Shown here: positions 1-64,000 of the stretch, one piece after another
Layout: each line of letters starts with the position of its first letter
Position numbering within the stretch: the stretch's first letter is position 1
Assembly: GCA_964016885.1 (NCBI GenBank)
Contig: OZ024743.1
Coordinates: forward strand, 271,126,001-271,190,000
From: Eledone cirrhosa
Lineage: Eukaryota
Length of the DNA: 64,000 nucleotides
Reading direction: 5' to 3'
The notes under the pieces: model-generated
What the model was told of the DNA's origin: nothing
What the model saw: the letters and a program-made list of their open reading frames with translations, nothing else
Database searches by the model: none
Position numbers and translations under genes: made by a program

Positions 1-204
1 GCTCTGATTAAATACTGACTTAGTCTGTGACGACCAGTCCAACCGTTGCTAACAGGAAAGAGAAACATTAAATGATGAAGAACATGGTTGATTGAAGAAT
101 TCTGTGCTGTAATTTGGGTGTTTACTAAACATTACAAATAAAATAATCCATATATGGCTTCTACCATAACCTCATGTTGACTCAAGCCATATGAATAAAA
201 TTTG

Positions 205-490
205 GTGGACAGAAAAGCACCCAGCCCACACTGTAAAGTAGACGTGTAGGTGTCATGACAAAAAACACCGTCTACACAGTAAAGTGGTTGTGTAGATGAC
301 ACAACAAAAAGCACCCAGTACTTACATTAAATGAGGTTGGCGTTAGGAAGAGCATCCAGCTGTTGAAACCAAGCCAAAATTAGTTCTGTATGAGCATGAT
401 CACCTGACCTAGCATTGCCCACAAAGGGACAACTCGTCTAACCCATGCTATTGTGAAAGAATGGATGTAAAATGGTGATGATGATCATGA
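205..490 (+). mobile_element. RTE 3' UTR-type fragment (LINE end or RTE-tailed SINE)
   Basis: aaaagcacccagcccacactgtaaag modules, ggttggcgttaggaagagcatccagc, terminal acccatgcta...ggatgtaaa and (GAT)n tail, as at 14690-14939. Confidence 0.7.
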
Positions 491-1350
491 AAAACTGTCG
501 AATGGACTGTACTGATTCTTGGGGCAGTATTGGTATATTTTCTGCAGCCTTTTCTATTATGAATAATTTACAGTCTGTACCCATCATCATTTAGTGTCCG
601 CTTTCCCTGCTAGCAAGGGTTAGATAGGTCTACATAGACCAAGACAGTATTGAATCAGGGCTGACCTCTCAGACAGACCATCAGGTCTTACATTCTATTG
701 AGTGCACAGGAGCTGTTGTCATGTCTTTGACACAGATGAAGGGTCCTCCCAAACCTTTGTTTGGCAAGCTTTCTATGGTTGGATTCCCTTCCTATCCTCA
801 ACCACTTTACAGCATTTACTGGGTGCATATATTATTTAGATCACCAAAACTTGAGAGGTTGTTGCACCATGACATAACTGAAGGGTCCTCTCAACCTTGT
901 TTTTTTTTTTGTAAGATTCTTGATATGATATTGTGTATGGAAATGTTATAGTTGCGATCCTCTGTGCCTCCTCTTCGTTCTGGTCTTATTTTACCTACTC
1001 CTTGTCTTTCTGTCAGTATTCAACAGTCTCATATTTCCAACACATTCTTTCCCATTTTCGCTCCTCTCCTTCTCTCTTTCTCCTTCTCTTCTTGTCTCTT
1101 TCACTCTCATTGCAGTCTTTAAAGAGTTGTCTCCCTTACTTTCTACACTGTTTTTATGGCCAAGTTCCTTATTTAGCGCCCTGCCAACATTACTTAAACA
1201 GACATGTGATCGAAGTCGTACCAGCCGTGAACATCAATGAGGGTGGGTGGAATTAAACTTGTTGTTGGTGATGATGATTATTATGGTAGGAACTTAATGA
1301 TACATACATCAGATGTGAAAATAGATAGTTGTTGATACTGATGTTTCTAG

Positions 1351-1579
1351 TTAACCCTTTAGCATTTAAACCAGCCGTATCCGGCCAGAATTCTCTCACC
1401 TCTTTCCGTTCAAACCAGCCATAACTGGCCACTAATACTGATGTTAAGGTATTGTTCTCAAAATAAATAATATCAAAATCTCATAGATTCGATATTATGT
1501 GAGAGAGTTATTTGAGATAAAGCCTTTACCATGAAAATAAAATAGTAAATACAGGGTAATGTAAATGATAAAGGGTTAT
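1351..1579. mobile_element. piggyBac-type MITE, copy 1
   Basis: Ends ttaa-ccctttagcattta ... taaatgataaaggg-tta(t); 229 bp; colinear with 41761-41989. Confidence 0.7.
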
Positions 1580-1690
1580 TGTACATGTTATTGTTAGTAT
1601 TGTTGATGTTTCTAGATGATGATGATAATATTATTGTTATTTGTTGATGTTATTGTTGAAGCTGTTGTTGATGTTGTTGTTGTTAACCAG

Positions 1691-1776
1691 ATAGCAACAG
1701 TCTACGACAAGAGGAAGCAACAGAATTAGTTTCCTGGATCAAGACAACCCTGACTAACAAAGTGAACAATGTGAAG
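1691..1776 (+). CDS. TRAP1: Internal exon of TRAP1 (mitochondrial HSP90/HSP75), C-terminal region
   Basis: Acceptor ttaaccag|, donor |gtgagt; 86 nt, phase 1 to 0; reads (D)SNSLRQEEATELVSWIKTTLTNKVNNVK, matching the recalled TRAP1 segment [25 protein letters not shown]; splices in frame to 16242. Confidence 0.9.
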
Positions 1777-1847
1777 GTGAGTCTAATCTATATTTCTGTT
1801 TTCTATCTTGTCAAACCATTTTTATTATTATTATTGTCATTATTACT

Positions 1848-2745
1848 GTGGATTGGCAGAATCGGTAGAGCGTCGGACAACATGCTTAGTGACATAGTTA
1901 CGGCCCTTTATGACCTAAGTTCAAATCCCGCTGAGGTTAACTTTGCCTTTCATTCTCACGGGGGTCAATAAAATAAAGTACCAGTCATGCACTGGGGTCG
2001 ATTTAATCGACTTTCCCCTCTCCCAAAATTGCTGGCCTTGTGCCTGTATAAGAAACCATTATTTTATTGTCGTTGTTATTGTGGATTGGCAGAATCGGTA
2101 GAGCGTCGGACAACATGCTTACTGACGTAGAGTTACGGCCCTTTACGTTCTGAGTTCGAATCCCGCCAAGGTTAGCTTTGCCTTTCATCCTTATGGGGTC
2201 AATAAAATAAAGTACCAGTAACACACTGGGGTCGATTTAATCGACTTTTCCCTCCCCTTCAAATTGCTGGCCTTGTGCCTAAAGTAGAAATCATTATTAT
2301 TATTATTATTATGGATTGGCAGTATTGGTAGAGAGTCGGACGTCATGCTTTGATGCATAGAGTTACGGCCCTTGCCATTCTGAGTACAAATCCCACCGAG
2401 GTTAACTTTGCCTTTCATTCTTACGGAGTCGATAAAATAAAGTACCAGTCACGCACTGGGGTCGATTTAATCGACTTTCCCCTCCCCAAAAAATTGCTGG
2501 CCTTGTGCCTAAAGTAGAAACAATTATTATTATCATTATTAATATTATTATTATGAGGGCGGTGTATTGGCAATATCAGTAGAGGTTTGGACACCATGCT
2601 TTCCAGCATAGTTACGTCCCTTTACGGTCTGAGTTCAAATCTCGTCGAGGTTAACTTTGCCTTTCATCCTTACGGGGTCGATAAAATAAAGTACCAGTAA
2701 TGTACTGGGTAATTGCTGGCCTTGTGCCAAAAAAAGTAGAAACAA
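1848..2745 (+). mobile_element. Head-to-tail array of four tRNA-derived SINEs (family A)
   Basis: Each unit: A-box-like tggcagaatcgg, B-box gttcaaatcc, central gcctttcatcc..cggggtcgataaaataaagtaccag, tail gctggccttgtgcc..aagtagaaac, separated by (ATT)n; starts near 1848, 2080, 2312, 2557. Confidence 0.85.
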
Positions 2746-2769
2746 TTATTAATATTATTATTGCAATCA

Positions 2770-3695
2770 CACAGTATAGATGTTTAAACTGGAATTTTTG
2801 TCAAATACAAACACAATCTTATTTGACTTCAGCTATTTGACACATTTCAAGATCAATGTTTTCTCCAACAAGCATGCCCTTTCTATAAAGCTAAATTCTT
2901 TCAATTCTATCTTTTCTAACCACCCTTCTTGACTGATTGACACTCTGCCCAAACTGGTATCATCTCTCTACCTTCCTGCAATTCCAAATTCTCAAACGTT
3001 CATACTGCAATTCATTATACACCCTTTGCTCTTCTTTCTCCTTCTCTTTTCTGGTGTCAATTGAGCAGGCAATATCTATAATCCACACCTTTCTTTCAGT
3101 CCTATTAAGCAGAACAATATCTAGCCTACAGCGTTCAATTACTTTGTCTGTCAGTGTGTGAAAATCCTTCAACCTTTTCATTTTCCAACACCTTTTCAAC
3201 TTTGATGATAATACTGTTACTCAGAGCAGTTGAACTTGCGAGAATGTTTCCAATGGATAATCCAAGCTATTTTGTCATCTCTCCACAATTTATATTACCT
3301 TTGTGCTAGTCATGTACATTCATTGACAATATGTAATTGTTTCGTTCCTTGATCCACATATTTGACACGGATCTGTTTACATTTTCCTCATTAGTATGTT
3401 TTCTGATGTATCTTGTCCTTAGAGAGTGGTCCTGCACAACTATTAAAAATCCTTCTGTTTCTTTTTTCATATAACCTTTTCAGGTCTAATCCCAACTTTT
3501 TCTCCTCACACTGCTTCAATATTCACATAGAGCTTTCCATGAGGTGCTTTATATTTGTACCTCTGTAATCTGGCAGCAATTATGTCTTTCTTTTCTTTAC
3601 TTTCACCAAGCATTTCTTCTCTTTGATACTTTTTTGCTGTCCTTTACATACTATCTTAAACTTTGCTACTTCTATATCAACACAATCTTCTACAC
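2770..3695 (-). pseudogene. Decayed R4-clade non-LTR retrotransposon, 3' part (restriction-like endonuclease)
   Basis: Minus-strand DKVIERCRLDIVLLNRTERKVWIIDIAC resembles the RPDIV...IID RLE motif; reading continues across the hAT insertion from the piece at 11501-11880. Confidence 0.7.
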
Positions 3696-4300
3696 CAAAG
3701 GTTCTCAACCCATTTCAGCCAAACGCCCCCTTTTGCCCCTCAAAATCACAAAACGCCCCCTACCCTATTTTTCCATTTTTCAATATACTACTGATTTTGA
3801 TATCAGTAGATTACTAAAAAATTGATTAACGATATTCCAAAGATACCATTGCAGGCAGTTGAAAGTATAAATACATTCCTTGAAAGGAAGTATATAAATT
3901 TCAAAAAAAGGAACATAAATGTTCTTTTTTATGAATAAGGACCAGTTGAATTTGTTATATTCCCACCAGACGATACCAGCTATTTTGAACATTTATACAA
4001 GAGCAACTCTGTCTATCCAAAGAGTGCTCTTATCTGGAAGAAAGTGGCAATTGTATTATTTCAAAGCCTTCCAATTTTCCCTTTAATGAAAGGGACAGAA
4101 TAAATGTTGATATCTAACTTGATGTCCCCTCCGCTTTGTGAGCTTAGAGACCACGGAAGAGGGTTTTCATGACCACGTAAGAGGGTATATTCATTAGTAA
4201 ATGGTAAAATATATACAACAAATGAGTAAGTGAATTGTGGTAGATGGTTTCCAGTCAGACTGCAACTACAAATAAAAAATCGACTTACTTTGACCTCGTA

Positions 4301-5035
4301 TCAATGGGACCCTTGAGCTTCATGGAGTTTAGCTAACTCTTTGACGTCAGGCTGGATTTTCGTGAGCTGTAGCCGGAGATCTCCACGTGCAATCACATTG
4401 TAGCGTTGCGAGCCTTACTATGCAGTCTGGAAACAATGCCAAACCCCCTCTCGACTAAGTATGAGCTAGGAAAAGGCAAAGCAAATCTCTTAGCCTCTGC
4501 GTGTAGGAGTGGAAATCGACGCTGAATTTCCTCTTGCATCCCAAAAAGGGGTTCACCTATTTTGGAAAATTTAATTTTGATAATGTCATCTGTCTGAAGT
4601 TCAATTAATTCTTCCTGAAATTTAACGTCGAAATCGTCGACGTTAGCTATGAAGGGATCTGCTATCCACATTGGGATGTCCATCTGCAAAAGGTTGACAA
4701 ACCGTTCTCTCATGTTGTCTTGTAGTGCGCGGTATAAATTTGGAGTTGGTCATCGCTCACAATGTTTTGAACATTGGCGACACTAGGAAAATTATAGAAT
4801 TCCCGTCGACAAAGATTCCTTTCGATGACTTTCAATTTGGCCAGGAATATTTTCACAGCATTCCTTGCTTTAAACAAGGTGATCTTCTCCTCCTGCAAAG
4901 CCATAATGAGGCTATTGCATTTATCAAAGATGTCGGCGAGGTAGGCGCAGTCTTGCCTCACATCGAGGGTTTTTTTATACAGTTTTGTGTTGCGTCCTCG
5001 AAGAAACTCAATGATAGAGTCGAACAGTTCAAAGA
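4301..5035 (-). pseudogene. hAT-Charlie/Buster transposase C-terminal fragment, frameshifted
   Basis: AYLADIFDKCNSL...LPFPSSYLVERGFG...RGDLRLQLTKIQPDVKELAKLHEAQGSH-stop; hATC dimerization motif. Confidence 0.85.
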
Positions 5036-5499
5036 AGCAACATGCTACCTAGATTGAAGGTGGTACTTTGAAAAGATTTGTTCAATCCTTCAAGGAATTG
5101 AAGTAATGGAACTACAAAGTGCAATCCAAGAACACATTGGCCCGGAGAGTGACACGTAAGAATAACATTAGCTCTGGATGCAATGTTGGTGCCAAACTCA
5201 TTTGTTGCCTCTTGTAAAGAAATAGGGACATCTGAATAATTGTAAAGAAGGGCTTTGACTGCAGAAAGTCGTGTTAGCCATCGAGTAGGGCACACAGGTG
5301 TTAAGGAGCGTGGTGACGATACTTCATTTTCTTCATCATGTTGTGACAAATACGCTTGCTTAAATTTCTCTGATGTACTATATAGTTTCCGCAATTCATT
5401 CACGTAATCTAGAACAGTTTTGATAAGTGAAGCTTGTTGTACGGACTTAGTTATAATAAGTTGAGAAATATGAATGTCGCAGTACACGTAATGGGCCAA
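5036..5499 (-). pseudogene. Fragment of a second, different hAT transposase (Tip100/Ac/ZMYM1-like)
   Basis: YVYCDIHISQL (degenerate CxxH) and VCPTRWLTRLSAVKALL; style differs from the adjacent Charlie fragment. Confidence 0.65.
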
Positions 5500-5896
5500 A
5501 TCAAGTTATGTTAGAATATTTAAAAAATACCCGTACGAATTAGATACAAAAAAAGTTTCAGTCCAAAACTATTTCAAATTATATATTTATGAAAAATAGA
5601 CGTGAATGTTCTCAAAGACTTGATTTCAGTTGAAAAAGCTTTTTTTTTAATTCTATATTTCACTGTTAGCTGTTGTAATATTTTGATTGGATAAACAATT
5701 CTACAAATCAAACTGTAAAGTCAAAATACAAAAGATGTAAAATATGAAGAATTTTTTACCTTTCTCTGAAATCAGAAATTTTTGGGAAAAATAGTACCTT
5801 GCAAAATAAAATACTTAGCAACGAATGAATTGAGAAGCTTGGAGACAGTGAGAAAGTAGTATTTGTATCCCTTATATATACATAGATAGATACACA

Positions 5897-5948
<52 letters not shown>

Positions 5949-6088
5949 TACACACACGCACACACACTTGTGTGTGTGTGTGCCTTGGCTTGGGTACAGA
6001 AAGAATTTTGTCTACAGTTTTTTATTGCCAGGTCAAAGGCCACTGTTCTTTTCAACAACGCCAAATAACAACGCTCCACACACACTCG

Positions 6089-6125
<37 letters not shown>

Positions 6126-6302
6126 GAAGAGAGAAAGAGGGAGGGACAGAGAAAGTAAGAAATGTGTGTATGTTTGGTACACGTCTATCTAACTATCTAT
6201 CTATCTATCTCCAGCAGGGGGCTCACACATCCGGCCCGTGAACTACTTATCTGTGGCCCATGGTAGAACCAATATTTCATATCGCATTATAACTGGTGAA
6301 AA

Positions 6303-6515
6303 TAAGGCGGCGAGCTGGTGGAATCGTTAGCACATCTGGCAAAATGCTTAATGGTACTTCTTCCGTTTTTACGTTCTGAGTTCAAATTCTGCCGATCTCA
6401 ATTTTGCCTTACATCCTTTTGGGGTCAATGAATTAAGTACCAGTTGTGTACTAGGATCGATGCAATCGACTGAACCCTAAACCCCAAATTGCATGCCTTG
6501 TTCCTATAGTAGAAA
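6303..6515 (+). mobile_element. tRNA-derived SINE family A
   Basis: ggcggcgagctggtggaatcgttag...gagttcaaattc...gccttacatcctttt ggggtc...agtagaaa. Confidence 0.8.
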
Positions 6516-6634
6516 TGATTTTAGCTGGTGAAAATTTTCACCCACCACCACGTTTGGCCCACTGTGCCTCTCCTCCAGGACGTAATAGCCCTTTTGAGAC
6601 CCCTCTTCTACACACACACACATATATATTTTAC

Positions 6635-6885
6635 TTCTTTTCTGTATCTGGACTACGCCCATGCTGGAGCATCACCTTGGTATGTTATGGGGACGTCAAC
6701 AAACCAACAAGCATTGGTGGGAGGGCAAACACAAACGCAAAGACACACACAGACATATACATATATACGACGGGCTTCTTTTAGTTTCGATCTATCAAAT
6801 CCACTCACAGGGCTTTGGTCGGCCTGGGCAGTGGGACTGAACCCGGAAATATGTGGTTGGGAAACAAGTTTCTTGTCACACTGCA
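6635..6885 (-). mobile_element. tRNA-derived SINE family C, internally deleted
   Basis: Reverse strand has a tRNA-like head with ggtttcagtcccactgc and a ccagcatgg...cag tail; related tail pieces at 23520-23670 and 55300-55415. Confidence 0.55.
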
Positions 6886-6984
6886 TATATATATATATAT
6901 ATATATATAACCTTACACACTTAAATATAAATGCACGTATATATATATACAAATGTATAAATGCATAGCTATATACATACGTAA

Positions 6985-7050
6985 ATGTATGTATGTATAT
7001 ATGTATGTATGTATGTAGATTTGTATATATATATATATATATATGTAGAT

Positions 7051-7091
<41 letters not shown>

Positions 7092-7186
7092 GATTTATAT
7101 ATATGTATGTATGTAGATTTATATATATGTATGTATGTAGATTTATATATATGTATGTATGTAGATTTATATATATGTATGTAGAT

Positions 7187-7219
<33 letters not shown>

Positions 7220-7365
7220 GATTTATATATATGTATGTATGTATGTAGATTTATATATATATATGTATGTATGTATGTAGATTTATATATATGTATGTAT
7301 GTAGATTTATATATATATGTATGTATGTAGATTTATATATATGTATGTATGTAGATTTATATATA
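6985..7365. repeat. Compound microsatellite (TATG)n-TAGATT-(TA)n
   Basis: Visible unit atgtatgtatgtagatttatatat; same unit resumes at 8266-8329 and 8672-8697. Confidence 0.9.
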
Positions 7366-8265
7366 TACTAGCATTAAAGCCCGGCGTTGCTCGGGGTCAT
7401 TAAGTTACCAAAGTTAGGTTGCACCACCCATTTTATGGCAGCACTTTTTTGTCTGCCAGGCACTGGGTGAATGAATTGCAGACCTGGAAGCAGGAGCTGC
7501 GCCAGCAGTGACAATTGTAGTTTCGCCTATGGATATTATCTCTGTGCAAAAAAGTGTTGAAATTTATTGTTTCACAGTACTTGCGCAGCACGCGCGTAGA
7601 CGATGCCAGCCGAACAACAGAGCTGCGATGGAGTTGTTCTGCATGGTTGTCTGTGTGTTTTCTAAATTTAAGACAGTAGGGAGGGTTGTGATATGAGGGA
7701 GAGTTAGCTGTTGTTTCTAGCAGGTTTAGTGACCTCATAGAGGATATGTGTTTTCTAAATTTAAGACAGTAGGGAGTGGTGTGATATGGGGGAGAGTTAG
7801 CTGCTGTTTCTAGCAGGTTTAGTGACCTCATAGAAGATATGTTTTCTAAATTTAAGACAGTAGGGAGGGGTGTGATATGGGGGAGAGTTAGCTGCTGTTT
7901 CTAGCAGGTTTAGTGACCTCATAGAGGATATGTGTTTTCTAAATTTAAGACAGTAGGGAGTGGTGTGAACGGACAGTATCACCATCAAGCTTGGAAAGAG
8001 AAAGTAGCAGAAAGTATGAAGTTGTATAGATTTTGAATGGTAGTAGAAAGAGTTCAGCAGTTTCAATGAGAGAGAAAAATCGTAAAATATTGAGTTTTAT
8101 CTATTTTTTGCGTAATTGTGGATGAAATTGAAAAAATTATCTGCGTCAAGACGCAATCGAAACTATTTTGTATACTGAATTGTAAATTTCAATTGAAGAA
8201 ATTCTATATCGTAGATTTCTATAACGAAGGAGCATGACCACACACTGAGCTTTATAGATTATGAT
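7366..8265. mobile_element. Helentron/DINE-1-type non-autonomous element with internal 92-bp tandem repeat
   Basis: Left end actagca..gcccggcgttgctcggg hairpin; right end gctttatagattatgat; ~3.4 copies of a ~92-bp unit at 7655-7965; inserted in a TA-rich tract without obvious TSD. Confidence 0.55.
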
Positions 8266-8329
8266 ATATATGTATGTATGTAGATTTATATATATATATA
8301 TATGTATGTATGTAGATTTATATATATAT

Positions 8330-8671
8330 GGAGGCACATGGCTTAGTGGTTAGAGCATTGGCCCTGCAATCGAAAGGTTGTGAGTTCAATTCTCAGACCG
8401 GGTGATGTGTTGTTTCCTTGAGCAAGACACTTTATTTCACATTGCTCCAGTTTACTCAGCTGTAGAAATGAGATGATAGGGACTGGGGTCCATATCATTC
8501 CACTGCAAAGTGGTCGTGCAAGTGCCACGACAAAAAAGCACCCAGCACTCACTGTAAATGAGGTTGGTGTTAGGAAGGGCATCCAGCTGTAGAAATCAAG
8601 CCAGAATCAGTTCCCGTCCCACCCTTGCAAGCAGGGAAAAAGCAGACGTAAAATGAAATGATGATGATGAT
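8330..8671 (+). mobile_element. tRNA-headed CORE-like SINE with RTE tail (family B)
   Basis: A box tggcttagtgg, B box gagttcaattc, CORE-like tccttgagcaagacactt, RTE-derived tail and (GAT)n. Confidence 0.85.
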
Positions 8672-8697
8672 ATATATATATGTATGTATGTAGATTT

Positions 8698-10871
8698 AAG
8701 TGTGTACTTAATGATGATGGTGTACTTGCCATCACTGACGCTGATAAGAAGGTAGCCTGGAAGTGTCACTACGAAAGGCTACTAAATGAGGAGAATAAAT
8801 GGGAGAAAGACAGTCTCCCACACATTGACCCAATAGAGGGACCAGCAGTGTTAGTCGAAGGTAGTATAATAAGTAAGGCAATCAAAGATATGAAGACGGG
8901 TAAAGTGGCTGGGCCTTCGGAAATAGTTGCTGAAATGCTGAAAGCCTCTGGAACGGATAGTAAACCAAGTCATACAGAATGGGGTTGTTCCGAAGGACTG
9001 GCGTAGCAGCATCATCATTAACTGCTACAAGGCTAAAGGAGATGCCCTAGATAGGAGTAACTATAGAGGCATTAAATTAATCGACCAGGTCATGAAGGTC
9101 ACAGAAAAAGTAATAGCGCAACTAATCAGAGAGAGAATTGATCTAGATGAAATGCAGTTCGGGTTTGTGTCAGGCAAAAGTACCACAAACGCTCTTTTCA
9201 TTGTACGACAACTACAGGAGAAGTACCTAGCTAAAAGTAAACCCCTATACTTAGCTTTCGTTGACTTGGAGAAAGCCTTCGACAGAGTCCCCCGTTCCAT
9301 TATCTGGTGGGCTCTTAGAAAACTAGGTGTTTATGAATGGCTTGTGAGAGCTATACAAGCCATGTATAAAGAAACAGTCAGCAAGGTTAGAATTAACAAC
9401 GAATATAGTGAAGAGTTTAGCGTAAAAGTTGGTGTTCATCAGGGCTCCGTTCTTAGCCCCCTACTATTTATTATTGCCCTTCAGGCTATAACAGTGGAGT
9501 TCAAGACCGGCTGCCCATGGGAACTCCTATACGCAGATGATCTAACACTCATAGCTGAATCAATGGCCGAAATTAGAGAAGAAATTCCAAACATGGAAGC
9601 ATGGCCTAGAATCGAAAGGCCTTAAAATTAACCTGTCTAAGACTAAAGTTCTAGTTTGTAGGAAGGAAAATAGGGCGCCGGTCCCATCCGGGAAATGACC
9701 ATGCTCAGTGTGTAGGAAAGGAGTAGGTAGAAACTCCATTTTATGTCCCAAATGCAAAGTATGGGTGCATAAAAGATGTAGTGGGATCACAGGTAAGCTA
9801 ACTAAGAACATAGATTTTATATGTGGCCGGTGCTCTGGTGCAATAAGTAGCAGCAAGTGCCCACAGAATACTAACTCTTTCAATTGCACAGATGGTTCTA
9901 TAGAAATAGTGGACAGCTTCCGTTACCTGGGTGACAAAATCAGCAGTGGGGGAGGGTGCTCTGAAAGTACAGTAGCTAGAGTTAGAACTGGATGGAAAAA
10001 GTTCAGAGAGCTTATACCACTATTAGCCGCTAAAGGGTTCTCCCTAAAAATGAAAGGCAGGCTGTATGATGCCTGCATACAAATAGCAATGTTGCATGGC
10101 AGTGAGATCTGGGCATTGTGTGCAGAGGATATACGCAGACTAGAGAGGAACGAAGCTTGCATGCTCTGCTGGATGTGTAATAGTAATATACGTGAACGGC
10201 AAAGCATAAACGAACTAAGGGAAAAATTAGAAATAAGAGGGATCAGATGCTGTTTACTCGAGAGAAGACTATGTTGGTATGGTCACGTGATGCGCATGAA
10301 AGACGACAGCTGTATAAAAAAGTGCAGGGCGATCAAAATAGACGGTAGCCACGGAGTAGGCAGACCCAGAAAAACCTGGGACGACTTGATAAATTCCGAC
10401 CTCACACACTTACACCTCTCCAAGACAATGTCACTGGACCGAGATCTTTGGTGCTACACAGTAATAGAGAAGACCCGCCTTACCTAAATACAAAGTAAAA
10501 CCTACTACAGCCAGTAGGCACCTCTAACAAAATGCACCCCCACCCCATCCACACCACCCCTTTCAATGTAAAGTTATGTTAGTACCACAACATCCAGGCC
10601 GAAACAAATGCGATCGTGTAGGTGTCACGACAAAAAAAACACACAGTCAACGCTGTAATGTGGCCGTGTAGGTAACACGGTAAAAACCTCCCAGTTCCAC
10701 ACTGTAAATGTGGTTGGTGTTAGGAAGGGCATCCAGCCGTAGAAAACCCGCCAGACAGTCCTATGCGAGCAAGACAACCACTCTTGCCTCAAGTTGGAAA
10801 ACTCCCGTCCAAACCCATGCAAGCGTGGAATATGGACGTTAAACGATGACGACGATGATGATGATGATGAT
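8698..10871 (+). mobile_element. RTE LINE subfamily A, 5'-truncated, disrupted
   Basis: RT motifs FVDLEKAFDRV, HQGSVLSP, LYADD; PHD finger; GRPRKTW; 3' UTR and (GAT)n tail; frameshifts and stops. Confidence 0.95.
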
Positions 10872-10887
10872 ATATGTATGTATGTGG

Positions 10888-10921
<34 letters not shown>

Positions 10922-11500
10922 CTACATGCATACATACATATATACATACATTTACGTATGTATATAGCTATGCATTTATACATTTGTATATATACATGCG
11001 TTTATATTTAAGTGTGTAAGGATGTTGAAATGATCTATGTCTTCTTTTTTTGGTAAGGAGAACATTTTTGTCGCCAGATTTTATTACCTAGGGAGATTAA
11101 ATACCACACCTCTGGCTGAAAGCTGACCAGGTTCTCAACTTCATCAAACACTAATGCCGGCCTGTGTGTATATATATGTGTGTATGTGTATGTATGGGTA
11201 TATATGTATGTATGTATCTATGTGTGTGTATGTTCACCACCATTGCTTCTTCTTGTCATTTCTGTTGAAGTAGTCCTTACTTTCATTCTCTTTGATTTCT
11301 TTTGATCTTAGGGAGTTCATTGACAAGCTTCTTTAATTTATTTTCTTTGTTTTCTTCATTCAAATCACTGACTAAGAAATGTACAAATATGACTTATAAA
11401 ACTTACCAAACTAAAGGGGCTTCTAGCGCCCTCAAAGTTTCAAACGCCCCCTGGGGGGGGGGGGGGGGGGGGGGATATGCCCCCCCGTTGAGAACCTTTA

Positions 11501-11880
11501 TTCTACACCGATAAGACCTCTCCCTCTCTCCTTCCATGGTAGATACAACCTGACACTATCTCATTTTTTGTTGAGTCTTCTGAACATGGTTAGCATTTAA
11601 TTTATCTTTCAATCCATTTCTTCTAATTCCTCCTTCATCCACAACACTATTCCTGCACCATACCCCACAAGTTTAATGCTGAAATGATGGTTCCTTAATT
11701 CAATTTCAACTTCAGAAGGGCTTTCACCCTTTTATAGTACTCCTTTTGGTTCTGTTTTAAATTTCTTGATTTTTAATCTTGTCTGCTTCAAGAAATTCCC
11801 AGATACTTGTATCTCTTCTGTCCAGTTGCATATGCCATAGTTTCTACATAAACACGGAAACTCAAGTTCTCTCTCCTGAA
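11501..11880 (-). pseudogene. R4-clade LINE, upstream part (RT thumb region)
   Basis: Minus-strand GAGIVLWMKEELEEMD...DSVRLYLPWKERG..GLIGVE, typical R4-type W.KEEL..MD..RLY..RKEGGRGL; joins DCVDIE just left of 3688. Confidence 0.7.
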
Positions 11881-12084
11881 TTTAAATATAGACATTCTAA
11901 AACAAGTTGTTTTATATCAAAGTTGTTTACCAGTTTAGTATAAAAAAAGATGCATTAAATAAAATGAAACCAAAATGAAGAGGGAGACACAAGGCAGAAA
12001 TAATTATTGAAAAGACCATCGAATATGTGGCAAAAGAGTTTTGACAATTAAGTAACCATCCGGTTATTAAACTAACCCAACTAA

Positions 12085-12300
12085 AAATGATTTCTAATCC
12101 AGACACAAAGCCAGTGATTTAAGGGATGAGGAAAGTCAATTGTATCAATCACAGTTCTTGGCTGGTGCATTATTTTATCAACTCCAGAAGTATGAAGGAA
12201 AGGGATGACTTGGGCAGGATTTGGACTCAGGACGTAAAGAGACGGAAGAAATATCACAATGTATTTTTCCAAGATTTTACCAAATCTGCCAATCCATCGC
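12085..12300 (-). mobile_element. Diverged SINE family A
   Basis: Reverse complement of ggcagatttggt...gagtccaaatcc...ggagttgataaaataa. Confidence 0.6.
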
Positions 12301-12560
12301 CCTAGTTATCTAACTAATAATAAAACCAAAGTAAAACTCAATTTCTGCATGTGTTTAAAATGGGTTAAAAATATTCTTTTCTTCTATTGACTGTAGTTAT
12401 ACCAAGAGTTGTCTCCCCTGGTCACTTCTTGCCTCAGTTCCTTTGTTTTCTTTCCTAATTCCAACTCCACCTAGTAGACAGTAGACTTCTTAAAGTAAAC
12501 GGTTACTTTGTATATTGCTGGCATTTTATGGTGCATGTGTGTGTGAATATATATATATAT

Positions 12561-14939
12561 AGGAGAGTGACTTGGTGGTGGAACAATAAGGTAGATGAAG
12601 CAGTCAAGGCCAAGAGACAGGCATGGAAAGAATGGAAGAACGGGGGGAGCAGGGTACATTACATAGAGACCAAGAGGGAAGCTAGGCGACAAGTATACTT
12701 AGCTAGGAGGGAAGCAGAGGATAGAAAATTCAAGCATGTTTTACAACGTGAGGACCAGAAACAGGAGGTATTCAAGATTGCGAGGCAGTGTGTCAGAGAT
12801 AGTTGTGATGTCATTGGAGAGAAGTGTATCCGGAATGATAAAGGTGAGCTTGCTCTCACAAGTGCTGAGAAGAAAGATGCATGGAAGAGTCATTATGATA
12901 GATTACTAAATGAGGAGAATGCATGGGAAGAAGAGACCCTACCCCACGTAGACCCTATAGAGGGACCAGCAGTACAAGTCAGCGGCAGCGTAGTAAGTAA
13001 GGCAATCAGAGATATGAAGATAGGGAAGGCAACCGGTCCATCGGGTATAGCTGCCGAGATGCTGAAGGCATCTGGGTCTGTAGGTCACACTATAACCACA
13101 CGTATCGTTAACCAGGTAATACTAGAGGGGGCCATACCAAAAGATTGGTGCAGTAGCATCATTGTCAACTGCTACAAAGGTAAAGGCGATGCACTAGATA
13201 GAGGAAACTATAGAGGTATAAAGTTGATGGACCAGGTCATGAAAGTAACAGAAAGAGTTATAGCACAGTTGATTAGGGACCGGGTGAAAATAGACGAGAT
13301 GCAATTTGGGTTTGTACCAGGAAGAAGCACCACTGATGCCCTCTTGTCAGGCAGTTACAGGAAAAGTACCTAGCTAAAAGTAAGCCACTCTACCTGGCAT
13401 TTGTCGATCTTGAGAAAGCCTTTGACAGAGTTCCACGTGCTGTAATCTGGTTGGCTCTTAGAAAGCTAGGAGTAGATGAATGGCTTGTGAAAGCGGTACA
13501 AGCCATGTATAGGGGATCAGTCAGCAAAGTTAGGATTAGCAATGAGTATAGCGAGGAATTTAGCGTACAGGTTGGGGTCCACCAGGGCTCTGTTCTTAAC
13601 CATCTCCTGTTCATCATAGTCCTGCAGGCAATAACGGAGGAGTTTAAGACCGGATGCCCATGGGAACTCCTGTATGCTGATGACCTCGCACTTATAGCTG
13701 AATCTATGGTAGAACTAGAGAAGAAATTCCAAACTTGGAAGCAGGAACTAGAAAGAAAGGGTCTCAAAGTCAACATGACAAAGACTAAGGTCCTTGTAAG
13801 TAGACGAGAAAACAGAACCCAGATCCCCTCAGGGAAATGGCCTTGCTCAGTATGTAGGAAAGGTGTAGGTAGGAACTCCATTCTTTGCCCCAAATGCAAA
13901 CAATGGGTACACAAGAGATGTAGCGGGATCTCAGGAAGCTTAATTAAGAATGTAGGATTCACATGCAGCAGCTGTGCTGAAACAGCAAGCAAACAGCCAC
14001 AGGAAACAAGTACCACCAATCTCTGGGAGGGCCCTGTAGAAACAGTAGACAGCTTCTGCTACCTAGGTGACCGAATTAGCAACGGAGGTGGGTGCTCAGA
14101 AAGTACAATAACTAGGGTAAGAACGGGATGGAAGAAGTTTAGGGAACTACTACCACTGCTAGCTGCAAAAGGCTTCTCCCTCAGAATGAAAGGCAGACTG
14201 TATGATGCGTGTATCCGAACAGCGATGTTGCATGGTAGTGAGACCTGGGCGCTGAAGGTGGAAGACTTACGTAGATTAGAGAGAAACGAAGCCTGCATGC
14301 TCCGATGGATGTGTAACAGTAATATACGTGAACGACAAAGCATAAATGAATTGAGAGAGAGACTGAGCATAAGAGGAATCAAATGCTGCGTGCAGGAGAG
14401 GCGGTTACGCTGGTATGGACATGTGATGCGTATGAAGGATGACAGCTGCATAAAAAGGTGCAGAGCACTAGAAGTTGATGGAAACCGCGGAGTGGGGAGA
14501 CCCAAGATGACTTGGGATGAGGTGATAAAAGCCGACCTTACCCAACTACACCTCTCAAAGTCAATGACACACGACCGTGACTTCTGGCGTCACGCAGTAA
14601 TACAGGGTACCCGACCTCCCATGGGTACATGCTGAAGCATATAAACAATATGCCCCCCCCCCCCCACCGCAAGGTGGTCGTGGAGGTGCCACGGCAAAAA
14701 AGCACCCAGCCCACACTGTAAAGTGGACGTGTAGGCGCCACGAAAAAGCACCCAGCACTCACTGTAAATGAGGTTGGTGTTAGGAAGGGCATCCAGCTGT
14801 AGAAATCAAGCCAGATCAGTTCCTGTATGAGCAAGGCATGGTCAGCCGACCAGACACTGCCCACAACAGGACAACCCGTCTAACCCATGCTAGCGTGGAA
14901 GAACGGACGTAAAACGGTGATGATGATGATGATGATGAT
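12561..14939 (+). mobile_element. RTE LINE subfamily B, 5'-truncated
   Basis: ORFs 12528-13373 and 13451-14635 (RT LYADD, PHD finger) separated by a 4-nt deletion frameshift; modular 3' UTR; (GAT)n tail; starts in a (TA)n tract. Confidence 0.95.
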
Positions 14940-15229
14940 ATATTGTGTATGTGTGTATATATATATATCATTTTTTACATTGCTGTTACAGTTCCGTTTG
15001 AGCGCAGCCAACTAACTTTATCTCATAACGTGGATGACCCATCTAACCCATACAAGTGTGGAAAAATAGACATTAACTGATGATGATGATATATATATAT
15101 ATACACACCCCGTCTAATCCATGCTAGCATAGAAGAATGGGCGTATAACAGTGATGATGATATATATATATGCATGCATGCACGCGCACACACACACACA
15201 TTTTATAGACATTCTTTCACATATTGAAT

Positions 15230-15555
15230 GTGGTGTTATCAAGCAAAATATAAGACAAGGTTGTTGTTCAAGTAAAAAAAAAAAAAGAGTAAAATTCCTC
15301 TTTGAGGTACAAGTCTGGGCAAGGTGTTTTTGTAGAAAATGAACAGTTGCCCATGCAAACCAGTCACCCTTCATCAATATCATCCAAGGGAAAAGCAAAG
15401 GTAGATATAACTTGGCACCAGTATCATCGCAACTCATTTCTAAGGCTGAGTGAGCTGGAGCAACATGAAATAAAGTGTCTTGTTCAAGAACACAACGCAT
15501 CACCTGATCCGAAAACAAACTTGCAACCTCACAACCAATAAGCCATGCACCTTTA
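15230..15555 (-). mobile_element. tRNA/CORE-like SINE, diverged
   Basis: Reverse of tcttgaacaagacactttatttcatgttgctccagctcactcagc, as in the family B head. Confidence 0.6.
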
Positions 15556-16241
15556 CCGTATTAGTATTTAATGTAATGCAGTCATAGTGCTGTTTTATAC
15601 TTTTCAAGAATGTCCTGCTAATGTGTTTTCTTAATTCAAATATTTATAGCATATTTATTGTAAAGTTAAAATTTGCAGTAAATTAAAGCATTACATTTTT
15701 AACGTGATGTTGTGGTGCTGTTTCGTACTTTTCAAAAACATCTTGTTAATGTAATTTTGTGTGGCTTGTTAATTCAAATGTTTATAGTATCCTTTTTTTT
15801 AGTAGTGAACAGATCATAGTTAAGATTTTCTGTAAATTCAAAACTTTTTATTATGATACAGTCATAGTATTGTTTTATACTTTTCAAAAATGATATGCTA
15901 ATGTGCTTTCATATAATAATAATGAAATTATTGTGTACAGTGCTCAGGTGCACTACAACTCATCAAAGGTGCATGTATAGTGCATAGAATAATGTACAAA
16001 TTTCAGGAAAATGAACAGTGTATGAATCATGATATACATGTGTGCGTGTGTGTGGAGGGGGGATATCGGGTATAGAATTGGCACATTTCAGGAAGCATGG
16101 AGGTTTTTAAGGTTGCAGTGTCTCGGCAGCTAACAATATGGTTTGTTAATTCAAATGTTTATCATATCTTTAATAGTAGACAGATTATAGGGGTATTTAT
16201 AAAAGAATTATTCTAAATGTGTTGCTTTTCTTCTATGTCAG

Positions 16242-16387
16242 GTGACCAAAAGATTGGTATCTCATCCGTGCATTGTGACTGTTGTTGAAATGGGGTCTGC
16301 TAGACATTTCCTTCGTACCACTCTTGCAGACAAATCCCCTGAAGAACGCTACCGACTTTTACAACCAACGCTAGAGATAAATGCCAG
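16242..16387 (+). CDS. TRAP1: Next internal exon of TRAP1
   Basis: Acceptor ttttcttctatgtcag|, donor |gtgagt; 146 nt, phase 0 to 2; reads [48 protein letters not shown], matching recalled TRAP1 [25 protein letters not shown]...[14 protein letters not shown]. Confidence 0.93.
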
Positions 16388-17774
16388 GTGAGTCGTCTCT
16401 ATACTTCTCCCTTCTCTTTCTCCTCCTCCCTCTCACACTACTTCTCTGTCCTCCACTATTCCTTCCACTCCCTCTTTCTCTTTCTTCCTACTTCTGTTCT
16501 CCACTATTTGTTTCCATCCCTCTCTCGTTTTCTCTCTCTCCATCCCTCTCTGTATTTTAAAATATAGATTTGTTTTGGAAGTAGCAATTTAATCATTCAT
16601 GTGCTTTGATATCTTCTGCCCTACCTCTCGCTCTTTCACACAGTATTGACAAGACATATCTATACTCTAGGTAAGATGGTCACTAGTAAAACAACAGCTA
16701 TCTTTAGCTATCTACCTAGCTATCTATCTGCCTGTCTATTTGTGAGGCTATATGTCAGTTTATTTATCTATCTATCTCTCTATCTCTATCAATTTATCTA
16801 TCTTTCTATCTGTCTGTGTATCACCTTCTCTATCAATCTATCTAGTTGTCTATCTATAGCTATCTATTTATATACATTTACCAATGTATCTATCTTTTGA
16901 CATATACACACACACACATATAACCATATTTTTTTTTTTAAATATACGTATATGACTAGCTCGATTAAAATCTTCAATGAAACCTTATGCAATGAAAGCC
17001 TACTACAGAAAATATTGCTCTCACCGGACGATCTCGTTGGAATCATATCTTCAAAACTGCATGGAGTTCTAACAGTGTTATTGGCCCTTCCATAAACAGG
17101 TGAATACTAGTATATATATATACACATGAACGAGACATGGTCACCTGACCAATCTTGCCTCAAATGGGGCAATCCCGTCTAACCCATGCTACAGTGGAAT
17201 ATGGACGTTAAACGATGATGATGATGATGATATACATACACACATATAACAAGACATGTATATATGTTATATATATCTATATAACTAACCTCAAAACTAA
17301 TTTAATAGTAAAGAATATTATTAAACTCAACTGCGATGTTGATGGATGCAAGAATGAGTACTCAATACCAAAGTAGTGTTTAATGATATTCTCTATTGTG
17401 GCTAAGCGGTGAGTCTTATTACTCTGGGGTTTCACCTGTGTACTTACAGGATCTATCAAATAATTTTCCAGAGAAACACGGCTCATCACTTCAGCATAGT
17501 AAAGAATATTGTGTGTGAGGTTGGACAGTCACACAGACATAAACACACACACACACATACTTACAATTTGACTGGGATTAAACACTTATACTATATACAT
17601 ACACTATAACTATAACTTTGTCAGTAACAGTTTTATAGACAATGGCATATTGATTTTATTTAATGAACAGCTGTGATTTGTCTATTTAATAATAATACAC
17701 ACACACTAAATGACACTACTTACAATCTACAGCAAACATTGTAGTAACACCATTTACTTTATTATTATCATTAT

Positions 17775-18712
17775 AAGGGTAGTGGATTGGCAGTATCAGT
17801 AGAGCATCGGATACCCTGCTTTGTAGCAGAGAGTTATGGCTCTTTATGGTCTGAGTTCAAAATCAGACAAAATCCTTTGCAGTATTTAGTTATGGCCCTT
17901 TACATTCTGAGTTCAAATCCCACTTTGGTTAGCTTTGCCTTTCATCCTTTCGGGGTTGATAAAATAAAGTACCTGTAACACACTGGGGTTGATTTAGTTT
18001 GACTTTCTTCTTCCATTTAAATTGCTAGCCTTATGCCTATAGTAGAAACCATACGTCCCTTTACGGTCTGAGTTCAAATCCCGTCGAGGTTAACTTTGCC
18101 TTTCATCTTTACGGGATCGATAAAATAAAGTACCAGTAATGCATTGGGTAATTGCTGGCCTTGTGCTAAAGGTAGAAACAATTATTATTTCCTTGATAGG
18201 GCAGTGGATTGACAGTATCAGTAGAGGGTCAGACGCCATGCTTTGACGCATAGAGTTACAGCCCTTACCATTCTGAGTTCAAATCCCGCTGAGGTTAACT
18301 TTACCTTTCATCCTTACGGGGTCGATAAAATAAAGTACCAGTAATCATCATTTCATTTTACGTCCGCTTTTTCCCTGTTTGCAAGGGTGGGACAGGAACT
18401 GATTCTGGCTTGATTTCTACAGCTGGATGCCCTTCCTAACACCAACCTCGTTTACAGTGAGTGCTGGGTGCTTTTTTGCTGTGGCGCCTACACCACCACT
18501 TTGCAGTGGAATAATATGGACCCCCAGTCCCTATCATCTCATTTCTACAGCTGAGTAAACTGAAATAAAATGTGAAATAAAGTGTCTTGCTCAAGGAAAC
18601 AACACATCACCCGGTTCGAGAATTGAACTCACAACCTTTCGATTGCAAGGCCAATGCTCTAACCACTAAGCCATGTGCCATAATGTACTGGGTAATTGCT
18701 GGCCTTGTGCAC
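17775..18712 (+). mobile_element. Cluster of SINE family A copies
   Basis: Units near 17780, 18055 (partial) and 18200; the last is interrupted by a family B SINE and resumes at 18680. Confidence 0.8.
18344..18679 (-). mobile_element. SINE family B nested in SINE family A
   Basis: Reverse complement of 8330-8671; host SINE gtaccagtaat|...|taatgtactgggtaattgc resumes afterwards. Confidence 0.85.
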
Positions 18713-19342
18713 CCTGTCTGCCCTGTAAGGAAGTAGTGCTGGTGCCATGATAAAAGGTACCCAGTCTGCCCTGTCTGCTCTATAGGGTAGTTCTGGTGCC
18801 ATGGTAAAAAGTACTCTGTCTGCCCTGTAAGGTAGTAGTGATGGCGTCTCAATAAAATGATCCTAGTACAAGCTATAAAGTGGTTAGCATTAGGAAGGGC
18901 ATTCAGCCGTAGAAACCGAGCATGTGAGCAAGATATGGACATCTGACCTGTCTAATATCTATATATGACAGCCTGCTTAACCCATACAAATGTGGAATAT
19001 AGCTGTTAAACAATGATGTGTGTGTGTGTGTGTGTCAGCAACATTAAACAAACATTAGATAATGATAATCACACGCATACACATATATACAGAAAGGTTG
19101 GGTGTAACCCGGAATCACAGAGAATTGTTGATTGTTGTTGGTCTAAGTTAGCCATAATTAGTTGAGAGGAGAGTTTAGTTAGTTCAGTTACAGGGAGGAA
19201 TCTAGAAAAGAATATTTTGATTTCCAGACACATTTTCTATTCCTGATGATGAGGAACACACATGTATGTGCATGTACATACATATACATGTGGATGTATA
19301 TGCACATACATGTATGTATACACATACTTGTATATGTATGTA

Positions 19343-21658
19343 CATCATCATCATCGTTTAACGTCCATCTTCCACGCTAGCATGGGTCTGGACGGGAATT
19401 GTCCCACTTGAGGCAAGATTGGTTGTCTTTGTTCAAGACTATCTGGCGGGTTTTCTACGGCTGGATGCCCTTCCTAACACCAACCACGTTTACAGTGTGG
19501 ACTGGGAGGTTTTTACCGTGTTACCTACACGGCCACATTACAGCGTGGACTGTGTGTTTTTTTGTTGTGACACCTACACGACCTCATTTATTTAGGACTG
19601 GATGTTGTGGTACCAAAATAACTTTACATCGAAAGGGTGGGGGTGGTGGGACGGGGGTGTATTTTGGTTCAGAGGTGCCTACTGACTGTAGTAGGTTTCA
19701 CTTTGTACTTAGGCAAGGCGGATCTTCTGTATTACTGCGTAGCGCCAAATATCTCGGTCCAGTGACATTGTCTTGGAGAGGTGTAAGTGTGTGAGGTCGG
19801 AATTTATCAAGTCGTCCCAGGTTTTTCTGGGTCTGCTTACTCAGTGGCTACCGTCTATTTTGATCGCCCTGCACTTTTTTATACAGCTGTTGTCTTTCAT
19901 GCGCATCACGTGACCATACCAACATAGTCTTCTCTCGAGTAAACAGCATCTGATCCCTCTTATTCCTAATTTCTCACTTAGTTCATTTATGCTTTGCCGT
20001 TCGTGTATATTACTATTACACATCCAACGGAGCATGCAAGCTTCATTCCTCTCCAGTCTGCATAGATCCTCTGCACACAAGGCCCATGTCTCACTGCCAT
20101 GTAACATCGCTGTTCGTATGCAGGCATCATACAGCCTGCCTTTCATTTTTAGAGAGAAACCTTTAGCGGCCAATAGTGGTATAAGCTCTCTGAACTTTTT
20201 CCATCCCGTTTTGACTCTAACTACTGTACTTTCAGAGCACCCTCAACCACTGCTGATTTTGTCACCCAGGTAACGGAAGGTGTCCACTATTTCTATAGAA
20301 CCATCTGTGCAATGGAATGAGCTAGTATTCTGTGGGCATTTGCTGCTACTTATTGCACCTGAGCACCGGCCACATATAAAATCTATATTCTTAGTTAGCT
20401 TACCTGTGATCCCGCTACATCTTTTATGCACCCATACTTTGCATTTGGGACATAAAAGGGAGTTTCTGCCTACTCCTTTCCTACACACTGAGCATGGCCG
20501 TTTCCCAGATGGGACCAGTGCCCTATTTTCCTACATATTAGAACTTTAGTCTTAGACAGGTTAATTTTAAGGCCTTTTGATTCTAGACCATGCTTCCATG
20601 TTTGGAATTTCTTCTCTAGTTCAGCCATTGATTCGGTTATGAGCGTTAGATCATCTGCGTATAGAAGTTCCCATGGGCAGCCGGTCTTGAACTCCTCTAT
20701 TATAGCCTGGAGGGCGATAATAAATAGGAGGGGGCTAAGGACGGGGCCCTGATGAACACCAACTTTTACGCTAAACTCTTCACTATATTCGTTGTTAATT
20801 CTAACCTTGCTGACTGTTTCTTTATACATGGCTTGTATAGCTCTCACAAGCCATTCATCAACACCTAGTTTTCTGAGAACCCACCAGATAATGAGGCGTG
20901 GGACTCTGTCAAAGGCTTTCTCCAAGTCAACGAAAGCTAAGTATAGGGGTTTACTTTTAGCTAGGTACTTCTCCTGTAGTTGTCGTACAATGAAAAGAGT
21001 GTCTGTGGTACTTTTACCTGACACAAACCCGAACTGCATTTCATCTAGATCAATTCGCTCTCTGATTAGTTGCGCTATTACTTTTTCTGTGACCTTCATG
21101 ACCTGGTCAATTAATTTAATGCCTCTATAGTTTCCCCTATCTAGGGCATCTCCTTTACCCTTGTAGCACTTAATGATGATGCTGCTACGCCAGTCCTTCG
21201 GTACGACCCCATTCTGTATGACTTGGTTTACTATCCGGGTGACCATAGTGTGTCCCACCGTTCCAGATTCTTTCAGCATTTCAGCAATTATTTCTGAAGG
21301 CCCAGCCGCCTTGCCCATCTTCATATCTTTGATTGCCTTACTTATTATACTACCTTTAACTTGCACTACTGGTCCCTCTATTGGATCGACGTGGGGGAGA
21401 CTGTCTTTCTCCCATTTATTCTCCTCATTTAGTAGCCTTTCGTAGTGACACTTCCAAGCTACCTTCTTATCAGCATCAGTGATGGCAAGTACACCATCAT
21501 CATTACGGACACACTTCTCCCTGACAATATCACGGTTTTCCTTGACACATTGCCTAGCAATCCTGAACACCTCACGTTTTTGGTCCTCGCGCTGTAGAAC
21601 ATGCTTGAACTTTCTTTCCACTGCTTCCCTTCTTGCGAAGTACACTTGTCTCCTAGCT
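19343..21658 (-). mobile_element. RTE LINE subfamily A, 5'-truncated
   Basis: ORF 20470-21696 carries RT (LYADD); downstream frameshifted PHD and C-terminal pieces; (ATC)n tail at the left end. Confidence 0.95.
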
Positions 21659-22084
21659 GTACATACATGTATATATATATGTACATTCATGCACATGTAT
21701 ATCTATGTGTACATACACATGCATCTATATGTTTGTATACACATAGTTGTATATATTTGTCAGTATATATGCATACATGTATGTGTATGAGTTTACATAC
21801 ACAACCATGTATATCTATGTATGCACATACATATACATGTGCATATACATATTTCATCATCATCACTGTTTTACATCTATTTTCCATGTTGGCATGGGTT
21901 AAACAGCCTTTCTTTTTCTGAAGTTAGTCTAGTCATGTGACCATGTCTCACTCTTATGTTTCATTCTGGTTTGGTTTCTACTACTGGAATACCAACCTCT
22001 TCACTGTGTACTGGATGCATTTTATCTTGGCACCATCACTACCATCTGACATGATGGACCACGTGCATTTTATTATGACCCCAG

Positions 22085-22500
22085 CACTACAGGGTAGACC
22101 AGGTGCATTTTATCATGGCACCAGCACAACCACCTAATATGGACTGGGTACATTTTATCATGGCACCAGCACAACCACCTAATATGGACTGGGTACATTT
22201 TATCATGGCACCAGCACTACCACCTAATATGGACTGGGTACCTTTTATCATGGCACCAACACAACCACCTAATATGGACTGGGTACATTTTATCATGGCA
22301 CCAGCACAACCACCTAATATGAACTGGGTACATTTTATCATGGCACCAGCACAACCACCTAATATGGACTGGGTACATTTTATCATGGCACCAGCACAAC
22401 CACCTAATATGGACTGGGTACATTTTATCATGGCACCAGCACTACCACCTAATATGGACTGGGTACATTTTATCATGGCACCAACACTACCACTTGACAG
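22085..22500 (-). repeat. 42-bp minisatellite (~10 copies) derived from the RTE/SINE 3' UTR module
   Basis: Unit cattttatcatggcaccagcacaaccacctaatatggactgggta; lies within a minus-strand RTE-tail element starting near 21855. Confidence 0.9.
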
Positions 22501-22858
22501 TGAACTGGGTAGTATGTATATGTATGAAGGCAGGTAGCTAACTGGTTCTTGTGTCTGACTAACCACCTTATGGTGAGTGGATGGGGTTAATTCCTGGCAG
22601 CATATTGTGTCCTTCAGAAAGATACCTTCATTCACGTTGCTCCAAATTACTGTGCTGGTAAAAATGATTTGAATCTGTATATCAAAGAGCCAGCATTGTC
22701 TCCCTCACACACACACTGTCACACTGAATCTCTCTGAGAATTGCGTCACAGGTGCATGTGTCTGTAGAATTCTCAGACACATGCACATTGATTTCACAAG
22801 GAGATAGAGAACATTCATCGATAGTGACAGAGGTACAATATGCACATACATATATATA

Positions 22859-23097
22859 TCATCATCATCATCATCGTTTAACATCCGTGTTCCACGCTTG
22901 CATGGGTTTGGACAGGAGTTTTCCCACTTGAGGCAAGAGTGATTGTCTTGCTCGCATAGGACTGTCTGGCGGGTTTTCTACAGCTGGATGCCCTTCCTAA
23001 CACCAACCACATTTACAGTGTGGGGCTGGGAGGTTTTTACTGTGTTGCCTACACGGCCACATTACAGCGTGGACTGTGTGTTTTTTTGTCGTGACAC
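22859..23097 (-). mobile_element. RTE subfamily A 3' UTR-only insertion
   Basis: Matches the 3' end of 24121-24365; both sides in (TA)n. Confidence 0.85.
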
Positions 23098-23487
23098 ATA
23101 TATATATATATCATCATCATCGTTTTAACAACTGCTGTTACCATATTGGCATGAGATGCGATGAAACTCCTGTGGGAAGTTTAATCTAGCCAGAGACCCT
23201 TACTGATGCCACCACATACCTTAGTTTTTTGTATGGTATATGCTGCTAAGTATTCATTGAACCATGGTATATACTGCTAAGCATTTGTTAAACCATGGTA
23301 TATACTGCTAAGAGTTTGTTGAACTGTGGTATATACTGGTATATACCACAGTGTCAGTATGACATTTTTCCACAACTGACATACACATTATAATCACCCA
23401 GTTTCTTCATATATAGATATTACCCAATCACAAGTATGAAAATATGTAAAATAACAAGTGTACTACAGAGCCGAAATACAATCTCCA

Positions 23488-23518
<31 letters not shown>

Positions 23519-23756
23519 GTCACATAACTTAACAGTTCAACAAATAGAGATTGATCAAATATATACCAGTCTTGAAAAAAATAAGTACTGCAGTCAATAT
23601 GATTGATTATGTTCCCTGAAGGCAGTGCCCCAGCTTGGACATTGTCTAATGACTGAAACCAATAAGAGAATAAATGAATGTGTGTGTATATATAGATATG
23701 TATATATAAGCAATGTTGTCTCAAAGACAGAAACTGGGCGTGTGTATTAGAATTCG

Positions 23757-23905
23757 TAGAGTAATGAGAAAACCTCAACACAAGTATTGCTGTTAAAACA
23801 GCAAAAAGCCGTAAATGACAGCGCTGAGTAAGTTTTACCTGATGCCATCATTTATGGCATTTTGCTGTCTTAGCTATTCTTGCATTAGTTTTTCTCATTT
23901 TCTAT
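23757..23905. repeat. Imperfect palindrome / hairpin MITE
   Basis: aatgagaaaa..acagcaaaa.gccgtaaatga pairs with tcatttatggc.ttttgctgt..ttttctcatt. Confidence 0.6.
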
Positions 23906-24044
23906 AAATTATATATATATACTAGACAACCCGTGACCTGTTGGGTCACGTTTCCTTAAAAATATTTTTTTTAAATAATTTTTGAATAATGAAAATATAC
24001 ACAGACATGTATGTAATGTAAAATGAACTTGGAAGGCAAATATG

Positions 24045-24078
<34 letters not shown>

Positions 24079-24120
24079 GGTTTCTGTGACCTATATACTC
24101 TGGTCACAGACACACACACA

Positions 24121-25713
24121 TCATCATCATCATCATCATCAACGTTTAACGTCCGTGTTCCATGCTTGCATGGGTTTGGACGAGGGTAGTCCCACTTGAG
24201 GCAAGAGTGATTGTCTTGCTCGCATAGGACTGTCTGGCAGGTTTTCTACAGTTGGATGCCCTTCCTAACACCAACCACATTTACAGTGTGGGTCTGGGAG
24301 GTTTTTACCGTGTTGCCTACACGGCCACATTACAGCGTGGACTGTGTGTTTTTTTGTCGTGACACCTACACGATCTCATTTGTTTCGGCCTGGATGGCGC
24401 GGCACCAACATAACTTTACATAGAACGGGGTGGTGTGGATGGGGTGGGGGTGGTGGCGGGACGGGGTGTATTTTGTTAGAGATGCCTACTGGCAAGGCGG
24501 GTCTTCTCTGTTACTGAGTACCGCCAAAGGTCTCGGTCCAGTGACATTGTCTTGGAGAGGTGTAAGTGTGTGAGGTCGGAGTTTATCAGCTCATCCCAGG
24601 TTTTTCTAGGTCTGCCTATTCCGTGGCTACCGTCTATCTTTATTGCCCTGCACTTTGTTATACAGCTATCGACTTTCATGCGCATCACGTGTCCATACCA
24701 ACGCAGCCTTCTCTCGAGTAAACAACATCTGATCCCTCTTATCTCTAATTTTTTCCTTAGTTCGTTTATGCTTTGCCGTTCACGTATATTACTGTTACAC
24801 ATCCAGCGGAGCATGCAAGCTTCGTTCCTCTCTAGTCTGCGTATATCCTCTGCACACAATGCCCAGGTCTCACTACCATGCAACATTGCTGTTCGTATGC
24901 AGGCATCGTACAACCTGCCTTTCATTTTTAGGGAGAACCCTTTAGCAGCTAATAGTGGTATAAGCTCTCTGAACTTTTTCCAACCAGTTCTGACTCTAGC
25001 TACAGTACTTTCAGAGCACCCTCCCCCACTGCTGATTTTATCGCCCAGGTAACGGAAGCTGTCCACTATTTCTATAGAACCCTCTGCTCAATTGAAAGAG
25101 CTAGTATTTTGTGGGCACTTGCTGCTACTTATTGCACCAGAACACCGGCCACATGTAAAATCTATGTTCTTAGTTAGCTTACCTGTGATCCCACTACATC
25201 TTTTATGCACCCATACTTTGCATTTAGGACATAAAATGGAGTTTCTACCTACGCCTTTCCTACACACCGAGCACGACCATTTCCCAGAAGGGACCGCCGC
25301 CTTGTTTTCTTTCCTACAAACTAGAACTTTGGTCTTAGCCAGGTTAATTTTAAGTCCTTTTGACTCTAGGCCGTGCTTCCATGTTTGGAATTTCTTCTCT
25401 AGCTCGGCCATTGATTCCGCTATGAGTGTCAGGTCGTCTGCGTATAGGAGTTCCCATGGGCAGCCTGTCTTGAACTCCTCTGTTATAGCCTGAAGGGCAA
25501 TAATAAATAGTAGGGGGCTGAGAACAGAGCCCTGATGGACGCCAACTTTTACGCTAAACTCTTCACTATATTCGTTGTTAATTCTAACCTTGCTGACTGT
25601 TTCTTTATACATGGCTTGTATAGCCCTCACAAGCCATTCGTCAACGCCTAGTTTTCTACGAGCCCACCAGATAATGGAGCGGGGGACTCTATCGAAGGCT
25701 TTCTCCAGGTCAA
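24121..25713 (-). mobile_element. RTE LINE subfamily A, 5'-truncated
   Basis: ORFs 25088-25720 and 24476-25066 (RT, PHD finger, C-terminus), one in-frame stop between them. Confidence 0.95.
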
Positions 25714-26229
25714 TACACACACACTTAGAAACCCTTCCTATTTAGCAGGATACAGTAATACTGTATTTGATCCTTTGAAGTCGCCAGTTATAATTTCATT
25801 CAACAACACCACCAGCTCTCTCTCTCTTACATTTTCCTTCTCTGTCTCCTTCTCTCTCACAACCACTATCTCTTTCTCTCTATCTGTCTCTCTCTATATT
25901 TATGAAGGTAGCCGAAAAAAACCCATATCTCGGGAACACGTGCTCCGATTTACGCAAAATCTGTATAATTTCATTTGTATTCCCATTTCAGAGGCAACTT
26001 CCTTTCAAAGTATTTTCCTATTATGCGCCGTTTTGGCTGTATTACATTACAGACAAGCACACAACCACAGAGTTTTAGTAGTATATATATATGTGTGTGT
26101 GTATGATCATCATACATTTAATATGTATTGATACCTTAACATAGTATCATCAACATCATCATTTAAAATCTACTTTTGCACATTTGCATGGGTTAGACAG
26201 GTCATCCACATTACAAGACAACTCTGGCC

Positions 26230-26850
26230 AGTTGACCACGCTCTACTTTGCTAAAACAGAACTATTTTGGCTAGGTTTTTTACGGCTGGATGCCCTTTCT
26301 AACACCAACCACGTTTACAGTGTGGAATTGGGTGGTCCCATTGTGAGGAGGGTCTGCTCAGTTGGCCATGCCATACCCTGCTCATAGTGGGAGCTGGATG
26401 GTTCCGTTATGAGGAAGGTCTGGCCAGTTGGCCGCATCATACCTTGCTCATATTGGTACCATGTTTTGACTGGGTTTTTATGGCTGCTGGATGCCCTTCC
26501 TAACACCAACCACATTTACAATGTGGAACTCGGTAGTCCTCCTTTATGAGGCATGTCCGACCAGTTGACCGCACCCTACCTTGCTTATAATGGTAACATG
26601 TTTTTGGCTGGATGTCCTTCCTGAACCTCAACGATCTTTGTAGTGTGGAACTGGGTGGTCCCATTATAAGGCAAGTCTAGCCATTTTGCCGTGTCATACT
26701 TTGCTCATAATGGAACCGTATTTTGGCCAGGTTCTTTTACAGCTGGATGCCCTTTCTAACACCAACCATGTTTAGTGTGGAACTGGGTGGTCCTGTTATG
26801 AGGAGGATGTGGCCAGTTGGGCCATGACATACCCTGCTCATTGTGGAACC
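26230..26850 (-). repeat. Diverged ~120-bp tandem repeat built from an RTE-tail segment
   Basis: About 4-5 units of ctggatgcccttcctaacaccaaccac...gtggaactgggtggtcc...ccagttggcc...ttgctcata. Confidence 0.75.
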
Positions 26851-26956
26851 ATAATGTATATATATATCATATATATATCAGGGTGAAAGCAGAAATTCTT
26901 TGCTTAAACTTTAGTCTGTGCTAATAATAAATATTTGTTCTATGGGTTTATATATA

Positions 26957-27018
<62 letters not shown>

Positions 27019-27050
27019 ATCCTTATCGAGCCCTCTTTGGATTTTGGTCT

Positions 27051-30001
27051 TTGAACGGACACGTAGGTAAACACTGCGACGGCTTCAATAGAGTACATGG
27101 AGACCTTGGGGTTGGCACAAGAAATGAGGAAGGATTCAGACTTCTAGAATTCTGCGACGCCAATGACATGTCGATATGTAACACAAACTTCAAAAAACCC
27201 AACAACCACCTGATCACCTATAGATCAGGGGAGCATTCTAGTCAGATGGATTTTATCCTCATCAGAGGACGTGACAGATGGACGGTCGTAAACACAAAAG
27301 CCTTCCCTAGTGAGGAATGTACATCCCAACATAGCTTAGTTGTCAGCAACCTCACAGTCAGCACTAGACGAACCTGGAAACAGAGGCCAACCTGGAGAAG
27401 AAATATCTGGAAGCACTAGACGAACCTGGAAACAGAGGCCAACCTGGAGAAGAAATATCTGGAAGCTGAAAGACCCCTCAACCAGTAACAGATTTAAAGA
27501 TATTTTACTCAACGCCTACGACAGTAAAGAAGAACAGATAGAGACATTCAATGTAGAAGAGCACTGGGAGTTCCTAAAAAATAACTTACTAGAGGCGACA
27601 GATGAGGTCTGTGGCTGGAGTAAGACCACAAGCAGGAGGAGAGTGACTTGGTGGTAGAAAAATAAGGTAGATGAGGCAGTTAAGGCCAAGAGACAGGCAT
27701 GGAAAGAATGGAAGAACGGGGGGAGCAGGGTACATTACATAGAGACCAAGAGGGAAGCTAGGCGACAAGTATACTTAGCTAGGAGGGAAGCAGAGGATAG
27801 AAAATTCAAGCATGTTTTGCAACGTGAGGACCAGAAACAGGAGGTGTTCAAGATTGCGAGGCAGTGTGTCAGAGAGAATTGTGATGTCATTGGAGAGAAG
27901 TGTATCCGGAATGATAAAGGTGAGCTTGCCCTCACAAGTGCTGAGAAGAAAGATGCATGGAAGAGTCATTATGATAGATTACTAAATGAGGAGACTGCAT
28001 GGGAAGAAGAGACCCTACCCCAAGTAGACCCTATAGAGGGGCCAGCAGTACAAGTCAGCAGCAGCGTAGTAAGTAAGGCAATCAAAGATATGAAGATGGG
28101 GAAGGCAACCGGTCCATCGGGTATAGCTGCCCAGATGCTGAAGGCATCTGGGTCTGTAGGTCACACTATAACCACACGTATTGTTAACCAGGTAATACTA
28201 GAAGGTGTCATACCAAAAGATTGGTGCAGTAGCATCATTGTCAACTGCTACAAAGGTAAAGGTGATGCACTAGATAGAGGAAACTATAGAGGTATAAAGC
28301 TGATGGACAGGTCATGAAAGTAACAGAAAGAGTTATAGCACAGTTGATTAGGGACCGGGTGAAAATAGACGAGATGCAATTTGGGTTTGTACCAGGAAGA
28401 AGCACCACTGATGCCCTCTTGTCAGGCAGTTACAGGAAAAGTACCTAGCTAAAAGTAAGCCACTCTACCTGGCATTTGTCGATCTTGAGAAAGCCTTTGA
28501 CAGAGTTCCACGTGCTGTAATCTGGTTGGCTCTTAGAAAGCTAGGAGTAGATGAATGGCTTGTGAAAGCGGTACAAGCCATGTATAGGGGATCAGTCAGC
28601 AAAGTTAGGATTAGCAATGAGTATAGCGAGGAATTTAGCGTACAGGTTGGGGTCCACCAGGGCTCTGTTCTTAACCATCTCCTGTTCATCATAGTCCTGC
28701 AGGCAATAAAGGAGGAGTTTAAGACCGGATGCCCATGGGAACTCCTGTATGCTGATGACCTCGCACTTATAGCTGAATCTATGGTAGAACTAGAGAAGAA
28801 ATTCCAAACTTGGAAGCAGGAACTAGAAAGAAAGGGTCTCAAAGTCAACATGACAAAGACTAAGGTCCTTGTAAGTAGACGAGAAAACAGAACCCAGATC
28901 CCCTCAGGGAAATGGCCTTGCTCAGTATGTAGGAAAGGTGTAGGTAGGAACTCCATTCTTTGCCCCAAATGCAAACAATGGGTACACAAGAGATGTAGCG
29001 GGATCTCAGGAAGCTTAATTAAGAATGTAGGCTTCACATGCAGCAGCTGTACTGGGACAGCAAGCAGCAAACAGCCACAGTAAACAAGTACCACCAATCT
29101 CTGGGAGGGCTCTGTAGAGACAGTAGACAGCTTCTGCTACCTAGGTGACCGAATTAGCAACGGAGGTGGGTGTTCAGAAAGTACAATAACTAGGGTAAGA
29201 ACGGGATGGAAGAAGTTTAGGGAACTACTACCACTGCTAGCTGCAAAAGGCTTCTCCCTCAAAATGAAAGGCAGACTGTATGATGCGTGTATCCGAACAG
29301 CAATGTTACATGGTAGTGAGACCTGGGCGCTGAAGGTGGAAGACTTACGTAGATTAGAGAGAAACGAAGCCTGCATGCTCCGATGGATGTGTAACAGTAA
29401 TATACGCGAACGTATAAATGAATTGAGAGAGAGACTGAGCATAAGAGGAATCAAATGCTGTATGCAGGAGAGGCGGTTGCGTTGGTATGGACATGTGAAG
29501 CGTATGAAGGATGACAGCTGCATAAAAAGGTGCAGAGCACTAGAAGTCGATGGAAACCGCGGAGTGGGGAGATGACCTGGGATGAGGTGATAAAAGCCGA
29601 CCTTACCCAATTACACCTCTCAAAGGCGATGACACACGACCGTGACCTCTGGCGTCACGCAGTAATACAGAGTACCCGACCTCCCATGGGTACAAGCTGA
29701 AGCATATAGACAATATGCCCCCACACCCCCCACTGCAAGGTGGTCGTGGAGGTGCCACGGCAAAAATGCACCCAGCCCACACTGTAAAGTGGACGTGTAG
29801 GCGCCACAGAAAAAAGCACCCAGCACTCACTGTAAATGAGGTTGGTGTTAGGAAGGGCATCCAGCTGTAGAAATCAAGCCAAATCAGTTCCTGTATGAGC
29901 AAGGCATGGTCAGCCGACCAGACACTGCCCACAACAGGACAACCCGTCTAACCCATGCTAGCGTGGAAGAACGGACGTAAAACGGTGATGATGATGATGA
30001 T
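27051..30001 (+). mobile_element. RTE LINE subfamily B including part of the AP endonuclease
   Basis: LNGHVG...SSQMDFIL...SQH (APE), RT LYADD, PHD finger, 3' UTR, (GAT)n; 52-bp internal tandem duplication at 27360-27463; several stops. Confidence 0.95.
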
Positions 30002-30476
30002 TACTATGTGTGTACACATACAGAGAGAGAGGTGAGTGTATATAAGCTTAAATATGTGCATAATACATGTATTTATAACATGGTAGGTTGAGTTTTTTAT
30101 ATTTAAATTGTACTGAAGTTGGGTGATAATTATTTTGTTAGAATAATTTTGTAACAAATATATTAACCAGTAGAACATGTTAGCTTTGTTATAGTTGGAC
30201 TATCATTGACTTCCGTATAGTACAGACACAGACACTTATACACACACACACACACACATTCTCTCACACACACTCAGATATACAGTGTTGTGGGCTATCA
30301 CTGACTTCAGTATAGTACAAAGACACACATATACACACTCATGTATGTAGTGCCATGAGCTATCACTGACTTCACTATAGCACATGCACACACTCAGTAA
30401 CACACACACTGCCAGATTTGGTTAGTTCCAGGCCTCTAACATATACTATAAAGGAGCCCTAAATTTTGGTACGTGA

Positions 30477-31748
30477 CATCATCATCATCATTTTACATCC
30501 ACTTTTTCCTGCTTGCAAGGGTGGGACAGGTCCTATTCAGCACAGCATCTCTCCACTTGTCACGGTCCTTCGTCATCTCCACCGTGAGCTTCAGCGATCT
30601 GAGGTCTGCTCTCACCACCTCCACCAATGTTTTTCGTGGTCTTCCTCTACTACGTCTTCTTTCAACTGGCATTTCTTGGCACTTCACCCATCGGTCATCC
30701 TCCATGCACGTCACATGTCCATACCATCGCAGCCTCCTCTCCCACACACAACAATTTATCCCTCTCAGACACAGTTTCTCTCTCAACACATCCATGCTCG
30801 TCCGTTCACACACATTGACATTGCACATCCAACGGAGCATGCTTGCTTCATTTCTCTCCAGCCGTCACATATCCTCTGCAGTTAGTTGCTGCCCATGTCT
30901 CACTCCCATGCAGCATCACGCACCTCACACAGGCATCATATAACCGGCCTTTCATACGCAGGGAGAAGCCCTTCTTCGTCAGCAGAAGAATCAGCTCCCT
31001 AAACTTCTTCCAACCCGTCTTTATTCTAGATACTATGGCCTCGGAACAGCCCCCTCCCATGCTAATCTGATCACCTAGGTACCGGAAGTTATCAACCACT
31101 TCTATAGCACCCGCCTGCATTTGAAAAATGTGTCTCAATGCGACGACTTCTGTTTAATTTCCCTGTACATCTACTGCATACATATTTCTCTCTACTTGTT
31201 AGTTTGCCTGCTATCCCACTACATCTCTTATGTACCCAAGATCTGCATTGTGTGCATTTTATAGAATTTATGCCAGTTCCTTTTCTGCATATCGAACATG
31301 GCCATTTCCCTGACGGAATCAGGGTTTTGTCCTCTTTTCTACTCATCAACACTTTTGTCTTAGCTAGGTTCACTCTCAACTGCTGTTGAGCCAGAATAAA
31401 TTCTGGCTATGGAAACAGCAGTTGAGAGTGAACCTAGCTAAGACAAAAGTGTTGATGAGTAGAAAAGAGGATAAAACCCTGATTCCGTCAGGGAAATGGC
31501 CATGTTCGATATGCTCATCTACTGATTCTGCTATGAGAACCAGATCGTCAGCTTAGAGAAGTTCCCATGGACAGCCAGTCTTAAACAACTCAGTTATGGT
31601 TTGGAGGACTATAATGAACAAGAGCGGGCTGAGGACCAAACCCTGATGTAATCCTACTTGTATCTGGAATTCCTCACTAAACTCCAATCCTACCCTCACT
31701 TTACTGACAGCACCTCTGTACAAAGCTTGCACTGTCCCCACAAGCCAC
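30477..31748 (-). mobile_element. RTE LINE subfamily C, 5'-truncated, with internal fold-back
   Basis: RT/PHD/C-terminal fragments; short 3' end cccacccttgcaagcagg...gtaaaatgatg. Confidence 0.9.
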
Positions 31749-32281
31749 ACTTTGTTTTTCTCTCTCTTTCTATAAATATATATGTATATAAAATTAGACA
31801 ATACAGACAGTTTCCAACCTTCAGTCGTCTGTTCTGAGCATAGATGTCCAAGGATATCACAAATATCAAAGGAAATCTGAGTTTTCCGTTTACCTGAATC
31901 ATGTGTATCTCACTACCACCAACCTGTCTCACTGACCACTCTATAGTCTACAGATTATCACTGGGTTTTTTTATTGAAACAGTGGATTAAATGAGCTGGT
32001 AACCTATACATAGATGTGTGTGGTAAATATATATATTTCTTTATTAGCCACAATATACATTTCTTTATTAGCCACAAAGGCGTGTGTGGTAAATATATAG
32101 ATAGAGAGATAGACATGTAGAAAGATGTATAAATAGATTGACACATAGGTTAATAAATTAATAGATAGATAAATACTACTATGATGGGTTTCAATTATGG
32201 ACCATAAATATTTTGTCAGTTCTCCTTCAAACTTTAGATACTTTAGTTTCTGTTTCTGAAGGAGTGGTTATGTTGTGTGTA

Positions 32282-32679
32282 CAGTAATCCCCTGTTTATC
32301 ACGGGGGATACATTCCCAAACTAACCGTGATATAGAGAGACCATAAAGACAACCGATCATATAGAAACTACCACCAACCATCATATCACTAGTTACCAAG
32401 GATGACCATTACCAGCCACGTTAGCCGCTTGGTTATACACTGACCATCTTCCGTCAATCTATGAAGGGTTTGTAGTAGATTACAGAAAAACACATTCAGT
32501 AAAACAGTAATGGAATGAAAACTAAAAACATTTTTTATAGTTAAAGCCTTAAGATGCCCCTTCATTACGCTATCGAAACATATTTAAGGAAATTAGATGA
32601 TAGTAAATTAGATACGTTCCAAAGAAAAATCCACAATGTAGCTGTACTGCAAAAAGTGAACCGCGATAGAGGATTACTA
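32282..32679. mobile_element. Tigger/pogo-like MITE
   Basis: ta-cagtaatcccctgtttatcacgggg ... ccgcgatagaggattacta-ta; TA flanks. Confidence 0.65.
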
Positions 32680-33715
32680 TATTTGCTTTTAAAAAGAAAT
32701 CTGTATATATTTCCTCTTTGGATAATACTTCATCTCAGTATGTTAGTGCCTTTCAGTGAAGAGAACATTGGGTTGAAGCAGTTTATTTTTGTGGGGAGTT
32801 TGACTTGTTCCTAGGTGTGTAATTAATTATGTTGCTCAGAGCTAAAAGAAAGATATTTTCCATACAGCTATAACTAACCTTAACAGTATTTTTATTGAAC
32901 AGCTTGTGATACTTGTAGTTGATAAAGAATTGTTTTCTAATCAACACTAGAAAGCATATCTATCTGTTGGGGATTACAATTCATATTAAAGTGTGTTTAC
33001 GTTTCTGTTCCTGGTTTTGTTATTTTATGTGTTTCATCCATTGCTTGTAATTTTTCTATAAATTAAACATTGAAGCTCACATCTCATTATGTAATTGGTA
33101 TGTATACCCTTGATATTATTCTCACAGCTGTGTCTAATCTGTGAGAGTGTGTATCATTAAGCTATCAATAATTATTTCTCTATACTATCCTTATACAGTT
33201 AACTATAGCTACCATCTCTGCCAGCTGTTATCTGTGGAGACTTCTACTCCAGATGTGCAATACATCATGAGAGAAGGTAGAACATTCATTTGAAATAATA
33301 GAAATATTGAATTCTTCTTTCTTTAAGGACTACTAAAATCACTAAATCAGAACTCAATATATATACTAATTTGGTTTGTGGCAACCTGTCCAACACTAGC
33401 TAATAGGGAAAACAGACATTAAATGATGACAATATGTGTGTGTGTTACAATTTGAGCCCATGCAAACCATTGCCACAACTATGTGTAATATATATATATA
33501 TAAATGGAAAAAATGAAATTTCATTTCTCGCTCTTAGTACGGCTGATACATAAATATAAGTATGTACACGTACATACATATATGTATACAGACGTACCGT
33601 AGTATGTATATATATATACATACATGCACACATATATATATATGTACGTATGGGTTTACCGAACATTTATTATAATGTTCGGTTTGTTTGTAAACAAACA
33701 GCCCGAATTAAGCCG

Positions 33716-33809
33716 TACAGTGTTCAGCAACCATCGTTGCCCTTTTGTTCAACACTGACAAAGGAACGATGAACTACTTTCTAGCTTATTAGCTATCATC
33801 AGCACCGTA
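33716..33809 (-). ncRNA. Hammerhead-like motif with long stem III and atypical cleavage junction
   Basis: Minus strand: tacggtg CUGAUGA tagct-aata-agcta GAAA gtagt...gttgcU gaa cactgta. Confidence 0.5.
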
Positions 33810-33957
33810 TACCTTCCTGTCAGTCTATTGAACGTTTGAAAGTATATATATATATATATATATATATATAGGTAAGTTATTCCGGGTTGAATTGGAGGTA
33901 ACCACAGTAAGTAAGGTACTCAATACATAGCAGAGTATAAAAGTTTTAATATAGATG

Positions 33958-34008
33958 AGATTCTACAGGACTAGAACTGTTTCATACTTTAGAAATCATC
34001 AGGAATCT
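33958..34008 (-). ncRNA. Type I hammerhead ribozyme motif (weak stem II)
   Basis: Minus strand: agattc CUGAUGA tttctaaagtat GAAA cag-ttctagtc-ctG UA gaatct. Confidence 0.55.
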
Positions 34009-34454
34009 GGCTTTCCAAAAATAAATGTAGTGGTATTTATATCTTTTCAGGTGGTAGGAGAGGGTGGGGAGTGGGATGGGTGGAGGTCATTGGTTGAAAG
34101 AAAAGGGAATTCATTAAAAGCTAATTCTTTAAGTCTATAGTTTTATATTTAGAGTGACAAGGCAGAAAGGATTCTATAAACAGGTTCAGAATGGGGTGCC
34201 TCTCCTTATTTTTAAGTTTCTCTTCAGCTAACAATGCCTATATTTCAGGTGTCTATAAGGTGGTTGTGGGTCAGTCATGGTTGATGGATTTAAAGAAAAG
34301 GGAAATTCTTTAAAAGCTAATTATTTAAAGCTCTACTTAGAGAGACAAAGGCCAAGAGAATTCTATAAACAGTTCAAAATATTGGGTGTCTATCATTATT
34401 GTCATATTTCTCTTAAGCTATATTCCAGGTGTCAACAGACACATTCACATACAT

Positions 34455-34518
<64 letters not shown>

Positions 34519-34635
34519 CATATACACATATATATATACACATCCATACATACATATATATATATATAGCCGAAATACGATTCTCGCTAATTTATATTTA
34601 TATATATATATATATAAATATATATACACATACAA

Positions 34636-34686
<51 letters not shown>

Positions 34687-34765
34687 TATATATGTTTATG
34701 TATATATGTGTGTATATATATATATGTGTTTGTATGTGTGTATATATATATATATGTATGTATGT

Positions 34766-35100
34766 ATCATCATTTCATTTTACGTCCGCTTTTTCCCTGC
34801 TTGCAAGGGTGGGACGGGAACTGATTCTGGCTTGATTTCTACAGCTGGATGCCCTTCCTAACACCAACCTCATTTACAGTGAGTGCTGGGTGCTTTTTTG
34901 CCATGGCACCCCCACGTCCAATTTGCAATGGAATGATAGGGACCCCAGTCCTATCATCTCATTTCTACAGCTGAGTAAACTGGAGCAATGTTAAATAAAG
35001 TGTGTTGCTCAAGGAAACAACACATCACCCGGTCTGAGAATTGAACTCACAACCTTTCGATTGCAAGGCCAATGCTCTAACCACTAAGCCATGTGCCTCC
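34766..35100 (-). mobile_element. SINE family B
   Basis: Full-length reverse complement of 8330-8671. Confidence 0.88.
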
Positions 35101-35135
<35 letters not shown>

Positions 35136-35573
35136 AATGTGTCTGTTGACACCTGGAATATAGCTTAAGAGAAATATGACAATAATGATAGACACCCAAT
35201 ATTTTGAACTGTTTATAGAATTCTCTTGGCCTTTGTCTCTCTAAGTAGAGCTGTAAAGAATTAACATTTAAAGAATTTCCCTTTTCTTTAAATCCATCAA
35301 CCATGACTGACCCACAACCACCTTATAGACACCTGAAATATAGGCATTGTTAGCTGAAGAGAAACTTAAAAATAAGGAGAGGCACCCCATTCTGAACCTG
35401 TTTATAGAATCCTTTCTGCCTTTGTCACTCTAAATATAAAACTACAGACTTAAAGAATTAGCTTTTAATGAATTTCCTTTTCTTTCAACCAATGACCTCC
35501 ACCCATCCCACTCCCCACCCTCTCCTACCACCTGAAAAGATATAAATACCACTACATTTATTTTTGGAAAGCT

Positions 35574-35624
35574 AGATTCCTGATGATTTCTAAAGAATGA
35601 AACAGTTCTAATCCTGTAGAATCT
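35574..35624 (+). ncRNA. Type I hammerhead ribozyme motif
   Basis: agattc CUGAUGA t-ttc-taaa-gaa-t GAAA cag-ttctaatc-ctG UA gaatct; 6-bp stem I, GUA cleavage triplet, U-U at 10.1/11.1. Confidence 0.62.
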
Positions 35625-36980
35625 CATCTATATTAAAACTGTTATACTCTGCTATGTATTGAGTACCTTACTTATAGACTAGACAGATTAGAGTATTTAT
35701 GAATGTATAGCTCATATGTTCCCATTTCACTAATTATATATATATATGTATGTAAAAATACCAGCTAAAATACAGTTCCATCTGAGCAAGGTACGACACA
35801 GCCAGCTGGCCAAACTTGTCTCATGACATGGGCGACCTGTCTAACCCATGCAAGCATGGGAAAATAGACATTAAACAGGGATGATGATGATGATATATAA
35901 AATTACTGAAATGGGAACATATGAGCTTATACATTCATAAATACTCCAACCTGGTCTAGTCACGGACAATAACAACACATTCAGCCTATGCCAGCATAGC
36001 AAACAGACATAAAATAATGATGGGGGGGGGGGGGGCGTTGTAACAGTAGTGATCCTTGGTGGTTGGTGGTTGTGTCTAGAACTAACACGAATGAATGTTA
36101 GTGTCCATTTCCAGTGGAATGGAAGAAAAATATAAATTCCAAGTATTGCCTGAAGCATTCTATAAATTATTGATATGAATAATTAGTAACAATCAGAAAT
36201 TTTTCTTTGTTTTTCGGTTTGTTTGGTTTTTTTTTATTATTATCTTGGGACATTAATGACATTATCACCTTCTTGGCAAGCTGTGTTAATTATGGATATA
36301 TTTAATGTCACAGAAATAACTGATCTGTTCTGATTCTTCTCTTTTTTTTATTTTTTACATTTGTATCTACATTTGAATAGGAGATCTAATATGTCCCCTT
36401 AGTTAACAGCACCACTAGCTGGCTCTTGAATGGCTCTAGCAGAGTCCACTCTGTTTCCACTAGGGTGGTTTACTTACCATCACCACCACACTCATCATCA
36501 TCACCACCACCCCAGCAGCAGAAGCAACAGCAGTCACTTGCTTGGGTGCCTATTGTGGATTCCATTCTGTTGCTAGTATTTGGATTAATCTCTAGTGTCT
36601 GAGCATCATCACCTTCATCACCATCATTATCACTATATCATCGTCACCACCTTTACATTGCCACAGCCATCATCATCATCATCATCATTTTTCCATGTTA
36701 ACATAGGTTAGACAAAATAATTCAGAATAATTTTTTTATGTTAATGTCTAGCTTCTTACTTAAGGAGCCCCTTCAGTTGTGTTTCCTCCTCCCTCCCTCT
36801 TCCCACCAATCTTAAAATTCAGGACCCTTGAGTTGTATTTCTTCCTTCCCCAGATGTGAGTTACAAGTCGGCGTAGCCACATATCTCTTCATCCCTCTTA
36901 ACTTTTGAAAATCATGAAACTTATGAAACCGGTAAAGTTATAAGTTATTGTATTTAAAACTTCTTAAAGACGCCATTTGC

Positions 36981-37028
<48 letters not shown>

Positions 37029-37492
37029 TATATATATATGTGTGTGTGTGTGTGTGAATTTGCTAACAGGAAAAGCAGATGTTAAAAACGACAGTGATAT
37101 ATATATATATATAACGAAGGAAGTGTGGTAGGGAACCTATATATATATATAATATGTACACACACACGTGTGTGTGTCTACATACTATCTTGGATGTCTA
37201 TTGTCAATATATTTTGAATAATTTGGGTTAAAACTGTATCCATTATTTATTTTGTATGTTGAAGTAGGTTACTTTATACAGCTTTAACATTGAATCATTT
37301 CTGTGTGAGGTATATATTTTTTTCTCTCTCTCTTTCCAACCTCCTCACTCTCTCTCTGAACTTTGCTCTTTCCTGATGAAGGACTCATGTCCAATACGTT
37401 GATACATTATTATTTTTTTCTTTATCTTCATTCCCAAGTGTGAATTTGTGGTTTTGCATCTCTGTCTCTTTTATTCCTATACTATATATATA

Positions 37493-37526
<34 letters not shown>

Positions 37527-37810
37527 CACAATGAGAAACTTATATTACTATATATATATATATATTATTTTTTATCATTTATTTTGTTTTGACCTGTTTA
37601 GCTTGATTTGGTTTTTGGCTTGGGTGGTTAATGCTTTCTTGACCACCTTTTTAGTTTTGTATGGCTTCTTAACACATTGTTTAGCTCTGGTTTTTAACTA
37701 TTGAATACTTTGCCAGTATCATTTCTGATTTTTGCGTTTCGTTTCGCTTCGCTTTTCCTGCCCGCCGAAAATGCAATTCTCGCTGAATCTTTATTTGTAT
37801 ATATATATAT

Positions 37811-37844
<34 letters not shown>

Positions 37845-38635
37845 ATAATAGGTGTGTGTGTTTCAAATAATTTTGAAAATAATAAAGAATTTAGAGGGAT
37901 TTAGTTTCTCATGATCTTTTTTGTGTTTGGAACATAATTTAACAAAGATTCTTATTTAAAATATGATGGAAGGTTTTTAGACAAATAAATACACTTTCAA
38001 AGAAACAATTTTATAAGGTAGAACTGGGAGCAGCTTGAGGTGTTTTGGTATGGAAAAGGTCAAAGTAGCTTTCTTTAAACAGCTTCAACATCAAATTAGT
38101 CCTGTGTGGGTATGTATTTAGTTGTTTTAAGGGCATAACAACCACCCTAGTATTAGTGATGCACACACCCAGTACACTCCATAATGTGGTTGGTGCGAGG
38201 ATGGGCATCATGTCTTAGAAACCCTGCCAAACAAAGGATCAGGAGGACTCTTCAGATGTGTTGAAGACATAGCACCCTCCCAACTGTTGGTGTGATAATA
38301 AAATACTCCCGTGCACTCTCTGGAGTCCCCCTCTCCCAGCCTGTCTGAGATGTCAGTAGCTCCAAATATGTACTGACTAAGTAACCTCAATATTTATATG
38401 AGTGGGTGTGTTTAGACTTCTTTTGTTGTTTATTTAACCCTTGATCAATCTTAATTTAGCAGATTTATTGACAGGAGTGCATAATGTATCTAAGACTACA
38501 TTATCCAGTGTGGCTTTGATTTTCTTTTTTCTTAAAAAGGAAGGCTAGTGTGTGATATGAGGGTGACATAGCTACTGTTTCTGTATCCAGCAGATTTAGA
38601 AACATGTATATGCTGATAACCGTTACCTAAGTCAT

Positions 38636-39620
38636 TAGCTCATTCCATTGCACAGATGGTTCTATAGAAATAGGGGACAGCTTCCGTTACCTAGGTGACA
38701 AAATCAGCAGTGGGGGAGGATGCTCTGAAAGTACAGTAGCTACAGTCAGAACGGGATGGAAAAAGTTCAGAGAGCTTATACTACTATTGGCTGCTAAAGG
38801 GTTCTCTCTAAAAATGAAAGGCAGGCTGTATGATGCCTGCACGCGAACAGCAATGTTGCATGGCAGTGAGACATGGGCCTTGTGTGCAGAGGATATACGC
38901 AGACTGGAGAGAAACGAAGCTTGCATGCTCCGTTGGATGTGTAATAGTAATATACGTGAACGGCAAAGCATAAATAAACTAAGGGATCAGATGTTGTTTA
39001 CTCGAGAGAAGACTACGTTGGTACGGTCATGTGATGCGCATGAAAGACGACAGCTGTATAAAAAAGTGCAGGGCAATCAAAATAGATGGTAGCCACGGAG
39101 TAGGCAGACCCAGAAAAACCTGGGACGACTTGATAAATTCCGACCTCACACACTTACACCTCTCCAAGACAATGTCACTGGACCGAGATCTTTGGCGCTA
39201 CACAGTAATACAGAAGACCCGCATTGCCTAAGTACAAAGCGAAACCTACAGTCAGTAGGCACCTCTTAACAAAAATACACCCCGTCCCACTACCCCCACC
39301 CCATCCACACCACCCCTTTCGATGTAAAGTTATGTTGGTACCACAACATCCAGTCTGAAATAAATGAGGTCGTGTAGGTGTCACAACAGAAAAACACACA
39401 GTCCACGCTGTAATATGGCCGTGTAGGTAACACGGTAAAAACCTCCCAGTCCACACTGTAAACGTGGTTGGTATTAGGAAGGGCATCCAGCAGTAGAAAA
39501 CCCGCCAGACAGTCCTATACGAGCAGGACAACAAATCTTGCTTCAAGTGAGAAAATTCCCGTCCAAACCCATGCAAGCGTGGAAGATGGACGTTAAACGA
39601 TGATGATGATGATGATGATG
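38636..39620 (+). mobile_element. RTE LINE subfamily A, 3' 1 kb
   Basis: DSFRYLG...GRPRKTW, 3' UTR, (GAT)n; internal deletion near 38985. Confidence 0.92.
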
Positions 39621-39663
39621 AAAGCACTAATTACTAAAATACTTAATGAGGAGTTTGAAATGG

Positions 39664-39824
39664 AGCTGACATATATTACACATCCAGACCTAAAATGTAA
39701 CCGGGGGGGGGGGGGGGGGGTACGGTATTTTATGTCTGCTTTGAGGTCTATATTTTACATCTAGTATGGGCTTATGACTAGGATTGGGAAGGGTTACATT
39801 TTAGGTCTGGACGTATTACCAGCT
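39664..39824. mobile_element. Small TIR element (MITE) containing a poly-G run
   Basis: tccagacctaaaatgtaacc / ggttacattttaggtctgga inverted pair, extended imperfectly to agctg/cagct. Confidence 0.55.
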
Positions 39825-40184
39825 ATGAGGTAGATAGTGGTGTTACATTTTACATCTGATCAGGGACTAATACTAGCTGAAGTGAAGGGTTACATTTTAC
39901 ACACACACACACACACGTTCACACAAACATGTGATATAAACAGTTTACACAAGAACTTGCAACAGTTAACTGATCACAAGACTGCTGTCATGTGACAATA
40001 TTTAGGTTAACCTAAACAAACAGATGACCTCCCGTGACACAGGTTTAAAGGTCAAAGTATAAAACTAGTGTTTATCTCTTCAAAGTTACAGTTTCACTGT
40101 TTTAAAACTTATTCCACTGTTTCTATTATTTTCTATCACTGTGTATATACCTGCGTATGTGTTTTTGTGTACACGTGTGTGTAT

Positions 40185-40385
40185 TTTGGTGGTGGTGTTG
40201 GTGATGATGGTGATGCTGTTGGTAGTGGTTGTAGTGTTATTGTTAGTGGTAGTGGTGGTGGTTGTGCTGGCAGCAGTGGTGAAGGCAGTGTTGGTGGTGG
40301 TGGTTGTGCTTGCAGTGGTGTTGAAGGCTGTGCTGGTGGTGGTGGTTGTGCTTGCAGTGGTGGTGAAGGCGGTGGTGGTAGTAGT
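40185..40385. repeat. (GGT)n-rich low-complexity tract
   Basis: Degenerate GGT/GTG triplet repeat. Confidence 0.85.
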
Positions 40386-40467
40386 TATCTCTTGTGATTC
40401 TTTTTTTTTTTTTATCTTTTACTGATAAAAAAAAAATCTTTCAGGAGTCATTCTTCTCTATTGTGAA

Positions 40468-40662
40468 ATAATTGTTTCTACTTTTTGGCACAAGGCCAGC
40501 AATTACCCAGTGCATTACTGGTACTTTATTTTATCAACCCCGTAAGGATGAAAAGCAAAGTTAACTTCGGCGGGATTTGAACTCAGACTGTAAAGGGACG
40601 TAACTATGCTAGAAAGCATGGCGTCCAACCCTCTACCGATACTGCCAATTCACCGCCCTTAA
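40468..40662 (-). mobile_element. SINE family A
   Basis: Reverse complement of the 2557-2745 unit. Confidence 0.85.
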
Positions 40663-40904
40663 ATAATAGCAGCTTATAATCATTGTTAATGAATGAAGAT
40701 GGAAAGTAAAGTGAAAGGGGGAGGGTGAACTTAACCCTTTCCATACTAACTGCCTGAAGCTGCCTTTGGTTCTGTCAGTCATATGTTAGCTGCTTGTTTA
40801 TAAAAGTGTTTATACTTATATTTAGACCTTTCCAATGTCATTTTATGTAACAACCTTTTGTTAAGTAATGTTCAAAATAGCAATTTTGATGATGATGATA
40901 GTGA

Positions 40905-41068
40905 TCTTCTTTTTCTTTTTCTTTTTCTTTTTCTTTTTTCTTTTTTCTTCTTTCTTTTTTTCTTTTTCTTTTTTTTTTTCTTTTTTTCTTTTTTCTTTTT
41001 TCTTTTTCCTTTTTTCTTTTTCCTTTTTTCTTTTTCCTTTTCTTTTTCTTTTTCTTTTTCTTCTTTCC
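40905..41068. repeat. Polypyrimidine (CTTTTT)n tract
   Basis: ~160 nt of only C and T. Confidence 0.9.
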
Positions 41069-41089
41069 AGTGATTTTATTCCTCCGTAA

Positions 41090-41520
41090 TATCAGAGCTG
41101 TTTGTATCTGCAACCATATTCTTTCGGTCATTACCCAAAATTCATGACCGTGGGTAAGGGTTGGTACGATACCAAATTGAAGATAGTGAATTTAGTTTTT
41201 ATGCCTACCTCCCCTTCCTCAATGACCAAATGCTGAAGCTGGTACATTAATGCACTAGCTGTTGCAATTCTTGCACTTAATTCAGCCTCCTGCCTTCCAA
41301 CACTTGTGAACATGGTCCCGTGGTACTTGAATTTTTCCTCCTGCGTCATATATAGAGTGGAACTCCACTCATATATAGAGTTAGAGTGCACTGCACAGAC
41401 TTCTTTGAGAAGACGAGTGTCTCAGTTTTCGTAGCACTGATTTTTTATTCCTGCCATGCAGCACTTGGAGCAAACCTATCAAGTGCATGTCACAGATGAC
41501 CTGATCCTACACCCATGCAA
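41090..41520 (-). pseudogene. Old RTE-family fragment
   Basis: EKFKYHGTMFTSVGRQEAELSARIATAS...KTKFTIFN; homologous to the + strand piece at 43850-44240. Confidence 0.65.
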
Positions 41521-41760
41521 ATTTTCATTCTTTTCAAAATTATTTGAAATACATTGGCATTGTATTTCATTAGAAATATAGCAGCAAAAAGGGTTAAACC
41601 AGTGCTAGTTGAAGACTGGCATGGTTTCTAAGATAGATTTTGTGTATTTTGTAAACTAAATGTGAATACATCATCATCATGGCATACACCACTGATCTTC
41701 ATCAAACTGCTAAGCTGAGGGACATATTGTTTTAGTAGGACATAAACAAACATTACTTGC

Positions 41761-41989
41761 TTAATCCTTTAGCATTTAAACCGACCATATCTGGCCAGAA
41801 TTCTCTCACCTCTTTCTGTTCAAACTGGCTGTAACTAGCTGCTCATACTGATGTTAAGGTATTGTTCTCAAAATAAATAATATAAAAGTCTCATAGATTC
41901 AATGTTATGTAAGATAACTATGTGAGGTAAAGCCTTTACTATGAAAATATAATAGTATATATAGAGTAATGCAAATGCTAAAGGGTTAA
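41761..41989. mobile_element. piggyBac-type MITE, copy 2
   Basis: ttaa-tcctttagcattt ... aaatgctaaaggg-ttaa; same length and internal sequence as 1351-1579; TTAA at both ends. Confidence 0.72.
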
Positions 41990-43849
41990 ACAATGCCAAT
42001 GCAAAGACACTAATTCAGACAGACAGACACACACACCAGTACTCCTGTATCAAGGCTAGACTTGGCCTCTCCACCTTGGTCCCCACCCCCACACACCAGA
42101 CTACTTGCCGCTCTCCTCACTCATCCTGATAAAACTTTTTTCTCTATTTTTTTTTCCAAACTTCCAACCTCTTCTTTCTCCAAACTTCATTCTTTCAATA
42201 CATTGAAACACTCTTTTTCGTTTTCCAACAAGCAGGAAATTAATAAGACTTTGTGGTATTAAATTTCTGTGTTCATCTTGTTTATCCTGAACTATATACT
42301 GTGGAACTTCAATTCAGGAACGCCTCTCATCATGAACAAATCAGTTCTTGAACAATTTTTCCAAACATAAAATGTTTTGGGTGGGGAATGGTGTCTCGAG
42401 TAACAAGCACACAAGCTGGCAACAATGGTTGATGACAAGCTGGGAGTATTGGCAAGAAAGCATCACTTGTGTAGTTAGTTACTATGGTGATATCTATCTG
42501 TTTTTCACACACAGTTGCTCTCTCTCTCTCTCAACATATGGGGAAAATAGTTTCAGTTTACGAACATTTTGAGCAGTCTTCAGGAATGATTTAAGTTCGT
42601 TAACCGAGGTTCCACTATATATATATAATGATGATGATGATGAGTTTTTGCACAATTTCCTTTCATCAAATTAATTTACAAGGATCATAACAACCATCCA
42701 GCCCAATCCTGCATAGAAAAATGGACATATGATAATGATGACAATGTAGTAGCATATTATTTAAGGAGATTCAGCTGCTATTTCTAGCAAATTCATTGCT
42801 CATATAAAGGCTTTCAATTTAGCTTGAATTAAAACAGATATTGTTGTTTAGACCCAGATCAGCTCTGAATGAGCAGACCTGTGGTCAGAAATTTGAAGAG
42901 ATTTTGGCTGCTATTTCTAACAAGTAGAATAGCCATATAAAGGCTTTTACTTTGGCTCAGATTGTTGTTGTTTAACCCCAGGTCAGCCCTGAATAAACAG
43001 AAATGGATCACCGTCAGTCTTGACAATGGGTATTTCAATTGTTCGATCAATGGAACAGCCTGCTCATGAAATTAACATGTAAATGGCTGAGCATTCTACT
43101 AACATGTGTACACTTAACGTAATTCTCAGGGATATCCAGTGTGACAAGGCTGGCCTTTTGAATTACAGGTACAATCCAATGGGCTTCCAAACAGTTTCCG
43201 TTTTGTTTACCTAGTTTCATTCACAAGGCATATATCAACCCAAGGCTATACTTAACGTACTTTTCAGGTAGATTCAGTGTGACCCAGTGCGTGACAAGGT
43301 TGGCCTTTTGAATTACAGGTACAGTTCATCTGATGGGCTTCCAAACAGTTTCCATCTGGACTACTTAGTTTCACGCAAGGCATATGTCAACCCAAGGCTA
43401 TGAACTTGTAAATTATACTTGCCCAAGATGTCTTGTGGTGGAATTGAACCAAGAACCTAATGATTGTGAAGCAAAAATCTTATCTATTTGTCAAGGTTGT
43501 TTTTACATCTTGCTGTATTTTTGTGACCACACTGTCTAGTTTTGGTTGCTTTTTCTAACAGGTTGACTGACCTTGTAGAGTCTCTATCAAAGTTTCATAT
43601 TAGCACAGGTAATTCATATTGGTGAATAATGACAATGCATATTTGTATCAGATTAATGAGAAAGTAAAGTTTTAAATATTTAAAATAATTATCAATATAT
43701 ACTATGGTAGATAAGCACATTGTGTTCACTTATTGTTTTGATGTTTCAAATCATATAACAGATACATCACATTTGTCTACACACATTATATGTAGAGAAT
43801 AAATATCCACACAGACTAAATATCAGTGGTAACATTTATGTTTAGAAGC

Positions 43850-44240
43850 ATTCAGTAATCAGAAGGGAGGTCGGCGTAAAAGCCAAACTCACTATCTTCA
43901 ATTCGGTTTTCGTGCCAACCCTTACCTATGGTCATGAATGACCAAAAGAATATAATCATGAATACAAGTGGCCAAAATGGGATTCCTCTGAAGGGTCTTT
44001 GGAGCAACATTACTCAATAGAATGTGTAGCTTGGAGATCAGCGAGTCACTCCAGGTAGAGTCATTACTTCTCCTAATTGAGAGATCATAGCTCTGATACT
44101 ATTGGCATCTGGTTAGAATGTCTCAGGAAAGAATCGCTGGACAGATTTTACAGGCTAAACCAACCGGCAAGAGACCCAGGGGTAGACCCCAAGCAAGATG
44201 GTTGGATAACATCCATGAACTTGGCTGGTCACCCTCTCAG
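43850..44240 (+). pseudogene. Old RTE-family C-terminal fragment
   Basis: KREVGVKAKLTIFNSVFVPTLTYGHE...GKRPRGRP. Confidence 0.65.
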
Positions 44241-45495
44241 AAATATGTGGGTGAAGAAGAAAAGTATGAACACAGGCACAGCTGAGTGGTTAAGAAGTTT
44301 GCTTTGCAATAATGAGTGGGTTCAATCCTAGTGTGGGGCAACATGGTGAAGCTTGTTTCTCTGAGCCTCAGGGTGATTAATATGATTTGTAAATTTGATT
44401 GCAAACATGAAAGATAAAATTTTCATGACTCTAATTGTTATACTGGCCATAAAAGTACATGACACCCCTACTGGCTCACCATCTACTCATAACAAGGAAC
44501 AGTTGCAATATACTACACTAAATAACACAACACAAAACTAAACATTAGGGAACAATACAACTATACTCTACAGAATTCCCCACAAAAATAGATATTGAAC
44601 TTATGACCTAATGATTTAACAGAAAATATCGAAATGCAGGTTTTCACAATTCAAATGTTTATAGTAAACATGCTGCTGTGAACATTTCCAGTAAACTAAA
44701 GTGAAGACTTTAATTTTACAATTTTACATGTGATGCAAATGTAGTTTCATGTGGTACAGGATTTTAAGAGTTAATTTTAAGAGCACTACTCTTACCACAG
44801 TGCTAAAAATTAACATAAAGAAAATGTACACATAGTCATAAACAAAAATAAATACCTTACTGATATTGTATAAATATAATGATCAAGAATTCAAATTTGA
44901 GTGGTTGTATCCATAAAAATCACTTTAACCTAGCCTACTAGTAAGAGACTACAACAAATGTTAACATCACTTCATCATAAAGATGAGACCATAAAAGTTT
45001 AGAAATGTTGCTTGAATTTAGGAACTTCACTGTTCCAAACAAACTGCAAGGTAGACTTATGAAAAAAAAAATCATTAAAAAAAATAAAACAGTTTTATAT
45101 TTTAATAGAACATGCATAAATCACCATATGCTTGTTTTTCAATGCTGGCTTGGGTTAGGCAAATCATTACAGACCAAGTCAGTACTTATTCAGAGCTACT
45201 TTCATAGACCAGACATAGAAGTAAGGGGTATGTCTCATACATTCTAGGTTTATATATATATATATATATATATATCATCATCATTTTTCATCAGCTTTTT
45301 TTTTGGTGGCATGCATATAGATATATATACATATGTGTACATATATATATATATATATATTAAGTATATGTTGGTTGTTTACCAACACCTCAGTATGCAG
45401 ATTGGAGCACTCGACGAAGTGTGCAGGTTGGTTTGGTTACTCCGGAGTAATGTAAAATAAATAAGTCAAATATTTAAAATTTGGCTTCGTTTATT

Positions 45496-45550
45496 ACTGC
45501 TATATATATTTCGGTGATAGCCATCTTTGGCTGTGACCTCTTCAGGCAGT
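45496..45550 (-). ncRNA. Minimal type I hammerhead ribozyme with canonical core
   Basis: Minus strand: actgc CUGAAGA ggtcacagcca-aaga-tggctatcacc GAAA U-AUAU-AUA gcagt; 5-bp stem I, G10.1-C11.1, palindromic stem III loop, AUA triplet. Confidence 0.78.
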
Positions 45551-45964
45551 CCGAATTAGTGTGGTAGAGACGAGTACACATGTTGTTGAGGTGTTTAACT
45601 TTGTCAATACTCTGATATGCCCAGTTCCTAGTTGGGTTGTTGTTTCTATGAGGAACTGGAATCATATGAATTTAAACAAACGAATTTCAGCATCAAAGGA
45701 CATCCTCTCCTCCCATTGGTCAGTTGTGAGAACATTCCTCAGTCAAAATCTATAGAAATTCTTTCTGAGGCGAGGCATTCTGTAGTGGTTGTTTTTGTTA
45801 TTGTTAAGTAAATCTGACCTCTACCCTTATGTTGGTAGTGGTGTTGGTGCTGGGGTCAGATTTAAGTCCTGCTGCTGTTGATTTTAGAAGGACCTGTGTG
45901 TGTGTGTGTTGGCATCTATCCTGCCACCATTTCTCGTGGTGGTGGGGGGGGGGGGTGCCAAGCA

Positions 45965-46705
45965 TATGAAGAAATAAAAGGCAATAGGATGAAGAAAATA
46001 AAAAAAAAATAGAATGAAATGAAAAGGTAAAACACTAAAAAATACAAATAAAATAAAGAAAAATAGAGTAAAATAAAATAAGATAGAATAAAATAAAATA
46101 AGATAAAATAAAATAATATAAGATAATTGTTTCTACTTTAGGCACAAGGCCAGCAATTAACCAGTGCATTACTGGTACTTTTTTTATCGACCCCGTAAGG
46201 ATATAAGCAAATAAGTAAACAAAAAAAAAAATGATAAAATGGTAGAAGGAATAGGATGATAAAAGAATAAAATAAGATAATGCATATGAAGGAATAAAAG
46301 GCAATAAAATGAAGAAAATAAAAAAATAAAATGAAAAGGTAAAAGACAAAAAATTAAGAATAAAATAAAGAAATAAAGAAGTAAAGTAGAGTAAAATGAA
46401 ATAAAATAATATAAAATAACATAAAATAATATAATTGTTTCTGCTTTTAGCACAAGGCCAGCAAATACCCAGTGCATTACTGGTACTTTATTTTATCGAC
46501 CCCGTAAGGATGAAAGGCAAAGTTAACCTCGGGGGGGATTTGAACTCAGAATGGAAAGGGCCGTAACTCTATGCGTCAAAGCATGGTGTGCGACCGTCTA
46601 CCGATACTGCCAATCGACTAATATAATATAAGCAAATAAGTAAACAAAAAAATGATAAAATGGTAGAAGGAATAAGATGTTAAAAAAATAAAATAAGATA
46701 TTCAA
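45965..46705 (-). repeat. (AAAAT)n-rich tract with SINE family A copies and local duplication
   Basis: SINE at 46430-46615, partial copy 46125-46201; block atataagcaaataagtaaacaaaaaa..tggtagaagga duplicated at 46201 and 46626. Confidence 0.75.
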
Positions 46706-47109
46706 ATAAAATGTGTGTGTTATAACCAATCTCAAAGTTAGAAAGATTTGGAAGATGTTGGCCAAATTAGAAAGGCTGTGTCAGAATCAATCTCTAGACT
46801 ATCATGGTGTGTTGTGTATTAAGAGCAGGTGAGACAAGGGTGGAATGTAATAGCCCATAACCCGGGTGTCGAAATCTGGAACTGCGGAGGACTGCAGTTC
46901 CCATATAGGCATGGAGCTCATATTCGTGTCTGTCAACTCACATTGTTCCAAGCACACACGCACAGGCACAGGTCCAGTTGCATCCCCTCTGCACACACAC
47001 ACACACATACACATACATACACCCACCCACATGCCCACCCACACACATGTAAGTATCTGTGCATGTACAATCTTAAATAACAGTATCCATGTATGGACAT
47101 ATGCATAGG

Positions 47110-49341
47110 TATGTGTTGTCACAGGGGTTGATCGGGGCAGTGGTATGGTGGGAATGCTGTCCTTGAAGCTAGAGGGAAGTTCCCATCCCAATGTTTTGTT
47201 CTTATCCGTATAGCTTGAGGAAGGTCCCGGCCCTGAGGTGTCTGCTCGTCCCAGATGGGTCTCTATGGCTTGAGGGGAGTTCCAACCTATTGTGTTGTTA
47301 CTCTCCATATAGCTTGAGGGAGGTCCGGCCCAGAGGTATCAACATGTTCTGGAGAAGTCCTTATAACTTGAGGGGAGTTCACATCCCAGTGTGTTGTTAC
47401 TGTCCATATAGCTTGAGGAAGTCGGTTCTGAGGTTTATCAGGCGGCTTCCACCTCTTAGTATCTCGAGGGTCTCACTCAGACATAGTTTGCAGATGCCAG
47501 ATCCCCTTTTATCAGGTGGTACTTTCCTGATTATGGACCATGCTAGAGGGTACGGGGGTCCTGTCCAGCTTAAGCTTCCAGATCAGGTTGGAAAGAGCCG
47601 TACTTTTCCTTTTGATCTCCTTGTTGAAGGAATGGCGATGGTTATACCAACGGTCTTTAAAGCTCGTTGATGTGGCTCCTATGTAAAGGTGTTCAGAGTT
47701 GGGGGTTTTTACTCTACATCCGTATATTAGGTTCTTCCTAAGACATTCATTACTAAGGGGGCATAATTCGGGGTTTCTGCAGTTGCAGAAGGTGGTCGAC
47801 CTCTGTGTGCCTAGTGTGGGGTTCCCATTACGTGTTACATGGTGGCCCTCCCCCGGGCCCGGTGGGGGTCTCTGGGTCTGTTTGAGTTTCTTGGGTGGGC
47901 ACTGGGTCCACCCTTCTCTCCTTCCACATGGTTGTGCTGGGTGCTTACATTGCCAGCTTCTAGTTGTGTGTGGTTTTTAAGCCTACTCCTGTTGGGCCAG
48001 ATTTCTCGTGGTGGAATACGAGAGCTTCACAGTGTATCTGTTGAAGATCTTGTGGTATCTATGGTCCCTCGGGAAGCATTTATCAAGTGCTCCAAAGAAT
48101 GATCGGGCCAAGCTGTTCTTTAGGGCCGCTGAGTAGGGTGGGTTGTACCACGGGATTTTTCTGCATCTATTCCTATGTGGGTGGGTTGAGGGCGCCGTGG
48201 GCTGTTGGAGAGTTATTGGGTTGCTAGTGGTTCCCGCATTGTTGCTTCCCCTTTGGGCGCTATATGTATTGCTATCTCCTCTGCCCGAATCTGTGGGGTG
48301 GTTGTTGCCCACGCCAGGAGATCCACGATGGGATGGTCCCCCTTCACCCCACACGTGTCGTGCGGTTGGGGTCGTCAGGCCCAGGGTGGTTGGTATCACC
48401 CCTGAGACTGCTACTTGTATTGGGTTTCTTCCCATGGTTACGCGTACTCGTCACCATTGCCCATGTGGTGGTGTCAGACTGCCTGTATTGTTATGGTTCG
48501 TCCCCTCCTGGACAACGCGGGTGGGGGCATCCGTTGGGCCATCCCCATCCCGGCACCTCGGGCTATATGTTATATTTTGGCCATGTGCCGCCTTATTTAA
48601 AGCTGTGTTGTAATATCCCGCGTTGTTATCAAAGATTTCCTTATTTGCGGACAGGCTGGAGATCCTGTCCGAGACACTCTTCACCACGCCCTTGGTTATG
48701 GATCTAGGGTGGTTTGACTTGGCGTTAACATACATAAGTTTCTCGTTGGGCTTGTGGTAGGGGTAGTATTGCTCGGTGTTCAGGTTTAGGGTGGTGTCTA
48801 GGAAGTTAACTACCTTTCTATTTGGGTCTAGTTCGATACTGAGCCCCTGGTTCTTAAAGAAATGGCGAATACGCCTCTTCATTCTCTCCACCATAGTGGT
48901 GCTGTGGTCATAGACTGGGAATAGAGTATCGTCACGATATAATCCGCCGCCCAGGCAGGGGATTTCATCTTTTATCTGCTTCAGCAGGAAGAACCCAACC
49001 AGGTCCATTGCCTGTGCTGAGTCGCTGGAGCCCATCGTGATGTCAAAGTTATTTGGCCAATCACTCCTGGTCCAAAGGTCTCCATCGAATGGATTAAGGT
49101 CTTTCGTGCGGCGTGGATGATGCTCACCTCCTCTCGGGTTAGGTCCGTATTGGACATCGCTAAAAATAGGGCCTTATTGAGTACTATGGGTAAGATTGAG
49201 GAGTAGTAGCCTGCGATATCCAGTTGGATAAAGCTGGTCCTGCTTTTCCCAGGTAGTATCTTAAACCATTCTATTACCTCTCCCGTGCATGACCATTGTT
49301 GTAATTTAGTTTTTTTTCCGAAGCTTGGGCAAAACCCTATC
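47110..49341 (-). mobile_element. Penelope-like element (RT plus GIY-YIG), 5'-truncated, disrupted
   Basis: DITMGSSDSAQAMDLVG, GLYRDD, VNFLDTTLNL, SNHP, IPWYNPPYS, FCNCRNPELCPLSNECL..LIYGC..YIGATSTSFKDRWYNH; short tandem tatagcttgagg repeats at 47205-47420. Confidence 0.9.
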
Positions 49342-49343
49342 TA

Positions 49344-49387
<44 letters not shown>

Positions 49388-49421
49388 AGTATATATATAT
49401 ATCTATATATCTATATATCTA

Positions 49422-49455
<34 letters not shown>

Positions 49456-49530
49456 AGTATATATATATATCTATATATCTATATATCTAGTATATATATA
49501 TATATATAGTATATATATATATCTAGTATA

Positions 49531-49577
<47 letters not shown>

Positions 49578-49597
49578 TATATATATATATATATCTA

Positions 49598-49646
<49 letters not shown>

Positions 49647-49649
49647 CTA

Positions 49650-49692
<43 letters not shown>

Positions 49693-49695
49693 CTA

Positions 49696-49736
<41 letters not shown>

Positions 49737-49739
49737 CTA

Positions 49740-49778
<39 letters not shown>

Positions 49779-49808
49779 CTAGTATATATATATATCTAAT
49801 ATATATAT
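49342..49808. repeat. (TA)n tract punctuated by TCTAG
   Basis: Unit (TA)n-tctag; same tract resumes at 51970-52450 beyond the RTE. Confidence 0.9.
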
Positions 49809-51971
49809 ATCAGCATCATCGTTTAACGTCCCTGTTCCACGCTTGCATGGGTTTGGACGGGGGTTTTCCCACTTGAGGCAAGAGTGGTTGTCTTGCTCGC
49901 ATAGGACTGTCTGGCGGGTTTTCTACAGCTGGATGCCCTTCCTAACACCAACCACATTTACAGTGTGGGGCTGGGAGGTTTTTACCGTGTTGCCTACACG
50001 GCCACATTACAGCGTGGACTGTCTGGCGGGTTATCTACAGCTGGATGCCCTTCCTAACACCAACCACATTTACAGTGTGGGAATGGGAGGTTTTTACCGT
50101 GTTGCCTACACGGTCACATTACAGCGTGGACTGTGTGTTTTTTTGTCGTGACACCTACACGATCTCGTTTGTTTCGGCCTGGATGTTGTGGCACCAACAT
50201 AACTTTGCATTGAAGGGGGCGGTGTGGATGGGGTGGGACGGGGGTGTATTTTGTTAGAGATGCCTACTGACTAGTAGGTTTTACTTTGTATTTAGGTGAG
50301 GCGGGTCTTCTCTGTTACTGAGTACCGCCAGAGGTCTCGGTCCAGTAACATTGTCTTGGAGAGGTGTAAGTGTGTGAGGTCGGAATTTATCAGCTTGTCC
50401 CAGGTTTTCCTGGGTCTGCCTACTCCGTGGCTACCATCTATCTTTATTGCCCTGCACTTTGTTATACAGCTGTCGTCTTTCATGCGCATCACGTGACCAT
50501 ACCAACGTAGCCTTCTCTCGAGTAAACAACATCTGATCCCTCTTATTTCTAATTTTTTCCTTAGTTCGTTTATGCTTTGCCGTTCACGTATATTACTATT
50601 ACACATCCAGCGGAGCATGCAAGCTTCGTTCCTCTCTAGTCTGCGTATATCCTCTGCACACAATGCCCAGGTCTCACTGCCATGTAACATTGCTGTTCGT
50701 ATGCAGGCATCATACAACCTGCCTTTCATTTTTAGGGAGAACCCTTTAGCGGCTAATAGTGGTATAAGCTCTCTGAACTTCTTCCATCCAGTTCTGTCTC
50801 TAGCTAATGTACTTTCAGAGCACCCTCCCCCACTGCTGATTTTGTCACCCAGGTAACGGAAGCTGTCCACTATTTCTATAGAACCCTCTGCGCTATTGAA
50901 AGAGTTAGTATTTTGTGGGTACTTGGTGCTACTTATTGCACCAGAGCACCGGCCACATGTAAAATCTGTGTTCTTAGTTAGCTTACCTATGATCCCACTA
51001 CATCTTTTATGCACCCATACTTTGCATTTGGGACATAAAATGGAGTTTCTACCTACGCCTTTCCTACACACTGAGCATGGCCATTTCCCGGAGGGGACCG
51101 GCGCCTTATTTTCTTTCCTACAAACTAGAACTTTAGTCTTAGCCAGGTTAATTTTAAGGCCTTTTGATTCTAGGCCGTGCTTCCATGTTTGGAATTTCTT
51201 CTCTAGCTCGGCCATTGATTCAGCTATGAGCGTTAGATCATCTGCGTATAGGAGTTCCCATGGGCAGCCGGTCTTGAACTCCTCTGTTATAGCCTGAAGG
51301 GCAATAATAAATAGTAGGGGGCTAAGAACAGAGCCCTGATGGACACCAACTTTTACGCTAAACTCTTCACTCTATTCGTTGTTAATTCTAACCTTGCTGA
51401 CTGTTTCTTTATACATGGCTTGTATGGCTCTCACAAGCCATTCGTCAACACCTAGTTTTCTAAGAGCCAACCAGATAATGGAGCGGGGGACTCTGTCGAA
51501 GGCTTTCTCCAAGTCGACAAAAGCTAAGTAGAGGGGTTTACCTTTAGCTAGGTACTTCTCCTGTAGTTGTCGTACAATGAAAAGAGCGTCTGTGGTACTT
51601 TTGCCTGACACAAACCCGAACTGCATTTCATCTAGATCAATTCTCTCTCTGATTAGTTGCGCTATTACTTTTTCCGTGACCTTCATGACCTGGTCGATTA
51701 ATTTAATGCCTCTATAGTTACTCCTATCTAGGGCGTCTCCTTTACCCTTGTAACAGTTAACGATGATGCTGCTACGCCAGTCCTTCGGAACAACCCCATT
51801 CTGTATGACTTGGTTTACTATCTGGGTGACCATGGTGTGTCCCACCGTACCGGAGGCTTTCAGCATCTCAGCAACTATTTCCGAAGGCCTAGCCACCTTA
51901 CCAGTCTTCATATCTTTGATTGCCTAGCCGCCTTACCCGTCTTCATATCTTTGATTGCCTTACTTATTATA
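49809..51971 (-). mobile_element. RTE LINE subfamily A inserted in the (TA)n-TCTAG tract
   Basis: ORFs 51372-51911 and 50292-51215; ~114-bp duplication in the 3' UTR and ~35-bp duplication at the 5' end. Confidence 0.95.
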
Positions 51972-52231
51972 TATATATATATATATATAGTATATATATA
52001 TATCTAATATATATATATATATATAGTATATATATATATCTAATATATATATATCTAGTATATATATATATATATATATATCTAATATATATATATCTAG
52101 TATATATATATATATATATATATATCTAATATATATATATATCTAGTATATATATATATATATATATATATATCTAATATATATATATATCTAGTATATA
52201 TATATATATATATATAATATATATATATCTA

Positions 52232-52265
<34 letters not shown>

Positions 52266-52267
52266 AG

Positions 52268-52298
<31 letters not shown>

Positions 52299-52358
52299 GC
52301 TATATATATATATCTAGTATATATATATATATATATATCTGCTATATATATATATCTA

Positions 52359-52392
<34 letters not shown>

Positions 52393-52717
52393 AGTATATA
52401 TATATATATATATATCTAGTATATATATATATATATCTAGTATATATATAGAAGGATTTTAATGTATACAGTTTAGTTAAAAGGAATTTATTGACACGTG
52501 TTTCTATAACAGTTACATAACCTGAAAACAGCTGCTATCTACAAAGTATTAGTTATGCAGACATTCAATATTTCAATGTTATTATCAACTGTCATTTCAT
52601 TGGAATAATTTTACTGAGGACCTGTTTGGTTTTTATAGAGAATATTAGGAGGGAGGGGTGAAGTTGTTAGAAGAATAGTTGAGGGAGTGGTTTTTTGATA
52701 GCAGTGAGAATTTTTGG

Positions 52718-52932
52718 TGGCAGTGAGTAATTAGATTCCCATCTGTTTTGACATTTTTATAGAATATATTATTGGTTATTTTTCTAAATCTATAGAAGGA
52801 TTAGAGATAGTATAAAACCAACCACACATATCTATACTATCTCTAATCCTTCTATAGATTTAGAAAAATAACCAATAATATATTCTATAAAAATGTCAAA
52901 ACAACAGATGGGAATCTAATTACTCACTGCCA
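52718..52932. repeat. Near-perfect inverted repeat, ~97-bp arms, 18-nt loop
   Basis: tggcagtgag...gagatagtata / tatactatctc...ctcactgcca; one 3-nt indel. Confidence 0.92.
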
Positions 52933-54004
52933 ATTGATCCAATCAGTGGAACAGCCTATCCGTAAATCTACCGTGCAAACAACTGAGAATTCGACAGATA
53001 CACATTGTTCTCTGGGAGATTCAAGATGACACCGAATGTGACAAGACTGGCCCTTCGAATCACAAGTACAACACATTTTTTCCAGCTGAGAGGACTGGAA
53101 CAACATGAAATAAAGTGTCTTGCTCGAAGACACACCATGTCATAAGGGTGAGAGTTCGATTCCTGGCGGCACATTGTGTCAGAAAAAGTAACATTCATGG
53201 GATGAACAAATGAAAGCAATCCTTTTACCTCATCAGCCACTCTCTAATCAATGCAGTTTCATGCATAAAGACAGGATTGCATAATATTGAACCTAGGTTG
53301 CACAAAATCTGGAAGAAGCCACTGGAAAGTGGCTTATGAGGCAACAAACAACCTAGAGACAGGAAAATAATGATGATGCCTTTTGACTTGGATAGCAAAA
53401 GGAGTCCATAAGAAAATATCAATAAAAGTTCATACATATATCTGTTTATTGAACATTCTCTTTTCTCTGTCTTACCCTTACCCTTACCTCTCTCTCTACA
53501 TACCTATGTCTCACCCTTACCTTTCTCTCCCTCTCTCCACATACCTATGTCTCACCCTCTCCACATACCTATGTCTCACCCATACCCCTCTCTCTCTACA
53601 TACCTATGTCTCACCCATACCTCTCTCTCTCTCCACTCTCCATACACCTTATCTACCCCCCTCCCTTCTCATTGTTTGTCATAAAGGTGAAAGGTCAACC
53701 ACTGATTTGTGTCTAGTTATATAATGCATTAAGAGCTAACATAACATAAAGTAGTGTTTGTGATGGTGGTGGTGGTGGTGGTTTAGTTCTAGTGTTGTGG
53801 TCGTAGTGTTGGTAGTGTTGGTATTATAGTAGTGATAGATTTTTAGTGGTAGTGCCATGGTAGTTTTGTAGTGGTATTTTAATGATAGAAGTAGTAGTAA
53901 TGTTATAGTAGCAGTGGTGTGTTTGTATTAGGGACAGAGGAGAGAGTGGTGGTGATAATGATTTAGTAACAACTTCAAGGACAGCAACAATTATTACTAT
54001 TATT

Positions 54005-54680
54005 AAGGGTGGTGAATTGGCAGAACCGGTAGAGCGTCTGATTGCATGCTTTGCAACATATAGTTACAGCCCTTTACATTCTGAGTTCAAGTCCCACCAA
54101 GGTGAGCTTTACCTTTCATCCTTACGGGGTTCATAAAATAAAATACCAGTAACGTACTGGGGTCAATTTAATCGACTTTCCCCTCCCCAAAAACTGTTGA
54201 CCTTGTACCTAAATCAGAAACCATTATTATATATAATCAGTAATACACTGGGTAATTGCTGGCCTTGTGCCTAAAGTAGAAACAATTATTATATATAATG
54301 ATAATAATAATTCTTTCTACTTTTGGCACAAGGCCAGCAATTATATCAGTACATTACTGGTACTTTATTTTATCGACCTCGTAAGGATGAAAGTCAAAGA
54401 GAACCTCGACGGGATTTAAACTCAGACCACAAAGGGGTGTAACTCTATGCTGCAAAGCATGGCGTCCGACCTTCTACCGATACTGCCAATCCCCCAATAA
54501 TAATAATTGTTTCTACTTTTGGCACAAGGCCAGCAATTACCTAGTACATTACTGGTACTTTATTTTATCGACCCCGTTTTCTAAAAAGACACAAAGCCAG
54601 AAATTTGGGGAGAAGTGTTAGTCCATTAAATTGAGTTAGTATTGTACTGGTACTTTATCAAACCTGTAAGGATGAAAGGC
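54005..54680. mobile_element. Cluster of SINE family A copies in both orientations
   Basis: Plus copy 54005-54285; minus copies 54310-54492, 54505-54577 and a fragment near 54640-54680. Confidence 0.8.
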
Positions 54681-55130
54681 CAAATCAAATAACTTTGTCA
54701 ATATTAAGCTGAAAGGTTTTAACTGAAATATGAACACTTTGAAATTAAGTGAGTTAGTATCAAAAGAGTTAAGTGGAACATGTCAATTTCCATATAATAA
54801 TGTAACATGAATACACTGAATAGAAAATCTCAATAGCCTAGCAATGTATACAAAGAAAAAGACATTATTTAATGCTTATTTCAATTATAGTTAAATGTAT
54901 ACAGACAGTCAAGTAACATTAATTGTTTCTAACGCTTGAAAAGTTCTGTAGAAGAAATTAACAGCTTCTGTTACCTTGGTGGCATACAGCAGTGGTGGTC
55001 GGTGCTCTGAAAGCATATTAGTCAGAATGGGATCAAGGTGTAAAAAGTTCTAGTAGTCAGAATAAATACAGAGTGGGAAAAGTATATATATATAAACTAG
55101 TAATAGGTGCAATTGGATTCTACATGTGAA

Positions 55131-55221
55131 ACATATTTGAGGAGCTTTCGATTCCAGAGTCAGGGACGAACGTGATCGATCGTTCTTCGAGCTGATCGGC
55201 CGTGAAACATATGTAATATGT
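55131..55221 (+). ncRNA. Variant type I hammerhead motif with extended stem II
   Basis: acatat UUGAGGA gc..(long hairpin)..gt GAAA C-AUAU-GUA atatgt; U3 instead of C3. Confidence 0.5.
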
Positions 55222-55421
55222 GATTAAATATGAAGATGATGCAACACTGATTCTTTGTTCCATAATTATTATGTGTGTGTGTTTCTGTTTATGTCACTTG
55301 ATTTAGTGGATCAACAAAAAGAGATCAATAAAAGTACTGGGATCAATGTGATTAGCAAAATGAGGGTGGTGCATAGCATGGTCTCAGTCTAATGACTGAA
55401 ACAAATAAAAGAACAAAGTAT

Positions 55422-55446
55422 ATAAAGCAAAGTATCGGTGAAGAAG

Positions 55447-55480
<34 letters not shown>

Positions 55481-55560
55481 TTTACAGCTCACACCTATTT
55501 TTATAGGTGTGAGCTGTAAATAAAAATAAAAATAACTTCTTAACCGATACTTTGCTTTAT
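55422..55560. repeat. Palindrome / hairpin element
   Basis: ataaagcaaagtatcgg...tatttacagctcacacctat / ataggtgtgagctgtaaata...ccgatactttgctttat. Confidence 0.85.
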
Positions 55561-56214
55561 CCACCCTGTGTGAATGAAGGATGCAGTTGACCATAGCAAC
55601 CAGAACAAGGATGCAGTTGGACCATGGGAACCAGAACAAATACCACAAAAGCATATTATCCACTGCTCTAACAATATGTCAAAGGGAAAGTTTGTTATGA
55701 AGTGAAAGTTTTCTCCATTCTTTATCTCTGTCTTTCTATCATATTTGCCCCACTTCTTACATGTGTTGCTGTAGGATGAAAACTATTCCTTCCAATCTTC
55801 TGAAGAACAACAACAGCTTTATTAGTTCTCTGAGTTATGATCCTCTCAGGCGGCCCTCGTGGCATGGCAGGTCACCCCCACAACCTGGCACCCTCCCCCA
55901 CTCCTTCTCTCCTTCTCTCACTGAGTGATGGTCCTCTTAGATCCCCACCACTACCACCACAACCCAGTACTAGTTTTTACACTTTCTCTTTTCCTCTCAG
56001 GGTGATGGTCAGGTCACTGCCACAACCCAGTACTAGATCATACACTCTTCCTTCTCAGAGTGATGGCCCTTTTCTGGCTACCCACAAAACCCAACATCTG
56101 CTCTCGCTTCCAAAAAGCAACATGTAACTTCTGCTGCTCCTTTGTCTAACTAAGAACACAATGATTGCCTTAGTATTAATGCCTCACTGAAATATACGCA
56201 GGGTGCTCTACAGT

Positions 56215-57930
56215 TGGGTGCACTCAGCCCACACTATAAAGAAGTAGAGCTGGTGCCACAATAAAATACATTCAGCCCACACTGTAAAGTGGTAGAGCTG
56301 GTGCCACAATAAAATACACTCATCCCACACTATAAAGAAGTAGAGCTGGTGCCACAATAAAATACACTCAGCCCACACTGTAAAGTGGTAGAGCTGGTGC
56401 CACAATAAAATACACTCAGCCCACACTGTAAAGTGATAGTGCTGGTGCCACAATAAAATACACTCATCCCACACTGTAAAGTGGTAGAGCTGGTGCCACA
56501 ATAAAATACACTCATCCCACACTGTAAAGTGGTAGTGCTGGTGCCACAATAAAATACACTCATCCCACACTGTAAAGTGGTAGTGCTGGTAACACAATAA
56601 AATACACTCAGCCCACACTGTAAAGTGGTAGTGCTGGTTCCACAATAAAATACACTCATCCCACACTGTAAAGTGGTAGTGCTGGTGCCACAATAAAATA
56701 CACTCATCCCACACTGTAAAGTGGTAGTGCTGGTGCCACAATAAAATACACTTAGCCCACACTGTAAAGTGGTAGAGCTGGTGCCACAATAAAATACACT
56801 CAGCCCACACTGTAAAGTGGTAGTGCTGGTGCCACAATAAAATACACTCAGCCCACTCTGTAAAGTGGTAGTGCTGGTGCCACAATAAAATACACTCAGC
56901 CCACTCTGTAAAGTGGTAGTGCTGGTGCCACAATAAAATACACACTGTAAAGTGGTAGTGCTGGTGCCACAATAAAATACACTTAGCCCACACTGTAAAG
57001 TGGTAGAGCTGGTGCCACAATAAAATACACTCAGCCCACACTGTAAAGTGGTAGAGCTGGTGCCACAATAAAATACACTCAGCCCACACTGTAAAGTGGT
57101 AGAGCTGGTAACACAATAAAATACACTCAGCCCACACAGTAAAGTGGTAGAGCTGTGCCACAATAAAATACACTCAGCCCACACTGTAAAGTGGTAGTGC
57201 TGATGCCACAATAAAATACACTCAGTCCACACTGTAAAGTGGTAGAGCTGGTAACACAATAAAATACACTCAGCCCACACTGTAAAGTGGTAGAGCTATG
57301 CCACAATAAAATACACTCAGCCCACACTGTAAAGTGGTAGTGCTGATGCCACAATAAAATACACTCAGTCCACACTGTAAAGTGTTAGAGCTGGTAACAC
57401 AATAAAATACACTCAGCCCACACTGTAAAGTGGTAGAGCTGTGCCACAATAAAATACACTCAGCCTACACTGTAAAGTGGTAGAGCTGGTGCCACAATAA
57501 AATACACTCAGCCTACACTGTAAAGTGGTAGAGCTGGTGCCACAATAAAATACACTCAGCCTACACTGTAAAGTGGTAGAGCTGGTGCCACAATAAAATA
57601 CACTCAGCCTACACTGTAAAGTGGTAGAGCTGGTGCCACAATAAAATACACTCAGCCCACACTGTAAAGTGGTAGAGCTGGTAACACAATAAAATACACT
57701 CAGCCCACACTGTAAAGTGGTAGAGCTGGTGCCACAATAAAATACACACGGCCTACCCTGTAAAGTGGTAGTGCTGATGCCACGATAAAATACACTCAGC
57801 CCACACTGTAAAGTGGTAGAGCTGGTGCCACAATAAAATACACACAGCCTACCCTGTAAAGTGGTAGTGCTGATGCCACGATAAAATACACTCAGCCCAC
57901 TCAGCAAAGTGCTGGTGCAATAATAAAATG
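56215..57930 (+). repeat. 48-bp minisatellite (~35 copies) derived from the RTE/SINE 3' UTR module
   Basis: Unit ggtgccacaataaaatacactcagcccacactgtaaagtggtagagct; runs into the ggttggtattagggagggtatccagc tail at 57950-58050. Confidence 0.95.
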
Positions 57931-58224
57931 CATCCAGTTCACATTGTAAAATGGTTGGTATTAGGGAGGGTATCCAGCTTTAGAAGGCATGCCAAACTAG
58001 AACATATAAGACATGATCATCTGATCTGTCTAGCCATTATAACACCCTTCCCCCTCCAGACACATACACATGTACAAATGTCTGAATGTATGTGCCTATT
58101 TGTTTGGCCTCTGTATTTGTGTCAGTGTGTGTTTTCTGAAATCAAATAATAGAAAAGAAAATAGCAAGTAAATGACTCTCTGTTTCTCTCTCCTCTCTCC
58201 CCCCCCCTCTCTCTCTCTCTCTCT

Positions 58225-58269
<45 letters not shown>

Positions 58270-58414
58270 ATATATATGTATATATATATATATAAGCAAA
58301 GGGATATTTAATTTGTTGGTAATTCAACAAATATATTTATAACAGATTCGAAGCACTCGACAGGTTTTCTGGAGTATAATATTAATGATATTAATAAATG
58401 GAAACTATATTTAA

Positions 58415-58595
58415 ATAATTGTTTCTACTTTTGGCACAAGGCCAGCAATTACCCAGTAGATTACTGGTACTTTATTTTATCGACCCCATAAGGATGAAAG
58501 GCAAAGTTAACCTCGGCCGGATTTGAACTCAGAATGGCAAGGGCCGTAACTCTATACGTCAAAGCATGGCGTCCGACCCTCTACCGATACTGCCA
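58415..58595 (-). mobile_element. SINE family A
   Basis: Reverse complement of the family consensus seen at 18200-18340. Confidence 0.85.
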
Positions 58596-58646
58596 TAATA
58601 GAATAAATATGGTTTTATAAATATAGTTTCCATTTATTAATATCAT

Positions 58647-58679
<33 letters not shown>

Positions 58680-58682
<3 letters not shown>

Positions 58683-58778
58683 GGTGTCCCCAAAAACGTA
58701 TACACACTTTGATTACCTGTACAGGCAATATTTATTAGAATGCTGTTGAAGAATGTATACATTTTTGGGGACACCCTG
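58680..58778. mobile_element. Tc1/mariner-type MITE, 99 bp
   Basis: ta-cagggtgtccccaaaaacgtatac ... gtatacatttttggggacaccctg-ta. Confidence 0.85.
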
Positions 58779-60163
58779 TATATATGTATGTTTGTGTGTG
58801 TAAGCTGCTATTGTTCAACACTAGTTTGTATTGATTCTAGCAAATACTATATATGGTAGTCAAGATTTTTCAAAGAGTGGTGGGTGTGACTGTGTGTAGA
58901 GGGGGAGCAGAAGTGGAGGTGATTGTTCTGACACTTTCTTTAGTCTCCAATGAATCTTACATAACTGGGTAGGTATGTAGGTAGGTGGGTCGTTAGGTGT
59001 TGCATTTTAGTCTTCTAGACTCTTAGGTTTAAGTACTCACCTCTTTCTTTCATTCATATATATTCTCTCTATTTATCTATCTCTCATCCATTCTCTTGCT
59101 CTCTGTCTCTCTCTCCCATGCTGGTGTTGTTTAGCTTCCGTTTGCCCCCCCCCCCCCTCCCTCATAAGTTGACCTGTTATCAAAGAGTATCCTGATCCAG
59201 CCATGACCATCCTCTCTTTTTATGGGAGTGTAGAACTGCATCTGCCAAGGTTTCATTTTATAATATAAAGCAATGGGGTGTGATTTGAGGTAGATTTGGC
59301 TGCTGTTGCTAGAGTCAGGTGACCCTGTGGTCCCATGCCTCCACCTCACCTCTCATTTGGTTTGTTCATCTTCTCATTACAAGCACTGCTATTTAGCTGA
59401 AGTAAACATGTGGCCTTTATCTTCTGTCACATGGGAGAGGAACAGATTCACTAGAATAGTTGCATAGCCTAATGGTTAAGGTATTGGACTCGTGGAAATA
59501 AAGTCATGGGTTTGATTCCTGGATTGGGTTGTACTTTGTGTTCTTGAACAAGCAGCTTCACATGGCTTTTTCATAATAGGATTGGAGACCTGTCATTAAA
59601 ACACCCATGAAAACTATCAGATACAACCTTATAGGAGGACAGATAAACCTATATAGTTGTGAACTGTAACATTATAAGACTGGAGCCTCTATCCCTAAAA
59701 CACCCAAGACACTTCCTGTGAGATACAACTTCGTAAAAGGTAGGTTAAACCTTATAGATGTGAGCCATAAATTGCTTTTTTTTTTCACAAGGTAAGAAGA
59801 ATCAAATCATCATCATCATCGTTTAACGTCTATCTTCCACGCTATCATGGGTTTAGTCTGATATAATGTTTGTTAGTTATTTCTTGTATGGAATCATGAT
59901 TTGGTTGTGATGACATTGTTGTTTAACCCCTGGTCAACTTTGATTATGCAAGAAAAAAAAAAACAGCTTCATAATGAGAAAATTACTAAATTACTATATT
60001 TCTCAAATTTTTCATTATTTTCAAAATTACTTAAAAACGCAGACAGTTTAACGGTTTAAATATATTTATGCAAAAAGCTTCCATTATGATTTTATGTAAG
60101 AACCTTTATTAAAATTTGTTACAAACATCAGCTTAATAATGAGAAAGTTAGTTATATTAATTA

Positions 60164-60327
60164 CTGTATTTTCCAGCGTCGAAGATGCTACTTTTTTCCT
60201 AAAATAAGTCTCAAAAATCTACCATGCATCCTGGAGGCCAAAGGTTGTTATTTTTTTTCAAATTTTTGGTTGTCAAAGTTAGGGTGCGTCCTCAAAGGCA
60301 AAGTGTCTTCGGCGCCGGGAAATACGG
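60164..60327. mobile_element. Tc2/pogo-type MITE
   Basis: ta-ctgtattttccagcgtcgaagatgc ... gtgtcttcggcgccgggaaatacgg-ta. Confidence 0.75.
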
Positions 60328-60561
60328 TACTAAATCTCCTCAAACTCTTGATCATTTTCAAAATTATTTGAAAACATAGGTTGTTTTTTTGTAAGAAATA
60401 TGGTTAAAAAGGATTAAAATGTTTATATTTATCTAAAAACTGTCTATCATAATTTTATGTCAAAACTTATGTTAAGTTCCAAACACCAGTTTAATAATGA
60501 AAAAGTTAGTTATATTTTTCAAATTTTTGGTTATTTGAAAATCCTAAGAAGCATATTTCAT

Positions 60562-60792
60562 TAGACATATAATAATGACCGCTGGGTAAAGAAGTGCCAA
60601 GAAATCCCAGTAGAACGAAGACGCGGTCGAGGAAGACCACAAAAACATGGGGGGGGAGCAGACCTCAGATTGCTGAAGCTCACGGAGGAGATGACAAAAG
60701 ACCGTGATGAATGGAGAGATGCCATGCTGAATAGGACCCATCCCACCCTTGCAAGCAGGGGAAAGCAAACGTAAAATGATGATGATGACGAT
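60562..60792 (+). mobile_element. RTE subfamily C 3' end
   Basis: DRWVKKCQEIPVERRRGRGRPQKTW; terminus as at 30477-30530. Confidence 0.85.
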
Positions 60793-61098
60793 GAGTAACA
60801 AAAGGATTAACAGTTACACACAGAGACCTCTCCTGCCTATGTCCTCTACCATTTGATTGGTTCTGGCCAGACATCCTGTAAGGTGCTTAAGAATTGTCCT
60901 GACAACAGAACACAGGTGTTGCTATCTCATATTTGATATACTATCTGCTTTCCTCTTGTCCACACAACACACCTTATATATGTGTTATGTAACAATATGT
61001 TATGTAACCATTGCTAATGTATGACAACTGACAATTCAAAATATGACCCGTTTATTTTATTCATTAGCAGATTTACATGGGGATTGTCTGGTATCTTA

Positions 61099-61157
<59 letters not shown>

Positions 61158-61536
61158 TTTGTCAATCTCTTATTATTGGCTAGACCGCTCGCTCGCTCCT
61201 CTGTGAAATGTAATGTACAAATGCTATGTTTTTCTCTTCTCTCCATCTTCTCCCGGTCCATTTATCTATCTGTATCATCGTCCAGAATCCAATCTTTGCT
61301 TTTTTTCAATGCTATTCGATAATTCTGTCTGATTGTTCAAAATAATCTTCTTGTATTTTAAAATCCCATAATTCTTCTCTTATTATTGTTATATGCTTGT
61401 TCAATTATGCCCAAAATTCGAGAATTTTATTTAAACCTTCTCGCTAACTACCCCCATACCCCTCCCACCTGCCCCCACTATTACTTGGACTAATCATAAG
61501 TCAGCGGCCTATGCTATCACTTAAGTTTAGACCTGG

Positions 61537-64000
61537 TTGCCTTTCGATATGATGGATGGACTACGGAATTCTGGAGAGTCTGAAAAATCTGGACACTCAG
61601 TGACAATGCCAAAGATAAAGACAAATTCACCTCATGCTGCCAGACGAGAATGCAAGGACTCCTCCTCTTTATTTCGGCCGCAGATGGCCAACATAACCCC
61701 ATCTCCCTCACCCCTCCCTGCGCCCCACCGTTCCCACCCACCAAACGCAATCCAATACTTCAGAGTTGGTACCATGAATGTAGGCACCTTAAAAGGTCAC
61801 TCTAACGAGGTTGTAGAAATGCTTGAACGTAAGGAGCTTGATGTTTGCTGTATCCAAGAGACCAGGTGGAGGGGTGGGTCTGCTAGATTCATTGTGGGTA
61901 AAAAACGATGCTATAAGCTTTTGTGGGTGGGAAATGACAATGGGCTGGGTGGAGTATGAATCATGCGAGCAGAAAAATGAGCAGACAAGATAATAGACGT
62001 AAATAGAGTGAACGACAGAATAATTAAAATAAGACTTGTCCTAAATAGAACTACTGTTACAATAATATGTGTACGCACCCTAATCCGGACTGCCTGGCGT
62101 TATAAAAGACAGATTCTATGAGTCATTAATGCTCACTACCTCCCAAATAACCGACAGTGACTACATAATTATTGCTGGCGACCTAAATGGTCACGTTGGA
62201 CAACATTGTGACCGCTATGACGGAATCCATGGAGGCTATGGGTTTGGTACTAGAAATGAGGAAGGCTCCAGAATCCTGGAATTCTGTGACGCAAATAACC
62301 TAACTATCTGTAACACTAACTTCAAAAAACGTGACAATCACCTGATCACCTATAGATCAGGGGAACACGCCAGTCAGATAGATTATATCCTTACCAGAAA
62401 ACGTGACAGAGTGTCTGTTGTAAACACTAAATCCCTCCCCCATGAAGAATGCACCTCCCAACATAGACTCATAGTTAGCAACCTCATAGTCAGGACGAGA
62501 CGTACTCAACAACAGAGGAGGACTATCCTCAGGAGAAAAATATGGAAGCTGAAGGACCCCACAATCAGTAATAAATTTAAAAGCATATTACTTGATGCTT
62601 TTGACAGTAAGGAAGAGCAATTAGTCGTACAATATAGAGGAACAGTGGGAATTCCTGAAAGGTAACCTGCTGAAGGCGGCAGATGAAATCTGTGGCTGGA
62701 GCAGACCTATAGGCAGGAGGAGAGTAACGTGGTGGTGGAACAGTAAGGTGGAGGAGTCAATCAAGGCCAAAAAACAGGCTTGGAAAGTATGGCGGGATGG
62801 GGGAAGTAGATAAGACTATCAAGTAGCCAGGAGGGAAGCTAGGAGACAAGTGTACTTCACAAGAAGGGAAGCAGAGGAAAGAAAGTTCAAGCATGTTCTA
62901 CAGCGCGAGGACCAAAAACGTGAGGTGTTCAGGATTGCTAGGCAATGTGTCAAGGAAAACCGTGATATTGTCAGGGAGAAGTGTGTCCGTAATGATGATG
63001 GTGTACTTGCCATCACTGACGCTGATAAGAAGGTAGCTTGGAAGTGTCACTACGAAAGGCTACTAAATGAGGAGAATAAATGGGAGAAAGGCAGCCTCCC
63101 CCACATCGATCCAATAGAGGGACCAGCAGTGCAAGTTGAAGGTAGTATAATAAGTAAGGCAATCAAAGATATGAAGACGGGCAAGGCGGCTGGGCCTTCG
63201 GAAATAGTTGCTGAAATGTTGAAAGCATCTGTAATGGTGAGACACACTATGGTCACACGGATAGTAAACCAAGTCATACAGAATGGGGTCGTACTCAAGG
63301 ACTGGCGTAGCAGCATCATCATTAACTGCTACAAGGGTAAAGGAGATGCCCTAGATAGGGGAAACTATAGAGGCATTAAATTAATTGACCAGGTCATAAA
63401 GGTCACAGAAAAAGTAATAGCGCAACTAATCAGAGAGCGAATTGATCTGGATGAAATGCAGTTCGGGTTTGTGTCAGGTAAAAGTACCACAGACACTCTT
63501 TTCATTGTACGACAACTACAGGAGAAGTACCTAGCTAAAAGTAAACCCCTATACTTAGCTTTTGTTGACTTGGAGAAAGCCTTTGACGGAGTCCCACGCC
63601 CCATTATCTGGTGGTCTCTCAGAAAACTAGGAGTAGATGAATGGCTTGTGAGAGCTATACTAGCCATGTATAAAGAAACAGTCAGCAAGGTTAGAATTAA
63701 CAACGAATATAGTGAAGAGTTTAGCGTAAAAGTTGGTGTTCATCAGGGCTCCGTCCTTAGCCCCCTCCTATTTATTATTGCCCTTCAGGCTATAACAGAG
63801 GAGTTCAAGACCGGCTGCCCATGGGAACTCCTATACACTGATGATCTAACGCTTATAGCTGAATCAATGGCTGAACTAGAGAAGAAATTCCAAACATGGA
63901 AGCATGGCCTAGAATCAAAAGGCCTTAAAATTAACCTGTCTAAGACTAAAGTTCTAGTTTGTAGGAAGGAAAATAGGGCACTAGTCCCATCTGGGAAATG
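61537..64000 (+). mobile_element. RTE LINE subfamily A, near full-length 5' part (AP endonuclease and RT), runs off the window
   Basis: VGTMNVGTL, CCIQETRW, AGDLNGHVG, SQIDYIL, SQHRLI; RT with YTDD instead of YADD; stops and frameshifts in the endonuclease. Confidence 0.93.

What the first reader, a model, noticed from the sequence alone, without database searches (positions are those of the whole stretch)
17405..55221. Up to eight hammerhead motifs from mostly unrelated sequence families in one presumed TRAP1 intron
Seen: hammerhead cores with different stems at 17405-17490(-), 33716-33809(-), 33958-34008(-), 35574-35624(+), 37372-37400(+), 45496-45550(-), 52488-52608(-) and 55131-55221(+). 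Most lie in short non-coding blocks next to (TA)n, and several have a similar gagtactcaatac/gagcactcga motif shortly 3' of the ribozyme. None adjoins a recognisable RT. Inference: a diverse population of small non-autonomous ribozyme-bearing retroelements that target TA tracts and may be mobilised by Penelope-like elements such as 47110-49341. This is my best candidate for an undescribed system here. Several motifs are clearly decayed.
Basis: partly seen in the sequence, partly recalled or inferred. Interest (0 to 1): 0.75.

Follow-up and report, generated by a model that had tools for sequence, protein, structure and literature searches.

The report
Penelope ends and their hammerhead parasites
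The eight self-cutting-RNA motifs in this intron are an ordinary sample of very common jumping-gene debris: three of the seven families are the tail ends of Penelope-type jumping genes, a fourth probably is, and three have no gene in any copy examined and likely hitch-hike on the same enzyme, two of them carrying a small hairpin that likely marks where copying starts.

Summary
The eight sites are real type I hammerheads from seven repeat families in one TRAP1 intron. Two pass a strict descriptor and one was misparsed. They beat shuffles (2 against 0.01-0.03), but the density is ordinary here: 21 in 400 kb elsewhere.

Three families (45496, 52488, 55131) are 3' ends of Hydra-clade Penelope-like elements (PLEs). 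45496 is the end of the window's own element, 49341-45365. 37372 is probably an old Neptune-type end. 33808 is a tandem 430-480-nt retrozyme. 33958/35574 (one family) and 17458 showed no ORF in any copy examined.

It is shared by ORF-bearing Hydra families and two ORF-less families, and lies between the two places where copies end.

PLE hammerheads, (TA)n targeting and retrozymes as PLE derivatives are published. I did not find the hairpin in the papers read. This scan had already noted it, and a D-like retrozyme, on other DNA of this genome. No RNA evidence was obtained.

The parts
16242..16387 (+). TRAP1 exon. The host intron starts at 16388 and runs past the window end; the next exon is at about window-equivalent 69316.
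17332..17458 (-). Family C copy: about 150-bp ORF-less hammerhead-plus-tail element. Core decayed, stem I 5' strand lost, tail hairpin mutated (starts 17379).
17467..17510 (+). Inverted arm of the family C insertion.
33503..33843 (-). Family D copy, a partial unit of a 430-480-nt tandem retrozyme. Minimal hammerhead at 33766-33808 with a mutated palindromic stem III.
33871..34451 (-). Family A left arm with the long tail: hammerhead 33958-34008, tail hairpin 33918-33936, ends at (TA)n. A TA/TG simple tract continues 5' of it.
35101..35674 (+). Family A right arm: intact hammerhead 35574-35624 with U.U at the base of stem II, tail hairpin 35646-35664. Nearest relative of the left arm (97.9%).
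37335..37470 (+). Family G copy: old 5'-truncated PLE end with a dead hammerhead remnant at about 37368-37404; probably Neptune-type.
45365..49341 (-). Family B: broken, 5'-truncated Hydra-clade PLE. RT and GIY-YIG remnants at about 47400-49330 with several frameshifts and stops; long 3' UTR interrupted by tRNA-derived repeats; hammerhead 45496-45550; tail hairpin 45409-45448; ends at (TA)n.
52451..52813 (-). Family E copy: 5'-truncated end of a young (99%) Hydra-clade PLE. Hammerhead 52488-52608 with a long stem II and a core mutation. An inverted piece follows at about 52813-52931.
55098..55272 (+). Family F copy: inverted tail end (55098-55119), then a 5'-truncated end of an old Hydra-clade PLE. 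Hammerhead 55131-55221 with a branched stem II and a C3U core mutation.

Best explanation
The eight motifs are the 3' ends of Penelope-like retroelements piled up in (TA)n tracts: families B, E and F are truncated copies of protein-coding Hydra-clade elements, G is probably an old Neptune-type end, D is a tandem retrozyme, and A and C show no ORF in any copy examined and are likely copied in trans by the Hydra-type enzyme. Shown by the calls: the ORF links, the TA junctions, the two-armed inverted insertions, and two preferred 3' ends either side of a covarying hairpin (RCTC-NNN-loop-N'N'N'-TH-GAGY) in A, B, C, F and a further ORF-bearing family (H3). Inferred mechanism, by analogy to the anole element studied in vitro (PMC11167929): the RT/GIY-YIG protein binds the RNA at the hairpin and nicks both strands of a TA tract. 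It starts reverse transcription at two sites, one 0-20 nt before the hairpin and one about 30-50 nt after it, giving a long arm with the 'tail' and a short inverted arm. Each insertion ends in (TA)n and so offers a new target, which would explain the nested clusters. The hammerheads with short palindromic stem III likely cut only as dimers or with protein help, processing multimeric transcripts. Copies that keep the whole ribozyme would come from uncut or religated RNA.
For: ORF links:
- E: 16 of 24 other loci carry the GIY-YIG ORF in sense within 1.5 kb upstream. A 646-aa RT-EN reading frame lies upstream of the ribozyme in L212.
- B: 3 of 24 other loci. L217 is colinear with the window from the ribozyme to about 48830 at 72-97%.
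- F: 5 of 11 walked loci hold a decayed Hydra-type EN, and 3 of those 5 also hold the window's ribozyme block downstream in sense.

Hydra features: CxCX5C in the window element, E, H3 and H4; CxxC and CxH around the EN end. RT motifs resemble Hydra-1_Obim as printed in the supplement (compared by eye).

D: four head-to-tail units in L255 (spacing 435, 476, 481) and two in L256 (430), with no ORF.

A: no sense ORF linked in three overlapping samples of 29, 28 and 30 loci. The longest copies start at a sharp (TA)n boundary in 22 of 30 loci and share nothing beyond it, whereas 17 of 19 E copies run through their internal TA tract.

C: in 40 distinct loci (24, 30, 14 shared) same-strand homology stops at the base of stem I.

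Hairpin: in 23/30 A, 21/25 B and 12/25 C tails against 0 in upstream controls and at most 0.1 in shuffles. Inner stems covary (TGC/GTA, CGG/TCG, TAC/GTA, TGC/GCA, CAG/CTG, CAA/TTG, TGT/ACA). It is in 9 of 32 hammerhead clusters downstream against 2 of 32 upstream. It is also visible at the end of a published Hydra consensus in the passage shown.

Two ends: A 42 and 58 of 109; B 16 and 33 of 52; F 37 and 16 of 60; H3 31 and 10 of 49.
Against: - E, a young and active Hydra-clade family, has no such hairpin (0 of 25), nor have D and G. The hairpin is therefore not required by all Hydra enzymes, and D's helper is not identified.
- The hairpin scored in only 2 of 25 F tails, equal to the upstream control. 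Most F copies end before it.
- By free energy the hairpin appears in the best fold only for the window's B tail (z -1.6), not for A or C.
- None of the 11 window stretches folded is significantly more stable than shuffles (z from -1.75 to +0.77).
- C's long ends are spread out (45 of 60 between +25 and +62), not sharp.
- Each genome search scored only 40 of 200-3600 candidates, so a rare ORF-bearing parent of A or C could be missed. F showed no ORF in its first 24 loci and turned out to have one.
- The protein queries covered only Hydra- and Neptune-type ORFs.
- G's link rests on one of three loci at E=1e-4.
- No cleavage, binding or expression was tested.
Confidence: 0.72

Rival explanations
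1. All seven families except the tandem D are simply 5'-truncated ends of autonomous PLEs. The parents of A and C exist or existed but were not sampled, and A's fixed 5' end reflects truncation at an internal (TA)n tract by microhomology with the target.
For: F looked ORF-less in its first 24 loci and proved ORF-linked after two walks. E has the same layout as A (TA tract, TG-rich tract, unique end) with an ORF in front. PMC4209133 reports that most minimal hammerheads are solo copies probably from truncated PLEs. A head-to-tail junction of A was found only twice in the genome search.
Against: 17 of 19 E copies pass their internal TA tract, while the 30 longest A copies share no upstream sequence and no sense ORF. 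A is young (93-98%), so a parent should still be recognisable. None of 40 C loci extends past stem I, whereas F and G show graded 5' ends.
Confidence: 0.2
2. One reading: every block is a small non-autonomous ribozyme element that amplifies independently, forming an undescribed system.
For: A, C and D behave this way in the samples. At least 32 hammerhead clusters occur in 1.8 Mb of fetched loci, most with untested parentage.
Against: B, E and F are ORF-linked. The class is published.
Confidence: 0.04
3. The motifs were kept in this intron for a host function, such as cutting TRAP1 pre-mRNA.
For: One intact motif (35574) lies in the sense of TRAP1.
Against: Density is at or below the genome background. 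Six of eight copies carry substitutions relative to their families. Five of eight are antisense to the gene.
Confidence: 0.03

Closest known systems
Hydra clade of C-terminal-endonuclease Penelope-like elements (Craig et al. 2021, PMC8557442; section 11, 12 passages and supplement look-ups seen; includes Hydra-1_Obim, 2507 bp, (TA)n)
   Same: RT then GIY-YIG, CxCX5C linker, CxxC and CxH motifs, hammerhead near the 3' end, insertion into (TA)n, inverted 5'-truncated arms and a one-sided tail. Fits families B, E and F.
   Different: The 3' UTRs here are long (0.9-1.9 kb) and stem II is often oversized (up to about 90 nt). The passages read describe neither the tail hairpin nor ORF-less partners.
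Minimal hammerheads of metazoan PLEs (Cervera and de la Pena 2014, PMC4209133; parts 1-2 of 4 read)
   Same: Type I topology, short palindromic stem III, many sequence families per genome, mostly solo copies, pairs on opposite strands 100-700 bp apart.
   Different: Here several families have U.U or other mismatches at the base of stem II instead of the conserved G10.1-C11.1, and A has a closed 4-bp stem III.
Metazoan non-LTR retrozymes (Cervera and de la Pena 2020, PMC7229834, parts 2-4 of 6 read; Li, Clavereau and Pollet 2026, 10.64898/2026.07.22.740005, parts 1-3 of 5 read)
   Same: Non-coding tandem units of a few hundred nt with a type I hammerhead, many monomers, proposed to be PLE derivatives mobilised by PLEs. 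Fits D. The axolotl Amex2 motif also has U.U at the base of stem II.
   Different: D has a minimal rather than canonical hammerhead. A and C are dispersed monomers with two-armed PLE-type insertions rather than tandem arrays. No cephalopod was among the groups named in the parts read.
Poseidon element of Anolis in vitro (Frangieh et al. 2024, PMC11167929; parts 1-2 of 4 read)
   Same: Cuts both strands of AT-rich DNA, starts reverse transcription at two internal sites in a stem-loop, and the stretch between them is the genomic tail. The hammerhead is protein-assisted and not needed for insertion.
   Different: Different clade. Its start region lies inside the ORF and is AC-rich, whereas here the hairpin is in the non-coding tail and is shared across unrelated families.

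Membership tests
Type I hammerhead ribozyme | CUGANGA and GAAA cores, stems I-III, NUH site | tested here: met
   Met by 35574 and 45496 in the window and by relatives in families A-F. The other six window copies carry substitutions or truncations. G's sampled members mostly read GATA.
Type I hammerhead ribozyme | Self-cleavage of the RNA | not testable with these tools
   No assay and no RNA run.
Hydra-clade PLE (families B, E, F) | Single ORF, RT followed by C-terminal GIY-YIG, upstream of the hammerhead | tested here: met
   E: 646-aa frame in L212. B: window remnants and L215-L217. F: decayed EN only.
Hydra-clade PLE (families B, E, F) | CxCX5C linker; CxxC and CxH near the EN end; no CCHH | tested here: met
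   Window CNCRNPELC and E CNCTYPDNC, CKLC, CRH. Absence of CCHH judged by eye. F's linker seen only in decayed DNA.
Hydra-clade PLE (families B, E, F) | N-terminal RWK and DKT motifs | tested here: inconclusive
   No match in three E loci, which are probably 5'-truncated.
Hydra-clade PLE (families B, E, F) | Insertion into (TA)n | tested here: met
   25/25, 24/25 and 17/25 loci have (TA)4 within 200 nt.
Hydra-clade PLE (families B, E, F) | Placement in the Hydra clade on an RT tree | not tested
   Only compared by eye with the Hydra-1_Obim text in the supplement.
Non-LTR retrozyme (family D) | At least two consecutive head-to-tail units with a type I hammerhead | tested here: met
   L255 has four units and L256 two in a row. 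Whether each unit's core is intact was not scored.
Non-LTR retrozyme (family D) | No coding capacity | tested here: met
   No linked PLE ORF in 24 loci and 3 longer regions. The unit joins directly to the next unit.
Non-LTR retrozyme (family D) | Expressed as linear and circular monomer RNA | not testable with these tools
   No RNA run available to lay.
Non-LTR retrozyme (families A and C) | Tandem units | tested here: not met
   A: 2 head-to-tail junctions in a genome pattern search, a lower bound. C: none in 40 loci; L059 repeats the tail only. They work like PLE parasites but are not filed as retrozymes.
Neptune-clade PLE (family G) | Neptune-type RT/EN ORF upstream of the hammerhead | tested here: inconclusive
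   One decayed RT-thumb match, 30% identity, E=1e-4, in 1 of 3 walked loci.

The most novel reading that the evidence does not exclude
Hydra-clade Penelope elements have true SINE-like parasites. Family C (about 150 nt: one hammerhead plus the tail) and family A (about 1-1.5 kb, young, thousands of copies) are dispersed monomers. They recruit the enzyme through a bulged hairpin conserved from coral to cephalopod elements, which sets the two reverse-transcription start sites. C's 5' end, fixed at the base of stem I, would then mean that an intact hammerhead is selected for mobilisation in vivo although it is dispensable in vitro. The genome would hold on the order of 100,000 intact-looking hammerheads.
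Probability: 0.4. Interest if true: 0.62.

Novelty: new member of a known kind. Interest (0 to 1): 0.4.

Why it matters
As a locus it is ordinary: a typical sample of this genome's most abundant TA-targeting repeats. Its value lies in two open questions about Penelope-like elements. One is what RNA signal the enzyme recognises and why insertions have a one-sided tail. The other is whether the hammerhead matters for mobility. A short hairpin shared by coding and non-coding families, and a 150-nt natural minimal element, give small, defined RNAs for the in vitro assay already published for the anole element. The density measured here (21 motifs in 400 kb) also suggests that repeat annotations of such genomes miss a very large ribozyme population. 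The 2026 Octopus vulgaris repeat annotation (PMC13282606, term search of the main text) does not contain 'ribozyme', 'hammerhead' or 'retrozyme'.

Tried and rejected
- Rfam scans: no hammerhead rows among those shown; the hits are simple-repeat and palindrome artefacts.
- The AGTACTCAATA stretch inside the Penelope copy near 49185 is not the tail motif; it is coding sequence at RT motif A.
- The 99-bp repeats at 47172-47421 are not hammerheads; they repeat the end of the ORF.
- A Neptune-type family found upstream of some A copies was tested as A's parent and rejected. Only the seed locus and one short match of 30 continued into A's body in sense, and the family has its own end at (TA)n.
- A first walk upstream of G returned only CA-rich low-complexity hits; the second gave 3 loci.
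- A long pattern for family C found 1 match, which says only that the family is diverged.
- The end count for D (2230 rows) was swamped by simple repeats and dropped.
- The automatic count of distinct C loci (50) contained duplicates and misplaced anchors. I use the manual count of 40 and not its column fractions; its inverted-arm count (35 of 50 rows) is approximate.
- The control junction search gave 0 but its gap was too short for a known case, so it is a weak control.
- Sequencing runs: no RNA holder listed; no reads were laid.
- Look-ups of earlier findings by sequence for A and F returned nothing.
- Literature searches. The hairpin was not found in the listings or in the parts read. The bioRxiv preprint's supplements were not seen and most of the Craig supplement was not read; either could bear on the claim that the hairpin and ORF-less partners are undescribed.
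- PMC6962438 (two passages) reports 235 Rfam hammerhead loci in giant squid.
Full report
Setting. The window is C4:271126001-271190000 of a 3.0-Gb genome. It is TA-rich and full of RTE-type LINE fragments. It is probably a cephalopod; that is my inference and was not tested. A TRAP1 exon lies at 16242-16387 (PDB TRAP1, E=1.2e-10). The next in-frame exon is about 5.3 kb beyond the window, and HSP90-family exons lie just upstream. All eight sites are therefore in one intron of about 53 kb.

Are the motifs real? Rfam lists no hammerhead among the rows shown. A descriptor for type I topology finds two intact motifs, 35574(+) and 45496(-), against 0.01 per window in 100 block-wise dinucleotide shuffles. 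Each of the eight blocks was then searched in the genome. First-look candidates were 3560 (A, 33958/35574), 2635 (B, 45496), 1226 (C, 17405), 1883 (D, 33716), 1347 (E, 52488), 1235 (F, 55131) and 269 (G, 37372). These are not copy numbers; only 40 were scored each time and 25-30 fetched. Aligned copies show the hammerhead of each family and the window copy's damage. Two parses change. At 33716-33809 the ribozyme is a minimal one ending at 33766. At 17405-17490 the supposed core is an inverted copy of the 3' flank.

Is the cluster unusual? No. Forty evenly spaced 10-kb regions (30 of them on the four largest contigs, so not a true random sample) hold 21 motifs, or 3.4 per 64 kb. Shuffles of them hold 1, 0 and 0. 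Several of the 21 are paired arms of one insertion. Seventeen of 21 have (TA)4 within 200 nt downstream, against 25% of random positions. Scaled up this is of the order of 100,000 motifs, a rough figure. Across 1.8 Mb of fetched loci, 266 motifs fall into 32 clusters.

Families that are ends of coding elements. E copies are 99% identical. 16 of 24 other loci carry a GIY-YIG ORF upstream in sense, and L212 has a 646-aa RT-EN frame with an inverted ribozyme-bearing arm in front. B copies link to an ORF in 3 of 24 other loci. That ORF is 85-95% identical to the window's own endonuclease remnant, and L215-L217 are colinear with window 45340-48830. F showed no ORF in its first 24 loci, but two walks upstream reached decayed Hydra-type endonucleases in 5 of 11 loci, 3 of which also hold the ribozyme block. 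These ORFs have the CxCX5C linker and the CxxC and CxH motifs that PMC8557442 (section 11) gives for the Hydra clade, which inserts into (TA)n and always carries a hammerhead; the supplement lists an octopus member. RWK and DKT were not found in three probably truncated copies. G is old (70-88%) with graded 5' ends. One of three walked loci has a weak Neptune-type RT match upstream (E=1e-4).

Families without an ORF. D forms head-to-tail units of 430-480 nt, up to four in a row, with inverted arms and no ORF. It meets the sequence criteria for a non-LTR retrozyme. A is a 600-bp body with an internal duplication, preceded by a TG-rich simple tract. No sense ORF was linked in three overlapping samples of 29, 28 and 30 loci. 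One locus had an E element ending upstream of it, which is nesting. A's longest copies begin at a (TA)n boundary (22 of 30 by pattern), beyond which lie assorted other TA-ending elements, while 17 of 19 E copies pass their own internal TA tract. Head-to-tail A junctions were found only twice. C is about 150 bp and old (77-89%). In 40 distinct loci its homology stops at the base of stem I, often against an inverted arm. The searches favour copies with a whole ribozyme but do not disfavour longer copies. For A and C a rare parent cannot be excluded, as F shows.

The shared motif. It is present in 23/30 A, 21/25 B, 12/25 C and 2/25 F tails, and in 0/25 each of D, E and G. Upstream controls give 0 except F (2), and shuffles give at most 0.1. 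Inner stems differ between families yet pair. A further ORF-bearing family (H3) has it in 2 of 8 tails printed. The same pattern can be read at the end of a published Hydra consensus in the supplement passage. Copies end at two places, 0-20 nt before the hairpin and about 30-50 nt after it (A 42 and 58 of 109; B 16 and 33 of 52; F 37 and 16 of 60; H3 31 and 10 of 49; C 14 and a spread of 45 of 60). Free-energy folding supports the hairpin only for B, so the case rests on covariation and position. Notes e1-10318805 and e1-9815236, seen in the same turn, report the same hairpin on other DNA. They are not independent evidence, and I did not test the second hairpin that one of them claims.

Mechanism. 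In the anole Poseidon element the protein cuts both strands of AT-rich DNA and starts at two internal sites in a stem-loop; the stretch between them is the tail, and ribozyme mutants still insert (PMC11167929). By analogy (inferred), the Hydra-type protein binds the hairpin, primes from both nicks in a TA tract and writes a long and a short arm. Any RNA with that tail, coding or not, would be copied. Every insertion ends in (TA)n, which would explain the nesting seen at 33503-35674, where D, both A arms and a tRNA-derived repeat share one tract. The ribozymes with palindromic stem III likely act as dimers on multimeric transcripts (PMC4209133).

Comparison and verdict. PLE hammerheads found mostly as solo copies, the TA-targeting Hydra clade, and retrozymes as non-autonomous PLE derivatives are published. 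The finding is thus a mixture of new members of known kinds. What I did not find in seven searches and the parts read is the tail hairpin and dispersed SINE-like partners of Hydra elements; the scan has already noted the hairpin elsewhere in this genome. Interest 0.4.

Noticed in passing
window 56221-57911 and 22102-22493: Tandem arrays of 48 bp (35.5 copies) and 45 bp (8.7 copies). They are related to each other and to the 3' UTR of the RTE-type LINEs in the window.
   Followed up: no
window 1824-2709 and 53983-54595: A tRNA-like repeat of about 230 bp in tandem, and a palindromic cluster of the same repeat that gives the false mir-550 match. It also interrupts the Penelope 3' UTR near 46100-46630.
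   Followed up: no
L221-L250: A young (97-98%) Neptune-type PLE family ending in (TA)n, 1489 first-look candidates. No family-wide hammerhead turned up in the descriptor scans.
   Followed up: partly
L222, L324, L360, L361: A further TA-ending family with the tail hairpin pattern and a palindromic region upstream; no hammerhead or ORF seen.
   Followed up: no
L059: About 12 tandem copies of only the last 60 nt of the family C tail, separated by short TA runs, suggesting repeated re-initiation at one site.
   Followed up: no
loci L001-L438: At least 32 hammerhead clusters, many with stem II inserts of 30-100 nt and U.U or other mismatches at its base. The young E subfamily has a CCGAUGA core while some relatives have CUGAUGA.
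   Followed up: partly
window 5029-5505 (-): A 158-aa frame that looks like a hAT-type transposase fragment (recalled resemblance, not tested).
   Followed up: no
L219 and L258: Hydra-type family H3 has the tail hairpin and two ends, but its 3' region reads CAGAAGA at the expected core position and was not picked up by the descriptor.
   Followed up: no
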